Notes: generated by a model not told the origin, from the sequence alone. A DNA stretch of 64,000 bases from Hypanus sabinus (GCF_030144855.1 NC_082730.1:14632001-14696000), one strand, 5' to 3'; positions 1 through 64,000 are shown, counted from the stretch's first letter. Translations and numbers: made by a program.

Positions 1-1855
1 CTGGGCCTGAAGCCATGGTGTCGTCTGTTTGCAGCTGCTGCGAATGAGGGAACAAAGCTTGTGCAATTCATCGGGGGTGGTGTAGCACAGTGTCCAGAGC
101 TGCCCTCCCAGGGTTTCGCTGGGCAAAGACAAGTTCTGATGTGGCCGTCTGCAGTTCTTCTAGCGGCACCCAATGGACTCCAGCCTCAAGCTGCAGGTCT
201 CTTGCTTTTCGGCCATCGGAGATGAGGCGTTTGAGCCACTGAGCTACTGGGGGCAGTGTAACTCAGTTGTGGTGATGGAAGATTTAAAATGGACTGATGG
301 GTCTGGACAATACACATATATTTGTCTGGTTGTGCTTTGTATATGCGAGGACTGGGTCTCAAAGCCGCGGATTCGCCTACTGGGAGTTGGGTGTAAGGAC
401 AAGTACTGTCACTGAGCAGGTGTTGTGGGCCTGTCAACAGATGATATCAGTCGGCTGGGGTGTCTGGACTTTTAAAAGACATTTAGATCGGGACATGAAT
501 ATGGAGAAAATGAAAGGATATTCACATTATGCAGGCAGAAGGGATAAGTTTAGTTGGCCATTTAATTACTAATTTAATTGGTTCAGGACAGTATCATAGG
601 CTGAAGTACTGTTCTATGTTCTATTTGATCTCCTTACAATTCCTTTTGCCCCACTAACCATCCAAATACCCCTGGGGTGAAAAGCTTTCCTCCTTCCTGT
701 CAATCACCTGGTCAATTTCACGCCATCTGCTGTTGTCTTCACCATATACCCGGCATTTGAGTCTCCATTGTCAATGAGCACTGAAAATCATCGAACTTCA
801 CGATCAATCACATACCTCAAATGTTACTATGTTGCTAGCATTTTTTTTTTAAGTGGGGCAATGAATGTTTAAGGAAAGTATTTGTCAAATTCCCTAACTG
901 AACTCTACAAACATCCCCACCTGGAATTACTTATTAAAACAATGTTTGAAGACAATAAATGCTGACACTGAGCCTCTGCAGGGAGAGCGTCCATAACAAG
1001 CTTTTTAAAAAAATGGGTAAAAGAAAATAAATAATACTGGATGCTGATGGATATAACAAATGTTCACAGTTAGAGGAAGAGACTGAGAAGGAAATGGATT
1101 CTGAGTGCAAGATTAGCCCTCAACCCACACAGAACTGAAGAACAGGACATTTCAATAACGGCAACAGCTAACAAACAGACAACTTATTTTTCACATATTA
1201 TTCTTATGCTGCTTTTAGTGAGCAAAAGGCAGCATTAAAATGATATCTAGTGAATGGAAAGGGTGCTTTTGCATTTTACAGTGCACACTTTTACAAATTA
1301 ACCGTTCCCTAGGCAGCAACATTCTGCCAGGATTACCCTCAAAACTGGTGCCAGACCAGGACTTGTACACAGCTCTCTACACTCCTCCTGCACACCCACA
1401 ACTCCCCACCCACCTCCCCAGCCAGCCCCAATGCAGGATTTACAACTCGAACACCTTTTGACTCCATAGATGCTGCTGGACCAATACTGTTCTTCCAGCA
1501 TTTTGTCTGTGGTTCCACACCCCAATACTGTTGAACATATTTATGGAGTATTTTCAGTCTTTACATATCTGCATGTACTTTGCCATCTCGACTACAGAAA
1601 CGGTGCACTAGACCCAAATTAACACTGATCATTCAAATCAACAAGTAAAAACAGCTGATGTTGGAAATCTGAGACAGAAACAGAACGTGCTGGAAATACC
1701 TCGTATGTCAGGCTGAATCTCTGGGACGTGAAACAGGGTTAAAGGATCTTGGGTCTGAAATGTTCACTGTTTCATTTCCACAGGTACAGCCTGACCTACT
1801 GATTATTTCCTGCATTTATCAGTCTCTGTAACGTCCCGCGCTGGCGGTCACTCAC

Positions 1856-1892
1856 CGGGCAGGGAACAGATGAGAAGAATCGGAATCCACAT
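1856..1892 (-). CDS. Signal-peptide (leader) exon of receptor gene G0 (MWIPILLICSLP|); rest of gene lies left of the window
   Basis: ATG TGG ATT CCG ATT CTT CTC ATC TGT TCC CTG CCC G|GTGAGT: hydrophobic 12-codon leader with a consensus phase-1 donor that would join the (G)TT TCA GGT GCA = VSGA start of the V exons in this cluster. Confidence 0.85.
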
Positions 1893-1899
1893 GTTCTGT

Positions 1900-2040
1900 T
1901 GACAGTGACCGACTGGGCAGCACTTGCCTGTCACTCAGCTCTTCGCTCTAAGAACTAAATAACAGACTAAACGAAAAGGGACATGGAAGTTGAAAGAGGA
2001 AGAAGGAGACAGCAGGAAGCTCTGTTGTGAAACCACAGTG
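1900..2040 (-). promoter_or_regulatory. Candidate proximal promoter of G0 with ETS/PU.1-like (GAGGAA, CAGGAAG) and RUNX (AACCACA) motifs
   Basis: + strand gaaagaggaagaa at ~1992-2004, gcaggaag at 2012-2019 and aaccaca at 2031-2037, just upstream of the ATG. The caggaa and aaccaca motifs recur in the same order upstream of the leader at 15980. Confidence 0.55.
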
Positions 2041-2743
2041 AGGCACTGCTGAAATTGAATGCCTTAGACTCTTTGTGATTTTTATAAATGACCTGCATGA
2101 GGAAGTGGAGGGATGGGTTAGTAAGTTCTGGATCCACAAAGCAATGAAGAATTGTAAACTGACAATGGAAGCACATCATAATGAACAGCACATCTGAATG
2201 TTAATATACTAGTGACTGGTCCAGGAGCTTCTGAGCATAAACACCAGACACCCAAAATATATATCTTTTATTGCAGAGTTCGGCAATAACCCCTGACTAT
2301 ACAAAGACAAGTATATGATTTTAACACTGTGTTAATACAGGAGATGGCCACTTAATAGCTCCCAGTCTTATCCAGAAAGCTTCATTAAGTACAATTTAAC
2401 ATCACCATTCATCTATTGTCTCACCTGGAGTGTGGAGCAGCAACACCATATATTCTGTTTGGGTAGCCTCCAACCAACGGCATGAAAATCGACTTATATT
2501 TCCCATTATAAAAATTTCCCTCTCATTCCCCTCTTCTCCATTTCCCCACATGAGATTGCCTGGACCTCTGTTGCTTGTAATAGGTATAAATGATTTGCAT
2601 TGAGATAGAGGTACTTTTGTAGAGAAAACAAAATTGTAGGAGCTGTGGATAGTGAGGAATGTGGTTGAAGCAAGATATAGATCAACACGTACAAACAGGC
2701 TGGAGGAAGTCAGCAGGTCGGGCAGCATCTGTGGAAATGAGCA

Positions 2744-2777
2744 GTCAACGTTTCAGGCCACGACCCTTCATCAGGAC
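2744..2777 (-). ncRNA. Minimal type I hammerhead-ribozyme motif within a Penelope-derived short element
   Basis: Minus strand GTC-CTGATGA-AGG GTCGTGG CCT-GAAA-CGT-T-GAC: intact CUGANGA and GAAA core, 3-bp stem II, palindromic ACGT stem III and GTC/GAC stem I. Adjacent to a Penelope-type 3' coding remnant at ~2405-2500. Confidence 0.6.
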
Positions 2778-2829
2778 CACAGCATCTGCAGTGTACTTTG
2801 TGTTTAAGATATAGATCAGCTGGGAGTTT

Positions 2830-3600
2830 GGACAGAGAAAAGACAGATAGACTTCAAATCACCCAAGCATAAGGTATTGCATTTTGGGAGGTCAAAAGCA
2901 AGACAAAATTATGTTGTTACTGGCAGGACCACTTGGAGCACTGATCTACAATGGGATCGTGACATGAAAGTCCACAGCTCCTGAAAGTAACAATGCAAGC
3001 GAACAGGGTCGTAAAGGCAGTGTATGGCAACATTGCCAACATTGAGTATGAAAGTTGGCAAGTCATGTTGCAAATGTTTAAAACTTTGACAACATTTGGA
3101 GTAATTGTGTGTAGTTTTGGTCTCTACACTATAGAAGGAATATGGAGGCTTCGGAGATGATACTGTAGAGGTTAACCATGGTTTGGCCTGGATTAGAGTG
3201 TGATAGCTATATGGAGAGTTTGGACAAAGCTGGTGTGTCAGAACCTGAGGGACGACCTATTGGAAGAGTATAAACTTATGACAGGCATAGACAGAGGAGA
3301 TAGTCATAATTCTCTAGGTAAAATTATAAAATACCAAAGGACTTGCATTCAAGGTGTGCAGTAGAAATCTTTGAAGGGGATGTGAGAGACATTTTTTTTG
3401 ATACGCAGCAAGTATAAATGGTGCCAAATGACATGGTGAAAGCAGATACAATAACAACATTTAAAATGTATTCAAACAGACACATGGACAGGTAAGAACA
3501 TGTGCAGGCAGATGGGATTAGTTAGATTGGAATAATGGTCAGCACAGACAGGGTGAGTCAAAGAGGCTTTCCCTGTGTTATACCCTGATATGATCTATAT
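2830..3600 (+). mobile_element. Degenerate CR1 LINE 3' fragment
   Basis: Recognisable CR1 RT C-terminal and 3'UTR sequence (gtattgcattttgggagg, gagagtttggacaaagctgg) with many stops. Confidence 0.75.
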
Positions 3601-4289
3601 TCTATATTCTTTGCTCCACAGAAATTGCCTGTAAAGGTGAAAGAGTTGATTTCCTATTAGCCTCATGCAGCAATCCCTCGTTATATAACAACCTCAGAAT
3701 CACAAGAATCTTTCTGGGAAAACTTTGCTGTACTCAATCGACTGTAAATGTATCCTTCCTCAGGCAGGATGAACTAGACCTATACAAAATGGTCCAGTTA
3801 CAGTCCTACCAGAGCTCTGTATAATTGGAACATGATAATCTCTCTGTTAATATTTAAATACCTAGAAGTAATTATGATTGAGGAGGGGTTGGTCAGAGAG
3901 GGGTGACAGGGTGGATATTGTGGAATTCAGAATGAGGGACAAGATCATTTTGAGATTTGTAGAGATGATCTAGCCTCCAAGAGGACCACAACCTTGTTAT
4001 GGCTTGGAGGCTTGTGTGCCTCAGTGACTTAGAGAGCCCAGTTGGCTGGATTCAAGACATTATGATTTGGCTCTTGGTAGAATCACCGACGCCAAACACA
4101 TCACAGCAAAGAAGAACCCTTCTACATCTGAGTGCAATGCCATTCCTGATACTTCACCCAGCACTAACACTAGTGAAAATTGAGAGGAAGCTACCGACAT
4201 GATAAAGGAAGCCCGGAACACCACCAGAGATAGAGGACCTTCACTGCTGCCCCAGACACAGTAGCATTATGGGCAGTCACACAGAGATG

Positions 4290-5720
4290 ATCTGGATTCA
4301 GATGCCTCTACTAGCCATTAACCTATCCAACCTTATCTTAAATATTGAAATCGAGCTTGCATGCACCACCTGTGTTGGCACCTCATTCCACATTCTCATG
4401 ATCCCCTGAGTGAAGAAGTTTCCCCCCATGTTCCCCTTCAACTTTTCACCTTCTGCCATTATCCACTGACCTCTGGTTGAAGTCCCACTCAGCGTCAGTG
4501 GAAAAAGCTTGCTTACATTTACCCTCTCTATACCCCTCATAATTTTGTGTACCTCTGTCAAATCTCCTCTCAGTCTTCTATGTTCTAAGGAATACTGTCC
4601 GAAGCTATTCAATCTTTCCATCTAACTAGGGTCCCCCAGACCTGGCATCTTCTTATAAGTTTTCTCTGCACTCTTTCAACCTTGTCTACATCTTTCCTGC
4701 AGATCGATGACCAAAATTGCACACAATACTCCAAATTTGGCCTCAACAACACCTTGTACAACTTTAACATAACATCCCATCTCTAGTATCAATACATTGG
4801 TTTATGAGAGGCAATTTTTCAAAAGCTTTCTTTACAATCCTATCTAACAGTGACACCACTTTCAACAAATTATGGATCAGTATTCCCTTTGTTCTACCAC
4901 ACTCCACAGTGCTCTATCGTTCCCTGTGTAAGACCTACCCTGGCCAGTTCTACTGAAGTGCAAATCCTCAGACTTCTCTGCATTAAATATCATCTGCCAT
5001 TTTTCCAGCTGTTGCGGATGCCTCCACCAACCATGGTCACCTTCCTCACTGCCCACTACACCCCCAGTCTCTGTGTCATCTGCAAATGTGCTGATCCAGT
5101 TAACTATGTTATCATCCAGATCATTACTACAGATGCAAGCAACATCTTGTCTGCCACAGTTAATTCTTTTAGCCATCCTGATTTCTTTCTTAAGTGTTCC
5201 TTTGTATCTCTGATCTTCCATAAGCTCCTCATTTTTTCCAACCTGCTATGCATCTCCTTTTATCTCTTAATCAGGCCACCGATATCTCCTGAAAACCAAA
5301 GTCCCCGACACTTGTTATCTTTCATTTTATTTCCTGACTAGCACATACATGCTTTGTTCTCTCAAAAAATTCATGATTGAAAGCCTCCCACTTACCAAGT
5401 ATATCCTTGCCAAAAAAGCAGCCTGTGCCAAACCACACTTGCCAGGTAATTTCAGATACAATCAAACTTGGTCTTTCTTCCAGTTAGAATATCAACCCGC
5501 GGACCTGACGACTCTTTTTGCATATTTACTTTGAAACCACTGGCATTGGGGTTAGTGTATTTGACAAACTCTATCCCATCTAATCCTATTACAATATGAA
5601 ATTCGCAGTCAATATTTGGAAAGTTAATATCACCTAGTATAACAGCCTTATATTTCTTGCAACTGTTTGAGATCTCTCGACAAATATCTTCTCTAAACCC
5701 CGAGGACTGTCAGGTGATCT
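4290..5720 (-). mobile_element. Degenerate CR1 LINE (ORF2 fragments, internally deleted)
   Basis: ORFs 4298-4621 (ERLNSFGQYSLEHRRLRGDL) and 4877-5221 (FADDTETGGVV..LEKWQMIFNAEK) are CR1 RT motifs; GDFNFPNID-like endonuclease remnant near 5600-5640. Confidence 0.85.
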
Positions 5721-8224
5721 GTAACATAGCCTCATTAATGTGGTCACACCTTTTTATTTCTCAATTCCACCCATAATGCCTCACTAGACATAGTAAAAAC
5801 AAAGTACACTGCAGATTCTGTGGTCAAATCAACATGTACAAACAAGCTGGATGAACTCAGCAGGTTAGGCAGCATCCGTTGAGATGAGCAGTCAATGTTT
5901 CGGGCTGAGACGAAGGGTTCATCTCACTGCTGAGTTCATCTCACTAGACGTGTTCTCCAGTCCATCCTGATGAAGCACTGTCGTGACACTAACCCTGACT
6001 GGGAATACTTCCAACTAAGAATGTGGCCATTGGAACAACTGATGGAATTGAACTCAGGCAGTGTGAGGTGATGCATTTTAGAAAAGTAAACAAGGGCACA
6101 ACTTAAGGACGTTGACTACACCTCACCTTGACTACCCACAGTCACAGTCAATGGTCACAGTCTTTGCCCCAGGATAAGGTAGGTGAAAACTAGAGGGCCT
6201 CAGCTTAAGGTGAGAGGGGAAAGTCTTAGTGGGACTGGAGGAGGAGTGTTTTCCACACAGAGCAGTGTACCGGTGGAAAAGGCTGCCAAAGAAAGTGCTG
6301 GAGGTGGGTATAGATACCTTATTTAAAATACAGTAGGTTAAGTTCACAGAAAGGAAAAACTTTTGAAGGATGTGGGCCAAATGCAGAGAAATGGGAGAAG
6401 CCCAGAAAGTCACTGTGATCAACATGGGCATCTTGGGCCAAGTCACCTGCTTCCATAATCAATGAATCTGCAGCATCCTCTCTAAACTGGAACACACTCT
6501 TGAAAGGTTAAATTCAGAATTCTATTTCATTGAATAAATGTGGCAGCTTATCGGATCACAGTCTATCAGTTTGCACTTCAATTTCAAACATCAAATTACA
6601 TTTATTATTAGAGTATGTTTACTCTATACAACCTTGAGATTCACCTCCTTACAAATAGCCACAAAGCAAAAAAAAACAGAACCCTGTAAGAAAAGACCAA
6701 ACGCGCAAAAAAAAAGGCAAATCATGCAAACCATAAAGTAAGCAACTTACATTCAGAACAAAATTCACAAATGTGAGTCCACAGCCATGAAGCCAGTCAT
6801 CACTGCAGCAAATTCCGGAGCCCATTAATTGCAAGGTACAGCCTCAGTTCAGCACAGAGACAAGCAAACCCTACGGAGCAGTAAGCTGAACACTGGCCCA
6901 TCATTCATCTAGGATTGAGTTTTAAAAAGCTTATTATCCTTTTCACAGCCATGAAATGCAGCAGACTTGTTCATATCTGTACATAGACTCAAATTCCCTT
7001 TCCATATCTCAAAGTGAGTGAGGTATTTCAATCAGCTATCTGAAACTCAGTTTCAGTAGTCAATAATTTACTTGGACTGTTCAAGAAATTCTAAAGCTAG
7101 TGATGACCATAAGACACAGGAGCAGAATGAAACTATTTTGCCCGTAGAGTCTGCCCCAACATTCCATCATGGCTGCGTTATTATCCCACTCAATCCCATT
7201 CTCCTGATTTCTCCCTGTAATCTTCAATGCCTTTACTAAACAAGAAAATATCAAGCTACATTTTAAATATAGCCAATGACTTGGTCTCAAAAGCTATCTA
7301 TGGAACTTCAGTTCCACAGATTCAACAACCTCTGGCTAAATAAATTCATCCTCATCTCTGTTCCAATGTCCAGGCTATACATTCTCCATGTGGAATTCCT
7401 GGGTTTTCCCTGGGTGGTTCCATTTACTCCCACAGTCCAAAGATACACTAGGTGGACGTAAATGGTCTTTGTAAATTCTTCTGTGATTAGGATATAGTTA
7501 ATCATGTTTGTCGAGGGTTGCTGGGCCTGTGTGGTTTGAAGGGCCGGAAGGACCTACGCTGCATTCTATTGGTAAATGAATAAAAGTAAGGGATGTCCCT
7601 GCATACTAAGGCTGATTTTCAGGCAAGATTTCCCTGTAAGGGAAGCTTATTTTATCATATTCCTCCAAGTACATACTCAAAAATCTTGTTCTTAATAACA
7701 GACTTCACCGTCTTCCCAACCACTGGAGTTACGCTCACAGGTATAAAATTTCCTTTCTTTTTCTTCCCTCTTTCCTTAAGAGTGGAGTAACAGTTCAAAT
7801 TTTCCACTGTTCCAGAACATTCCATTGTCCAGTTATTCTTGAAGGATAACCAATAATGCCTCCAAAATCTCTTCAACTTCGTATTTCAGAATCTTTGGAT
7901 GTAGTCTGTTTGGTCCAGATATCTACCTACAGACCCCTCAGCTTCTTAGTAATCACCATCACACTTACTCTGCCCCCGGACATTACCAAATTTCTGTCAT
8001 TCCCACCAATATTTGCAATATTTTATGTCCTCACTTTTGTTTTTATGACAGTGTCACTGTCATACAAACACCGATTCTAGCCTTTTTCAAAGCAGAAGCC
8101 AGAAGTATAATTGTACTGCTCTAAATTTGTCTAGATGTGCAAGTCCAACTATGTTTGAGATGCTCCATATCTTCCAGGAGGAAGTGCCAGACTTAACTGT
8201 TCTCTGCACTTTATTTCTACCCCA

Positions 8225-8271
8225 TGGAGGCTGCAATGTGTAGCTTCTACAAATGCAAAGATATTCCTTAC
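8225..8271 (-). pseudogene. Probable degenerate copy of the small EYSC linker exon (GKEYLC..) of G1; acceptor appears mutated
   Basis: GGT AAG GAA TAT CTT TGC resembles GGA CGT GAA TAT TCA TGT at 60022, ~70 nt after the C2 donor. The phase-1 position has TG rather than AG, and the nearest AG (8278-8277) is out of frame. Confidence 0.35.
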
Positions 8272-8345
8272 CATCACTAGAAGTATAAGAGCAGCAGTAA
8301 CAGAGAAACAAAAAAAAATGTTTCCTCCCTGAAATTGGAACTTAC

Positions 8346-8666
8346 TAGTGTCATTGATTTCTGTCACATAACTACAGATCTCTCCGTTGTTGAAGACTGT
8401 CACATTAACCATTGCACTAGATCTTGCTTCATGCTGATTCAAGGCATTGCAATAATATTGATGGCACGTGTCATTGAAGGGTTGAAAATGTAAAGCCAGT
8501 TCATTGGTATCTGAGATCTTTGGATGTCCAGAATAGGTTTTTTCATACCACGTGTACTGAATGGGAAGCAAACCGTGGAGAGACTCACAGGACACTGACA
8601 CTGAGCCCCTGAGATGTGAGACATTTGCTGGTGACAGATATCGAAGCACAGGAATAGACACGGGTT
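8346..8666 (-). CDS. Ig C2-type domain exon of G1 (EPVSIPVLRYLSP..SVSCESLHG..YTWY..QYYCNALN..CSYVTEINDT), open frame
   Basis: Acceptor ttctttcccacag|AA, donor ACT A|GTAAGT, 321 nt, phase 1-1. B-strand Cys, C-strand Trp and YYC motif present; in frame with the V exon at 9966-10316. Confidence 0.88.
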
Positions 8667-8726
8667 CTGTGGGAAAGAATTCAACATTCAGACACTGAAT
8701 GAACAACTGAAAATCAAACACTCTTC

Positions 8727-9855
8727 TGCCACTTTATCAGGTACGCCTGTTCACCTGCTTGTTAATGCAATTATCTAATTAGTTAATCATATGGCAACTA
8801 CTCAGTCCATAAAAACATTCAGAAATATTCTACAAGTACCTGGGAGTGCACCTGGATGACAGACTTGAGTGAAGTACCAACACAGAGGTTGTGTACAAGA
8901 TGGACCAGAGCTGCCTCTACTTCCTGAGGAGAATGAGGTCCTTTGGAGTATGCAGGCCTCTTCTTCAGATGTTCTACCAGACTGTTGTTGCCAGTACAAT
9001 CTTCTATGCAGTGGTGTGCTGTGGCAATGGCATCAACACAAGTGTTGTCAACAGGCTGTGGTAGAACAAAGGACCCTACAGAAAATCCAGGCAATTCTGG
9101 GCAATGTTTCTCAACCTCTGCATGCCACTTTGGCTGAGCAGAGGAGCATTTTAGTAATAGACTAAGTCAACTGTGCTGCTCCAAAGAAATCTATATGAGG
9201 TTGTCTTACCTTCAGGCATTAGGCTCTATAATGAGTCAACCTATGGCCAGGGAAGTGATGGCCCCCTCCTGGTAGACTGTTTGAGTTAACTTATTTTTTA
9301 TTCTTTCAACCTCTCCTCTAATATTTATATGTGTGAGCTTTTAATGCTACTGTGGTTCTGTAATTTATTTTCAGATTAATAAAGTAGCTATCTATCCATT
9401 TATCTATACAGGAGGTTCAGTCAGTGTTCAGGCCAAGTATCAGATGAGAAAGAAATAAGATCAAAGTGACTTTGACCATGAAATAACAGTTGGGGCTAGG
9501 TGGGGTAGTCTGAGTATTTCTGAAATCTCTTGGAATCTCCTGGGATTTTCACACACAACTGTGTCTAGAGTTTACAGAGAATGGTACTAACAACATTAAA
9601 AAAAATATCCAGTGAGCAGCAATTCTGTGAACAAAAATGCTTTGTTAAATAGAGAGGTCTGAAGAGAATAGGCAGATTGGTTCAAGCAGACAACAAGGGG
9701 ACAAGAATCAGATAACCAGGTGATATGACGGTGGTGTGCAGTATAGCATCTGAAAATACAACATATCGAACCTTGAAGTGGATGGGCCACAGAAGCAGAA
9801 GGCTCAGTGGCCACTTTATTAGGTATGGGACATAACTCATGAAGTGCCCACTGAA
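8727..9855. mobile_element. Non-autonomous Tc1-like element with a nested Rex1/Babar LINE fragment (~8830-9400, + strand)
   Basis: Terminal motifs gccactttatcaggtac and gtgcccactga. The insert encodes a LYFLRRMRSFGVCRPLLQMFYQTVVASTIFYAVVC-type Rex1 RT C-terminus. A related element lies at ~16700-17175. Confidence 0.65.
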
Positions 9856-9965
9856 TGTTTAAAGGCAGCAACTTGTGAGATACCTGTCACATGTTTGGTG
9901 GCGATCAGGAGAAAATGAAATTTTGACTGGGTTCAGTGACCTGCAGTAGAGATGGCAGCATTTAC

Positions 9966-10316
9966 CACAGATATTAATGCAGAGATAGTGAGTGATGCAC
10001 AGGGTCCGGAGATGTGCATTAAATCTTGTTTTGAGACCTGGTGTTGCAGTTCCACAGCTGTATCGTCCTATATCTCCAGAGTGAAGATTCTCCATCATAA
10101 TAGTAAATATTCCTTGTTCTGGGTTATCTGTAATTGACACTCGTCCACTCTGTCTGTGTTGCCCATTTGTTTCCACTAAAACTGAACATTGGATAGTCCA
10201 TCCATGGCACCAATACTTTGTGTGTGAGCGGTACGTTGCACCATAGTGACAATTGATTGTGATCGCTCTTCCCACAACTCCTCTTTCATATTTTGCTGCC
10301 CACGTTGCACCTGAAA
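9966..10316 (-). CDS. Ig V-set exon of G1, CD300/TREM/pIgR-like (MDIR-type); open frame, 10 residues longer than paralogues at its C-terminus
   Basis: Acceptor ccttcctcag|TT TCA GGT GCA, donor TGT G|GTAAAT, 351 nt, phase 1-1. Motifs TINCHY, TKYWC, C' Cys (WTIQC), GRVSITDN, FTIMMENL, DIGRYSCG; the extra C-C' Cys pair is typical of CD300/pIgR/TREM V domains. Confidence 0.9.
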
Positions 10317-10479
10317 CTGAGGAAGGTATTTCAGATTTCTGGGGAAGGAACAACTCAATGCAAACAAATAGTTCTGAATATGACGATGAAAGCAGGACCA
10401 GGTCACATCCAGTATGCATGTGGTCCATGACACCACAGCCAATGATTTTGGTCTGAAGTGCAGTCAGTGCTGTTACTGT

Positions 10480-10600
10480 GTCATTGCTCTCTCCCCTGTG
10501 TCAGAACATTGTGGGTTCACTTCCCACTCCAGAGTCCTGAGCAGCGACCCAGGGCTGACCTTCCAGTACGGTACCGAGGGAGAGCGGAGCAGTGTTGAAT
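10480..10600 (+). mobile_element. Degenerate HE1-type shark/ray SINE 5' part; paralogous copy at ~40190-40310
   Basis: gtgggttcacttcccactccagagtcctgagc..ggctgacc..cagt..gtac(c/t)gaggg matches the HE1 SINE pattern as I recall it. Confidence 0.6.
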
Positions 10601-10668
10601 TTACAGTTATGTAATTACCTCAGATTATGTCAGCCTTTGAAACGTGCAGAAAGTCCCTAGCTAATTCA

Positions 10669-10673
10669 TGTGT

Positions 10674-10705
<32 letters not shown>
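10669..10705 (+). repeat. (TG)n microsatellite
   Basis: Direct reading of a TG run with one interruption. Confidence 0.9.
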
Positions 10706-13700
10706 TGTTCCCTGGAATCCAAGGAAACTCTAGGTTTGAGATCAGGGCCAATCTCCTGACTTCCTCCTCACTTAGAGAGAAGTTTATAAAATGCAGAAAG
10801 AAACCCCTCATGATGTCTGAAACTGTGCTCTCTGGTTCTGATGGAAATTTTATATTTTGTACCTGTCAAGTATTTCTATGTACAGTTAGAAGGTGATGTA
10901 ACAGTGTCGTTACCACTTTAGTATCTGGAAATCCAGCTGCGATTTCAATTTCTGTAAGGATACATTCAGTGCGTAAATCCAATTTATTAATTATTTCTGA
11001 ACTTAAAAACCACATATCGATAAAGATAATGATGAAATCCCAGACTGTCAATTTCCCATCTGAATTGGGAAGACCTTTATGGACAGAAATCTCTCCCAAA
11101 ATGTTCTTTACTAGCTGCCCCACTGAAATGGCCCAGGAAAGACACTGATTTTAAGACAATAACATTGATTGTTGTATTGATCCCTGCAGTGAGGTCAGAT
11201 TCCAGCAATGGTAGACCTGATGTTCCCTCTTAACGGACTTCAGGGGATTTTTCCAGCTGGACGTATTCTCCCCCCACCTGGCTCCACACCATTCCCTTTT
11301 TCTCATGATCTGTTTTCACCTCTCACTCATCTCCAAAATCCACCCCATTTTCTCCTCATTCCATTTGCCTGTCGTGCTTCACCTCACCACCCCTCAGTCC
11401 CCGATCACCTAGTGGATCCAATTTCACACCTCCCCCTCTCCTATTCACACTATCTCCCTTTCCACTCACACTTGATACAGGGTTTCAATCGAAATGTTGA
11501 CATTTCTCCTCCTCCCGTCTGTTTAACTGAATTATGTTAATTTTTCAATCTTAATTGCATTGTAAACACAAAAATTCTGCAGATACTAAATATCCAAAGC
11601 AACACAGAAATCTACTGGAGGAACACACTCAAAATGCTGGTGGAACACAGCAGGCCAAGCAGCAACTATGGTAATGAATAGATAGTCAAGATTTCAGGCC
11701 AACACCCTTTTGCAGGACTGAAAAGGAAGAGTGAAATTGTCTAAATCAAAAGATGGCAGAGGGGAAGGGGCCTATCTGGAAGGTGATAGGTGAAGCCAGG
11801 AGATTGGGAAAAGTCAAGGACTGTAAAGAAGGAATCTTATAGAACAGTAGAGTGGACCATAGAAGAAAGGAAAGGAGGAGGGTCGCAGGGGGGAGTGGCA
11901 GGCAGCTGAGAAGAGGTAAAAGAAGGGCCTCTGCCTGAAACCTCGACTATCTATTCGTTTCCATAGATTCTGCCTGACTTGCTGAGATGCTCCAGCATTT
12001 TATGTGTGTTGCTTTTTATTTCATTGTAGTGTGACGTTGAGGTGATCCATGAATGTAGCTGATTTATATTTTCCTGCATTTTTGTTGTTGACTTTGCAAT
12101 TGTTCATAAGAACTTAATTTCACATTGCGTATAAATAGTTAAATGATAAAATAATTCAAAGTGCACAGCGAGCTTTTGTTTCTTTGGGTTTATTACATTT
12201 GCTTTTGGGGAAAACAGTCCAGTATATTAGCTTTGAATGTTTACCTGCTTAAATTCTGTACATTGTACAGTATGAGTGCTGACTCTGTTACATCATCCAT
12301 TGATGTCATCTGTGTAATGTTCACCCTCAGTGAAGGATGTGGTCAGAACTTCTGTCTTCTTTATTTATCTTACTACAGGAAGTATAGAGAAGTAACAACA
12401 GATGCTACACATTGACAGATTGTTCCCGGTCTCTTCCTGCATTGCCTATCACTTCTTGAAAATTCTCAACTATGATTCAATAAGCTGATGAGAATAAGTG
12501 CAGAGATACAAAAGCATTTTTGTTTCAGCAGCTAGATCAATGACAACTGTAACAATTTGGTGAAGAAAAGTGAAAAGGCCATTTAACCATTGTGTTTAAA
12601 CCTAATCCCAATCCTGTGCACACCTCTAAATAGAACAATGAGATTGTAAAATGCTTTCCATTCGGTTGTTGGGAAGTTATCCAAGAACTGCAGCTCTATA
12701 AGATATTGGTCAGACTGCACTTGGAATATGGTGAACAGTTTTGAATCCCTTATCTATGAAAGGAAGTGCTGCATTTGGAGAGGGCCCAGAGGAGTTTCCT
12801 GAGAATGATCTCAGAAATGGAAAGGTTAATGCATGAAGAATGCTTGATGGCTCTGGGCCTGTACTCACTGGAGTTTAGAAGAACGTTGGTGGGAGCCGGG
12901 GTGCAATTCTCATTGAATTCCTCTTGAATAGTGAAGGGCCTAGAACCTAGATGGAGCATTTGTGGAGAGAATGTTTCCTATGGTAGGCAAGTCCCTGACC
13001 AGATGGTGCTAATTCCATGGAATTCATTGTCACAGATGGCTGTGGAGGCCAAGTTATAGGATATATTTGAAAAAGAGTTTGATTGTTTTGTGATTAGTAA
13101 AGGTGTCAATGGCTATGGGGAGAATGAGGTTGCGTGGAAAAGTTTCGTCATTGTAGAATGATGAAACAGACTCAATGGGCTGAATGGCCTAATTCTGCCC
13201 TATGATTCATTGCTTTATGGTTTGAATTACTTAGGCAATGAAGGAAGGGATAGAACAGTTTGCTTACGTAAGGCATCCGTTTATTCTGTTTTGTCTGACA
13301 AGTAAAGAGCACTGAAGTTCTAACCACATCCTTTGAGAATTGCTTTGGGACAGGGAAAAGTTCTCTTTCAGCATCAGAATCAGGGTTCATTTCACTGTCT
13401 TCTGATGTGAAATTTGTTGTTTTGCAACAGAAAAATGGAAGCAAGTTCCTTCCCTCAGACCATTACAAGCTGAGGTTTAACAGGTCCAGGTTCACAAGTG
13501 GGACCACTGCATCTGGAATTATCTGCAGCTAATCAGCACCCATCAGATTACCCTGAGCTGAAGAGGTCAAGAGCTCCAAAAAGACTCTGATGTTACTGCT
13601 TCACATCCTCACAGGGTATAATGTGATATTCCTCCTTGAATATCAAGGATATTCAAACTTCAAAGTTTAAGTTAAACTTAATATCAAAATGCATATATGT

Positions 13701-14760
13701 CACAATATACTACCCTGATTATAATTGCAAAACTATACTTCACCTCTCATTTTCAAGACCTTTTATTGTATATTCATGGGTTACAGTTACAAAACAGTAC
13801 TGAAAAAAGCCACACCTTCTATTTGCAGATTCACGCCCTGATGACCGATGCAAGTTGCAACAATTTGCAGCTCACTCATTTTATTCAGCACCAACTTTTA
13901 TTTCCATTGCTCATTCTCCTTTAAGACTTCTGTACGGCGACTGGAAATTTTCATGTTTCTGTAATTCTAAAAGTTGAGAGGAAGAAAACTAATTCTTTTA
14001 TTTGTAAGGACTTAGAACATAGAATAGTACAACACAGTACAGGCTCTTTGGCCCATGATGTTGTGCTAATCTATAGTCCATGATCAATCTAACCCTTCCC
14101 TCCTACGTAGCATAAAATCGTCTATTTCCATACCTAAATGTATGTGCCTATCTAAGATCCTCCAAATGTCCCTATTGTATTAACCTCTACCACCATGCCT
14201 GCTGTTCATTCCAGGGACCTATCAGTCACTGTGTAAAAAAAAATCTGCCTCTTGTATCTTCCCTAAGCTTTCTTCCACTTACCTTAAATGGATGTCCTCT
14301 GGTATTGGTCATTGTCACTATGGGAAAGTGATGCTGGGTCTCCATTCAATCTATGCTCATACTCCACAGTTCTCCAAGTGTGATCGAGCCAGAGTTTTAT
14401 AGAGTTGCAACATTGCCTTGCTGCTCTTGAAATCAGATCCCCTCAACTAGTGAATTCTAGCCCATAATACACCTTCTTTAACACCCTTTCAAGATGTGCA
14501 GCAACTTCGAGGAATCTACAGGCTTGGACCCCAATATCCCTCTGTTCCTCCACATTTTTAAGAATGCTACCATTAACCATGTAATATGCCTTCAAATTCT
14601 ATCACACAAAGTGTGCCACTTCACATTTTTCAGTATTAAACTCCATCTACCACTTCTGCACCCAGCACTGCATCCTGCCTGACTCCCCTTGTAACTTACA
14701 ACAACCCTGTATACCATCCAAAACACTAACAATATTCATGTCATGTGTAAACATATGTAT

Positions 14761-14970
14761 ATATAAGGGATGATTGATAACTTTGTGGCCTAAGGTAGAA
14801 AGAGTCAATTCTAGAAAACCTAGCACATTTATTTTTCAACATACTCCCCTCCTACATTTACACACTTAGTCCAGTGGTCGTGAAGCATATGGATCTTGGA
14901 CCTCCAGAAAGTGTCTACAGCTGGGGTGATTGATAAGTTTGTGGCCTAAGGTAGAAGGAGATGAGTTATT
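14761..14970 (+). mobile_element. Mariner-like terminal-repeat element, truncated by L1
   Basis: Two direct copies of gggtgattgataagtttgtggcctaaggtagaaggag; same family at 51330-52030. Confidence 0.6.
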
Positions 14971-15960
14971 TATGAGTTAAGAATGATTGGGAAAGGGAAC
15001 TTAAGTTTACTATTCCTATGGAGAAATGGGATAAAATTCTTCAACTAGTTAATTCATCCTCTATGTGTTCTAAACATTCATTGATACAGTTTAATGTTGT
15101 GCACAGCACTCATATGTCCAAAGATAAATTAGCTTGTTTTTATTCCCATATAAATCCTAGATGTGACAGATGTCGTTCTGAGACAGCCTCTCTAACTCAT
15201 ATGTTTTGGTCATGTCTGTCTTTGGAAAAATATTGGGAAGACATTTTTGATATTATTTCCACAGTATTGAGTATTGATTTACAATCTCATCCTATTACTG
15301 TAATTTTTGGTTTATCAATGATGGAGTCAATTTATTTATCTCCTTCTGCTTGTCAGTTGATTGCATTTCTTATGTTAATGGCTATAAGATCAATTTTGTT
15401 GAATTGAAAAGAGATTATTCCCCCTACTACATTTCATTGGTTTTCTCAAACAATGTTATGCTTAAATTTGGAAAAAAAATAGAAGCGTCATATATGAGCC
15501 TTCTGTTAAATTTGAAAAGACTTGGAGGCCATTTATTCAATATTTCCACATGATGTAATTTGACCCTTTTCCAAACCTATTTTTTTTCTGTTTCTGATTA
15601 TGTATATGTAGAGAGGATCGATGACACTGATGAGTCTTTGTCTTTTCTTAGATATTATAAACAGCCCATGTTTTTTTTTTCTTTTCCTTTTTTTTAGTTA
15701 GTGGTTAGTTTGTTAGATTAGTTGTTTTCTGGGGTAATTTTTTTTTCTTTTTCTGTTTTTTTTTTCATTTTGATATACCTAGTTTGCTTTCTTTTGTCTT
15801 GTTCATATTATATTCGTATCATGGATGATTTTGGGAGACTTAACTTTATTGTACTTATTGTTTATGTATCCCTTTATATTCATTTTAATTTTGTAATCCC
15901 AATAATTATGTATCAATTTTTGTTACCTCAAGATGGTGATATTAATAAAAAGATTGAAAA
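14971..15960 (+). mobile_element. 5'-truncated L1-clade LINE (ORF2 C-terminus plus 3'UTR), antisense to the receptor genes
   Basis: ORF 15018-15407 with CDRC..LTHMFWSC zinc-knuckle motif, T-rich 3'UTR, and AATAAA followed by the A-rich tail aataaaaagattgaaaaagaagaa. Confidence 0.85.
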
Positions 15961-15980
15961 AGAAGAATCAAAATCCGCAT
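15961..15980 (-). pseudogene. 5' half of a leader exon (MRILILL) of G1, cut by the L1 3' end
   Basis: + strand agaagaatcaaaatccgcat aligns with agaagaatcggaatccacat of the G0 leader. Upstream 15981-16090 aligns with the G0 promoter (acagagacc, aagaact, gcaggaa, tgaaaccacag). The donor half is not found at the other L1 end. Confidence 0.75.
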
Positions 15981-18900
15981 TGCTTTATTCACAGAGACCC
16001 GGTCAGCAATTGTCTGTTTACAGAGTGAAATTACTATATAAAGAACTGAAAAAGGGGGCAGGAAATCTGATCATGAAACCACAGCAAGCCAACTTAGGCT
16101 GATATGTGATCTTATGAAAAGCAACACACACAAAATTCTGGAGGAGCTCAGCAGGTCAGGCAACACCTATGTAGACGAACATACAGTCAACGTTTCGGAC
16201 TGAGACCTTTTATTAGGACTGAAAAGGAAAGGGGAAGGCACCAGTTTGAAAAGGTAGTGTAAGGGGATGCAGGCTAGCTGGAAAATGATAGGTAAAGCTA
16301 AGGGTGTGGGTAAGGTAAAGGGCTGAAAAGGGAGGAATCTCATAGGAGAGGAAAGTGCACCATTAGGAAAAAGGGAACGAGAAGGGGAACCAAGCAGGAG
16401 TGATAGAAAGGTGAGATGAGGTAAAAGACCAGAATATCAAAAGTTTTAAATTATATTTAACAAAATAAAAGATAATTCCCAATGACTGATAGAAATGATG
16501 AGAAAACTCGAATTGTGAGACACCAGCAACAGCAGATGTTATGATCTGGCACAAAAATAAATTGCTGGAGGTGTCATGAATCAGGGGCTTAATCTAAAAT
16601 TTTGACCACTCTACATCTGCAGATGCTGTCTGACTCGTTAAGTTCCTGCAGAAGCTTTTTTCTTGTCTGAGTTGTAATGTCAGCTGTGATGAATCATCGA
16701 GGAAAGGGTTTGCAGCAAAAAGTTAACTGAGCAAGTGAAAAGACGTGATCAAAAGGTTCAGTTGTTGCTCTGAATGGACATCAGAATTGGCAACAAATGT
16801 AATGTAAATGACTTTGACTGTAGAATGATTTTAGGTGCCAGATAGGGTAGTTCGAGTATCTCAGAAACAGGTGATCTCCTGGGATTAGCACACCCTACAG
16901 TTTCTAAAGTTACAGAGAATGGTGCAAAAAAAAAACAAATTTAAAAAACATCTTGTGAGTGGCGGCTCTGTGGGTGAAAATGCCTTGTTATCAAGAGAGG
17001 TCAGAGGAGAATGGTCAGACTGGTTCAAGTTGACAGGGAGGAGAGAGTATCTCAAATTACCATGTGATACGACAGTGGTGTGCAGAAGAACATCTCTGAA
17101 TGCACAGTACATTGAAGATTGCAACATTTGAATACCACGGACATACAGTCAGTGGCCACTTTATCAAGTACTCATGTTGAGGGCATTTTGAGTGTTATTT
17201 TGGATTTGAGTGCAATAGCTCCCCCTCCCCACATATGTTTTCAACAGTGCAGCGGATTTAAATTAAACCCACAGGAGTAGCAGTTGTTGGAGAACTTGTT
17301 CACCGAGACAGAGGGCTGTATCAGAGTGTCTCCGAGCCTAAAACATTGAACAATTATGTTAATAATGATAAATTAATTAAAATGTTGAAGTTTAGAGGAT
17401 AAGTCAATACACATTTAAAGCAATTTAAGCTTTCATGTCGAAATCAAATAAATAGCTCCAGTTACCTCCCCCATGTGGCCGGTTTCTCCTGCTGAACTCT
17501 CTATCCTTGTACTGGTCATGGATTCCCATCAAAAATGGGGTGGCCTTTGATCTTCAGGAGTCCATATGAGTAGTCACATGATAAATGTTAATTCTGCTTC
17601 TGCACAGATACCTAAAATGTGTATTATGAACGTCTGTAATGTTCTTCACTTGTTGCAAACTAGAGTCATGGAGTCAGAGAGTGACAGTACGGAAACTCTC
17701 CATTTGGACAAATCATAAATGCCGGCCTCCTGCCTTCATCTTGCATTGGATGGAGTAGTTAACAAAATGTATATCATGCTTGCTTATGGTTAGTCAATAA
17801 AACATGAAACAGTAAAGAACAGCAACATGTCTGCTCTAACTGTGATGCCAAATAAACTTATCAAATCTGCCTGTATATGTCCCATATCACTCCATCCCTT
17901 GCATGTTCATGTGCCTGGCCAATAACCTCTTAAATGTTATTGTCACATCTGCTCCTACAGTCTAATCTAGCAGGGCATTCCAGGCATCTACAACTCAAAA
18001 ATTCTTCCTGGTAAACTTCTTTAGATTTCACCTCTGTCACCTCTCATATTCAAAAACAGAATCAGGTTTATTGTCACCAGAATGTGTTGTGAAATTTGTT
18101 AACTTAGCAGCAGCAGTTCAATGCAATACATAATTTAGAAGAGAGAAAAATAATAAGTAAGTAAATCAATTACAGTATATGTATATTGAATAGATTAAAA
18201 ATTGTGCAAAAACAGAAATAATATATCTTAAAAAAGTGAGGTAGTGTATATGGGTTCAATGTCTATTTAGGAATCGGATGACAGAGGGGATGAAGCTGTT
18301 TCTGAATAGCTGAGTGTGTGCCCTCAGGCTTCTGTACCTCCTACCTGATGGTAACAGTGAGAAAAGGGCACGCCCTGGGTGCTGGAGGTTCTTAATAATG
18401 GATGCTGCCTTTCTAAGAAACCACGATGTTTTGGGTACTTTGTAAGCTAGTACCTAAGACCCAACCAACTACATTTATGACCCTCTGCAGCTTCTTTTGG
18501 ACCTGTGCAGTAGCCCAACCCTCCCCCTGCCCACCAACCAAGAGGCTTCAGTGTGCAAAGAAGGTCTAGCAGGAGGTGATGGTCTTAGTGCTTTCCTTGT
18601 GATCGCAAGAACTTGCTGGACATTGTTAATTTGGAATGCTGCATCTCTGATCCACTGATTTATTGATGGAGGGCAGGGGAGTTGTGTGGTATTGGCCGCA
18701 CCCCACAGTGTTGCATGTTTCCAGCCCGCCAGGAGAGAGACACCAGAGTCAGCGTGCTCGACAGCAACGGTGTGGTGCAGAGTTCAAGCTGCACTTGATG
18801 CTGCCCTCTAGTGTTCATTCGGCCCAAGACAAGCCATATTGTATTAAACTGCAGATTTCTGCAACATTCATGGACTCATGATCTTGGATTATATTTTTTT

Positions 18901-19019
18901 TGTTAGGCGGTATTTTACTGATATGTGCTTGCAATTTTATATGTATTAGTTGTGTGGCTGTTTGCACCTTGATCCCAGAGTAACACTGTTTCATTTGGCT
19001 GAAATTATGAGTATTCATG

Positions 19020-19645
19020 TGTACAATGTCCTGTGTATGTTACTCAAAATGGTTGTTTTTGGGTTTGGTAAGAGTAGGAATGCTTCTTTGTCTGATAAGT
19101 GTTTCTCTCGCAGTTGTTTTGCTTTATACTTGCTGATATGGTAATTGTATTCATTTGTTAACCAATGGGGAATGTTATTTTGTCTTGTGAGGCTGGGAAC
19201 TTGGGGGAGGGGTTTTTCGCGGGCTTTTGGTGGAGAGTCGGGAGGAAGATGTCGAGGAAGGTGGATGTGCGCTGCACTGCTCGGAAGACCACCGGGAGGT
19301 GGTCCTAGGTGCGAAGACGTGGAGGTCGGAGGCAAGCGACGAGGGGTCGAATGGTTCGATGCTTGAGCTCCAACGATGTGCACTAAACTGACCGAACTTT
19401 GATAAGTTGGCGCCTTTTTGTTTTTTTCCCTTGCATATATATTGTATTGCCCAATACTCTTTTAATTTTAGTAAACTCTTTAAAGTGTATTTCATAACGG
19501 TATTTGTTGTGGGTTTGATACTGTTGGCGGGCGCAAGGCATAAACTCAATTCTCACAGCACCTGCGTGTATGGACGGTGGGATTGGTGTGTGGCTGGATC
19601 TCCTTTTCCCCTAGACGTATACCAGCCTGTTGGGCAAGTGTTACA
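19020..19645. mobile_element. Solo LTR with 4-bp target-site duplication CATG
   Basis: TGTACAA..TGTTACA termini; catg at 19016-19019 and 19646-19649 interrupts a common repeat tail. Confidence 0.75.
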
Positions 19646-20521
19646 CATGTGTGGTTGAATAACAATTAAACTTGAACTATGAACTATGAATATATGCCTA
19701 TCTGAAATGAAATCTGCGGATAATAGATGGACCCGGAATGTGGGACAGCTTCGGAAGAGATAAAAGGAAAGCTAATATTTTACCATAAATCTGTTCTGAT
19801 GTAATGTCAGAATGAGTAATTAACTGTTTTTCTTTCCTGAAGATTCACAACTATTGACAGCAAAAGGATGTCCAGGAGCCTGGATGTAATCTATTTCCCA
19901 TGAATGCAGTTCAGTTCAAAACAAGACACCTTATTGATAATATCAGTTTATGAAGAAGCATTTTTTAATTGATTATTATTCATTGGTTATTAGAATAAAC
20001 AACATCTGCAGGCATTTGAATCCATAAAACAGTGTATAAGGGTATTAATCAGTTCACAGATATGTAAGGGTTAAAATATTTGCTGAATTGGGAAAACTGC
20101 CAGTATATTGATATCAATGAGAGTAACATGTTGCAGAAGGAATTTCAAAAAGTCAAAGTCACTGCCATGAAGGATAACAGTGGGCAGGAGAATGAAAGTT
20201 TGATCTTGATGCAAAGTTGCAGCACAGTCAGTGTAATCTTGGAGACTTCACTTTACCTCCTGGACCACCAAGCTGTGAGGATCAGATTAATTACGTCTCT
20301 GCAAAAGGCAATGGTCAACCCATCAGATTCTTGGACAATGGGATCTCTGCTTTAGTCCACACAGTCACTCACAATGGAATTTTGTCTGATAGAAGCATTC
20401 CATACATTCACATCAAGCATTCTGCACACAAGAAAGCACGTCAAAGCTGAGTTGTATCATCTGCATATAGCTTGGTTTGACCATAGGATAAGAAAGATTT
20501 CATGTATTTAAATGTTTTTCT

Positions 20522-20663
20522 TCAAATGAACAGTATATTTGAAAGTGACTTCTCTGATGTCCATAAGCCTTTCTTGGATTCTCTTGTAAACCACGAGACT
20601 GAACTCGTGCTAATCATCAGGAGAGCAAAGAGCAGCTGACGACCCAACTCCCATATCATGAAA
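20522..20663 (-). CDS. Transmembrane/terminal exon, probably of G2: FMIWELGRQLLFALLMISTSSVSWFTRESKKGLWTSEKSLSNILFI*
   Basis: Polypyrimidine acceptor ctctttccctttgctcag|T (phase 2), hydrophobic span with Arg, basic stop-transfer residues and TGA at 20522-20524. Clear paralogue of 55625-55781. Confidence 0.8.
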
Positions 20664-20811
20664 CTGAGCAAAGGGAAAGAGATATAGAATCAGTGCAAGG
20701 AAATGAGGTGGCTTCGCCTTTGAAACATCTGCCTTCTGTTTCAACTGTAATCTCAGTGGAGGGGAATGATGTAAACCAGCTGAGCTGGCGGGTTCAAACA
20801 GGAGAACAGGA

Positions 20812-21034
20812 NNNNNNNNNNNNNNNNNNNNNNNNNNNNNNNNNNNNNNNNNNNNNNNNNNNNNNNNNNNNNNNNNNNNNNNNNNNNNNNNNNNNNNNNN
20901 NNNNNNNNNNNNNNNNNNNNNNNNNNNNNNNNNNNNNNNNNNNNNNNNNNNNNNNNNNNNNNNNNNNNNNNNNNNNNNNNNNNNNNNNNNNNNNNNNNNN
21001 NNNNNNNNNNNNNNNNNNNNNNNNNNNNNNNNNN
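20812..21034. other. Assembly gap (223 N)
   Basis: Run of N. Confidence 0.99.
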
Positions 21035-21624
21035 TACAACTACTGGGACATGACGGCAGATAAATGAGGACTGTGAATCAGAAATTGCAAAGTGAAAATA
21101 AATTCTGGAAAGGAAGAGAAGGAAATACTGAAATGCAGAGGTGTGATGATGATAGAGAAAAAAATTGAAGGAAGTGGACACTGCTGTAAGGAAGGCAGTG
21201 AAAGAGTCAACGTGGATAGAGGTGAAAGATAATAAATGATGCATGAATGATGGTGAAAAGGAGAAGAGACATGAAATATGCAAATTAGTATGATTAATAT
21301 AGGGTGGCAGAGTGGAGATATGTCTATATCAAACAAGGTGTAAGGCGCTCCTTCCCTCTGCTTGCCTACAGGTCACATTTGGACAAAGTGTAACAGCTGC
21401 TTAGCCTTCAGATGACGGTCACATGAAGTCATGGAAGCAGGTGGGTAAATAGAAATTTGAACGGCTGTTGCAGCTGTGAATAAAGCAGAGTTCCCATTGT
21501 CGAAGAATCTGATGTGTTGACCATTTTCTTTTGCAGAGACATGATGAATCTGATCCTCACAGCCTGGTTGTCCAGGAGGTAAAGTGAAGACTTCCTGATT
21601 GTACTGACTATATTAGCATTTTAC

Positions 21625-23300
21625 ATAAAAAAAATGAAATCAAATCGTTAGAAAGAGGTGACATTGGGACAGATGGTGTTAAATCATTGTGGATAGAGTT
21701 AAGGAACTGCAAGGGTAAAAAGATCCTGATGGGGGTTGTATACACACCCTCAAACAGTAGTAAAGATGTTGCCTGCAAATTACAATGGGAAATAGCAATA
21801 CCAAAAGGGCAATGTTACAATAGTCATGGGGGACTTCAATATGCAGATAATTGGGAAAATCAGGCTGGTGCTGGATTTCAGGAGGGGGTAATTTTTAGAG
21901 TGCCTACAAGATGGCTTTTTCGAGCAGCTTGTGGCTGAGCCCACTAGAGGATCAGCTATTCTGGATTGGGATTTGTACAATGTCAAAGCCAACATAAAGG
22001 CAAAAGAAAGGCCACATAATAGTGCAAAGATTAGTGGGAAGGTAGAAGATCGGGAAGGTTTTAAAAACCAGCAGAAGGCAACTAAAGAAGTCATTCAGAA
22101 GGTAAAGATAAAATATTGTAAGTAAGCTAGCCAATAACATTAGAGAGGATACCAACAATTTCTTCAGATATATGAAGTGTAAAATAGAGGGAAGAGTGTA
22201 TATTGGACCACTAGAAAACAATACTAGAGAGGTAGTAATGGAGAAACACAAAATAACAAATGAACAGAATAAGTATTTTGCATCAGTCTTTACTATGGAA
22301 GACACTAGCAGTATAACGGAAATTCCAGGTATCAGGGGGCATGAAGTGTGTGAAGTTACCATAATTAGAGAGAAAGCTCTTGGGAAACTAAAAGGTCAGA
22401 AGGTAGATAAATCATGTAGACCAGTTGGTGCACACTTTAGTGCTCTTAAACAGGTGGCTGAAGAGATTGTGAAGGCATTAGTAATGATCTTTCAAGAACC
22501 ACTCGATTCTGGAATGGTTCTGAAAGACTGGAAAACTGCAAACGTCTCTTCACTCTTCAAGAAGTGAGAGAGGCAGGAAAAAGGAAACTATTGGCCAATT
22601 AGTCTGACTACAATGGTTGGGAAGATGTTGGAGTCAATTACTAATGCTGAGATCTCAGAGTATTAGGAGGCACATGATAAAATAGTCCACAGTGAGCTAT
22701 AGTCTGTAATGATTCCTCAGGGGAAAATCTTGCCTGACAAATATGTTGGAATTTGTCAATCATTGTTCTAAACTCCAGTGAGTACAGGCTCAGAGATTTC
22801 AATCGCTCCTCATACATTAGGGAAATTTGACATCATCTAGAGTTTAATAGCTAGATCCCCTTAGAATTGATATACAGAGATTTCTTGGGGGGAAAACTCC
22901 ATTGCTCCCTGAAAGTGGCAACACAAGTGGATATAATGGTAATGAAAGCATTCAGCACATTTGCCTTCTTCATTCTACATGTTGGAGACTAAAGCTGACA
23001 AGGCATCTTGTAGCTTCATAAAACTTTAGTTAGGGCACATTTGGAACATAATGTACACTTCTGTTTGCAACTATATAGAAAGGATGGAGAGGTTCTGAAG
23101 AAGGTAAAGACCTTCACCAGAATGTCACCTGGACTGGAGTTTATTAGCTCTGGGGAGAAGTTGGACAAACTTGGATTGTTTATGCTGGAATGCAGGAGGC
23201 TGAGGATAGAACTGATAGAAGTTTATAAAGTTACAGAATCATAGATCAGGAAGATAATCAGGATCTATTTTCCAGGGTAAAAATATCAAATGATAGTGAG
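21625..23300 (+). mobile_element. Degenerate CR1 LINE fragments
   Basis: ORFs 21687-21938 (WIELRNCKGKK), 22172-22567 (YFASVFTMED..DWKTANV) and 23041-23244 are CR1 ORF2 pieces. Confidence 0.85.
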
Positions 23301-24190
23301 GATAGTTTTAAGTGATAAGGGGAAAGTTTAAGGGAAGTTTGTTCACCGTTAAGCTACAACCTCTGGTTGTACTCCCACCCAACCTCAGTGGAAAAAGCTT
23401 GCTTCCATTTGTCCTATCTGTACCCCTCATAATTTCATGTACCTCTATCAAAACTCCTTTTGTTCTTCTTCGTTCAAAGGAAGAAGTTGGTGCCGGGCAG
23501 CTATTCAATCTTTCATTATATCTAAGGTCCTTCAGATCCAGCAACATCCTTGTAAGTTTTCTCTTCCCTCTTTCAGCCTTCTTTACATCTCTCCTGAAGG
23601 CAGGTGACCAAAGCAGCACACAATAATCCAAATTGGGCCTCACTATCTTCTTATCCAACTTCAACATAACATCCTAACTCTTGCACTTGTTACATACCCC
23701 TGGGTAACTTGTGACTGTCTTATGACCATGATGTAATTGAGTATCTGGTGAGCATGATGTAATGGTCTTGTGATGATGGGGTGATGTAATTTCCTGCCAG
23801 TGTGAGGTCACATGATGTAATTTTCCTGCCAGTGTGAGGTCATGTGATGATATGTTCTCAACAGGTACGAAACTGGAAAGCCTGCTGTGACACAAGAGTT
23901 TTCAGTTGAGACGTCATTCAATTTGTCGGTTACTCCGTTATGCTGCGTATTTGGTCTTACGTCACAGTTTTGTTTTAAAATGCACTTTTACTTTCTACTG
24001 TAAAAGTCATTGTGCCAGCAGTTTTTAAAACCACTGCCAGTTATGTTTGATGTATCTTTGATTTAATTTTAAAGTTTAAGTATTAGAGAGTGAAGATTTT
24101 ACTGAACTACGGGAACCTGAAGGATCGAGTAAAGTTGGCGTCGTTGGTGGTTTCATACAGGATGGACCTTATTGGATCTTCATTCAGGAA

Positions 24191-27100
24191 ATAGAAACAT
24201 AGAAACAGAAAATAGGTGCAGGAGTAGGCCATTCGGCCCTCCGAGCCTGCACCGCCTTTCAGTATGATCATGGCTGATCATCCAACTCAGAACCCTGTAC
24301 CTACTTTCTCTCCATACCCCCTGATCCCTTTAGCCACAAGGGCCACATCTAACTTCCTCTTAACTATAGCCAATGAACCAGCCTCAACTGTTTCCTGTGG
24401 CAGAGAATTCCACAGATTCACCACTCTCTGTGTGAAGAAGTTTTTCCTCATCTCGGTCTTAAAAGGCTTCCCCTTTATCCTTAAATTGTGACCCCTCTTT
24501 CTGGACTTACCTAACATCAGAAACAATCTTTCTGCATCTAGCCTGTCCAATCCCTTTAGAAGTTTATATGTTTCAATAAGAGCCCCCCTCAATCTTCTAA
24601 ATTCCAGTGAGTATAAGCCTAGTCGATCCAGTCTTTCTTCATATGAAAGTCCTGCCATCCCAGGATTCAATCTGGTGAACCTTCTCTGTACTCCCTCTAT
24701 GGCAAGAATGTCTTTCCTCAGATTAGGGGACCAAAACTGCACACAATATTCTAGGTGCGGTCTCACCAAGGCCTTGTACAACTGCAGTAGAACCTCCCTG
24801 CTCCTGTACTCAAATCCTTTTGCTATGAATACCAACATACCATTTGCCTTTTTCACCGCCTGCTGTACCTGCATGCCCACCTTCAATGACTGGTGTACAA
24901 TGACACCCATGTCTCATTGCATCTCCCCTTTTCCTAATCGGTCACTGTTCAGATAATAATCTGTTTTCCTGTTCTTGCAACCAAAGTGGATAACCTCACA
25001 TTTATCCACATTAAATTGCATCCGCCATGAATTTGCCCAGTCACCTAACCTATCCAAGTCACCCTGCATCCACTTAGCATCCTCCTCACAGCTAACACCG
25101 CCACCCAGCTTCGTGTCATCCACAAATGTGGAGATGCTGCATTTAATTCCCTCGTCTAAATCATTAATATATATTGTAAACAACTAGGGTCCCACCACTG
25201 AGCCTTCCGGTACCCCACTAGTCACTGCCTGCCATTTTGAAAAGGTCCTGTTTACTCCCACTCTTTGATTCCTGTCTGCCAACTAATTCTCTATCCACAT
25301 CAATACCATACCCTCAATACTGTGTGCTTTAGGTTTGCACACTAATCTCCTGTGTGGGACCTTGTCAAAAGCCTTTTGAAAATCTAAATATACCACATCC
25401 ACTGGCTCTCCCCTATCCACTATACTAGTTACATCTTCAAAAAATTCTATAAGATTCATCAGACATGATTTTCCTTTCACAAATCCATGCTGAATTTGTC
25501 CGATGATTTCACCTCTTTCTAAATGTGCTGTTATCAAAACTTTGATAACCGACTCTAGCATTTTCCCCACCACCGATGTCAGACTAACCGGTCTATAATT
25601 CCCTGGTTTCTCTCTCCCTCCTTTTTTTAAAAAGTGGGGTTACATTAGCCACCCTCCAATCCTCCAGAACCTAAAGAGTTTTGAAAAATTATCACTAATG
25701 CATCTAATGCACTATTTCTTGGGCTACTTCCTTAAGCACTCTGGGATGCAGACCATCTGGCCCTGGGGATCTACCTGCATTTAGTCCCTTCAATTTACCT
25801 AACACCACTTCCCTACTAACATGTATTTCACTCAGTTCCTCCATCTCACTAGACCCTCTGTCCCTTACTATTTCCGGAAGATTATTTATGTCCTCCTTAG
25901 TGAAGACAGAACCAAAGCAGTTATTCAATTGGTCTGCCATGTCCTTGTTCCCTATGATCAAATCACCTGTTTCTGACTGTAAAGGACCTACATTTGTCTT
26001 GACCAATCCTTTTCTTTTCACATATCTATAAAAGCTTTTACAGTCAGTTTTTATGTTCCCTGCCAGCTTTCTCTCATAATCTTTTTTCCCTTTCCTAATT
26101 AAGGGCTTTGTCCTCCTCTGCTGGCCTCTGAATTTCTCCCAGTCCTCAGGTGTGCTGCTTTTTTTTTGCTAATTCATATGTTTCTTCTTTGGACTTGATA
26201 CTATCCCTAATTTCCCTTGTCAGCCACGGGTGCACTACCATTCCTGGTTTATTCTTTTGCCAAACTGTGATGAACAATTGTTGTAGTTCATCCATGCGAT
26301 CTTTAAAAGCCTGCCATTGCATATCCACCGTCAACCATTTAAGTATGATTTGCCAGTCTATCTTAGCTAATTCACGTCTCTTACCTTCAAAGTTACCTTT
26401 CTTTAAGTTCAGAACCTTTGTTTCTGAATTAACTATGTCACTCTCCATCTTAATGAAGAATTCCACCATATTATGGTCACTCTTACCCAAGGGGTCTCGC
26501 ACGACAAGATTGCTAACACTTCCTCATTGCTCAATACCCAATCTAGAATGGCCTGCTCTCTAGTTGGTTCCTCAACATGTTGGTTCAGAAAACCATCCCG
26601 CATACATTCCAAGAAATCCTCTTCCTCAGCACCCTTACCACTTTGGTTCACCCAATCTATATGTAGATTGAAGTCACCCATTATAACTAATGTTCCTTTA
26701 ATGCACGCATTTCTAATTTCCTGTGTAATGCCATCCCCAGCCTCACTACTACTGTTAGGTGGCCTGCACACAACTCCCACCAGCATTTTCTGCCCGTTAG
26801 TGTTATGCAGCTCTACCCATATCGATTCCACATCCTCCAGGCTAATGTCCTTCCTTTCTATTGTGTTAATCTCCTCTCTAACCAGCAATGCTACCCCACC
26901 TCCTTTTCTTTCCTGTCTATCCCTTCTGAATATTGAATATCCCTAGATGTTGAGCTCCCATCCTTGGTTACCCTGGAGCCATGTCTCCGTGATCCCAACT
27001 ATATCATATTCATTAATAACTATCTGCACATTCAATTCATCCACCTTGTTACGAATGCTCCTCGCATTGATGCACAAAGCCTTCAGGCTTGTTTTTACAA

Positions 27101-27331
27101 CACTCTTAGCCCTTATACAATTATGTTGGAAAGTGGCTATTTTTGCTTTTTGGCCTGGATTTCCCTGCCTGCCACTTTTACTTTTCACCTTACTACTTTT
27201 TGCTTCTACCCTCATTTTATACCCCTCTGCCTCTCTGCACTTGATCCCATCCCCCTGCCACATTAGTTTAAAGCCTCCTGAACAGCATTAGCAAACGCTC
27301 CCCCTGGGACATTGGTTCTAGTTCAATCCAG
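24191..27331 (-). mobile_element. Relatively young 5'-truncated CR1 LINE inserted into LTR1
   Basis: Endonuclease (IVGITETWL, GDFNLHIDW; 26433-27263) and RT (YLDFQKAFDKVPH, FVDDTKLGG; 24287-25573) domains, with a (CTATGTTT)n-type 3' tail at 24191-24205. The LTR resumes at ~27332. Confidence 0.92.
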
Positions 27332-27888
27332 TGCATCCGAGATAACTCCTGTCTATAAGAGCAGAAAGGGTTGGGGTAGTGTTACTCGCCAAGGAAAAGG
27401 TCAGATCATTTAAGCTATTTTTGTTTCCTACATCATGAGTCTTTCGGGCAAGGCATATTACCTTTGGGATCAGCAGTACCGTCATGTCATCAACAAATTC
27501 ATTACTTCAGGGAAGTCTCTTCTAATTGACTGTATAAATCATTTGGCTTTTTGCATTTGCCGCTTTAAGAACTGTGTTGGCATTTATCACTTTATGAACT
27601 GTTCGAATTGCCATATAGCAGTTAACTTCTGGTTAAGTTAGTCGTTTGTTTACTTTTCATTTTTGTTGAACAGAGTTAAATAAATGTTTTTTGTTTATAA
27701 AAAAAAATCCTGTCTCAATTCTATATTCATTGTTGTCAGAGATGTATTGTAACAATTGGGGGCTCATGGGATATGTTACATTTTTGAGTTTATGTGCTTA
27801 GTTTTTGAGTTTAATTATCAGTCTGATTTGGAAAAGTGAAATTCCTGATTCTTTTGTTTGATTGGTTTGTGGGTGGTATTCAGCAACA

Positions 27889-30800
27889 ATGAATATTGAT
27901 GACGTTCTTGCATCGCCAGACCCGGAGTTATTTGCGAAGGCGAAAAAGAGTGATGTATCTGAGATTGCTAGCAGGTTGGAACTTAAAGGTATTTCGAAGG
28001 CTACAATGAAACCTGTAATTCAGAGGAAAATCATGAAACACTATATAAATTTGGGTGTTTTCGATGATGTGCAGTTAGATAGGTTCCCTGTAAGTGAAGC
28101 AGTGATCCTGTTACACCTAGAACAGGTAGCATTAGAAAAGCTCAGAATAGAAGCTGAGTTAAAACAGAAACAATTGGAAGCTGAGTTGGTTAGAAGCTGA
28201 AAATAAAAGGAGGGAAATTGAACTTGCAATGGCGGAATTAAGGTCCAAGAATCAGTCCTCTGGTTCTAAGAAACAGTTTGTTATTAGTAAAGAAGTTATA
28301 TTAGCTCCTCCATTTAATGAAACAGAAGTAGAGAAATATTTCCAACATTTTGAAACTGTTGCTCTGATTTCAGAGTGGCCAAAAGAGAAATGACCAGTGA
28401 TGTTACAGAGTGTAATTAAAGGCAAGGCATGACAAGTTTATACAGCTTTAACAGCTGAGCAAGCACTTAATTATGATATTGTGAAGCAGCATATACTGAA
28501 AGTGTATGAACTTGTTCCAGAAGCTTGTAGAGAAACATTCTGAAATTTGAAGAAATCCATGGAAAATATTTACGTGGAACTTGCCTACGATAAAGCTGTG
28601 TGTTTTGAGAGATGGGTTTCCTCTAAAAAAATGTGAATGGGGAGTATAATACATTAAAAGAGTTGATTTTAATGGAGGAATTTAAAAGGAACATCCCTGT
28701 TGAAGTAAGAACATACTTAAATGAGAGGGACACTGCTACCTTTCAGGAGACTGCTATATTAGCAGATGTGTATGCTTTAATCCATAAGAGGAAATTTCAT
28801 CAGGGTAGAACTTTTAAAAGGAAAAATAGCACAGAGAGTCAAGATAAACTAGAAATTAAATCAGAAGTTAGTGAGAAAGGGAAGGAGGAAGGAAAACATG
28901 AAGGAAAGACAGTTTGGTCCTATTTGTTATTATTGTAGGAAACCTGGTCACGTAATAGCTAATTATTTCTGATTGAAGGAGAAGGAAACAGTCCCACATG
29001 CTTGTGTGCAACATACTGAAACACCTGTAAATCCACAGGGTTTGATAAATACAAATGAAGCTTTGTCAGAGTCTGACCAAGTTAATAGGGGATATGATCA
29101 TTTTATAACCGAAGGATTTATATCCTTGAAAGAGGGATCCACTCTGGTGCCAATAAAAATCCTTAGGGATACTGGAGCTTCTCAATCACTAATGTTAGAC
29201 AGTGTGTTAAAGTTTAATGATGAGTCTGACACTGGTGTGGTAAACTATATACAAGGTGTTGGGAGTGCCCTTATGCCTGTACATTTGCATAGAGTAAGTT
29301 TAAGGTTGGGGTTAGTTACAGGACCTGTTAAAGTAGGACTACAACCCAGCTTACCTGTGAATGATGTTTCTCTATTGTTAGGGAATGATTTAGCAGGTGG
29401 ACAAGTTTTTCCTGAAGTGCATATGACAGTAAAGTCAGAGGAACCACGGATGGATACTAACACAGATTCCTCCTGTGTTGTGATTCAAGCTGTGGCTAAA
29501 AAGCTTGATGTGCAGGATGAGATTGTTGCCCATGGCTGTTCAACTCAGGATTCAAATTTTGAGGATGTGTCAGAAACTTTCTTACCTTCATTGTTTGATC
29601 AAGATTCTTGGAGTAAGTCTGCCCATGAAGATTTGTCTCTGTCTTGGAAGAAGATCATAGTAGAGCAGAGTTGAGACCCTGAGATTATCAAATTAAAGGA
29701 ACAAGCGCTCCTGGATAGTAAAATTGATAAGTTGCCAGTAGGATGTTATTTTGAGAAAGGAGTATTAATGAGGAAGTGGAGATCACCTGCAATTCCTGCA
29801 AGTGATAAATGGAAGGTTGTTCATCAGGTAGTTGTTCCTAAAGTTTATCGGAATGAGATTTTAACTTTAGCTCATAGTGTGCCCTTGGGTGGACTTCAAG
29901 GGGTGAAGAAAACTGTGGGCAAGGTTTTAAACATTTTTACTAGCCTGGTTTGAGAAAAGATGTGGCAACATTTTGCAGAACATGTCATACTTCCCAAATT
30001 GTGGGTAAACCTAATCAAGTTATTCCAGTGGCTCCACCGCAACCTAACCCCACATTTGGTGAACCGTTTTCTAACATTATTGTAGATTCTGTAGGCCCAT
30101 TAGCAAAAACTAAAGCTGGCCATGAATATTTGCTGACCACCATATGCACGGCGTCTAGGTTTCTAGAGGCAGTACCACTTAGGAATATAATGGCTAAAAC
30201 TGTAACAAAGGCTCTTATAAGATTCTTTACTTATTTTGAGTTGCCTAAGGAAATACAATCTGATCAAGGTAGTAATTTTATGTCTGGATTGTTTCAACAG
30301 ATAGTTTATAAACTGGGAACTAAGCAGATTACCTCATCTGCATACCATCCAGAATCACAAGAAGTCTTGGAGAGGTTTCATTCTACCCTCAAGACTATCA
30401 TTAGGATGTATTGTGTAGAAAATGGAAATGATTGGGATGAGGGTATATACTTACTTCTATTTGCAGTACGGTAGTCAGTACAGGAATCATTAGGTTTTTT
30501 TTTAGCCCATTTGAACTTGTATTTGGGCATAGAGTTAGTGGACCTTTGGCCTTATTAAAAGAACAATGGATTAATAAAGAGGTACACGCTAATTTGCTGG
30601 AATTTAAGGATAGATTACATAAAGCTTGTAGTTTAGCCAGGAAAAAATTAAAATCAGCTCAGGTGAAAATGAAAACCTGGTATGATAAAAAAGCTAGAAT
30701 GAGGTAATTTAAGCCTGGAGATAAGGTGTTGGTTCTTTTCCCAGGGCAAACAAATCCTTTACAAACTAGATTTCATGGTCCTTATGAAATTATGTCTGAA

Positions 30801-32406
30801 GTTAATGATGTGAATTATGTGATAAAATGCCAGATCAAACAGGGCCAACTCAGCTTTGTCATATAAATATGATAAAACCATGTTATGAGAAACAGTCTGC
30901 TATTATGACTATTGCCATCAATAATAATGAGTCTGATCTCACTTGGAACTTAATCGATGATTCATCTGAAGCTGATTTTAAACCCAGTATTATTTCTGCC
31001 AGATTACCAAACTCAAAAATTCTGGAAAATATTGAGGAGAAATTAGCTCATTTATGGCCAGAGCAGAAGCAGCAGATAAAGCAATTAATTTTTAAATATA
31101 GGGATTTATTTCCAGACATTCCTAAAAGAACCACAGTATCTTCACATGATGTAGATGTTGAAGATGCCAAACCCATAAAGCTACATCCATATCAGATGAA
31201 CATGGAAAATTGTGAACTTGCTAAGAAAGAAATTGTGTATATGTTGGAGAATAATATTATTAGACCTTCTAGATTTAACTGGAGTTCACCTTGTGTTATG
31301 GTGCCTAAGTCAGACGTAGTATTCGGTTTTGTACTGACTACAGGAAGGTGAATGCTGTAATAAAAACAGATGTGTATTCAATCCCTAGAGTGGATGATTG
31401 TGTGGATAAAGTTTATTACAAAGATTGATTTGTTGAAAGAGTATTGGTGTGTTCCATTGACAGATAGAGGTAGAGAGATTTCTGCATTTGTAACCCCATC
31501 TGGGTTATATGAATATAATGGTCTTCCTTTTGGGATGAAGAATGCACCTGGTCCTTTCCAGCAGATGATTAATTCTGTGATTGATGGGTTAAAAGATCAA
31601 GCTGCCTATATTGACAATTTAGTTACAGGAAGTGATACTTGGGAAGCACTTGTTACTGCAGTGGAGAAACTATTTGAAAGGCATTCAAAAGCTCACTTAA
31701 CTATTAACTTAGCTCAAAGTGAATTTGGTCATGCCACTGTGACTTACCTTGGTTATGTTTTGGATCAAGGTGAGTTAGCTCCTGTTCAGGCAAAAGATGG
31801 GGCCATTTTAGAGGTCCCCACTCCAACTGGTAAAAAAACTCTCAGAAGATTTTTGGGAATGGTTGAATATTACCAAAAATTTATAAGAATTTTGCTAATA
31901 TTGCTCTTCCATGAACTAACCTCTTGAAGAAAAATGAGAAGTTTGTGTGGACTGTGCTTTGTCAGGAGGCATTTCAGAAATTGAAAGCCGTGCTATGTCA
32001 TCAACCTGTGCTCTGGCCACCTGACTTTGAAAAACCATTTTCATTAGCTGTAGATGCTAGCAATGAGGCTGCAGGAGCAGTACTACTTCAAAGGAATGAG
32101 AATGACAAGGTTGATCATCCAGTAGCTTACTGTTCTAAGAAATTTAATAAGCATCAAAGAAACTATTCAATATAGAAAAGGAATTATTATCCCATATGTT
32201 GGCTTTACAACATTTTAATGTGCATGTTGGTACAAAAACCACTCATAGTTTTCACTGATCATAATCCATAAGTGTTTCTGAGTAAGATGAAAAACAAAAA
32301 TAGAATGTTAATAAATTGGAATCTGATGTTACAGGAGTATAATATTTTGATAACTCATATTAAAGGCAAAGGTAATGTGATTGCTGACTGTCTATCTAGA
32401 TGTTGA
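27889..32406 (+). pseudogene. Decayed gag-pol: gag (SCAN-like/knuckle region), protease, integrase, RT, RNase H in PR-IN-RT-RH order
   Basis: LRDTGASQSL protease (~29160), integrase (GPLAKTKAGHEYLL, EIQSDQGSNF; 29730-30480), RT (PFGMKNAP, AYIDN; 31200-31920) and RNase H (LAVDASNE..ADCLSR; 31924-32406); many frameshifts and stops. Confidence 0.9.
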
Positions 32407-35239
32407 ATGTACAATATAATTTTCTTTATGGAGTGATATTTTAACATTTGTAACACTCCTACTGTATATTAATTTGTAAGGTGCTGTATGATAATACTAT
32501 GTATATTGTGTATTTTGTAGATTTTATACGTTTGTTTTTTTATGTAATTGGTTAATTGTTAAAATTTTGCTCACGACATACCAAAAAAATATTTTTTGGA
32601 CGGAGGTGTTACATACCCCTGGGTATCTTGTGACTGTCTTATGACCATGATGTAATTGGGTATCTGGTGATCATGATGTAATGGTCTTGTGATGGTAGGG
32701 TGATGTAATTTCCCACCAGCGTGAGGTCACATGATGTAATTTTTCTGCCAGTGTGAGGTCACATGATGACATGTTCTCAACAGGTATAAAACTGGAAAGC
32801 CTGCTGTGATGCAGGAGTTTTCAGTTGAGACATCGTTCAATTCATCAGTTACTCCATTATGCTGTGTATTTGGTCTCATGCAGAAGTTTTGTTTTAAAGT
32901 GGACTTTTACTTTCTACCGTAAGACTTGTTGTGCTGACAGTTTTTAAAATCACTGCCAGTTATGTTTGATGTATTTTTGATTTAATTTTAAATTTTAATT
33001 TTTGGAGAATGGATTTTACCGAAGTACGGGAACCCAAAGGATCAAGTAAAGTTGTTGTCGTCAGAGGTTTAATACAGGATCGACCTTATTGGATCTTCAT
33101 TTAGTGAATAGTAACCTGCATCTGAGATAACCCCTGCCTGCAAGAGCAGAAGGGATTGGGCCACTGTTATTTGCCAAGGAAAAGTTCAGTTCCTTTAAGC
33201 CGTTTTTATTTCCTACATCGTGAGTCTTTCGGGCAAGGCATATGTTGGCTGGGATCAAGAGTAATGTCACATCTTCAAGGAATTCATTACTTCACAAAAG
33301 TCTCTCCTAATTGACTGCATAAATCATTTGGACTTTTGCATTTACCACTTTAAGAACTGTTCGAGTTGTTGTATAGAAGTTAACTTCTGGTTAAGTTGGT
33401 CATTTGTTTACTTTTCATTTTTGTTGAACAGAGTTAAATAAATGTTTATTTGTTTATATACAAAACCTGTCTCAATTTGATATTCATTGTTGCCAGAGAT
33501 GTATCATAATAATTGAGGGCTTGTGGGATATGTTCCGTTTTTGAGTTTATGTGCTTACTTAATTGTCGATCTGAATTGGAAAAGGGAAATTCCCGATTCT
33601 TTTGTTTAATAGGTTTGTCAGTGGTATTCGGCAACAATGAATATTGATGATTTTCTGGCATCACCGGACCCAGAGTTATTAGCGAAGGTGAAAAAGGGTG
33701 ATGTATCTGAGATTGCTAGCAGGTTGGAACTTAAAGGTATTTCAAAGGCTACAACAAAGCCTGTAATTCAGAGGAAAATCGTGGAACACTATATAAATTT
33801 GGGTGTTTTCAATGACGTGGAGTTAGATAAGTTCCCTGTAAGTAAAGCAGTGATCCAGTTACACCTGGAACAGGTAGTGTTAGAAAAGCTTAGAATAGAA
33901 GCAGATACGTATCATGACACACTCAATATATTTTTTAAATAAAGGTCAATGTGCCAAAAGCTTTCTTTATGACCCAATCTAACTGTGACACCACTTTCAA
34001 CAAATTATGGACCAGTATTCCCTTTGTTCTACCACACTCCTCAGTGCCCTACTGTTCTTTGTGTAAGAACTACCCTGGTTGGTGCTTCCGGTGCAAAACA
34101 TAGAAACATAGGAAATAGGTGCAGGAGTAGGCCATTCAGCCATTTGGCCATTTAGCCAAAACTTCACACTTGACTGCATTAAATTTCATCTGCCGATTTT
34201 CAGCCCATTTTTCCAGCTTTTGCAGATCCCTCTGCAAACCATGAAAGCATTCCTCACTGTCCACTACACCCCCAATCTTGGTGTCATCTGCAAATTTGCT
34301 GTTCCATTTAACCACATTATCATCCAGATCGTTGATATAGATGTGAACAACAGCACCATTCCCTGTGGAACTCCATGAGTCGCAGGCCTCCAGTCAGAGA
34401 GGCAACCATCTGCTACCACTCACTGGCGTCTTCCACAAAGCCAATGTCTAATCCAGTTTGCTACCTTATCTTGAATGCTAAGCAACTGAAGCTTAATGAC
34501 CAATTTCCAAAGCTGGTTTTCATCAAGTGCCTTGTTAATGTCTATGTAAACAACATCCACGACCTTGTCTTCATCCACTTTCTTGGTAAACACCTCAAGA
34601 AACTTTATAAGATTGGTTAGACTTGCACTACCATACCCAAAGCCATGCTGACTATCCTTAATTAGTCTATGTCTATCCAAATATTAAATATATCCAGTCA
34701 CTTAGAATACATTCCAATAACTTTCCTACAACTTATGTCAGACTCACTGCTCTATAATTTCCTGGTTTATGTTTAGAGCCTTTTTTAAACAACAGAACAA
34801 CATTGGCTATGCTCCAGTCCTCTGATAGCTCCTCTGTCACTAGGTATGATTTAAATACCCGTATGCCATGGCACTGGTAATTTTTGCACTTGTTGTCTAT
34901 AGAGACAAAGGGAAAAACTCAGCAGGCCATGGCGGTTTATCCATGCTGATTTGCCTCAGGGTAGCAAATACTTTCTCCTCTGACAGGTTGACATTTCATG
35001 GAGTTCAGAGGCAGAAAAATGTGTTGAACTTTCCACTAGAAATCGCTGCTCCATCAGTGGGTCAGACCCTGCATTGGGTGAGAGCAACATGAAAGGGGTT
35101 TCTTTACCCTTGTCAACTTGCCGCAGGGCTCTGTACTGTTGTGGAGCTTCAGGGTATTCCTGCTGTCCTGACTCTTCCCAGAGAAAACATGAATCAGACA
35201 TTTCAGTGGAGATATCAAGTCAATCAATGAGAAACCTAC

Positions 35240-35560
35240 CATCAGATACTTGTAGATGCACAGCAAACACTGAATGCTTGCCAGATGTTGTAATTCCACA
35301 TCTGTAATGTCCTGTATCATTAGAGACAAACTTCTCCATAGTAACAGTAAATATTCCCAGGGATGTGTTATCTCTGATTGTCATTCTTCCATACTGCTCA
35401 ATTGTCCCATTTGTATTCACTAACGACATGCACTGACAAACCCACATGTGGCACAAATACTTTGTGTGTGAATGGTACATTGGTACATAGTGACAATCGA
35501 TTGTGATCGCTCTTCCCACAACTCCTCTTACTTTATCTTCTGCTTATAAAGCACCCGGAA
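35240..35560 (-). pseudogene. Ig V-set exon of G2 with an in-frame TAA at 35544-35546 (Trp position) and KYWC changed to KYLC
   Basis: Acceptor gctccctcag|TT CCG GGT GCT TTA TAA, donor GAT G|GTAGGT, 321 nt, phase 1-1; colinear with the G1 V exon. Confidence 0.88.
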
Positions 35561-36812
35561 CTGAGGGAGCAGTTCTTCAGAAAATGGACAGATAAAATAA
35601 AATTTACACAAGCAGATTCAAGATTGTAGCTTGTTTAATGTTATTCCCTGTATGTGTAAATGAGAATGAAATCATTGTTATTCTGGATTCAATGCAGCAC
35701 AAAAAATATAAAAAATATAGAACACAATAATACACAAAAAAGTCTTATATCAGCTGTCATTGCGTTCCAAGCATTCTTCCCACACTGTCAATTGGCATAA
35801 ATGAATTCCACATAGACTGAGAAGACAGCAGCAATGTCCCTCATCACGTGCTCACAGCTCTTCACAAGTAATGATTTTTATTCGATTGGAGTCATCAATG
35901 TCACTGCCTACTAATGTCTCAGTGTATTTCCACATATCTGAGTCAATAGATTACTGATCCAGTCACATTCAAGGCAGGGGAGCACAAGATCGGTTGGGGG
36001 TGGGGGGAATAACATACTGGAGGTGACTGTGTGAGATAGGATCTAGCTAAATTTGCAATGACTTTGTCAGTCAATGTGATTTTTCTGCAAGCAAAATCTT
36101 TGTTCAAAAAAATTTGACTGAGTTTTTTTGAAGAGATGATCAAAGGAACTGCTGAGGACAGGGCAGTAGTGTTCAGCACATCAAGTTAGCAAGGTACTTG
36201 ACAAGATCTTGCTTAGCAGACTGATTTGTAATGTGAGATCACATGTTAAGCTAGCGGGATTCATACCAAATAGGGTTGGTGAAAGGAATCAAATTGTGGT
36301 GGTGGAGTGTTGGTTTTCTGAAAAATTCAGACTTTATCACCAGTGCTGTGCCATCGGGATCAGTGCTGTTATTTGTTAGCCTCTATTACTCATTATCAAT
36401 ATTAATAATTTAGAATGAAAATGTAGGTGACATAATAAGTAAGTTACAGGTGACAGTGTAGTGCTGTGGGCAGTGGAAAAAGTTGTGTAAGTTTACAAGA
36501 GGATCTCAAAACTGAGCCAGTGTTCAGCCCCAATACACTGTGCCAGCAAGCTCCCACCAGCTGAGTTTGTCCTGTCTGCTTGCATTTGACCGGTCTCCCT
36601 CTCTTCTTGGTTCTACCATCAGGTGGAAGGTGCTGGAGTCCTGGGTCCCACACCCCAGGGTTCATCAGCAGTTGGTTCCGGGCAGCTATCGGGCTCCTGG
36701 ATTGGCATCACTCATCTCAGTGCTGAACTGACTCTGCAGCTGTGAACTCACTTTCAGGGACTCTGTGTCTCATTTCATGTATTATTTGCTTACATGCTTT
36801 TACTACTTGCAT

Positions 36813-37750
36813 TGTTACATACATCGTGGGTATCTTGAGGTTGTCTTCTGGCCATGATGTAATTGAGTATCTGGTGAGCATGATGTAATAGTCTTGTGAT
36901 GGTGGGGTGAAGTAATTTCCTGCCAGTGTGAGGTCACATGATGTAATTTTCCCACCAGTGTGAGGTCATGTGATGGTCTGTTCCAACAGGTATAAAATGG
37001 GGAAAGCCTGCTGTGACACAAGAGTTTTTGTTGGAATGTTGTTTAAGTTGTCCATTACTCCGTTATGCTGTATATTTGGTTTCATGATGCAGTTTTGTTT
37101 TAAAGTGGAGTTTTGATTCTTACTGTAAGGTACATTGCCATTGGGCCGGCAGTTTTGAAAACCACTGCCAGTTATGTTTGATGTATCTTCAATCAAATTT
37201 TAAAGTGTAAGTATTGGAGAGTGACAATTTTACCGAAGTATGGAAACCCGAAGGATCGAATAAAGTTGATATTGTTGGCGGTAATACAGGATCAACATTA
37301 TTGGATCTTCGTTCAGGGAATAGTAACCTGCATCTGAGATAGCCATTGCATTGTAAGAGCAGAAAGAGTTCGGTGCAGCATTATTCACCAAGAAAACAGT
37401 CAGTTCCTTCAAGCAGTTTTTATTTACTTCTTTGTGAATCCTTCGGGTGAGGCATATTTCAACTAGGATCAACAGTATTGTTATGTCATCAAGGAATTCG
37501 TTACTTCAGGAAAGTCTCTCTTAGATGACTGTATAAATCATTTGGACTTTCACATTTATCACTTTAAGAACTGTGTTCACATTTATCTCTTTAAGAACAG
37601 TTCGAGTTGCCGTATAGCAGTTAACTTCCGATTAAGTTAGTCGTTTGTTTACTTTTTCATTTTTATTGAGCAGAGTTTAAATAAATGTTTCTTTGTTTGT
37701 AAAAAACAAACCTGTCTCATTTCTATATTCATTGTTGCCGTATCGTAACA
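36813..37750 (+). mobile_element. Solo LTR of the same Gmr1-type family
   Basis: TGTTACA..CGTAACA termini, alignable to 32607-33511; flanks gcat/gcac are a near-perfect 4-bp TSD. Confidence 0.85.
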
Positions 37751-37979
37751 GCACAACTTATCTTCTTCTGCACATTGGATGTTTGTTGTGTGTGTGGTTT
37801 GTTGTGGATTTCATTGTGTTTCTTTGTTTTGTGGGCAAAAGTATGGTGGATGGTCACAGTCTTTATCCCAGAGTGTGTGTGTGTGTGTGGCCTCCATCGG
37901 TCGTGGTCAACCATGGGTACTGCGCCTCTTGTTGTCATTGAGAGTGTCTTTTCCAGGGTACAAGCCAGGGCAGAGTTGA

Positions 37980-38460
37980 TACGGAGATCCGTCTGTTGCC
38001 CATGCAGTGGGACCCCCTCTCCATGCTGATGACAGGTCCAAAGGAACGACGGAAGTCGGTACAGTTTGGTGCCAGCAGCATCGCAGGAGTGGCCGTGCTA
38101 ATCCTGGATACAGCAGTCAGCCACCTTCGGGACTCCGACTCCAGATTTTTCCTTGGGGTTCACTCCCAAAGCCTTTCCTATGAGCGGGTATAGCCGCAAG
38201 GCAGAGGAGATTTGAAATTGGAGTTTTCCCCCTCCTAGGTGAGCTACCATCCATGGTTAACGAGACCCATCTGCACACCGAGCGCAACTGGTTTTAAGGT
38301 GCCAGTGGTCCGCATCTGCCCCTTCTCCCATCAGTGAGAACAGCTCTGCCGGGCATAAGAACTATGCAACACATGAAGGCCAGGAGTTGGACTTGGTTGT
38401 CAGAGGCTGTTTGAGACGCACGCTGTGAAGAGCATTTGTTTAGCAGTGGGAGCTCATCCC
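37980..38460 (-). mobile_element. Probable RTE-clade LINE 5' fragment
   Basis: Resembles RTE 5'UTR sequence common in ray genomes (from recall only); no intact ORF. Confidence 0.4.
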
Positions 38461-39717
38461 CACTACCACCCTTCGGCTATGACTACCCTTGGAGCCAAAA
38501 GCTAGAGACGCTACTCTGTAAGTGAGAGGGCAAAGTCTGAGAGGGGCTGGAGGGGCAATGTTTTCCAAACAGAGCAGTGTGTACATGGAAAAAGATGCCA
38601 GAGCAAGTACTAGAGGTGGACACAAATAAATTGCTTAAAATACGTTTGGGCAAGATCATGTATAGGAAAGATTTAGATGGATATGGGACAAATGTAGGGA
38701 AATGGGAGAAGCTGAGGAAGACTCTGTGGTCAGCATGGCTGATTTGGGCCAAAGCTCCTGTTTGCATAACCTATAACTCTTTGATCCTGCAGAATCCTCT
38801 CTAAACTGGAACACACTTCTGAAAGTTTAAAACTCAGAATTCTATTCCGTTGCAGCTTATGAGACCACAGCCTGTCAGAGTGCACTTCAATTTCAAAATC
38901 CAAAGTTCAAAGTACATTCATTATCAAATATATCTATAATATACAGTCTTGAGGTTTGCCTCCTTACAGTCAGCTGCAAACCAAAAGAAAACCATGAGAG
39001 CTGACTAAAATAAAGATGCTCTAACACCCAATGTGGTGAAGCTTTATAAGGCACTGGAGAGGCCTCACTTTGATTGTTGTGAACAGTTTTGGTTCCTTGT
39101 CTCAGAGAAGACGAGCTGACATTGCGGAGGGTTCAGAGAATGTTGACAAGGATGATTCCAGGAATGAAAGGGTTTTCATACAAGGAATATTTGATAGCTC
39201 TGGATCTGTACTTGCTGAAATTTAGAAGGATGAGGGCAATCTCATTGAAACCTTTCGAATGTTGAAAGGCCTAGACAGAGTAGATATGGAAAGGATGTGT
39301 CCCACGGTGGGGGAGTCCAGGACAAGAGGGCACAGCCTCAGGATAGAGGGGTGTCCATTTAAAAAGAGATGTGGAAAAATTTCTTTTGTCAGAAGGTGGT
39401 GAATTTGTGGAACTTGTTACATTTGAATTACTTCTGAATTTAAATAATCATACTAATGTTTGACAGTTATGCAGAGGAGCATCTGAATACACAACACATT
39501 GAGCCTTGAAGTGGATGGACCACAGCAGCAGAGGACCATGAACAAACACTCAGTGGCAAGTTCATTGGGTATAGGAGGTATCTAATAAAATGGCCACTGA
39601 ATGTTTCAAGGCTATAACTTGTGAGATACCTGTCACATGTTCTGTAGCTTTCAGCACAAAATCAAATTATGACCAGGTTCAATGACAAGCTGTAGAGAGG
39701 GAAACATTTTGCCCTGA

Positions 39718-40038
39718 AGTCAAATACTTGTAGATGTACGGTAAATCTCCAATCGGCACCTGGTATTGAAATTCCACAGCTGTACCATCCTGTATCTCCA
39801 GAGTGAAGATCCTCCACAGTAACAGTAAATATTCCCCATTCTAGGTTATCTGTGATTGACAATTGTCCACTTCATCCATGTTGCTCTTTTGTTTCCGCTC
39901 AAACTGAACAGTGACGAGTCTGTCCATGGCACCAGTACTTTGTGTCTGAGCGGTACTTTGCTCCATAGTGACAATCGATTGTGATCACTCTTCCCACAAC
40001 TCCTCTTAAATATTTTGCTGCCCTCAATGCACCTGAAA
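39718..40038 (-). pseudogene. Ig V-set exon of G3 with two in-frame TGA (39899-39901, 39872-39874) and a lost donor
   Basis: Acceptor cctcccacag|TT TCA GGT GCA TTG; TIDCHY, TKYWC, DTGWYSCG motifs; closest paralogue of the G1 V exon, including flanking introns. Confidence 0.9.
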
Positions 40039-40971
40039 CTGTGGGAGGCATTTTCAGACCTGAAGGAAAAGGAACAATTAAATGCAAACAGATAACCTTG
40101 AACATGCTGGTAAAAGCAAGTCCAAGTCACGTCCAGCATGTGGCATGTGTTGCCACTGCCAATGATTTTGGTCTGAAGTGCAGTCAGTGCTGTTACTGTG
40201 TCAGTGCTCTCTCCCCTGTGTCAGTACATTGTGGGTTCACTTCCCACTCCAGAGTCCTGAGCAGAAACCCAGGGCTGACCTTCTAGTGCAGTACTAAGGG
40301 ACAGCTGCAATTTTGAATTTTCAGTTATCTCTGATGTACACAAAGATCCCAGCTAATTAATTTGGGATGCTCCCAGATTTGAGTGTGTGCTTCAGATTTT
40401 GGGGAAATCTGGGGTTGAGATGGGGCTCAGTATGATCATTTAAGGTCATATTTCAATTCTCCACATAAGGCTAATGTTCTGATTTCCTCATCACTTACAG
40501 ACAAGTTTATAAACTACAGAAAGAAACCCCTCATGATGTCTGTAACTGCGCCCTCTGGTTATTGTACAAATTCTGTATTTTGTACTTGTCAAGTATTTCT
40601 ATGTGCAGTTAGAAGGTGGTGCAACAGTGTTCATTACCACTTTAGTGTCTAGAAATCCAGCTGTGATTTCAATTTCTGTAAGGATACATTGAGAGTTTAA
40701 ATCCAATGAATTATTTATGTCTGGAATAAAAAAATCACACATTAATAATGATAAAGTTCAACTACCAGACTGTCAAAACCCCATCTGGATCGGAAAGGCC
40801 TTTCAGGACAGAAATCTCTCATCCTTACCCACCCTGGTTTACCTTTGACTCCACATCCAGTAATGTTCTTCACTAATTACCCTGCTGAAATGGCCCAGGA
40901 AAGACTTTGATTTCGACACAATTACGCCAATTGTTGTAGTGATTCCTGCAGACTCCAGCAATGGTAGACCT

Positions 40972-41305
40972 TTTTCATTTTTCAATTTTTTTATTGATTT
41001 CCAAATAAAGAATATACAAACCAGAAGAGGAGTTTAACAAGTAGATAATATAAAAGACGTATAAACAACAATAGCAAAAACAGAAAGTATATAATGTTAA
41101 AATCAAATAGATAAAACATTATGCTGTTATATATACAATGGTCAAAAAAAACTACAACTCCTCATAGCAATCATAAAAAAAAGATTGGAAATTTTATTGA
41201 TAAAGAAAAAAACCCACTAACTAAACTGAAACAAAAAAAAAGAGAATGAGGAAAAAAAAGAAAAGAAAAAGAAAGATTGGGCAGTCCAATTGAGGATAAA
41301 ATTAG

Positions 41306-41344
<39 letters not shown>

Positions 41345-43063
41345 AAAACACATCCTTCCAGTCACCTCCGAACCGTCATGGATAAGGATTTTCCCCAAAG
41401 AGAATAAAGAAAAACAAATAAATAAAAATAAATTAAATCATGTGAAAACATTGAATAAAGGGTCACCAGACTTGTTCAAAATTAAAGGATGTATCAAATG
41501 TCCAGCGTCTAATTTTCTCCAAGCTGAGACATGGCATAATGGAGGAGAAACAATAGAAAATAGTAAGTGGGTTAGATTCTTTCCAGTGCAGCAAAATAGC
41601 TCTCCTAGCCAGTAAAGTTGAAAAAGCTATCACATGTTGGGCGGAAGCAGATACTTTGCTTGCTTCCTCTGGAATAATCCCAAAAATTGCTGTAAGCGGA
41701 TTAGGTTGGACATCCATAACTTTAGATAATATTCCAAACACATCCCTCCAAAAATTATTTAAACTTATATATGACCAAAACATATGAGTTAGAGTAGCCA
41801 CTTCTGTGTTGCATCTGTCACAAATAGGGCTTATATTAGGAAAAATATGCGCCAATTCATCTTTGGACATATGGGCCCTGTATACTATCTTTAACTGACT
41901 TAAGATATGGCATGCGCAGATAGATGAATTATTGACTAAATAATAAATGTTACTCCATCGATTATCTGAAAGTGAATGTTGAACCCTATCATTAGGCGAC
42001 ATTGAACCCAAGTGCATTGAACCCTATCATTAGACGACATGCGAGCATTCACTAACTGTTTATAAATGATAGCTATTAATCATTTTTGAAAAGGTTTAAA
42101 CTGAAAAATAACATAAGCCAAATTTAAAGAGCAGGCCAAGGGGTAATTCGGTAAAAAATCACGTAAAAAATTCCTAACCTGTATATACCTGAAAAAATGT
42201 GTATTAGAGATATCATATTTATCCATTAACTGTGAAAAAGACATTAAACAGTTTTGTAAAAACAAACCTAAAAAAGTTTTTATTCCCTTAATTTTCCATG
42301 TTAAAAAAGCCTTATCCAAAGTTAATGGTTTAAAAAAGAAATTAGAATAAATATTACTAGAAAGTAAAAAAATCATTTAATTAAAAAAATCTACGTAATT
42401 GAAACCAAATTTTTCAAATATGTTTAACAATAGGGTTAAGAGCTTGTCTACCTATTCTGGAGAGAGAAAACGGAAGAGAAGCTCCTAATAAAGAAGCTAA
42501 TGAAAACCCCATTACTGAATTTTCCTTCAACTGTAACCATGAAGGGCGATCTCGGTCATCTATATCATAAACCCAAAAAGTAATATAACAAATATTAATT
42601 GCCCAATAATAAAATCTAAAGTTTGGTAAAGTCTGTCCTCCATCTTCTTTTGATTTTTGCAATAAATGTTTATTCACTCTAGAGCTTTTATTATTCCAAA
42701 CATAAGACAAAATCAGAGTATCTATTTTATCAAAAAATGTTTTTGGAATGAAAGAGGGAACTGCTTGAAATATATATAAAAATTTTGGTAGAATAACCAT
42801 TTTTATAGCATTTATTCGACCTATCAATGACATCGACATAGATGACCATTTAGAAAGCGCCTGTTAAGTATATTCAACTAAAGGGAAGAAATTATGCCTA
42901 TATAGGTCTTTAAAATTTTTTGTAATTTTGATACCAAGGTAAGTAAAATGGTTTTGGCAATATTAAAAGGTATTTCATCAGAACAATCAGAATAATTTTT
43001 ATGTAAATTAAGTTTATATCCAGAAAAAGTACCAAATTCTATAAATATAGATAACATAGTAGG
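40972..43063 (-). mobile_element. 5'-truncated L1-clade LINE with 15-bp TSD (AGCAATGGTAGACCT at 40957-40971 and 43064-43078), in G3 intron 1
   Basis: ORFs 42414-42839 (GRINAIKMVILPKFLY), 42080-42376 and 41463-42017 (CDRC..HMFWS); A-rich tail at left; (GA)n at 41310-41340; empty site at ~11205-11219. Confidence 0.93.
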
Positions 43064-43539
43064 AGCAATGGTAGACCTGATGTTCTAGCTTAACAGCTTG
43101 CAGGAAATTTCTCCAACTGGACATTTTCTCCCCAACCCCATTTTTCTACACATTATTCCCCTTTTCTCCTTATCTGCTTCCACCTCTCACCCACCTCCAA
43201 ACAACACCCCTTTCCCTCCCCATTCCACTTGCCTATCATGCTTCACCTCTCCTCAGTCCCCAACCGCCTAGTGGACCCTGTCTTACACCTCCCTCTCTTC
43301 TATTTACACTATCACCCTCTCCATTCATCCTTGTTGCAGAGCGTCGATCCAAACCATTAACGTTTCCTCTCCATCTGACAGATGCTGCTTGATCCGTTGA
43401 ATTCCTCCAGGAGTGTACTCTGAACCCCAGTTTCTGACATCTTTACTGTCTGCAGCTATTCAAGCACTGTTGAGGTAATTGTGTACGACCCCCAGACCAA
43501 CACTGATTGTGCAAATTCCCAGTGCAGTTTGTCACTTAC

Positions 43540-43581
43540 CGGATAGAAAAGCAGTCAAAAAAATTGAAGACCACAGCTTAT
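43540..43581 (-). pseudogene. Leader exon of G3, (M)KLWSSIFLTAFLS|, with the start codon apparently lost (AT-AAG)
   Basis: AAG CTG TGG TCT TCA ATT TTT TTG ACT GCT TTT CTA TCC G|GTAAGT with a phase-1 donor. Preceded by aaaaAATAAG with no ATG, and by aatgaggaagaaggaagcaggaagt ETS motifs at 43641-43665. Confidence 0.72.
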
Positions 43582-45036
43582 TTTTTTCACAGTGAACCAG
43601 ACAGGACCTGTCTGTCCTCAGCAAGAAAAACTGAAATAAAAATGAGGAAGAAGGAAGCAGGAAGTTTGATTAAAAAAAAACAAGGTGACGCAAATGGTGT
43701 GTGGTGTGTGACATCTGAAAGGCTTTCAGCTATATTAGTAAGACAGAAATACTTAACTGATTCCCAGACTGAACATAATGGTGAGAAGAATTAAAATATT
43801 GGACACAACCAACAGCAAGTGTTCTAATCTGAAGCAACAGTAAATGGTTCGAGGAAGCAGATTAATCTATAATGTTGACCACTCTGCCTCTGCAGAGCCC
43901 AACTGATTCATCCAGATCTTTTATTTTTTGCTTGATTTAACATGTTGGCCGTGTTGAGTCATTAGGGAAGGTGTTCATGGTGAATAGTTAATGGTAGAAA
44001 GGGAAAGAGCCTATGTAGAGCTTAGGAGGCAATGGCGCCTAACAGCGACTCCTTTGCTTGCATTTTCAGAAACAACTCTATTTCTATCTTTAATATCTCT
44101 ATTTTTTCCCTTTCAAGGTTCTTTTGAAGACCCTGATCTGGAGTTACACACTGACTTCGGTTCGTTGCAGAAATGCAACCTGTTCTCAGGGTCTCACGAC
44201 TGGCCACTATTCAATACACCAAGGAAGTGGCCTAGAAGATTACTGTGCCTTCAGGGTTCCTGAATTTCATGGCTCTGGAGGTGAGTGGACTCGAGATCGG
44301 TGCCACTGCCTGATGTGTAGTGGGTTCACACAGAAGATTAAAAGCAGTAATTTGGCTGCTGGCTGTGTGTCCAGAGACCCAAGTTCTTTGGGAACAGAGC
44401 TCAGAAAAAGTGACGCAACAGACTTTTTTTTGTAATTTATTTTTTATTTAAGTTCATCATCAAACCAACATTTCCATAAGATGTATTTCAGATATTGTAC
44501 ATATATATCATATATGCCACAAATCATATAATATTTATCTGAGTTATTTATCTATAAAAAAGAGGAAAGAAAGAACAAGTGAAAGGAGAAATATACCAGC
44601 AGTATATTCATTAAATATTTATCTCTTTTCAACCATTCTTGAGGTATATATGCAACAGACTTTTAACATCATAAATAAGTGAGTTGTTTGTTATGTCTCC
44701 CCTCTCTCTGTGAAATGGGGACACCTCTTTTCCCTTATTAGGGAGAGAGAGAACCTGTGATATGTTGAATTACTGATTGAACGAGTAAACTTTGGGGTAC
44801 TGCAAGCCTTTGTCTTTCTTGATGCTTTGCTGCACTGTTGATTGCTCGGTGGGGTCACTGATGCTTTTTTTTCTGGTGGGTGTGGGGGTTTTTGCTTATG
44901 CATGGGTGGGGGTAGCTGCGGGGTGCTTTGGGTTTCCAGCATTTAACTGTCATTCGTTCTTCGGGGCACTCCTCTGTTTTCATGGGTGGTTGAGAAGAAA
45001 AAGAATTTCAGGATATATTTTATATACATTTCTCTG

Positions 45037-45799
45037 TGTTACGCCTGTGCCCCCCCTCCTTTTTGAGAATCGCAAGATCGCTATTAAGTCAGGTCAGGAG
45101 ACCCAGGAAATGAGAGAGAGACGTTTGGAATGTCCTGGCCCAGCAATACAAAGCCACGGAATAGGTCATTGTCTCTTGGAGACGGAATTGTGTATTGAGT
45201 ACTGTGCTTCATGGAAGCCCTCAGGCAACGTGGGCTGGTTGGGGGATGGCATCATTCCACCCTGATTGACATCTGAGACCCCATGAGTCAGGATAAAAGA
45301 GGGTCTGGGGAACAGCCCTTGACACGCACCAGGAGAAATGCTAGAAGTTCCGTGACGGCGTTTAATAGCGATAGCCGGTGGAGGGCCCACGTGTGTCTTT
45401 TCCCGTTGCCCCGGGATTGAGGCCCTACCATGGAAGGCAGCTTAGCTAAAGGAGAAATCAGCCCCAACGACTCTCGAAGGATCGACATCATAAAAGGAAT
45501 GGGCAAGTTTTAATCCGTCTCTCTCTCCAACCAAAAGCTGCAGCTTGAATGAACTGTGACTTTTATATTTCCATCAGACAATACATTATCCCCTAGACAA
45601 CGATAGAGCTATTTCTTATTGATTATTATTATACCCACGCTTTTAGATTTAGTATTGACAACATATATTATATGTATGTTTGCATTGATATTATTTTTGT
45701 GTATTTTTATCAATAAATACCATTAAAAATAGTACCATCAGACTTCAACGGACCTCTCTATCTTTGCTGGTAAGTGACCCAGTAATGGGGTACGTAACA
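45037..45799. mobile_element. Solo LTR with 4-bp TSD TCTG
   Basis: Perfect inverted termini TGTTACG..CGTAACA; tctg at 45033-45036 and 45800-45803. Confidence 0.85.
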
Positions 45800-48700
45800 T
45801 CTGGCATTAAATGTGCCTTTGAAAACTTTGAGTGTTGTTGTGACTGTGAGTAGAAAGTTACATCACCCCTAGTCCAACCAACAGGAGCATTAAATGGGTC
45901 TGGGTCTGTACTCACTGGAGATTAAAAGAACAAGGGGGTATCTCATTAAAACCTATTAAATACTGAAAGGCTTAGATGTAGTGCATGTGGAGAGGATGTT
46001 TCCTGTAGTTGGGGAGTCTACGACCAGCGGGAATAGTCTCAGAGTACAAGGACGTTCCTTTAGAACAGAGATGAGGGAAAATTTCTTCAGATGTAGTGTG
46101 GTGAATCCATTAATTCACTACCACAGGTGGTTGTGGAGACCAAGTCATTATTTAAAATGGAGGTTGATCGGTTCTTGATTATTGAAGGTGTCAAAGATTA
46201 TGGGGAGAAGGCAGGTGAATGGGGTTGAGAGGGCCTAAATTCGCACCTATGCCTTTTGGTCTTATGGTCCTCTAATGCAGGCACAAATCTGGTGAATCCC
46301 TTCTGCAACTTGAATTCTTGAATGCTCAATGCTTGTCCAATGTCATAAGGTCTCTTTACCACCTACTTTACCATTTCCCTCTGTTCCAAATCTCAGGGAG
46401 TTTAGGACTTGCACTCCAAGATCCATACATCATTCTGGAGGTGCCTTGGTGATAATTCAGTCAAATATGAGACACGAAAAAGACATGACATGAGACTTGA
46501 TGAAAGGTCTTGGCCCAAAAAATCAACTGTTTACTCTGTTCCATAAATTCTGCCTGATCTGATGAGTTCTTCTAGCTTTTTGTGTGTGTTGTGATATTTC
46601 CATCAAGCCTGTTTTTGGAAACTTGCTGCTGAAGAGGGATCAAAGTAGGAAATAACTGTAGAGACTTTTCAGGCAAACTCAGCATGCATTCTTGACCTCA
46701 TTCCATCTCCTCTCTGAGGGCTGATTCTGCTCTTTGAAGGAACCTTGAAAGCTCATCTCTTCTGAAATTTATTCCATCTGTTGATGCAATTTCAAGAGCT
46801 TTGATGGGAATTCACTTTGCTTTAGTTAGATGTCAGGGGAAAAGCTACTGAATGGAATTGCACAGTCACAATAGGTAAAATCCATGTCGGATGTGTTCCG
46901 AAACGAAATCAACATTTTGACAGGAAACGGTCTGTGTGAATAAACAACCCCAGCAGTTTCTATTTCTCATAGAATCATAGGGTACAGTAAATGAACAGTT
47001 CACACTTGTCCAAGGTGAAGACATTTCTGTTTTCCCTATCTCACCACCACGGTTGCCCTGACCCTTGACCCTGCATACCTTTGCTGATCTCCATTGCTAG
47101 TTTCCCAATATACCTGTGATCATGGTTAGATCTTTCAATGTTAGTCGAAGTGTGATCTATCCAGGTTCATGCTGTGCAACTCCCTGGGGCAGATGAGGTC
47201 TGAAGAGAGCTACAGTAAAAATTCTCACCTGTTACACATATTGGAGAAGTAACATAGAATCAGAATCAAAATCAGGTTTCATATCAGTGGCATACTGTAT
47301 GAGATTAAAATTAGCTGCAGGGCTCCAAAACCTCATCTATCTATTAATTTTCATAGATGCTGCCCGACCTGCTGAGTTCCTCCAGAATTTTGTGTGTGTT
47401 GTTTTTGATTTCATTGTAGTGCGAGGGCTGAGGTGATCCAAGAATGTGGCTAATTTATATTGTCCTGAATTTTAGTTGCTGACTTTTCAATTGTTTATAA
47501 ACACTTAATTTCACATTGTATGGAAAGAGATAAATGATAAAATAATTCAGTATACACGGAGAGCTTCTGTTACTTTGGGTTTGTTACAATTGTTTTAGGG
47601 GAAAACAGTGCAGCATATTAGTCATGAATGTATATGTGCTAAAATTCTGTACATTCTATTGTATAAGTGTTGTATTTATCGCATCAGTCATTGCTGGCTT
47701 CCGTGTAAAGTTTGCCCTCAGCGAAGGATGCGGTTTGAACTTCTCTCTTCTGTACTTGATTAACCAAACAGAATATAGAGAAGTAACAACAGATGCTACA
47801 CATTGACCAATTATTCTGGTCTCTTTCTGCATTGCCCAATCCTTCTTGGAAAATTTCTCAACAACCATGGTGCAATATGCTGATGAAAACAAGTGCAGAC
47901 ATACAAAACATCTTCAGCAAAACTTTTTTTGTTTCACCAACCAGATCACTGAACAACAATAACAATTCTTTGAAGAAAAGTGAAAAGGGCATTTAACAAT
48001 TGTGTTTAAACCTGATCCCAATCCTGTATGTACTTCTAAATATAACAGTGGGATCGTAAAACTTTTTCCATTTGGTTATTGAGTAGCTATCCAAGTGAAG
48101 CTTTATAAGGCATTCATCAGACCACAATTGAAATATGGTGAACAATTTCAGGTCCCTTATCTATTAAAGGATGTGCTGTAATTGGAGAGGGTCCCAGGAA
48201 TGAAAGGGTTAATGTATGAGGAGTGTTCGATCGTCTGGGCCTGTACTCACTGGAGTTTAGAAGAATGAGGGGAGTTGTCATTAAAACCCCTTCTGTAGTG
48301 AAGGGCCTAGAAACTAAATGGAGTGCATGTGGAGGGGATGTTTCCAACAGCGCAGGAATTCTGGACCGGTAGGCACAGACTCCGAATGCAAGGACATCCC
48401 TTTCAAACAGAGATGGAGGAATTTCCTTAGCCAGAGGGTATTGAATCAAAGAATTCATTGCCTCAGATGACTGTGGAGGCCAAGTCATTGGGTATATTTA
48501 AAACAGAGTTTGATAAGTTTTTGTCAGTAAGCCTGTCAAATGTTACAAGGCAAATGTGGTTGAGGGGGATAATAAATCAGCCATTAGAGAATAGTGGGGC
48601 AGAATGAATGGGCTGAATGGCCTAATTCCATTCCTGTGTCTTTTTGTATTATGGTCTTCTGGTCTTAAGTGATGGAATGATGCAGGAAGAGAATGGAACA

Positions 48701-49099
48701 ATTTGTTTACATGAGGCATTCATTTGTTCTTCCATTAATTCTGTTTTGTACGAAAAGTAAAGAGAACTCACATTCTAGCCCTATCCTTTGGGAATTGCTT
48801 TGGGATGTCCTCAGAAAAGGAAAGGGTCCCTTTCTGAATTAGAAGCAGATTTAATTTCACTCTCTTCTGAGGTAAAATTTCCTGTTTTCGGCAGAAAAAT
48901 CACAAAGCAAGTTCCTTCCCTCAGACCATTAATGAGCTCAGGTTTAACAGGTCCACATTCACAAGTGGGACCACTGCCTCTGGAATTATCTGCAGCTAAT
49001 CAATACCCATCAGGTAACCCTGAGCTGAAAAGGTCAAGAGCTTCAAACAGACTCTAGTGTTACTGTTTCACATTCTCACACAGCAGGTGAAGATTATCA

Positions 49100-51200
49100 T
49101 GCCATATTCTATAAGACCATAAGATATAGGAGCAGAATTAGGCCATTTGGCTCATTGAAGCTGCTCTGTTATTTCATCATGTCTGACTCCAATTTTCCTC
49201 TCAGCCCCAATCTCCTGCCTTCTCCCTGTCCTTCATCATTCTTCATGCCCTGAACAATCAAAAACCTATCGACCTCTGCCTTGACTATAAAGACTTGGCC
49301 TCCACAGATTCACCACCCTCTGTCAAAAGATATTCCTCCTCATCTGCTTTCTGAAAAGATGCCCTTCTATTCTGAGGCTGTGCCCACTAGGCTATGACAC
49401 TCCCACCATAGGAAACATCCTCTCCACATCTACTTTATCGAGGTCTTTCACTATTCAATATTCAATTAGGTCATGCCTCGTTCTTCTGAATTCTAATGAA
49501 TATAGATCCAGAGTAATCAGATACTCTTCATATGACAAGCCATTCAATCCTGGAATCATTTTTGTGAACCTCCTCTGAATCCTCTCCAGTTTCCGCACAT
49601 CCTTTCTCAGATAAGGTGCCCAAACCTTCTCATGATACTCCAAGTGAGGCCTCACCAGTGCTTTATAAAGTTTCAACATTACATCCTTGCTCTTAAGTTC
49701 TAATCCTCTTGATATGAATGCTAACATTACATTTGCCTCTTCCACCACTGACTCAGCCTGCAAATTAACCTTCAGGGAATCCTGATCAAGGAATCCCAAG
49801 ACCCTTTGTGTCTCAGATTTTTGTATTTCCTCTCCACTTAGAAAATAGTTAATCTTTTCATTTTTTCTACCAAAGTGCATGACCATACACTCCCCAACAC
49901 ATTATTCCATCTGCCATTCCTTCACCCATTCTCTGAATCTGTTTAAGTCCTTCTGTAGCCTCTCTACTCCCTCAACCTGATCCTTCAGCTATCTTCATAC
50001 CATCTGTGAACTTTTTGACAAAGCCATCAATTCCACCATCCAAGTCATTGACATATAACTCAAAAAGTATCCCAATACAGAACCATGTGTAACACCACTA
50101 GTCACCAGCAGCCAGCCAGAAAAGGCTCACTTATTCCCACTCTTTGCTTTCTGACAGTCACCCACTGCTTTATCTATGTGAGCTTTTTATCATAACACCA
50201 TGGGCTCATAGCTTAAGCACCCTCATGTGTGGCACTTGTCAAAGGTCTTCTGAAAATCCAAGTACACAGCATTAACCCTTTCTCCTTTGTCTATTCTGCT
50301 TGTTACACCTTTAAAGAATTCCAACAGATTTGTCAGGCAAGATTTTTCATTGAGGAAACCCTACTTTGTCATGTGCCTCCAGGTACCCTTAATAATCAAC
50401 TCCAACACCTTCCCAACCACTGAAGTCAGACTAACTGGCTGACTGTTGCTTTTCTTCTCCTTGCTTCCTTCTTGAAGAGTGGAGTGACATTTGCAATTTT
50501 CCAGTCTTCGGGAACCATTCCCGAATCTAGTGATTTTTGAAAGGTCATTACTAATACCTCTATGATCTCTATAGACACCTCTTTAAGAACCCTGGGTTGT
50601 ATGCCATCTGGTCCAGGTGACTTATCTACCTTCAGACCTTTCACTTTTGCAAGAACTTTCCCTCTAGTTATGGTAACTTCATACACTCTGACACCTGGAA
50701 CTATCACTATACTTCCAGTGTCTTACACAGTGAAGACTGGTACAAAATACTTATTTAGTTTATCTGTTATTTCTTTGTCCCCCTATTTCTACTTCTCTAG
50801 CAATATTTTGCAGCATTCCTATATCCATTCTCGCATCTCTTTTACACTTTATGTATCTGTAGAAACTTTCAGTGTCCTCTTTAATATTATCGGCTAGCTT
50901 ACTTTTATATTCCATCTTTACCTTCGTAATGACTTCTTTAGTAGCCTTCTGTTTGTTTTTAAAAGTTCAACCATCCTCCAAGTTCCCACTAATATTTGCT
51001 CTATTATATGCCTTCTCTTGAGGTTTTACATTGGCTTTGACTTCTCTTGTTAGTCATGCTTGTGTCATCTTTCCTTTAGAATACTTTTTTGGTATGTAAA
51101 TATACTGTACCATGTGAATTGCTTCTAGAAATTTCAGCCATTGTTGCTCTACTGTCATCCCTATCAATGACTTTTCCAATCAATTCTGGCCAATTCCTCT
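49100..51200 (-). mobile_element. Degenerate CR1 LINE
   Basis: ORFs 49455-49886 (LYKALVRPHLEY) and 50426-50707 (DKSPGPDGIQPRVLKE..DWKIANVTPLFKK). Confidence 0.88.
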
Positions 51201-51329
51201 TTCATACCTCTGTAATTCCATTTACTTCACCATAATGCTGATACATCTGACTTCAGTGTCCCACCTGTCAATAAGGCATTTCAAAGTTCAAAATTCAAAT
51301 TAAATTGATATTCAAAGAGCAGTAAGTAT

Positions 51330-52030
51330 GAGGGGTGATTGATAAGTTTGTGGCCTGAGGTAGAAGGAGTCAATTTTAGAAAACCTAGCGCATTTATTTT
51401 TCACCCACCCCTTGTGTTGCCACCATGTCCTTGCGAACCTCCTTGGGTGATAAGCCCTTGAGACCGAGGTAGCAGATGACTGCACAAAGGCCGATGTTGT
51501 CCGTTTTCTCAGACAGTGCTAACTAGGGCTGATTGATAAGTTCATGGCCTAAGGTAGAAGGAGTCAATTTCAGAAAACCTAGCACATTTATTTTTCAACA
51601 TAGTCTCCTCCTACATTTAGGCCAGGCAGCATCTATGGGAAGAAGTACAGTCAACGTTTTGGGCCGAGACTCTTCAGTTAGTCCTGACGAAGGGTCTCGG
51701 CCTGAAATGTTGACTGCACTTCTTCCCATAGATGCTGCCTGTTCTGCTGCGTTCCACCAGCATTTTGTGTGTGTTGCTTAAATTTCCAGCATCTGCAGAT
51801 TTCCTCATGTTTACCCCTCCTACATTTACACACTTAGTCCAGCAGTCGTGGTGCATACAGATCCCTTCTTTGTAGAAGTCGGAGTCTTAGACCTCCAGAA
51901 AGTGGTCCACAGCAGGGGTGATTGGTAAGTTTGTGGCCTAAGGTAGAAGATGAGTTATACAGCTCTCGTTACATGCACATGCAGTTCAACTCTGAGTGAT
52001 TATACAGAAAGTTTGTAGTTAATAACTTTT
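51330..52030 (+). mobile_element. Mariner-like terminal-repeat element carrying a Penelope-derived short insertion (51620-51815) with 13-bp TSD CCTCCTACATTTA
   Basis: Three direct copies of the gggtgattgataag..gtagaag motif; TSD at 51607-51619 and 51816-51828; HHR-like motif at 51681-51714. Confidence 0.65.
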
Positions 52031-52039
52031 GTGGTATTT

Positions 52040-54580
52040 CTGTTTCAGGTAATTGAAAATTGCAAGTACATATAATATCATGCAACTAATATATGCAGAC
52101 ATCCACAGTATAGTAAATTTTAAAACTATCCCATTCAGGCCTAAAGATTTAATCACTGTGGAGGATTTCATACTCTTGTGGGGTAACACCTTTACTGACA
52201 AGGGGGAATCACTCTGTTTGGCATGCAAGATGTGACTGAGAAATGGTGTCAGGTTCTGAGGCCTTCTCCATGGTGGTGGTAAGAGCTGACTCTGAGACTG
52301 CAGCAAGTGGTTCTGACAGCTCTGGACACTGTGGTTCTCCTTCCCTTTTCTTTCTTTTGTTTATACATTTTGGTCTTGGGGAGATGCAGTTAGTTAATTG
52401 GGGTATTCTCTCATTAATCCTTCTAGTTTATGATCTGATCTCACCGCTTGGTTTCCACATCCACATCATCATCTGATGTAAAGTCTGCTTTCGACTCTTC
52501 ATTGACTCCTTTCCTTTTGACCTTCCATTAATCCAGCTGAGCTTTGGACATTGCTTCTATTTTTACAAGCAGATTTCTTTCTCCCACTAGAAGTTCATGC
52601 AATAAGCATAATGCACACAGAGTAGATTCTGGATCTTTACATTCACTTACAACTTTCCTGAAGATCCTTGAACTCTCTTCCATTTTAAAACCAAGCTATA
52701 TTTCACACATAACTGCCTGACTAACATGCCAGAACCTTTCTCTGAAATATTGCCAACAAGAACTGTTGTAAATGGACCAGTGCTTTTGTGACTTTCACAT
52801 TTCCTTTGATCAGCTTGCTCCTTCCTTGGTCCAACACGCATTCCAACCAGAAGTACAGATGTTGGCACCAACACCTCTTAGTCCTCTGTTGGGCAATGGT
52901 TCATGTTGTTTCTCATGGAGACAGTTGTGGCATCACCCAGTACCTTTCTCAATGTGTTTTCAGTTGGCTTCATTACAGGGGATATTGTATGGGTCTCCAA
53001 TCAAGTAGAAGTTGTCTCAGCCAAGTATGTCTCCACAATTCTAGTCCTTCTATTTTTAGCACACGTAAGCTCAACGTGGCTTGCTGTTTGTTGTATTTCA
53101 CAGTTACAAATGTTATTCCTACAGGAGTTTTATTTTCTCCAGGATAAGTTCTTAGCTGAGCATCTGCAGGCCTCAGGAGTCTTTGAAATGCTGTTCAAAA
53201 TCATTTTGTGGAATGACTGAAAGACAGAATCAGCAGAACCCAGTGTCCAATTCCATTTTAATTATTTGCCCCATTTATTACCAGCGTAAACAATATTGCT
53301 TGTCTATTGTTAATTTTCACACAGTAAATCTTTAGGCTACATAGTCTAGTGTCACTCTCATCATCATCAGATTTTTCAGCTGCAGCATGTAGATTAGTGC
53401 TCTTTTGAAGCTGCAACTTGACTTTTTAATCTTTCTCTCTTCCCTGTACTGTTCATTTATATTTTTGCTCTGCCTGATATGCTCTATGTATGTGTCCTGC
53501 TTTGTTGCACTTTCTGTAAGTTTCACCGTTAAACCAGCCTTTGTTTGGTGAATGTGAGCCCCTGACACAACGGTAACACAATATTTGTTTGTCATGGCTG
53601 GTTATGGTTCAGAAATTGCAATTTGTTCACATTCACTTTCATTCCTAACTGCAATTCAATTGCATCTCTTTCAGCAGTTTCTGTTGAGACACAAGTTTCC
53701 ACTGTTCTTTTTAATGTGAGTTTTGATTCAGTTAGGAGTCATTTTTGAACGTTTTCTAGTAAGATTCCACAAACTAAATAATCTCTTAGTGCATCATTAA
53801 TCGCATTACCAAACTGACGATGCTCAGATGATCTCTTCAATTCAGCCATGTACACTTTTTGATTCCACTTATGAAACCTAAAGCATTCTGCAATCAACAA
53901 TGACTTTGGTTCCAAATATTCCTGCGCTACTTTGAAAATATCAGCAAAACTCATTTCTGCTGATTTGCTTGGAGCAGTCAAATGTTGAAGCAAACTGTAT
54001 GCCTTTAAAGGCAATGTTCTCAGCAAAACTGGTAATCATTTTTCATTGTCAATTTTATTCACTTTAAAATATGGTTGAATTAGCTTAATACACATATTCT
54101 AATATCTATTGCGGAACCAATCCTTCCAGCATAGACAGCTATTTCTCTTTATGAACCCGTGAATTTAGCTGTTTTCTGACTTTTTAAAAACTCAATCATG
54201 TTTTCCCTGCAAAGAAGAAGCACTGCACTGCTTTTTCTTAAATTATACTCAACTATGCTGGGTTATGATTTTCACTGCAGTTCAACAGTTTGATAATGTT
54301 CTTGGGTATGTTTTAAAATTCCTCATTGCCAATATTATATTTTGTAACTTCAGAACACTAAACTAATTCAAAGGAAAACACAGAAGTATGGGAATGCAAT
54401 TCTAACTTTGTTCTTTAAGTGAGGCCCACATGTACCATATGTGTTACATACATTATCACTGTACCACGTATTTATACACATAACCCATAATGAATTATTT
54501 GAACTAACAAGAAAGCTTAATCAACTACTATCTATATATTCAAGACTACTCAAATGTAACTGAAATATTGAATATGCAAG
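52040..54580 (-). mobile_element. Deleted Gypsy (Mag/K02A2.6-like) element: 5' LTR ~54333-54580, PBS, gag and pol remnants
   Basis: ORF 53739-54026 (YSLLQHLTAP..LEPKSLLIAECFRFH..DALRDYLVCG) is Gypsy gag; PBS-like TTGGCAATGAGGAA at ~54318-54331; integrase C-terminal remnant near 52150-52450. Confidence 0.75.
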
Positions 54581-55624
54581 TGTCCAATAGTTGGGGAGTC
54601 TAGGACCAGAGGACACAGTTTCATAATAGCAGGACATCCCATTAGAACAGAGATGAGGAGGAATTTCTTCAGCCAGAGCATGGTGAAGGTGTGGAATTAA
54701 TTACCACAGATGGCTGTGGATGCCAAGTCATTAGGTATATTTAAAGCGGAGGTTGACATGTTCTTGATTAGTAAGGGAGCTGAAGGCTACAGGGAGAAGG
54801 CAAGAGACTGGGGTTGAGAGGGATAATAAATCAGCCATGATAGGATGCTGTAGCAAACTTGACAGGCCAAATGGCCTAATTCTGCACCTATGTTTATGGT
54901 CTTATGCTCTTGACTCCCTCATGAAAAGCCAGGAGCTTGAAATTGATCTGTTTGCCATGTATGAATTTTCATTCTCAACTAAACCAAAAGGATAAACCAT
55001 TTATTAACATCAGCAGTTTATAAACAAGTATTTTAACTGATTATTTATCAATTATTGGAATATACAACAGCATTGACCTCTGACATGTGAAACCACAGAA
55101 GAGAGTTTATTAGGGTAAAATGGTCTTAATCCATTCACAGCCACGTTAGGGTTAAAATTTATTACTGGGACAACAAAAAAAAAACATATTGAGATCAGTG
55201 AGGTTGACATGTTGGAAATAGAATGCTGAAAAGAAGTCACTGTCTTGAAGTATGGTAATATTACTTTGTCACCTTCATGAAGTTAACAATTCAATGACAA
55301 GAGAGGTTAACTCTTCACAAATGATGCAAGTTGCACAAGAGGGAAGAAGTATGGATATTTTATCTTGGTGCAAAATTCCAGCAGTCAGAAGCCTTCACTT
55401 TACCTTATAGACCAGTCTGTGAGGGTCTGATTCATCAGGTTTCTGTAAAAGGCAATGGTCAAATCATCAGACTCATCGACACTGGGAAATCTGCTTAAGA
55501 GTTGTATTTGGACTCCAATATATTCACATCAAGCATTCTGCACACATACAGTGTGTCAACATCTTGTCAATATCATCTGAAAATATCTTTGGATTGACCA
55601 GTGGATAAGGAAAATTAAATGTGT

Positions 55625-55781
55625 TTAAATGTCTTTCCTCAAATGATGAGTACGATTGAAAGCAAATTCCATTGACCTCCATAAACCTACCTTAGTTTGT
55701 CTTGTGAACCACGTAACTGAAATAGTGCCAATCATCAGCAGAGTGAAGAGCAGCCAACGAAGCACTTTCCATATCATGAAA
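55625..55781 (-). CDS. Transmembrane/terminal exon of G4: FMIWKVLRWLLFTLLMIGTISVTWFTRQTKVGLWRSMEFAFNRTHHLRKDI*
   Basis: Acceptor ctcttcccctttactcag|T (phase 2) matches the phase-2 donor at 59977. About 24 hydrophobic residues with Arg-Trp; TAA at 55625. An internal AAG|GTAGGT could be an alternative donor. Confidence 0.85.
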
Positions 55782-56529
55782 CTGAGTAAAGGGGAAGAGA
55801 TACAGAACTGATGAGATGAAACAAGATGTCTTTGCGTTTGAAACATTAACCTTCTGTTCCCTCTGTAACATTATTGGTGTTGAGTGAGGTAAATAAACAG
55901 AGTCAGAGGAGTTCAACTAGAAGAGTACACTAGTATTGATTGAACAGCGGGATTCAGGAGGGTTACCAACCTGTGATCATCAATTACGGACTGTGACATG
56001 GTCATGTACAAATGAGTTCTTTGATTTAGGAAGTACAAAGTGAAAATGGATTTAGAAGAAATAATGAAGCATAGAGGTGCCTTTATGATACTGAAATATC
56101 ATTGGAGGAAGTGGACACAGCTGTAAGGAACATGCCACATAGTATGTGATTTTTTTTCCATTGCCACCATCAGGGAGGAGGTAGACAAGCATGAAGACAC
56201 ACACTCAATGTTTCAGGAACAGATTCTTCCCCTCCACCAGATTCCTGAAGGCATAATGAACCAACCCATGAAGACTGCCTCAGTATTTTTGCTTTCTTTT
56301 TGTACTACTCATGAATATATATTTCTTATTGCAATTTATAATTTTTATGTATTTCACTGTACTGCTGCCACAAAATAACAAGTTTCATGACCTGTGCCAA
56401 TGATATTAAACCTGATTCTGATTCTGTGAGGAAGACAGAAATCTCTATCGTGTAGGTAGATATGAAAGATAATGAATGATGCATACTGAGAAAACAATCA
56501 TGAGGGTGATCAAAAAGTGTAATTCCCTA

Positions 56530-57000
56530 GTAAACACAAAGTACACTGCAGATGCTGTGGTCAAATCAAGACATACAAAAAAGCTGGATAAACTCAGCAG
56601 GTCAGGCAGCATCCGTTGAAAGGAGCAGTCAACGTTTCGGGCCGAGACCCTTCAACAGGACTAAAGGAGGAGGGGGCAGGGGCCCTATAAAGAATGTGGG
56701 GGGAGGGTGGAATGTGCCAGGTGAAAAACCAATCAGAGGAAAGATCAAGGGGTGGGGGAGGGGAAGCAGGGAGGGGATAGGCCGGAGAAGTGAAGAAGGA
56801 ATATAAGGGGAAAGCACTATGGGTAGTATTCTCCATGACTACTCCTTCACTAACCTCATCCCATGGTCTGAGGAGGAGTTTTGCTTGTTTGCCAAACCCC
56901 AAACTATGGGTCTCAGCCCAAAACATTGACTGTTCCTTTCAACGGATGCTGCCCGACCTGCGGAGTTCATCCAGCTTTTTTGTACGTCTTGAGTGTAATT
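56530..57000. mobile_element. Penelope-derived short element with ~90-bp inverted termini and a degenerate hammerhead motif (56628-56661)
   Basis: aaaaagctggataaactcagcaggtcaggcagcatccgttgaaagg at left is the reverse complement of cctttcaacggatgctgcccgacctgcggagttcatccagcttttt at right. Related copies at ~2640-2800, 5800-5950, 11560-12010 and 16110-16330. Confidence 0.65.
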
Positions 57001-58309
57001 CCCTGACTGCAGTGGGCAAAGTGAAATTGAGTTCAATGGTTTCTAAAGATCTCACTTGCAAGAGAAGGTCTAAAATCCCATTAAGAGACTTTGTAAATTG
57101 AGGAAACAATGGGGTAAATCAATCAGGGCAATGAAAATGACCACAATAGAATGCAATTATAATGATAAGTTATTAGGAACCATGTAGGAATAAAAGCCAG
57201 TTATCTCAAGACAATGACAACATTTTTCATTGTGGTCATTCATTGATTATATTGGTTATTGGAATTACCAAATATCCCTGCATGAAAACAAATCTCAGGG
57301 ATGTATATGGTGACATACATGTACCTTAATAATAAATGTACTTTGAGGTTTGAAATCTTTTCTACAATTCATCCAGTTCAATTACATCTCTTCTTTAGCA
57401 GAGAACCAAAGCTGAACACAACACTCCAAGTGTCATCTCATCAATTGTTTTGTACAACTGAAACATCACATCCCAACTTCTCTACACTGACTGATGCCAA
57501 GTGCCTTCTTCGCTACCTTTTTGAACTCTGACTGCACAATCAAGGAACCATGTCCCTGAATTCCAAGATCCCATTGTTATTTAAATTTTTTCAAAGCTGA
57601 CCAATCACTGTGAAAGTCTTACTTGATTTGACTTTTGAAAATGAAAATAATTTGCACATATCTGAATTAAATTCTACTTGTTATTCCTCAGCTCAAATAC
57701 CAAGCTGATAAAGATCCAGTGTAATTCTTCAAAATCCTATTCACTGTCTTAAAAATTGTCTGAGTGTCATCTACAAATGAATATTTTTTTCTGCAATTAC
57801 TGTTGTTGAGTCATTGGCCAATCCTGCAAATTGTTACCTTATTGCTTTTTGCTCTACCTGCAATCCTTGAGTCAGTAAATGTCAGTGAATATTACAGCAA
57901 GGGGAAAAAGCATCCTGGGGTTTGGCAAATAAACAAAACTCATCCTCAGACCATGGGATGAGGTTAGTGAAGGAGTAGTCATGGAGAATACTGCATGGCA
58001 ACTCTTTGAGTGCAGCAAATGATTCTAATTTCCTAAGAAGAAACTAGACTTGTTTTCCTTGGAGAATATAAGGTTCAGAATGGCTATGATTGACGGATGA
58101 AAAATTATGAGATATACAATTTGGATAGGAGAAAGCAAACATCCCCTTCTCAGAGGTGAATAAAACTAGTTAACATAGATTTAGAAGGGATTTGAATGGA
58201 TTGTTTTCACCCAGAGAGTGGTGGAAACAGTCACAATCAGTGTTCGTGAAGTGTCTGAATGAAGTCTTAAGTCAGATCTCCACAGAAGGCATTGGGCCAT
58301 GTGCTGGAA

Positions 58310-58800
58310 GATAACCATATAACAATCACAGCACGGAAACAGGCCATCTCGGCCCTCCTAGTCCGTGCCAAACACTTTATCTCATCTAGTCCCACCTACC
58401 CGTACTCAGCACATAACCCTCCACTCCTTTCCTGTCCATATACCTTTCCAATTTTACCTTAAATGACACAACTGAACTGGCCTCTACTACTTCTACAGGA
58501 AGCTCATTCCACACAGCTATCACTCTGAGTAAAGAAATACCCCCTCGTGTTTCCCTTAAACTTCTGCCCCCTAACTCTCAAATCATGTCCTCTCGTTTGA
58601 ATCTCCCCTACTCTCAATGGAAACAGCCTATTCACGTCAACTCTATCTATCCCTCTCAAAATTTTAAATACCTCGATCAAATCCCCCCTCAACCTTCTAC
58701 GCTCCAATGAATAGAGACCCAACTTGTTCAACCTTTCCCTGTAACTTAAGTGCTGAAACCCAGGTAACATCCTAGTAAATTGTCTCTGCACTCTCTCTAA
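58310..58800 (-). mobile_element. CR1 LINE 3' fragment
   Basis: ORF 58504-58890 (LERVQRQFTRMLPG..LGLYSLERRRLRGDLIEVFK) and an (ATATG)-type tail at the left end. Confidence 0.9.
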
Positions 58801-58949
58801 TTTAGATAAGATAGGGTTTATTGTGCAGTATTGTGCAAATGTCTTAGGCACATGTGAAATAATTCTGTAATGTGAAGATGCTATCATCAATAATGAAATG
58901 AAAAGTCTCTAACTATCAAACAAATGCTATATAGAGCAGCAAATAGTAA

Positions 58950-59180
58950 AAAAAAAACTAAATCAAAACAACATTGGCTTTAAGACTGGATCAAATCTGT
59001 TTGGTACACAGTCATACAATTTTATAAGCAAGTTAGCTGGGAGGTTGTTCCAAGCATCTTGGAGAACTTGCCACAGTTCTTCTGCGGGCTTTAGCTGTCT
59101 TGCTTCCTTCTGTCTCTCCAGGTAATCCCAGACAGCCTCAATGTTGAGATCAGGATTCTGTAGATGCCAAAACATCTGAA
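58950..59180 (-). mobile_element. Tc1 transposase C-terminal fragment
   Basis: ORF 58963-59175 contains NPDLNIEAVW (SPDLNPIE-like) followed by EELWQVLQDAWNNLP. Confidence 0.8.
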
Positions 59181-59976
59181 ACCATACAATAGTCTAGGGG
59201 GCCTTAGACTTTAGCACAGTACTGCAGATGGATGTGTAATGGAAAGCCACATGTCTATGTTGTATGGCTCTGGGACTGTGTGAACCTATTACACAACACC
59301 ATGATATGAACCCTGAACCTTAAAGTTCAAAGTAGATTTATTGACAAAGGACATAAATGTCACCATATACAATTCAGGGATTCTTTTTTATTGTGGGCAT
59401 ACTTAAAATATCTATAGAATAATAACCACAACAGAATCAATGAAAAACTGCCCACGTAGAGCATTCAACCAGATTATAGAAGACAGCAAACTGTGCAATT
59501 AGAAAAAGAAGAAATAATAAATATTGAGAACATGAATTGAAGAGTCCTTGAAAGTTATTACATTGGTTTTGGGAAAATCTCAATGATGTGGCAAGTGAAG
59601 GTATCACCTGGCCTGTTGAATTCCTTCAGTATTTTGTGTGTGTTGATGAGACAAGTGAAGTTCAGTGAACTTTTCCCCTTTGTTTGTTCATTAAACACTA
59701 ATTATCTACTTCTAAAATATGAACTAATATTAACTTTGAAGTCCAAGTTATTACAAATTATTTAGAGAGATTTAGTTATTTATCTTGGAGTCTTGGGATT
59801 AAAAGATGTAGGAGAGCATTGGTTGTACCACTGAAAACAACATTGACGCAGACATTCTGTACAAGCAAATAATTCTAATTTCTCCCTTAATTATCTCTCA
59901 CATGGGAACAGGACTAATCATAGCACCAGCAATGAGAACATTGTACCTTTAAGCAGAACTATGTCAAGAGGTTTAC

Positions 59977-60022
59977 CTTGCAGTTGATACTGTTGTAAAT
60001 GTTTCACATGAATATTCACGTC
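59977..60022 (-). CDS. 46-nt linker exon of G4: (x)GA-REYSCETFTTVSTA-(AG)
   Basis: Acceptor ttatctttccttgtctcaacag|GA (phase 1) and donor GCA AG|GTAAAC (phase 2), exactly converting phase 1 to the phase-2 TM exon. Confidence 0.75.
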
Positions 60023-60105
60023 CTGTTGAGACAAGGAAAGATAATTCAGTCTCACATGCTTTGCAAATGCAGCCAAGCAAGAGTACATGGTTGACGGGTG
60101 GAAAC

Positions 60106-60428
60106 TCATGCCTCAATAAAGGACTGATTGGTTACATGGAGGTGAGTAATTTCTGTTTCCTGTGCAAATGTGAACATCGATGTTCCTGGGGAAGTTATGG
60201 GGCTTGGATCGCTGGGATTGAAAACCTTATTTAATCCTGTGCGAACAGAAGTGGAAGTTCCAGCTGGGCTAATGACTGCTGCCAGCACTGGGAGATCTGT
60301 TGTTGGGGTCGCAACATCTACCAGAGGGATGAACTCATCTCTGCTCAGAGGGTATGTGGAGATATTGGACCAAGTACAGTTGTTGATACGACAGTGTAAT
60401 GCTTCTGTTCTCAATGAAAAGGCAACTC
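60106..60428 (-). CDS. Putative Ser/Thr/Pro-rich (mucin-like) stalk exon of G4; donor not identifiable, frame runs to TGA
   Basis: Acceptor tttacattataccag|GA (phase 1), then 106 open codons (VATPTTDLP..SPAGTSTS..PSDPSPITSPGTS), ~85 nt upstream of the linker exon. Confidence 0.5.
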
Positions 60429-61557
60429 CTGGTATAATGTAAAATACTGGAGGAACTCAACAATTCAGACAGCATCTACGTAAAGAATAAACAGTTAACA
60501 TTTCAGGCCGAGATCTTTCTGATGTAGGAGATTGGTCTGAAACTTTGACCGTTTATACTTTTGCATAGATGCTGCCTGACCAGTTGAGTGCTTACAGCAT
60601 TTTGTAAACGTGGTTCTTGTTCTACTGCATCTACAGAATCTCTTGTGTTCCTGTTCTAATAGTGGGCAGACAAATGTCAGTAAACATCAGAGTTATACAG
60701 TATGGGAGCAGGCCCTTCAGCTCAACTCATTCACACTGATCAGTGTGTTTAACTAATCTCGTCTCATTTGCCTATATTAAACCCACATCTCTTTTCCAGA
60801 AATGTTTAAGTCATTTTTATGTTATCCACCTCTACCAATTCATTCAGTAATTTGTTCCAGATAACCCCCCCAATCTGTGTGTAAAAATACTGCCCCTCCT
60901 GTCCCTTTTATATTCAACATTGAGCAGTAAAACACAGTACAGACCATTCAGCCCACAATGTCACAGCCTTAAACCTACTCTACGATCAATCTAACCCTTC
61001 CCTCTACACAGCACACAACCATTTAAGAGTCCCTTAAATATGCCTGATATATTTAGCAGCATCACAATAAATCTCCTCTAAAACCTCAAGTTGCCACAGT
61101 CTTCTTATAATGAGGTGACCAGTACTAAACACTATACTCCAAGTGTGGACTAACCAGAGTTTTATACAGCCCTAACATTACCTCTTGGTTCCTGACTTCA
61201 ATCCTTTGATTAATGAAGGCCAATACAGCAGGTGCCTACCTCACCATCCTATTAACTTGTGTGTCAACTTCAAAAGACATTTGGTTTTGGACCCCAATAT
61301 CTTGCCATTAATCTTGTACTTTGCCTTAAAATTTTATCTTATCGAATGTATAGCCTCATACTTTTCCAGATAGAATTCAATCTGGCTCTTCAGAGCCCAG
61401 TTCTGTATTCTATCTCCGTAAGACTACAAAGACCGTAGAATTAGGCATTCAGCCCATCGCATGTGCTCAGCCATTTTATCATAGCTGATCCATTTCCTTG
61501 TCAACCTCATTCTCCTTCCTTCTCCCCATAAACTTTCACGCTCTGACTAATCAAACA

Positions 61558-62751
61558 TGTTATGGTGTGCTCCCACAGGGCTGGACCCAAGTGTGGAGGA
61601 ATGGCAGGATGCCCAGACTGCGATGGAACCAAGAGGTAAGATGTTGGAATCAGAGCCTCAGAGGAACGACTGAGTAACACCATGAGGTAATTCATCCTTT
61701 CTGACACAATGGCCACCGCAAGGCCCCAACTGAGTATCCTTCTTAAGTAATCACAGACTGAGGGAAATAGGAGCCAGCCACAATTAACTTGACAAAGTCA
61801 AACCAAAAAATACAAGGGCTTATCAACTCTAGTTAAGGCACTGTTAACAAACACAGGTGCCTAAACACCCCAGTGCACTACAGAACTCAGCAGGGTTCAA
61901 ATAGTTCCTCCCCTCCTAAGGCTGGCACTTGACTGTCCAGGGAGCTCTTCAGGCAAGTCTGAAAACACAGGGCAGTCCTGGACCTTGAGGCAGCAGTGGA
62001 GAATCTAGAAAAGATCTGCTGCTCCTGAGACAGGCCTTAAAGACACAAGGCAAACCTCAAGGGAGCTCTTGAGGCAGGTCAGAAAAACACAAGGGAAACT
62101 TGGAGCTCAAGAATCTGGAAACAGGTCCAAAAAACACAATGGTGACCTGGAGCTTGAGGCAGTGCTGGAGAATCCAGAACAGATTTGGAGCTCTCAAGGC
62201 AGGTCTGAAAAAACACAAGACAGAACTGGAGCTCGAGGCATAGCATACAACTTGAAACCATAGCATTTGACTTTAATGCACAGCATGTGACTTGGAAACA
62301 CAGCATTTAACTCAGGAAAAAAAGCATAAGATGGAAGACCTTATGAAATTTGTTGACCCAGAGAACTGTGGAAAAAAATCTTGAACACAGACTGGAGAAG
62401 CTCAGAACCTCCACTGGGTCCATACAGTGGGAGTCATTCCATCATGGTGCAAACCCTGAGGACTGGATCCAGATGTAGAGGAACAGCGGGGTCCCCAGGC
62501 TGAGACGCAAGGTAAGACATTGGAATCGAAGCCTCAGAAAAGCAATTAGTAACACCATGAGGTAATTCATCCTCTCTGACACCATGATCACGCCTGAGGC
62601 AGCAACTGAGATTCCTCCTTAAATAATCATAGAAACATGAGCCAGCCACAATTAACTTGACAAGATCAAACCGAAAACACAAGGGCTTATCAACTGTAGT
62701 TAAGGCACTGATTAGCAAATACAGGTGCTCAAATACCCCAGAAGCTCAACA
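61558..62751 (-). mobile_element. Small non-autonomous LTR element (two ~310-340 bp direct repeats, 61558-61900 and 62441-62751)
   Basis: The two repeats align (agtaacaccatgaggtaattcatcct..gagccagccacaattaacttgaca..aagggcttatcaact). PPT-like aggaggggaggaac on minus at ~61905-61918 and ATG GAC CCA GTG gag-like start at ~62422; no TSD seen. Confidence 0.5.
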
Positions 62752-63216
62752 CTCTATGGCGAGCCACAAGGCACATGACAAAGAACCTATGAACCACTGC
62801 CTTAAATGCACTTGACCTCCACTGACACCGATGGCAAAGAATTCCAGTCTCACTACCCTCTGGAAAAAGAAATCCCTCCTTATCTTTGTTCTAAATGGAC
62901 ATCTTTCTCTTTTGAGGATGTGCCTTGTGGTCATTGACTCCCTCACCAAAGGAACATGCTCTTCACATTCACTCTATCCAGGCCTTTCAACATTTGATTG
63001 GTTTCAATAAGTTTCCCCCTTATTCTTCTAAATTCCAGTGAGTAGAGGTCCAGAGCCTTCAGTTGCTGCTCATTTGAGAACCCTTCCATTCTCAGAATCA
63101 TTCTTGTGAATTTCATTTGAATCCTCTCCAAAGTCAACACATTTTAGATAATAGGCCTAGAAATGCTCACGATAGTCTCAGTCTTACACAGCCTTAGCAT
63201 TAGATCCTTACTTTTA

Positions 63217-64000
63217 CAGAGCCTACAAAAAGTATTCAACCCCCTTGGAGGTTCCATGTTTTATTGTTTTACAATATTGGATCACAGTGAATTTAATTTA
63301 ATATGGCTTTTTTTGACACTGATCAACAGAAAAAGACTGTTCTGTGTTAAAGTGAAAACTGATTTCTACAAAGTGATCTCAATTAGTTACAATTACTTGA
63401 TTGCCTTCAAGTCAGAATTTAATACATGCACCTTTGGCAGCAATTACAGCCTTGAGTTTGTGTGGATAGTGTGTTACTGATGATGTGTGGTGTTTGGCTT
63501 ACACCAACCATAGCACTTAGACTGATGGCCAGATAACTTATTTTTGGTTTTATCAGTCCACCAAATCTTCTTCCAGCTGACTTCAGAGTATCCCACATGC
63601 CATCTGGCAAACTCTAGTTGAGATTTTTGAGAGTTTTTTTCAATAGTGGCTTTTTCTTTCCCACTGTCCCATAAAGCTGCGACAGATGAAGTACCTGGCT
63701 GGTGTATGCACAGTCTCTCCCATCTCAGCCACTGAAGCTTGTAACACCTCCAGAGTTGTCATAGGTTTCTTGGTGGCCTCCCTCACTAGCCCCTTCTTGC
63801 ATGGTCACTCGGTTTTTGAAGATGGCCTGCTCAAGGCAGATTTAACATCTGTGCCATATTCTTTCCATTTCTTGATGATTGAATTAATCATACTTCAAGC
63901 AATATTCAGTGACTTGGAAATTTTCTCATATCTTTCTCCTGACGTGCTTTTCAACAAGACTTTTGTGGAGTTGTTTGTAATGTTCTTTCAACTTTATGGT
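63217..64000 (-). mobile_element. Tc1-like transposon, internally deleted, running off the window
   Basis: TA followed by TIR cagagcctacaaaaagtattcaacccccttgga; degenerate transposase-like sequence on the minus strand. Confidence 0.7.

What the first reader, a model, noticed from the sequence alone, without database searches (positions are those of the whole stretch)
1856..60428. Tandem cluster of five CD300/pIgR-like (MDIR-type) receptor genes, mostly invisible to the ORF track
Seen: three homologous leader exons, three V exons, one C2 exon, one or two EYSC linker exons, a mucin-like exon and two TM exons, all on the minus strand with compatible splice phases (leader 1, V 1-1, C2 1-1, linker 1-2, TM 2). 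Known: V domains with an extra C-C' Cys pair define the CD300/TREM/pIgR group, and a modular family of this type (MDIR) was described from skate. Inferred: this is a rapidly turning-over immune receptor complex of a ray, with modular L-V-(C2)-(mucin)-linker-TM architecture.
Basis: partly seen in the sequence, partly recalled or inferred. Interest (0 to 1): 0.82.

Follow-up and report, generated by a model that had tools for sequence, protein, structure and literature searches.

The report
Ray MDIR receptor cluster, mostly pseudogenes
This stretch of a ray genome is part of a known family of innate immune receptor genes (skate MDIR, related to CD300 and pIgR), but most copies here are decayed, so it is an ordinary example of gene birth and death.

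Summary
They belong to the MDIR family. A profile that includes the window's V1 and C2 exons hits clearnose-skate MDIR5 (E 1.5e-206) and MDIR2 (E 8.9e-107). The V exons match pIgR and CD300 V domains, not antigen-receptor V.

"Five receptor genes" is not supported. The window holds remains of four transcription units:
- **W:** only an intact 3' end (linker, TM and tail exons).
- **X:** a pseudogene. Its leader has CTG instead of ATG, V3 has two stops and no donor, V2 has one stop, the TM exon has lost its donor, and the tail exon has an early stop.
- **Y:** V1 and C2 are still open. Its leader has a stop before any donor, the V1 donor is lost, and no stalk or TM exon follows.
- **Z:** only an intact leader; the rest lies off-window.

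The "mucin-like exon" has no phase-compatible donor and no homologue.

The N gap lies in an intron 149 bp from the decayed TM exon, and no claimed frame crosses it.

Unchecked notes from this scan report the same family repeatedly over about 2 Mb of this genome. The family is already annotated in related rays, so interest is low.

The parts
59977..60022 (-). Gene W linker ('EYSC') exon, (G)REYSCETFTTVSTA(S). Phase 1-2, acceptor CAACAG|GA, donor CAAG|GTAAAC. Intact.
   Evidence: splice sites and coordinates; 83% identical to GREYSCETFTTVST of Mobula P0023, and the same motif occurs in P0012, P0013 and P0014; the skate stalk exon has the same acceptor context and phases.
55691..55781 (-). Gene W transmembrane exon TM-B, (S)FMIWKVLRWLLFTLLMIGTISVTWFTRQTK. 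Phase 2-0, donor AAG|GTAGGT. Lys and Arg lie at the outer end of the helix. Intact.
55395..55442 (-). Gene W cytoplasmic exon cyt-B, KPDESDPHRLVYKVK plus stop. No ITIM or ITAM motif. Intact.
   Evidence: 67% identical to the Hypanus P0014 tail.
43540..43576 (-). Gene X leader homologue, LWSSIFLTAFLS+G. The phase-1 donor G|GTAAGT is kept, but the initiator is CTG and there is no in-frame upstream ATG. Pseudo-exon.
39719..40038 (-). V3, an N-terminal-type V exon of gene X. Two in-frame TGA stops (39901-39899 and 39874-39872), and no GT at the canonical donor position.
   Evidence: Tree placement.
35240..35560 (-). V2, a membrane-proximal ('second V') type exon, 321 nt, phase 1-1, with a good donor GATG|GTAGGT. 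It has TAA at 35546-35544 where homologues have Trp.
   Evidence: placed inside a clade with 99% SH-aLRT support made up of second V domains of Mobula, Hypanus and Hemitrygon; 82% identical to Hemitrygon P0036.
20573..20663 (-). TM-A, decayed transmembrane exon, (S)FMIWELGRQLLFALLMISTSSVSWFTRESK. The donor GT has become AA. Lys is replaced by Glu, Trp by Gln and Ile by Ser.
   Evidence: 79% identical to TM-B.
20248..20298 (-). cyt-A, decayed cytoplasmic exon, RRN*SDPHSLVVQEVK*. TAA at 20289-20287 falls where homologues have DE.
20812..21034 (.). Assembly gap (N). It lies in the intron upstream of TM-A and was not read across.
15942..15980 (-). Gene Y leader homologue, MRILILLFQSFY*. ATG is kept, Trp has become Arg, the donor region is deleted and a stop comes before any GT. 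Pseudo-exon.
   Evidence: (E 4.6e-8 to the leader X region).
10006..10316 (-). V1, an N-terminal-type V exon with an open frame and all four Cys present. There is no GT at the canonical donor. The next phase-1 GT (9965-9964) would add TLCITHYLCINIC.
8346..8666 (-). C2 exon, 321 nt, open frame, phase 1-1. A Cys present in all six aligned homologues (LHC) is Phe here.
1856..1892 (-). Gene Z leader, MWIPILLICSLP+G with donor G|GTGAGT. Intact. The rest of the gene lies below coordinate 1.
   Evidence: 100% identical to the Hemitrygon P0081 leader.
60109..60339 (-). 'Mucin-like' Ser/Thr/Pro-rich ORF. Not supported as an exon.
21536..21586 (+). Orphan copy of the cytoplasmic exon in inverted orientation, RHDESDPHSLVVQEVK*, open, with acceptor TTTTGCAG. 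It lies about 500 bp beyond the gap.
   Evidence: (20226-20357 against 21609-21478, 87% identical, inverted).

Best explanation
The window is a slice of a large MDIR-type (CD300/pIgR-like) immune receptor cluster in a stingray-like ray. It is evolving by duplication and decay.

**What the family encodes.** Intact members are type I membrane proteins with this layout:
- a leader;
- one to four Ig modules, in which pIgR/CD300-type V domains carrying an extra C-C' disulfide alternate with C2 domains;
- a short Cys-containing linker;
- a transmembrane helix;
- a tail.

The form seen here has Arg (and Lys) at the outer end of the helix and a roughly 20-residue tail with no signalling motif. By inference from CD300 and other paired receptors, this is the activating form, which signals through a separate ITAM-bearing adaptor. 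The ligand and the adaptor are unknown.

**What lies in the window, read 5' to 3' on the minus strand:**
- **W:** the intact linker, TM and tail exons. Its Ig exons lie beyond 64000.
- **X:** a dead L-Va-Vb-TM-tail gene. It is paralogous in its Va half and its TM half to its two neighbours.
- **Y:** a relic with open V1 and C2 exons, but a dead leader, a lost V donor and no membrane anchor.
- **Z:** the intact leader of the next gene.

LINE, LTR-retroelement and SINE copies fill the introns and spacers.
For: **Family**
- V1 reaches Pfam V-set at 3.6e-10.
- Among solved structures the best matches are pIgR D1 and CD300, with both Cys pairs aligned.
- The nearest proteins are ray 'CMRF35-like' and 'pIgR-like' proteins at 62-77% identity.
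- The profile search hits MDIR5 at 1.5e-206 and MDIR2 at 8.9e-107.
- V1 is 62-66% identical to the MDIR5 V domains, and C2 is 56% identical to the first MDIR5 C2 domain.

**Architecture and phases**
- The annotated skate gene has identical phases.
- V2 falls in a clade with 99% SH-aLRT support made up of membrane-proximal V domains. V1 and V3 fall with N-terminal V domains.

**Decay**
- Three stops lie in V2 and V3.
- Leader X has CTG and no upstream ATG.
- Leader Y has a stop and a deleted donor.
- The TM-A donor is lost and cyt-A has TAA.
- V1 and V3 have lost their donors.
- No further family exon lies in 1960-8346 or 56000-64000.
- The V1 and V3 exons are 81.7% identical against 79.5% for their flanks, and their dN/dS is 1.2.

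**Duplication**
- Colinear anchors link 6210-21193 with 38522-56130.

**Transposons**
- Endonuclease, reverse-transcriptase and integrase domains are present, and a SINE family recurs across the window.
Against: - V1 and C2 are still open over 321 nt each. V1 keeps its Cys residues and the DxGxYxC motif, so gene Y may have died recently or may still be used in some way I cannot see.
- There is no transcript data for this species.
- W and Z are judged from only 3 and 1 exons, so their intactness as whole genes is not shown.
- dN/dS near 1 also fits diversifying selection.
- The activating function and the adaptor pairing are inferred from the TM Arg and the short tail alone.
- One 2014 survey found no FcR gamma homologue in sharks (PMC4016189).
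- The assembly gap and a nearby inverted exon copy leave room for local misassembly around TM-A.
Confidence: 0.8

Rival explanations
1. One reading: five functional tandem receptor genes that are simply missed by ORF tracks.
For: All the exon types exist with compatible phases. V1, C2, the linker, TM-B, cyt-B and leader Z are intact.
Against: At least nine separate lesions affect X and Y, of different kinds: three stops in V2 and V3, a lost ATG, a stop in leader Y, three lost donors and a tail stop. Only two TM exons and one usable leader exist for the supposed five genes. No Ig exon lies near the W linker, and no anchor follows C2.
Confidence: 0.04
2. Gene Y (V1 and C2) is a live gene that makes a soluble or unconventionally anchored two-domain protein. 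It would start from an undetected leader, or from the in-frame ATG at 10428 that opens the 189-aa ORF running into V1. It would end by read-through after C2 into a hydrophobic stretch (IFFCFSVTAALILLVMV).
For: The V1 and C2 frames are open. The C2 splice sites are consensus. RefSeq models in Hypanus and Hemitrygon (P0004, P0006, P0007, P0008) also end shortly after ...YVTEIN.. with short non-conserved tails. A read-through hydrophobic segment exists.
Against: - The homologous leader has a stop and no donor.
- The residues upstream of V1 are broken by Asp, Glu and Ser and are not a credible signal peptide. The paralogous V3 upstream region has a stop there.
- The V1 donor is lost, so V1 and C2 join only through a cryptic site that adds 13 residues with three Cys.
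- A conserved C2 Cys is lost.
- The exon is no more conserved than its flanks.
Confidence: 0.1
3. The lesions are assembly or sequencing errors in a repeat-rich, gapped region, and X and Y are intact in the animal.
For: There is an assembly gap at 20812-21034, and an inverted copy of the tail exon lies 500 bp from it. Paralogous blocks invite collapse or chimeric joins.
Against: The lesions are spread over 35 kb, mostly far from the gap. They include a two-base change (the Trp codon TGG of homologues reads TAA in V2), multi-base deletions at donors, and many amino-acid replacements at conserved sites. The paralogues differ by 20-30%, too much for mis-collapse.
Confidence: 0.05

Closest known systems
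Modular domain immune-type receptors (MDIR2, MDIR5) of the clearnose skate Rostroraja (Raja) eglanteria. Cannon et al. 2006, Immunogenetics 58:362, cited in PMC3031540.
   Same: - Same V and C2 domain types: V1 is 62-66% identical to the MDIR5 V domains and C2 is 56% identical to its first C2 domain.
- Same linker-TM-tail design: MDIR5 has ..GHEYSCEN..SYISWKVGRWLLF..KKRDESEP.. and the window has ..REYSCET..SFMIWKVLRWLLF..KPDESDP...
- Both are multigene families with variable numbers of Ig modules.
   Different: - The species is different (a stingray-like ray).
- Most copies in the window are pseudogenes or fragments.
- No inhibitory (ITIM-tailed) form such as MDIR2 lies in this window.
RefSeq 'polymeric immunoglobulin receptor-like' and 'CMRF35-like molecule' genes of Mobula birostris, Mobula hypostoma, Hypanus sabinus and Hemitrygon akajei (for example P0011-P0015, P0036, P0003, P0005).
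   Same: These are the nearest relatives. V2 is 82% identical to P0036, V1 up to 77%, and C2 72-73%. The leader of Z is identical to P0081, and the linker is 83% identical. The architectures L-V-C2-V-(C2)-linker-TM-tail and L-V-stalk-TM-tail are shared.
   Different: No listed protein is identical to any window exon, so these are paralogues or orthologues from another species. Gene X lacks the C2 exon between its two V exons.
Mammalian CD300 (CMRF35-like) family.
   Same: The V domain has a second (C-C') disulfide, with E 2e-16 to CD300 structures. Both families have activating members with a charged TM residue and a short tail, and both show clustered gene birth and death.
   Different: CD300 proteins have a single V domain and no C2 modules. 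The mammalian and reptile V domains form a separate branch from all the chondrichthyan ones (support 92).
Polymeric immunoglobulin receptor (pIgR).
   Same: It gives the best structural-database match to V1, including both Cys pairs.
   Different: pIgR is built of V-like domains only. By general knowledge, not tested here, it has a long tail with sorting signals for transcytosis. The genes here alternate V with C2 domains and have a 15-residue tail exon. The RefSeq name 'pIgR-like' reflects V-domain similarity, not function.

Membership tests
MDIR (modular domain immune-type receptors) | Direct sequence relatedness to the described skate MDIR proteins | tested here: met
   A profile containing window V1 and C2 hits MDIR5 at 1.5e-206 and MDIR2 at 8.9e-107. 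In pairwise comparison, V1 against MDIR5 is 62-66% identical (E about 1e-41), and C2 against MDIR5 is 56% (E 1e-37).
MDIR (modular domain immune-type receptors) | V domains resembling CD300, TREM or pIgR rather than antigen-receptor V (as summarised in PMC3031540) | tested here: met
   pIgR and CD300 at 1e-16 to 1e-42, TREM2 at about 1e-4, TCR at 2e-3.
MDIR (modular domain immune-type receptors) | Modular build: variable numbers of Ig modules joined by phase-1 exons onto a shared linker, TM and tail | tested here: met
   The V and C2 exons are all 321 nt and phase 1-1, the linker is 1-2 and the TM 2-0. The thorny-skate gene model has the same phases. Homologues carry 1 to 4 Ig domains.
MDIR (modular domain immune-type receptors) | A multigene family with activating and inhibitory members | tested here: inconclusive
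   Only the short-tailed type with a TM Arg occurs in the window. ITIM-tailed relatives exist in other rays (P0024-P0026, P0058). Other notes of this scan claim such genes elsewhere in this genome, but I did not check them.
MDIR (modular domain immune-type receptors) | Expressed, translatable genes | tested here: not met
   This holds for units X and Y, which have stops, dead leaders and lost donors. It cannot be tested for W and Z, which are cut by the window's ends.
CD300 | A single V domain with an extra C-C' disulfide | tested here: not met
   The extra Cys pair is present, but the genes here and their relatives combine V with C2 or with a second V.
pIgR | An ectodomain of tandem V-like domains only, with a long cytoplasmic tail | tested here: not met
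   A C2 exon follows V1. The tail exon encodes 15 residues.
pIgR | Binding and transcytosis of polymeric immunoglobulin | not testable with these tools
   This needs binding and transport assays.

The most novel reading that the evidence does not exclude
The open but orphaned V1-C2 pair, and perhaps the stop-bearing V exons, are not just debris. They could be kept as a reservoir that is still used. One route would be an unconventional soluble V-C2 product. Another would be as donors for gene conversion or exon shuffling into the live neighbours W and Z, which would make modular exon exchange the way this receptor family diversifies.
Probability: 0.07. Interest if true: 0.45.

Novelty: new member of a known kind. 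Interest (0 to 1): 0.22.

Why it matters
**What it adds.** The window shows, exon by exon, how an MDIR-type (CD300/pIgR-like) receptor cluster turns over in a ray. Segmental duplication copies a unit that runs from the TM exon of one gene to the V exon of the next. Leaders, splice donors and frames are then lost, and transposons fill the gaps.

**What it corrects.** There are not five hidden genes here. There are two gene ends and two decayed units.

**A caution on naming.** 'pIgR-like' labels in ray annotations rest on V-domain similarity alone. That matters because a true cartilaginous-fish pIgR was not found in a 2014 survey (PMC4016189).

**Limits.** It opens no new question. The family was described in 2006, and intact relatives are already annotated in several rays.

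Tried and rejected
- **False leader at 11701-11669.** This leader-like hit (WPEILTIYSLP) looked like the leader of V1, but it is a copy of a dispersed SINE-like repeat. The true homologue is at 15980.
- **Ab initio scans.** A scan for ATG, a hydrophobic core and a phase-1 donor found only the 1892 leader. A hydrophobicity scan for a further TM exon between C2 and leader Z, or upstream of the W linker, found nothing credible.
- **Second EYSC exon.** Searches by regular expression and by short-word blastn found none.
- **Mucin-like ORF.** It was tested for donors, against 102 family proteins and against 1.84 billion representative proteins. The only hits were unrelated low-complexity proteins.
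- **Genomic loci of homologues.** Fetching failed for P0005 and P0006 because isoforms are not on record. For Mobula P0003 no DNA was available because the file was too large. Only the Amblyraja locus L001 was usable.
- **Literature.** The original MDIR paper (PMC3701310) and a review (PMC2823954) are not held. The MDIR definition therefore rests on PMC3031540's summary and on the deposited MDIR2 and MDIR5 sequences.
- **Other checks.** tRNA and tandem-repeat scans gave nothing relevant. I ran no structure prediction, because the sequence matches to solved pIgR and CD300 domains were already decisive.


Full report
**Gap test**

The window has one N run, 20812-21034. No exon or reading frame in the finding crosses it. 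The nearest exon is the decayed transmembrane exon TM-A at 20663-20573, whose acceptor lies 149 bp below the gap.

The two flanks, 20179-20775 and 21062-21193, align in the same order and orientation to 55338-55893 and 56010-56130 of a paralogous block. The gap therefore sits in the intron upstream of TM-A, and continuity is plausible. ORFs listed as spanning it are runs of X and mean nothing.

One caution remains. An inverted, open copy of the tail exon lies at 21536-21586 on the plus strand, about 500 bp past the gap. A local rearrangement or misjoin there cannot be excluded.

**What is in the sequence**

Searching the window with its own V and C2 ORFs, and then with 102 related proteins, gives a stable exon map. 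All exons are on the minus strand. Read 5' to 3' along that strand:

| Exon | Coordinates | State |
|---|---|---|
| Linker REYSCETFTTVSTA | 60022-59977 | phase 1-2, intact |
| TM-B | 55781-55691 | phase 2-0, intact |
| Tail KPDESDPHRLVYKVK* | 55442-55395 | intact |
| Leader homologue X | 43576-43540 | CTG instead of ATG |
| V3 | 40038-39719 | two stops, donor lost |
| V2 | 35560-35240 | one stop |
| TM-A | 20663-20573 | donor lost |
| cyt-A | 20298-20248 | early stop |
| Leader homologue Y | 15980-15942 | stop before any donor |
| V1 | 10316-10006 | open, donor lost |
| C2 | 8666-8346 | phase 1-1, open |
| Leader Z, MWIPILLICSLP | 1892-1856 | donor G\|GTGAGT, intact |

The annotated thorny-skate gene for P0009 (locus L001) has L, V, C2, stalk, TM and tail exons. 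Its phases and even its acceptor contexts are the same.

**Family**

V1 is a V-set domain. Among solved structures it matches pIgR domains and CD300 proteins, at 1e-16 to 1e-42 for whole chains. Both the B-F and the C-C' cysteines align. TREM2 scores about 1e-4 and a TCR 2e-3.

The nearest database proteins are ray 'CMRF35-like' and 'pIgR-like' proteins at 62-77% identity. A profile of six of these plus the window's V1 and C2 retrieves 102 proteins. Nearly all are chondrichthyan. They include clearnose-skate Modular domain immune-type receptor 5 (E 1.5e-206) and receptor 2 (E 8.9e-107). Pairwise, V1 is 62-66% identical to the MDIR5 V domains, and C2 is 56% identical to its first C2 domain.

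The window's linker, TM and tail read REYSCET...SFMIWKVLRWLLF...KPDESDP. The MDIR5 C-terminus reads HEYSCEN...SYISWKVGRWLLF...KKRDESEP. MDIRs are described as skate receptors with V domains like those of CD300, TREM and pIgR, forming a multigene activating/inhibitory family (PMC3031540, citing Cannon et al. 2006). Membership is met by direct sequence test.

In a tree of 118 V domains, V2 falls inside a clade with 99% SH-aLRT support. That clade consists of the membrane-proximal 'second V' of Mobula, Hypanus and Hemitrygon proteins. V1 and V3 fall with the N-terminal V domains of the same rays. Mammalian and reptile CD300 V domains form a separate branch. The source is therefore a stingray-like (myliobatiform-like) ray. 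No listed protein is identical to a window exon.

**How many genes, and are they alive?**

*Unit W.* It is represented only by its intact last three exons. No Ig exon lies between 56000 and 64000, so the rest is off-window.

*Unit X.* It consists of leader X, V3, V2, TM-A and cyt-A. This matches the L-Va-(C2)-Vb-linker-TM-tail layout of proteins such as P0013 and P0036, including the tail type RRDES.PHSLVVQEVK. It is dead for these reasons:
- The leader has CTG for ATG and no upstream in-frame ATG.
- V3 has two TGA stops and has lost its donor.
- V2 has TAA where homologues have Trp.
- The TM-A donor GT has become AA, and the exon carries Lys-to-Glu, Trp-to-Gln and Ile-to-Ser changes.
- cyt-A has TAA at its fourth codon.

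*Unit Y.* It keeps open V1 and C2 exons, but the rest is broken:
- Its leader homologue reads MRILILLFQSFY*, and the donor region is deleted.
- V1 has no GT at the canonical ..HLQVSD G|gt position. The next phase-1 GT is 13 codons further on and would insert TLCITHYLCINIC.
- A Cys present in all six aligned C2 homologues is Phe here.
- No stalk, TM or tail exon lies between C2 and leader Z.

*Unit Z.* It is only an intact leader. Another first-stage note of this scan (s1-179882) describes the rest as an intact activating receptor off-window. I could check only the leader.

*Signs of neutral evolution.* The V1 and V3 exons are no better conserved (81.7%) than their flanks (79.5%). Their dN/dS is 1.2. 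This fits neutral decay of at least one copy, although diversifying selection would look similar.

**Duplication and filler**

Colinear anchors link block A (6210-21193) to block B (38522-56130) at about 66-80% identity. The anchors are the TM/tail region, the leader region, the V region and a downstream piece. The duplicated unit therefore ran from the TM exon of one gene to the V exon of the next. The C2 exon is present only in block A.

The spacers hold a LINE with endonuclease and reverse-transcriptase domains, an LTR-type element with integrase and reverse transcriptase, and a dispersed SINE-like repeat. That repeat produced one false 'leader' at 11701, which I rejected.

**The mucin-like exon**

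The Ser/Thr/Pro-rich ORF at 60339-60109 has a possible phase-1 acceptor. It has no GT in phase 1 anywhere in frame, so it cannot join the phase-1 linker exon. It matches none of the 102 family proteins. Among 1.84 billion representative proteins it gave only four hits. The three I scanned against Pfam carry unrelated domains and no Ig V domain, and the fourth has the same many-short-stretch, low-complexity match pattern. I treat it as not an exon.

**Mechanism**

*Shown:* the domain types, the exon modularity, and an Arg (with Lys) at the outer end of the TM helix that is conserved across relatives (..W.VGRW..). The tail is short and has no ITIM or ITAM motif.

*Inferred from CD300 and other paired receptor families:* intact members of this type are activating receptors that pair through the TM Arg with an ITAM adaptor. 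The inhibitory relatives (MDIR2, P0024-P0026) carry ITIM-like Tyr motifs.

*Unknown:* the ligand and the adaptor. A 2014 survey reported no FcR gamma or pIgR homologue in sharks (PMC4016189).

**Verdict**

The family call, the modular layout and the splice phases are confirmed. The count of five genes, the mucin exon and two of the three leaders are not. The family has been known since 2006, and intact relatives are annotated in several rays.

Unchecked notes of this scan report the same family repeatedly in this genome, from about 1.4 Mb before to 0.7 Mb beyond the window. This is a new but largely decayed set of members of a known kind, and interest is low.

Noticed in passing
window 21536-21586 (+), with 21478-21609 inverted relative to 20226-20357: An open, inverted copy of the receptor tail exon (RHDESDPHSLVVQEVK*, with its acceptor) lies about 500 bp past the assembly gap. 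It is 87% identical to the decayed minus-strand copy. It is either a real inverted partial duplication or a sign of misassembly at the gap.
   Followed up: partly
window 11619-11732, 11933-12013, 16120-16235, 51669-51778, 60441-60606, 2681-2777, 56565-56661, 5791-5911: A dispersed short repeat of about 100 bp, SINE- or MITE-like, with core GGCCTGAAATGTTGACTG...CATAGATGCTGCCTGACCTGCTGAG. It sometimes occurs as inverted pairs (60441-60603 pairs with itself). One copy mimics a leader peptide in translation.
   Followed up: partly
window 27800-32200 (+), with repeats 23680-24198, 32607-33115, 36806-37327 and 27332-28157, 33117-33905: An LTR-type retroelement remnant with integrase (29950-30471) lying upstream of reverse transcriptase (31370-31924). 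It is flanked by 0.5-0.8 kb repeats at 78-87% identity that each contain a 32-bp tandem repeat (23782, 32701, 36908).
   Followed up: partly
window 24290-27263 (-): A LINE with an endonuclease/reverse-transcriptase region broken into several ORFs. A more diverged relative (63% identical) lies at 49301-50647.
   Followed up: partly
L001 (Amblyraja radiata) 40195-40521: The annotated skate gene for P0009 skips an intact-looking second V exon that lies about 26 kb after the first V and 1.6 kb before the C2 exon. This could mean alternative use of V modules or a merged gene model.
   Followed up: no
window 13887-13958 (-) and 18259-18369 (-): Short matches to the odd C-terminal tails of some RefSeq ray receptor isoforms (P0023 and P0012 ..RHEHFQSQYRGLKGEQGMEIKAGC; P0028 ..RRYRSLRSHTTRF..). 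They look transposon-derived, which suggests that some annotated isoform ends in other rays are exonised repeats.
   Followed up: no
window 9862-10428 (-): The ORF holding V1 runs upstream through the acceptor to an ATG at 10428 (MDHMHTGCDLVLLSSSYSELFVCIELFLPQ...). It is not conserved in the V3 paralogue and is not a convincing signal peptide.
   Followed up: partly
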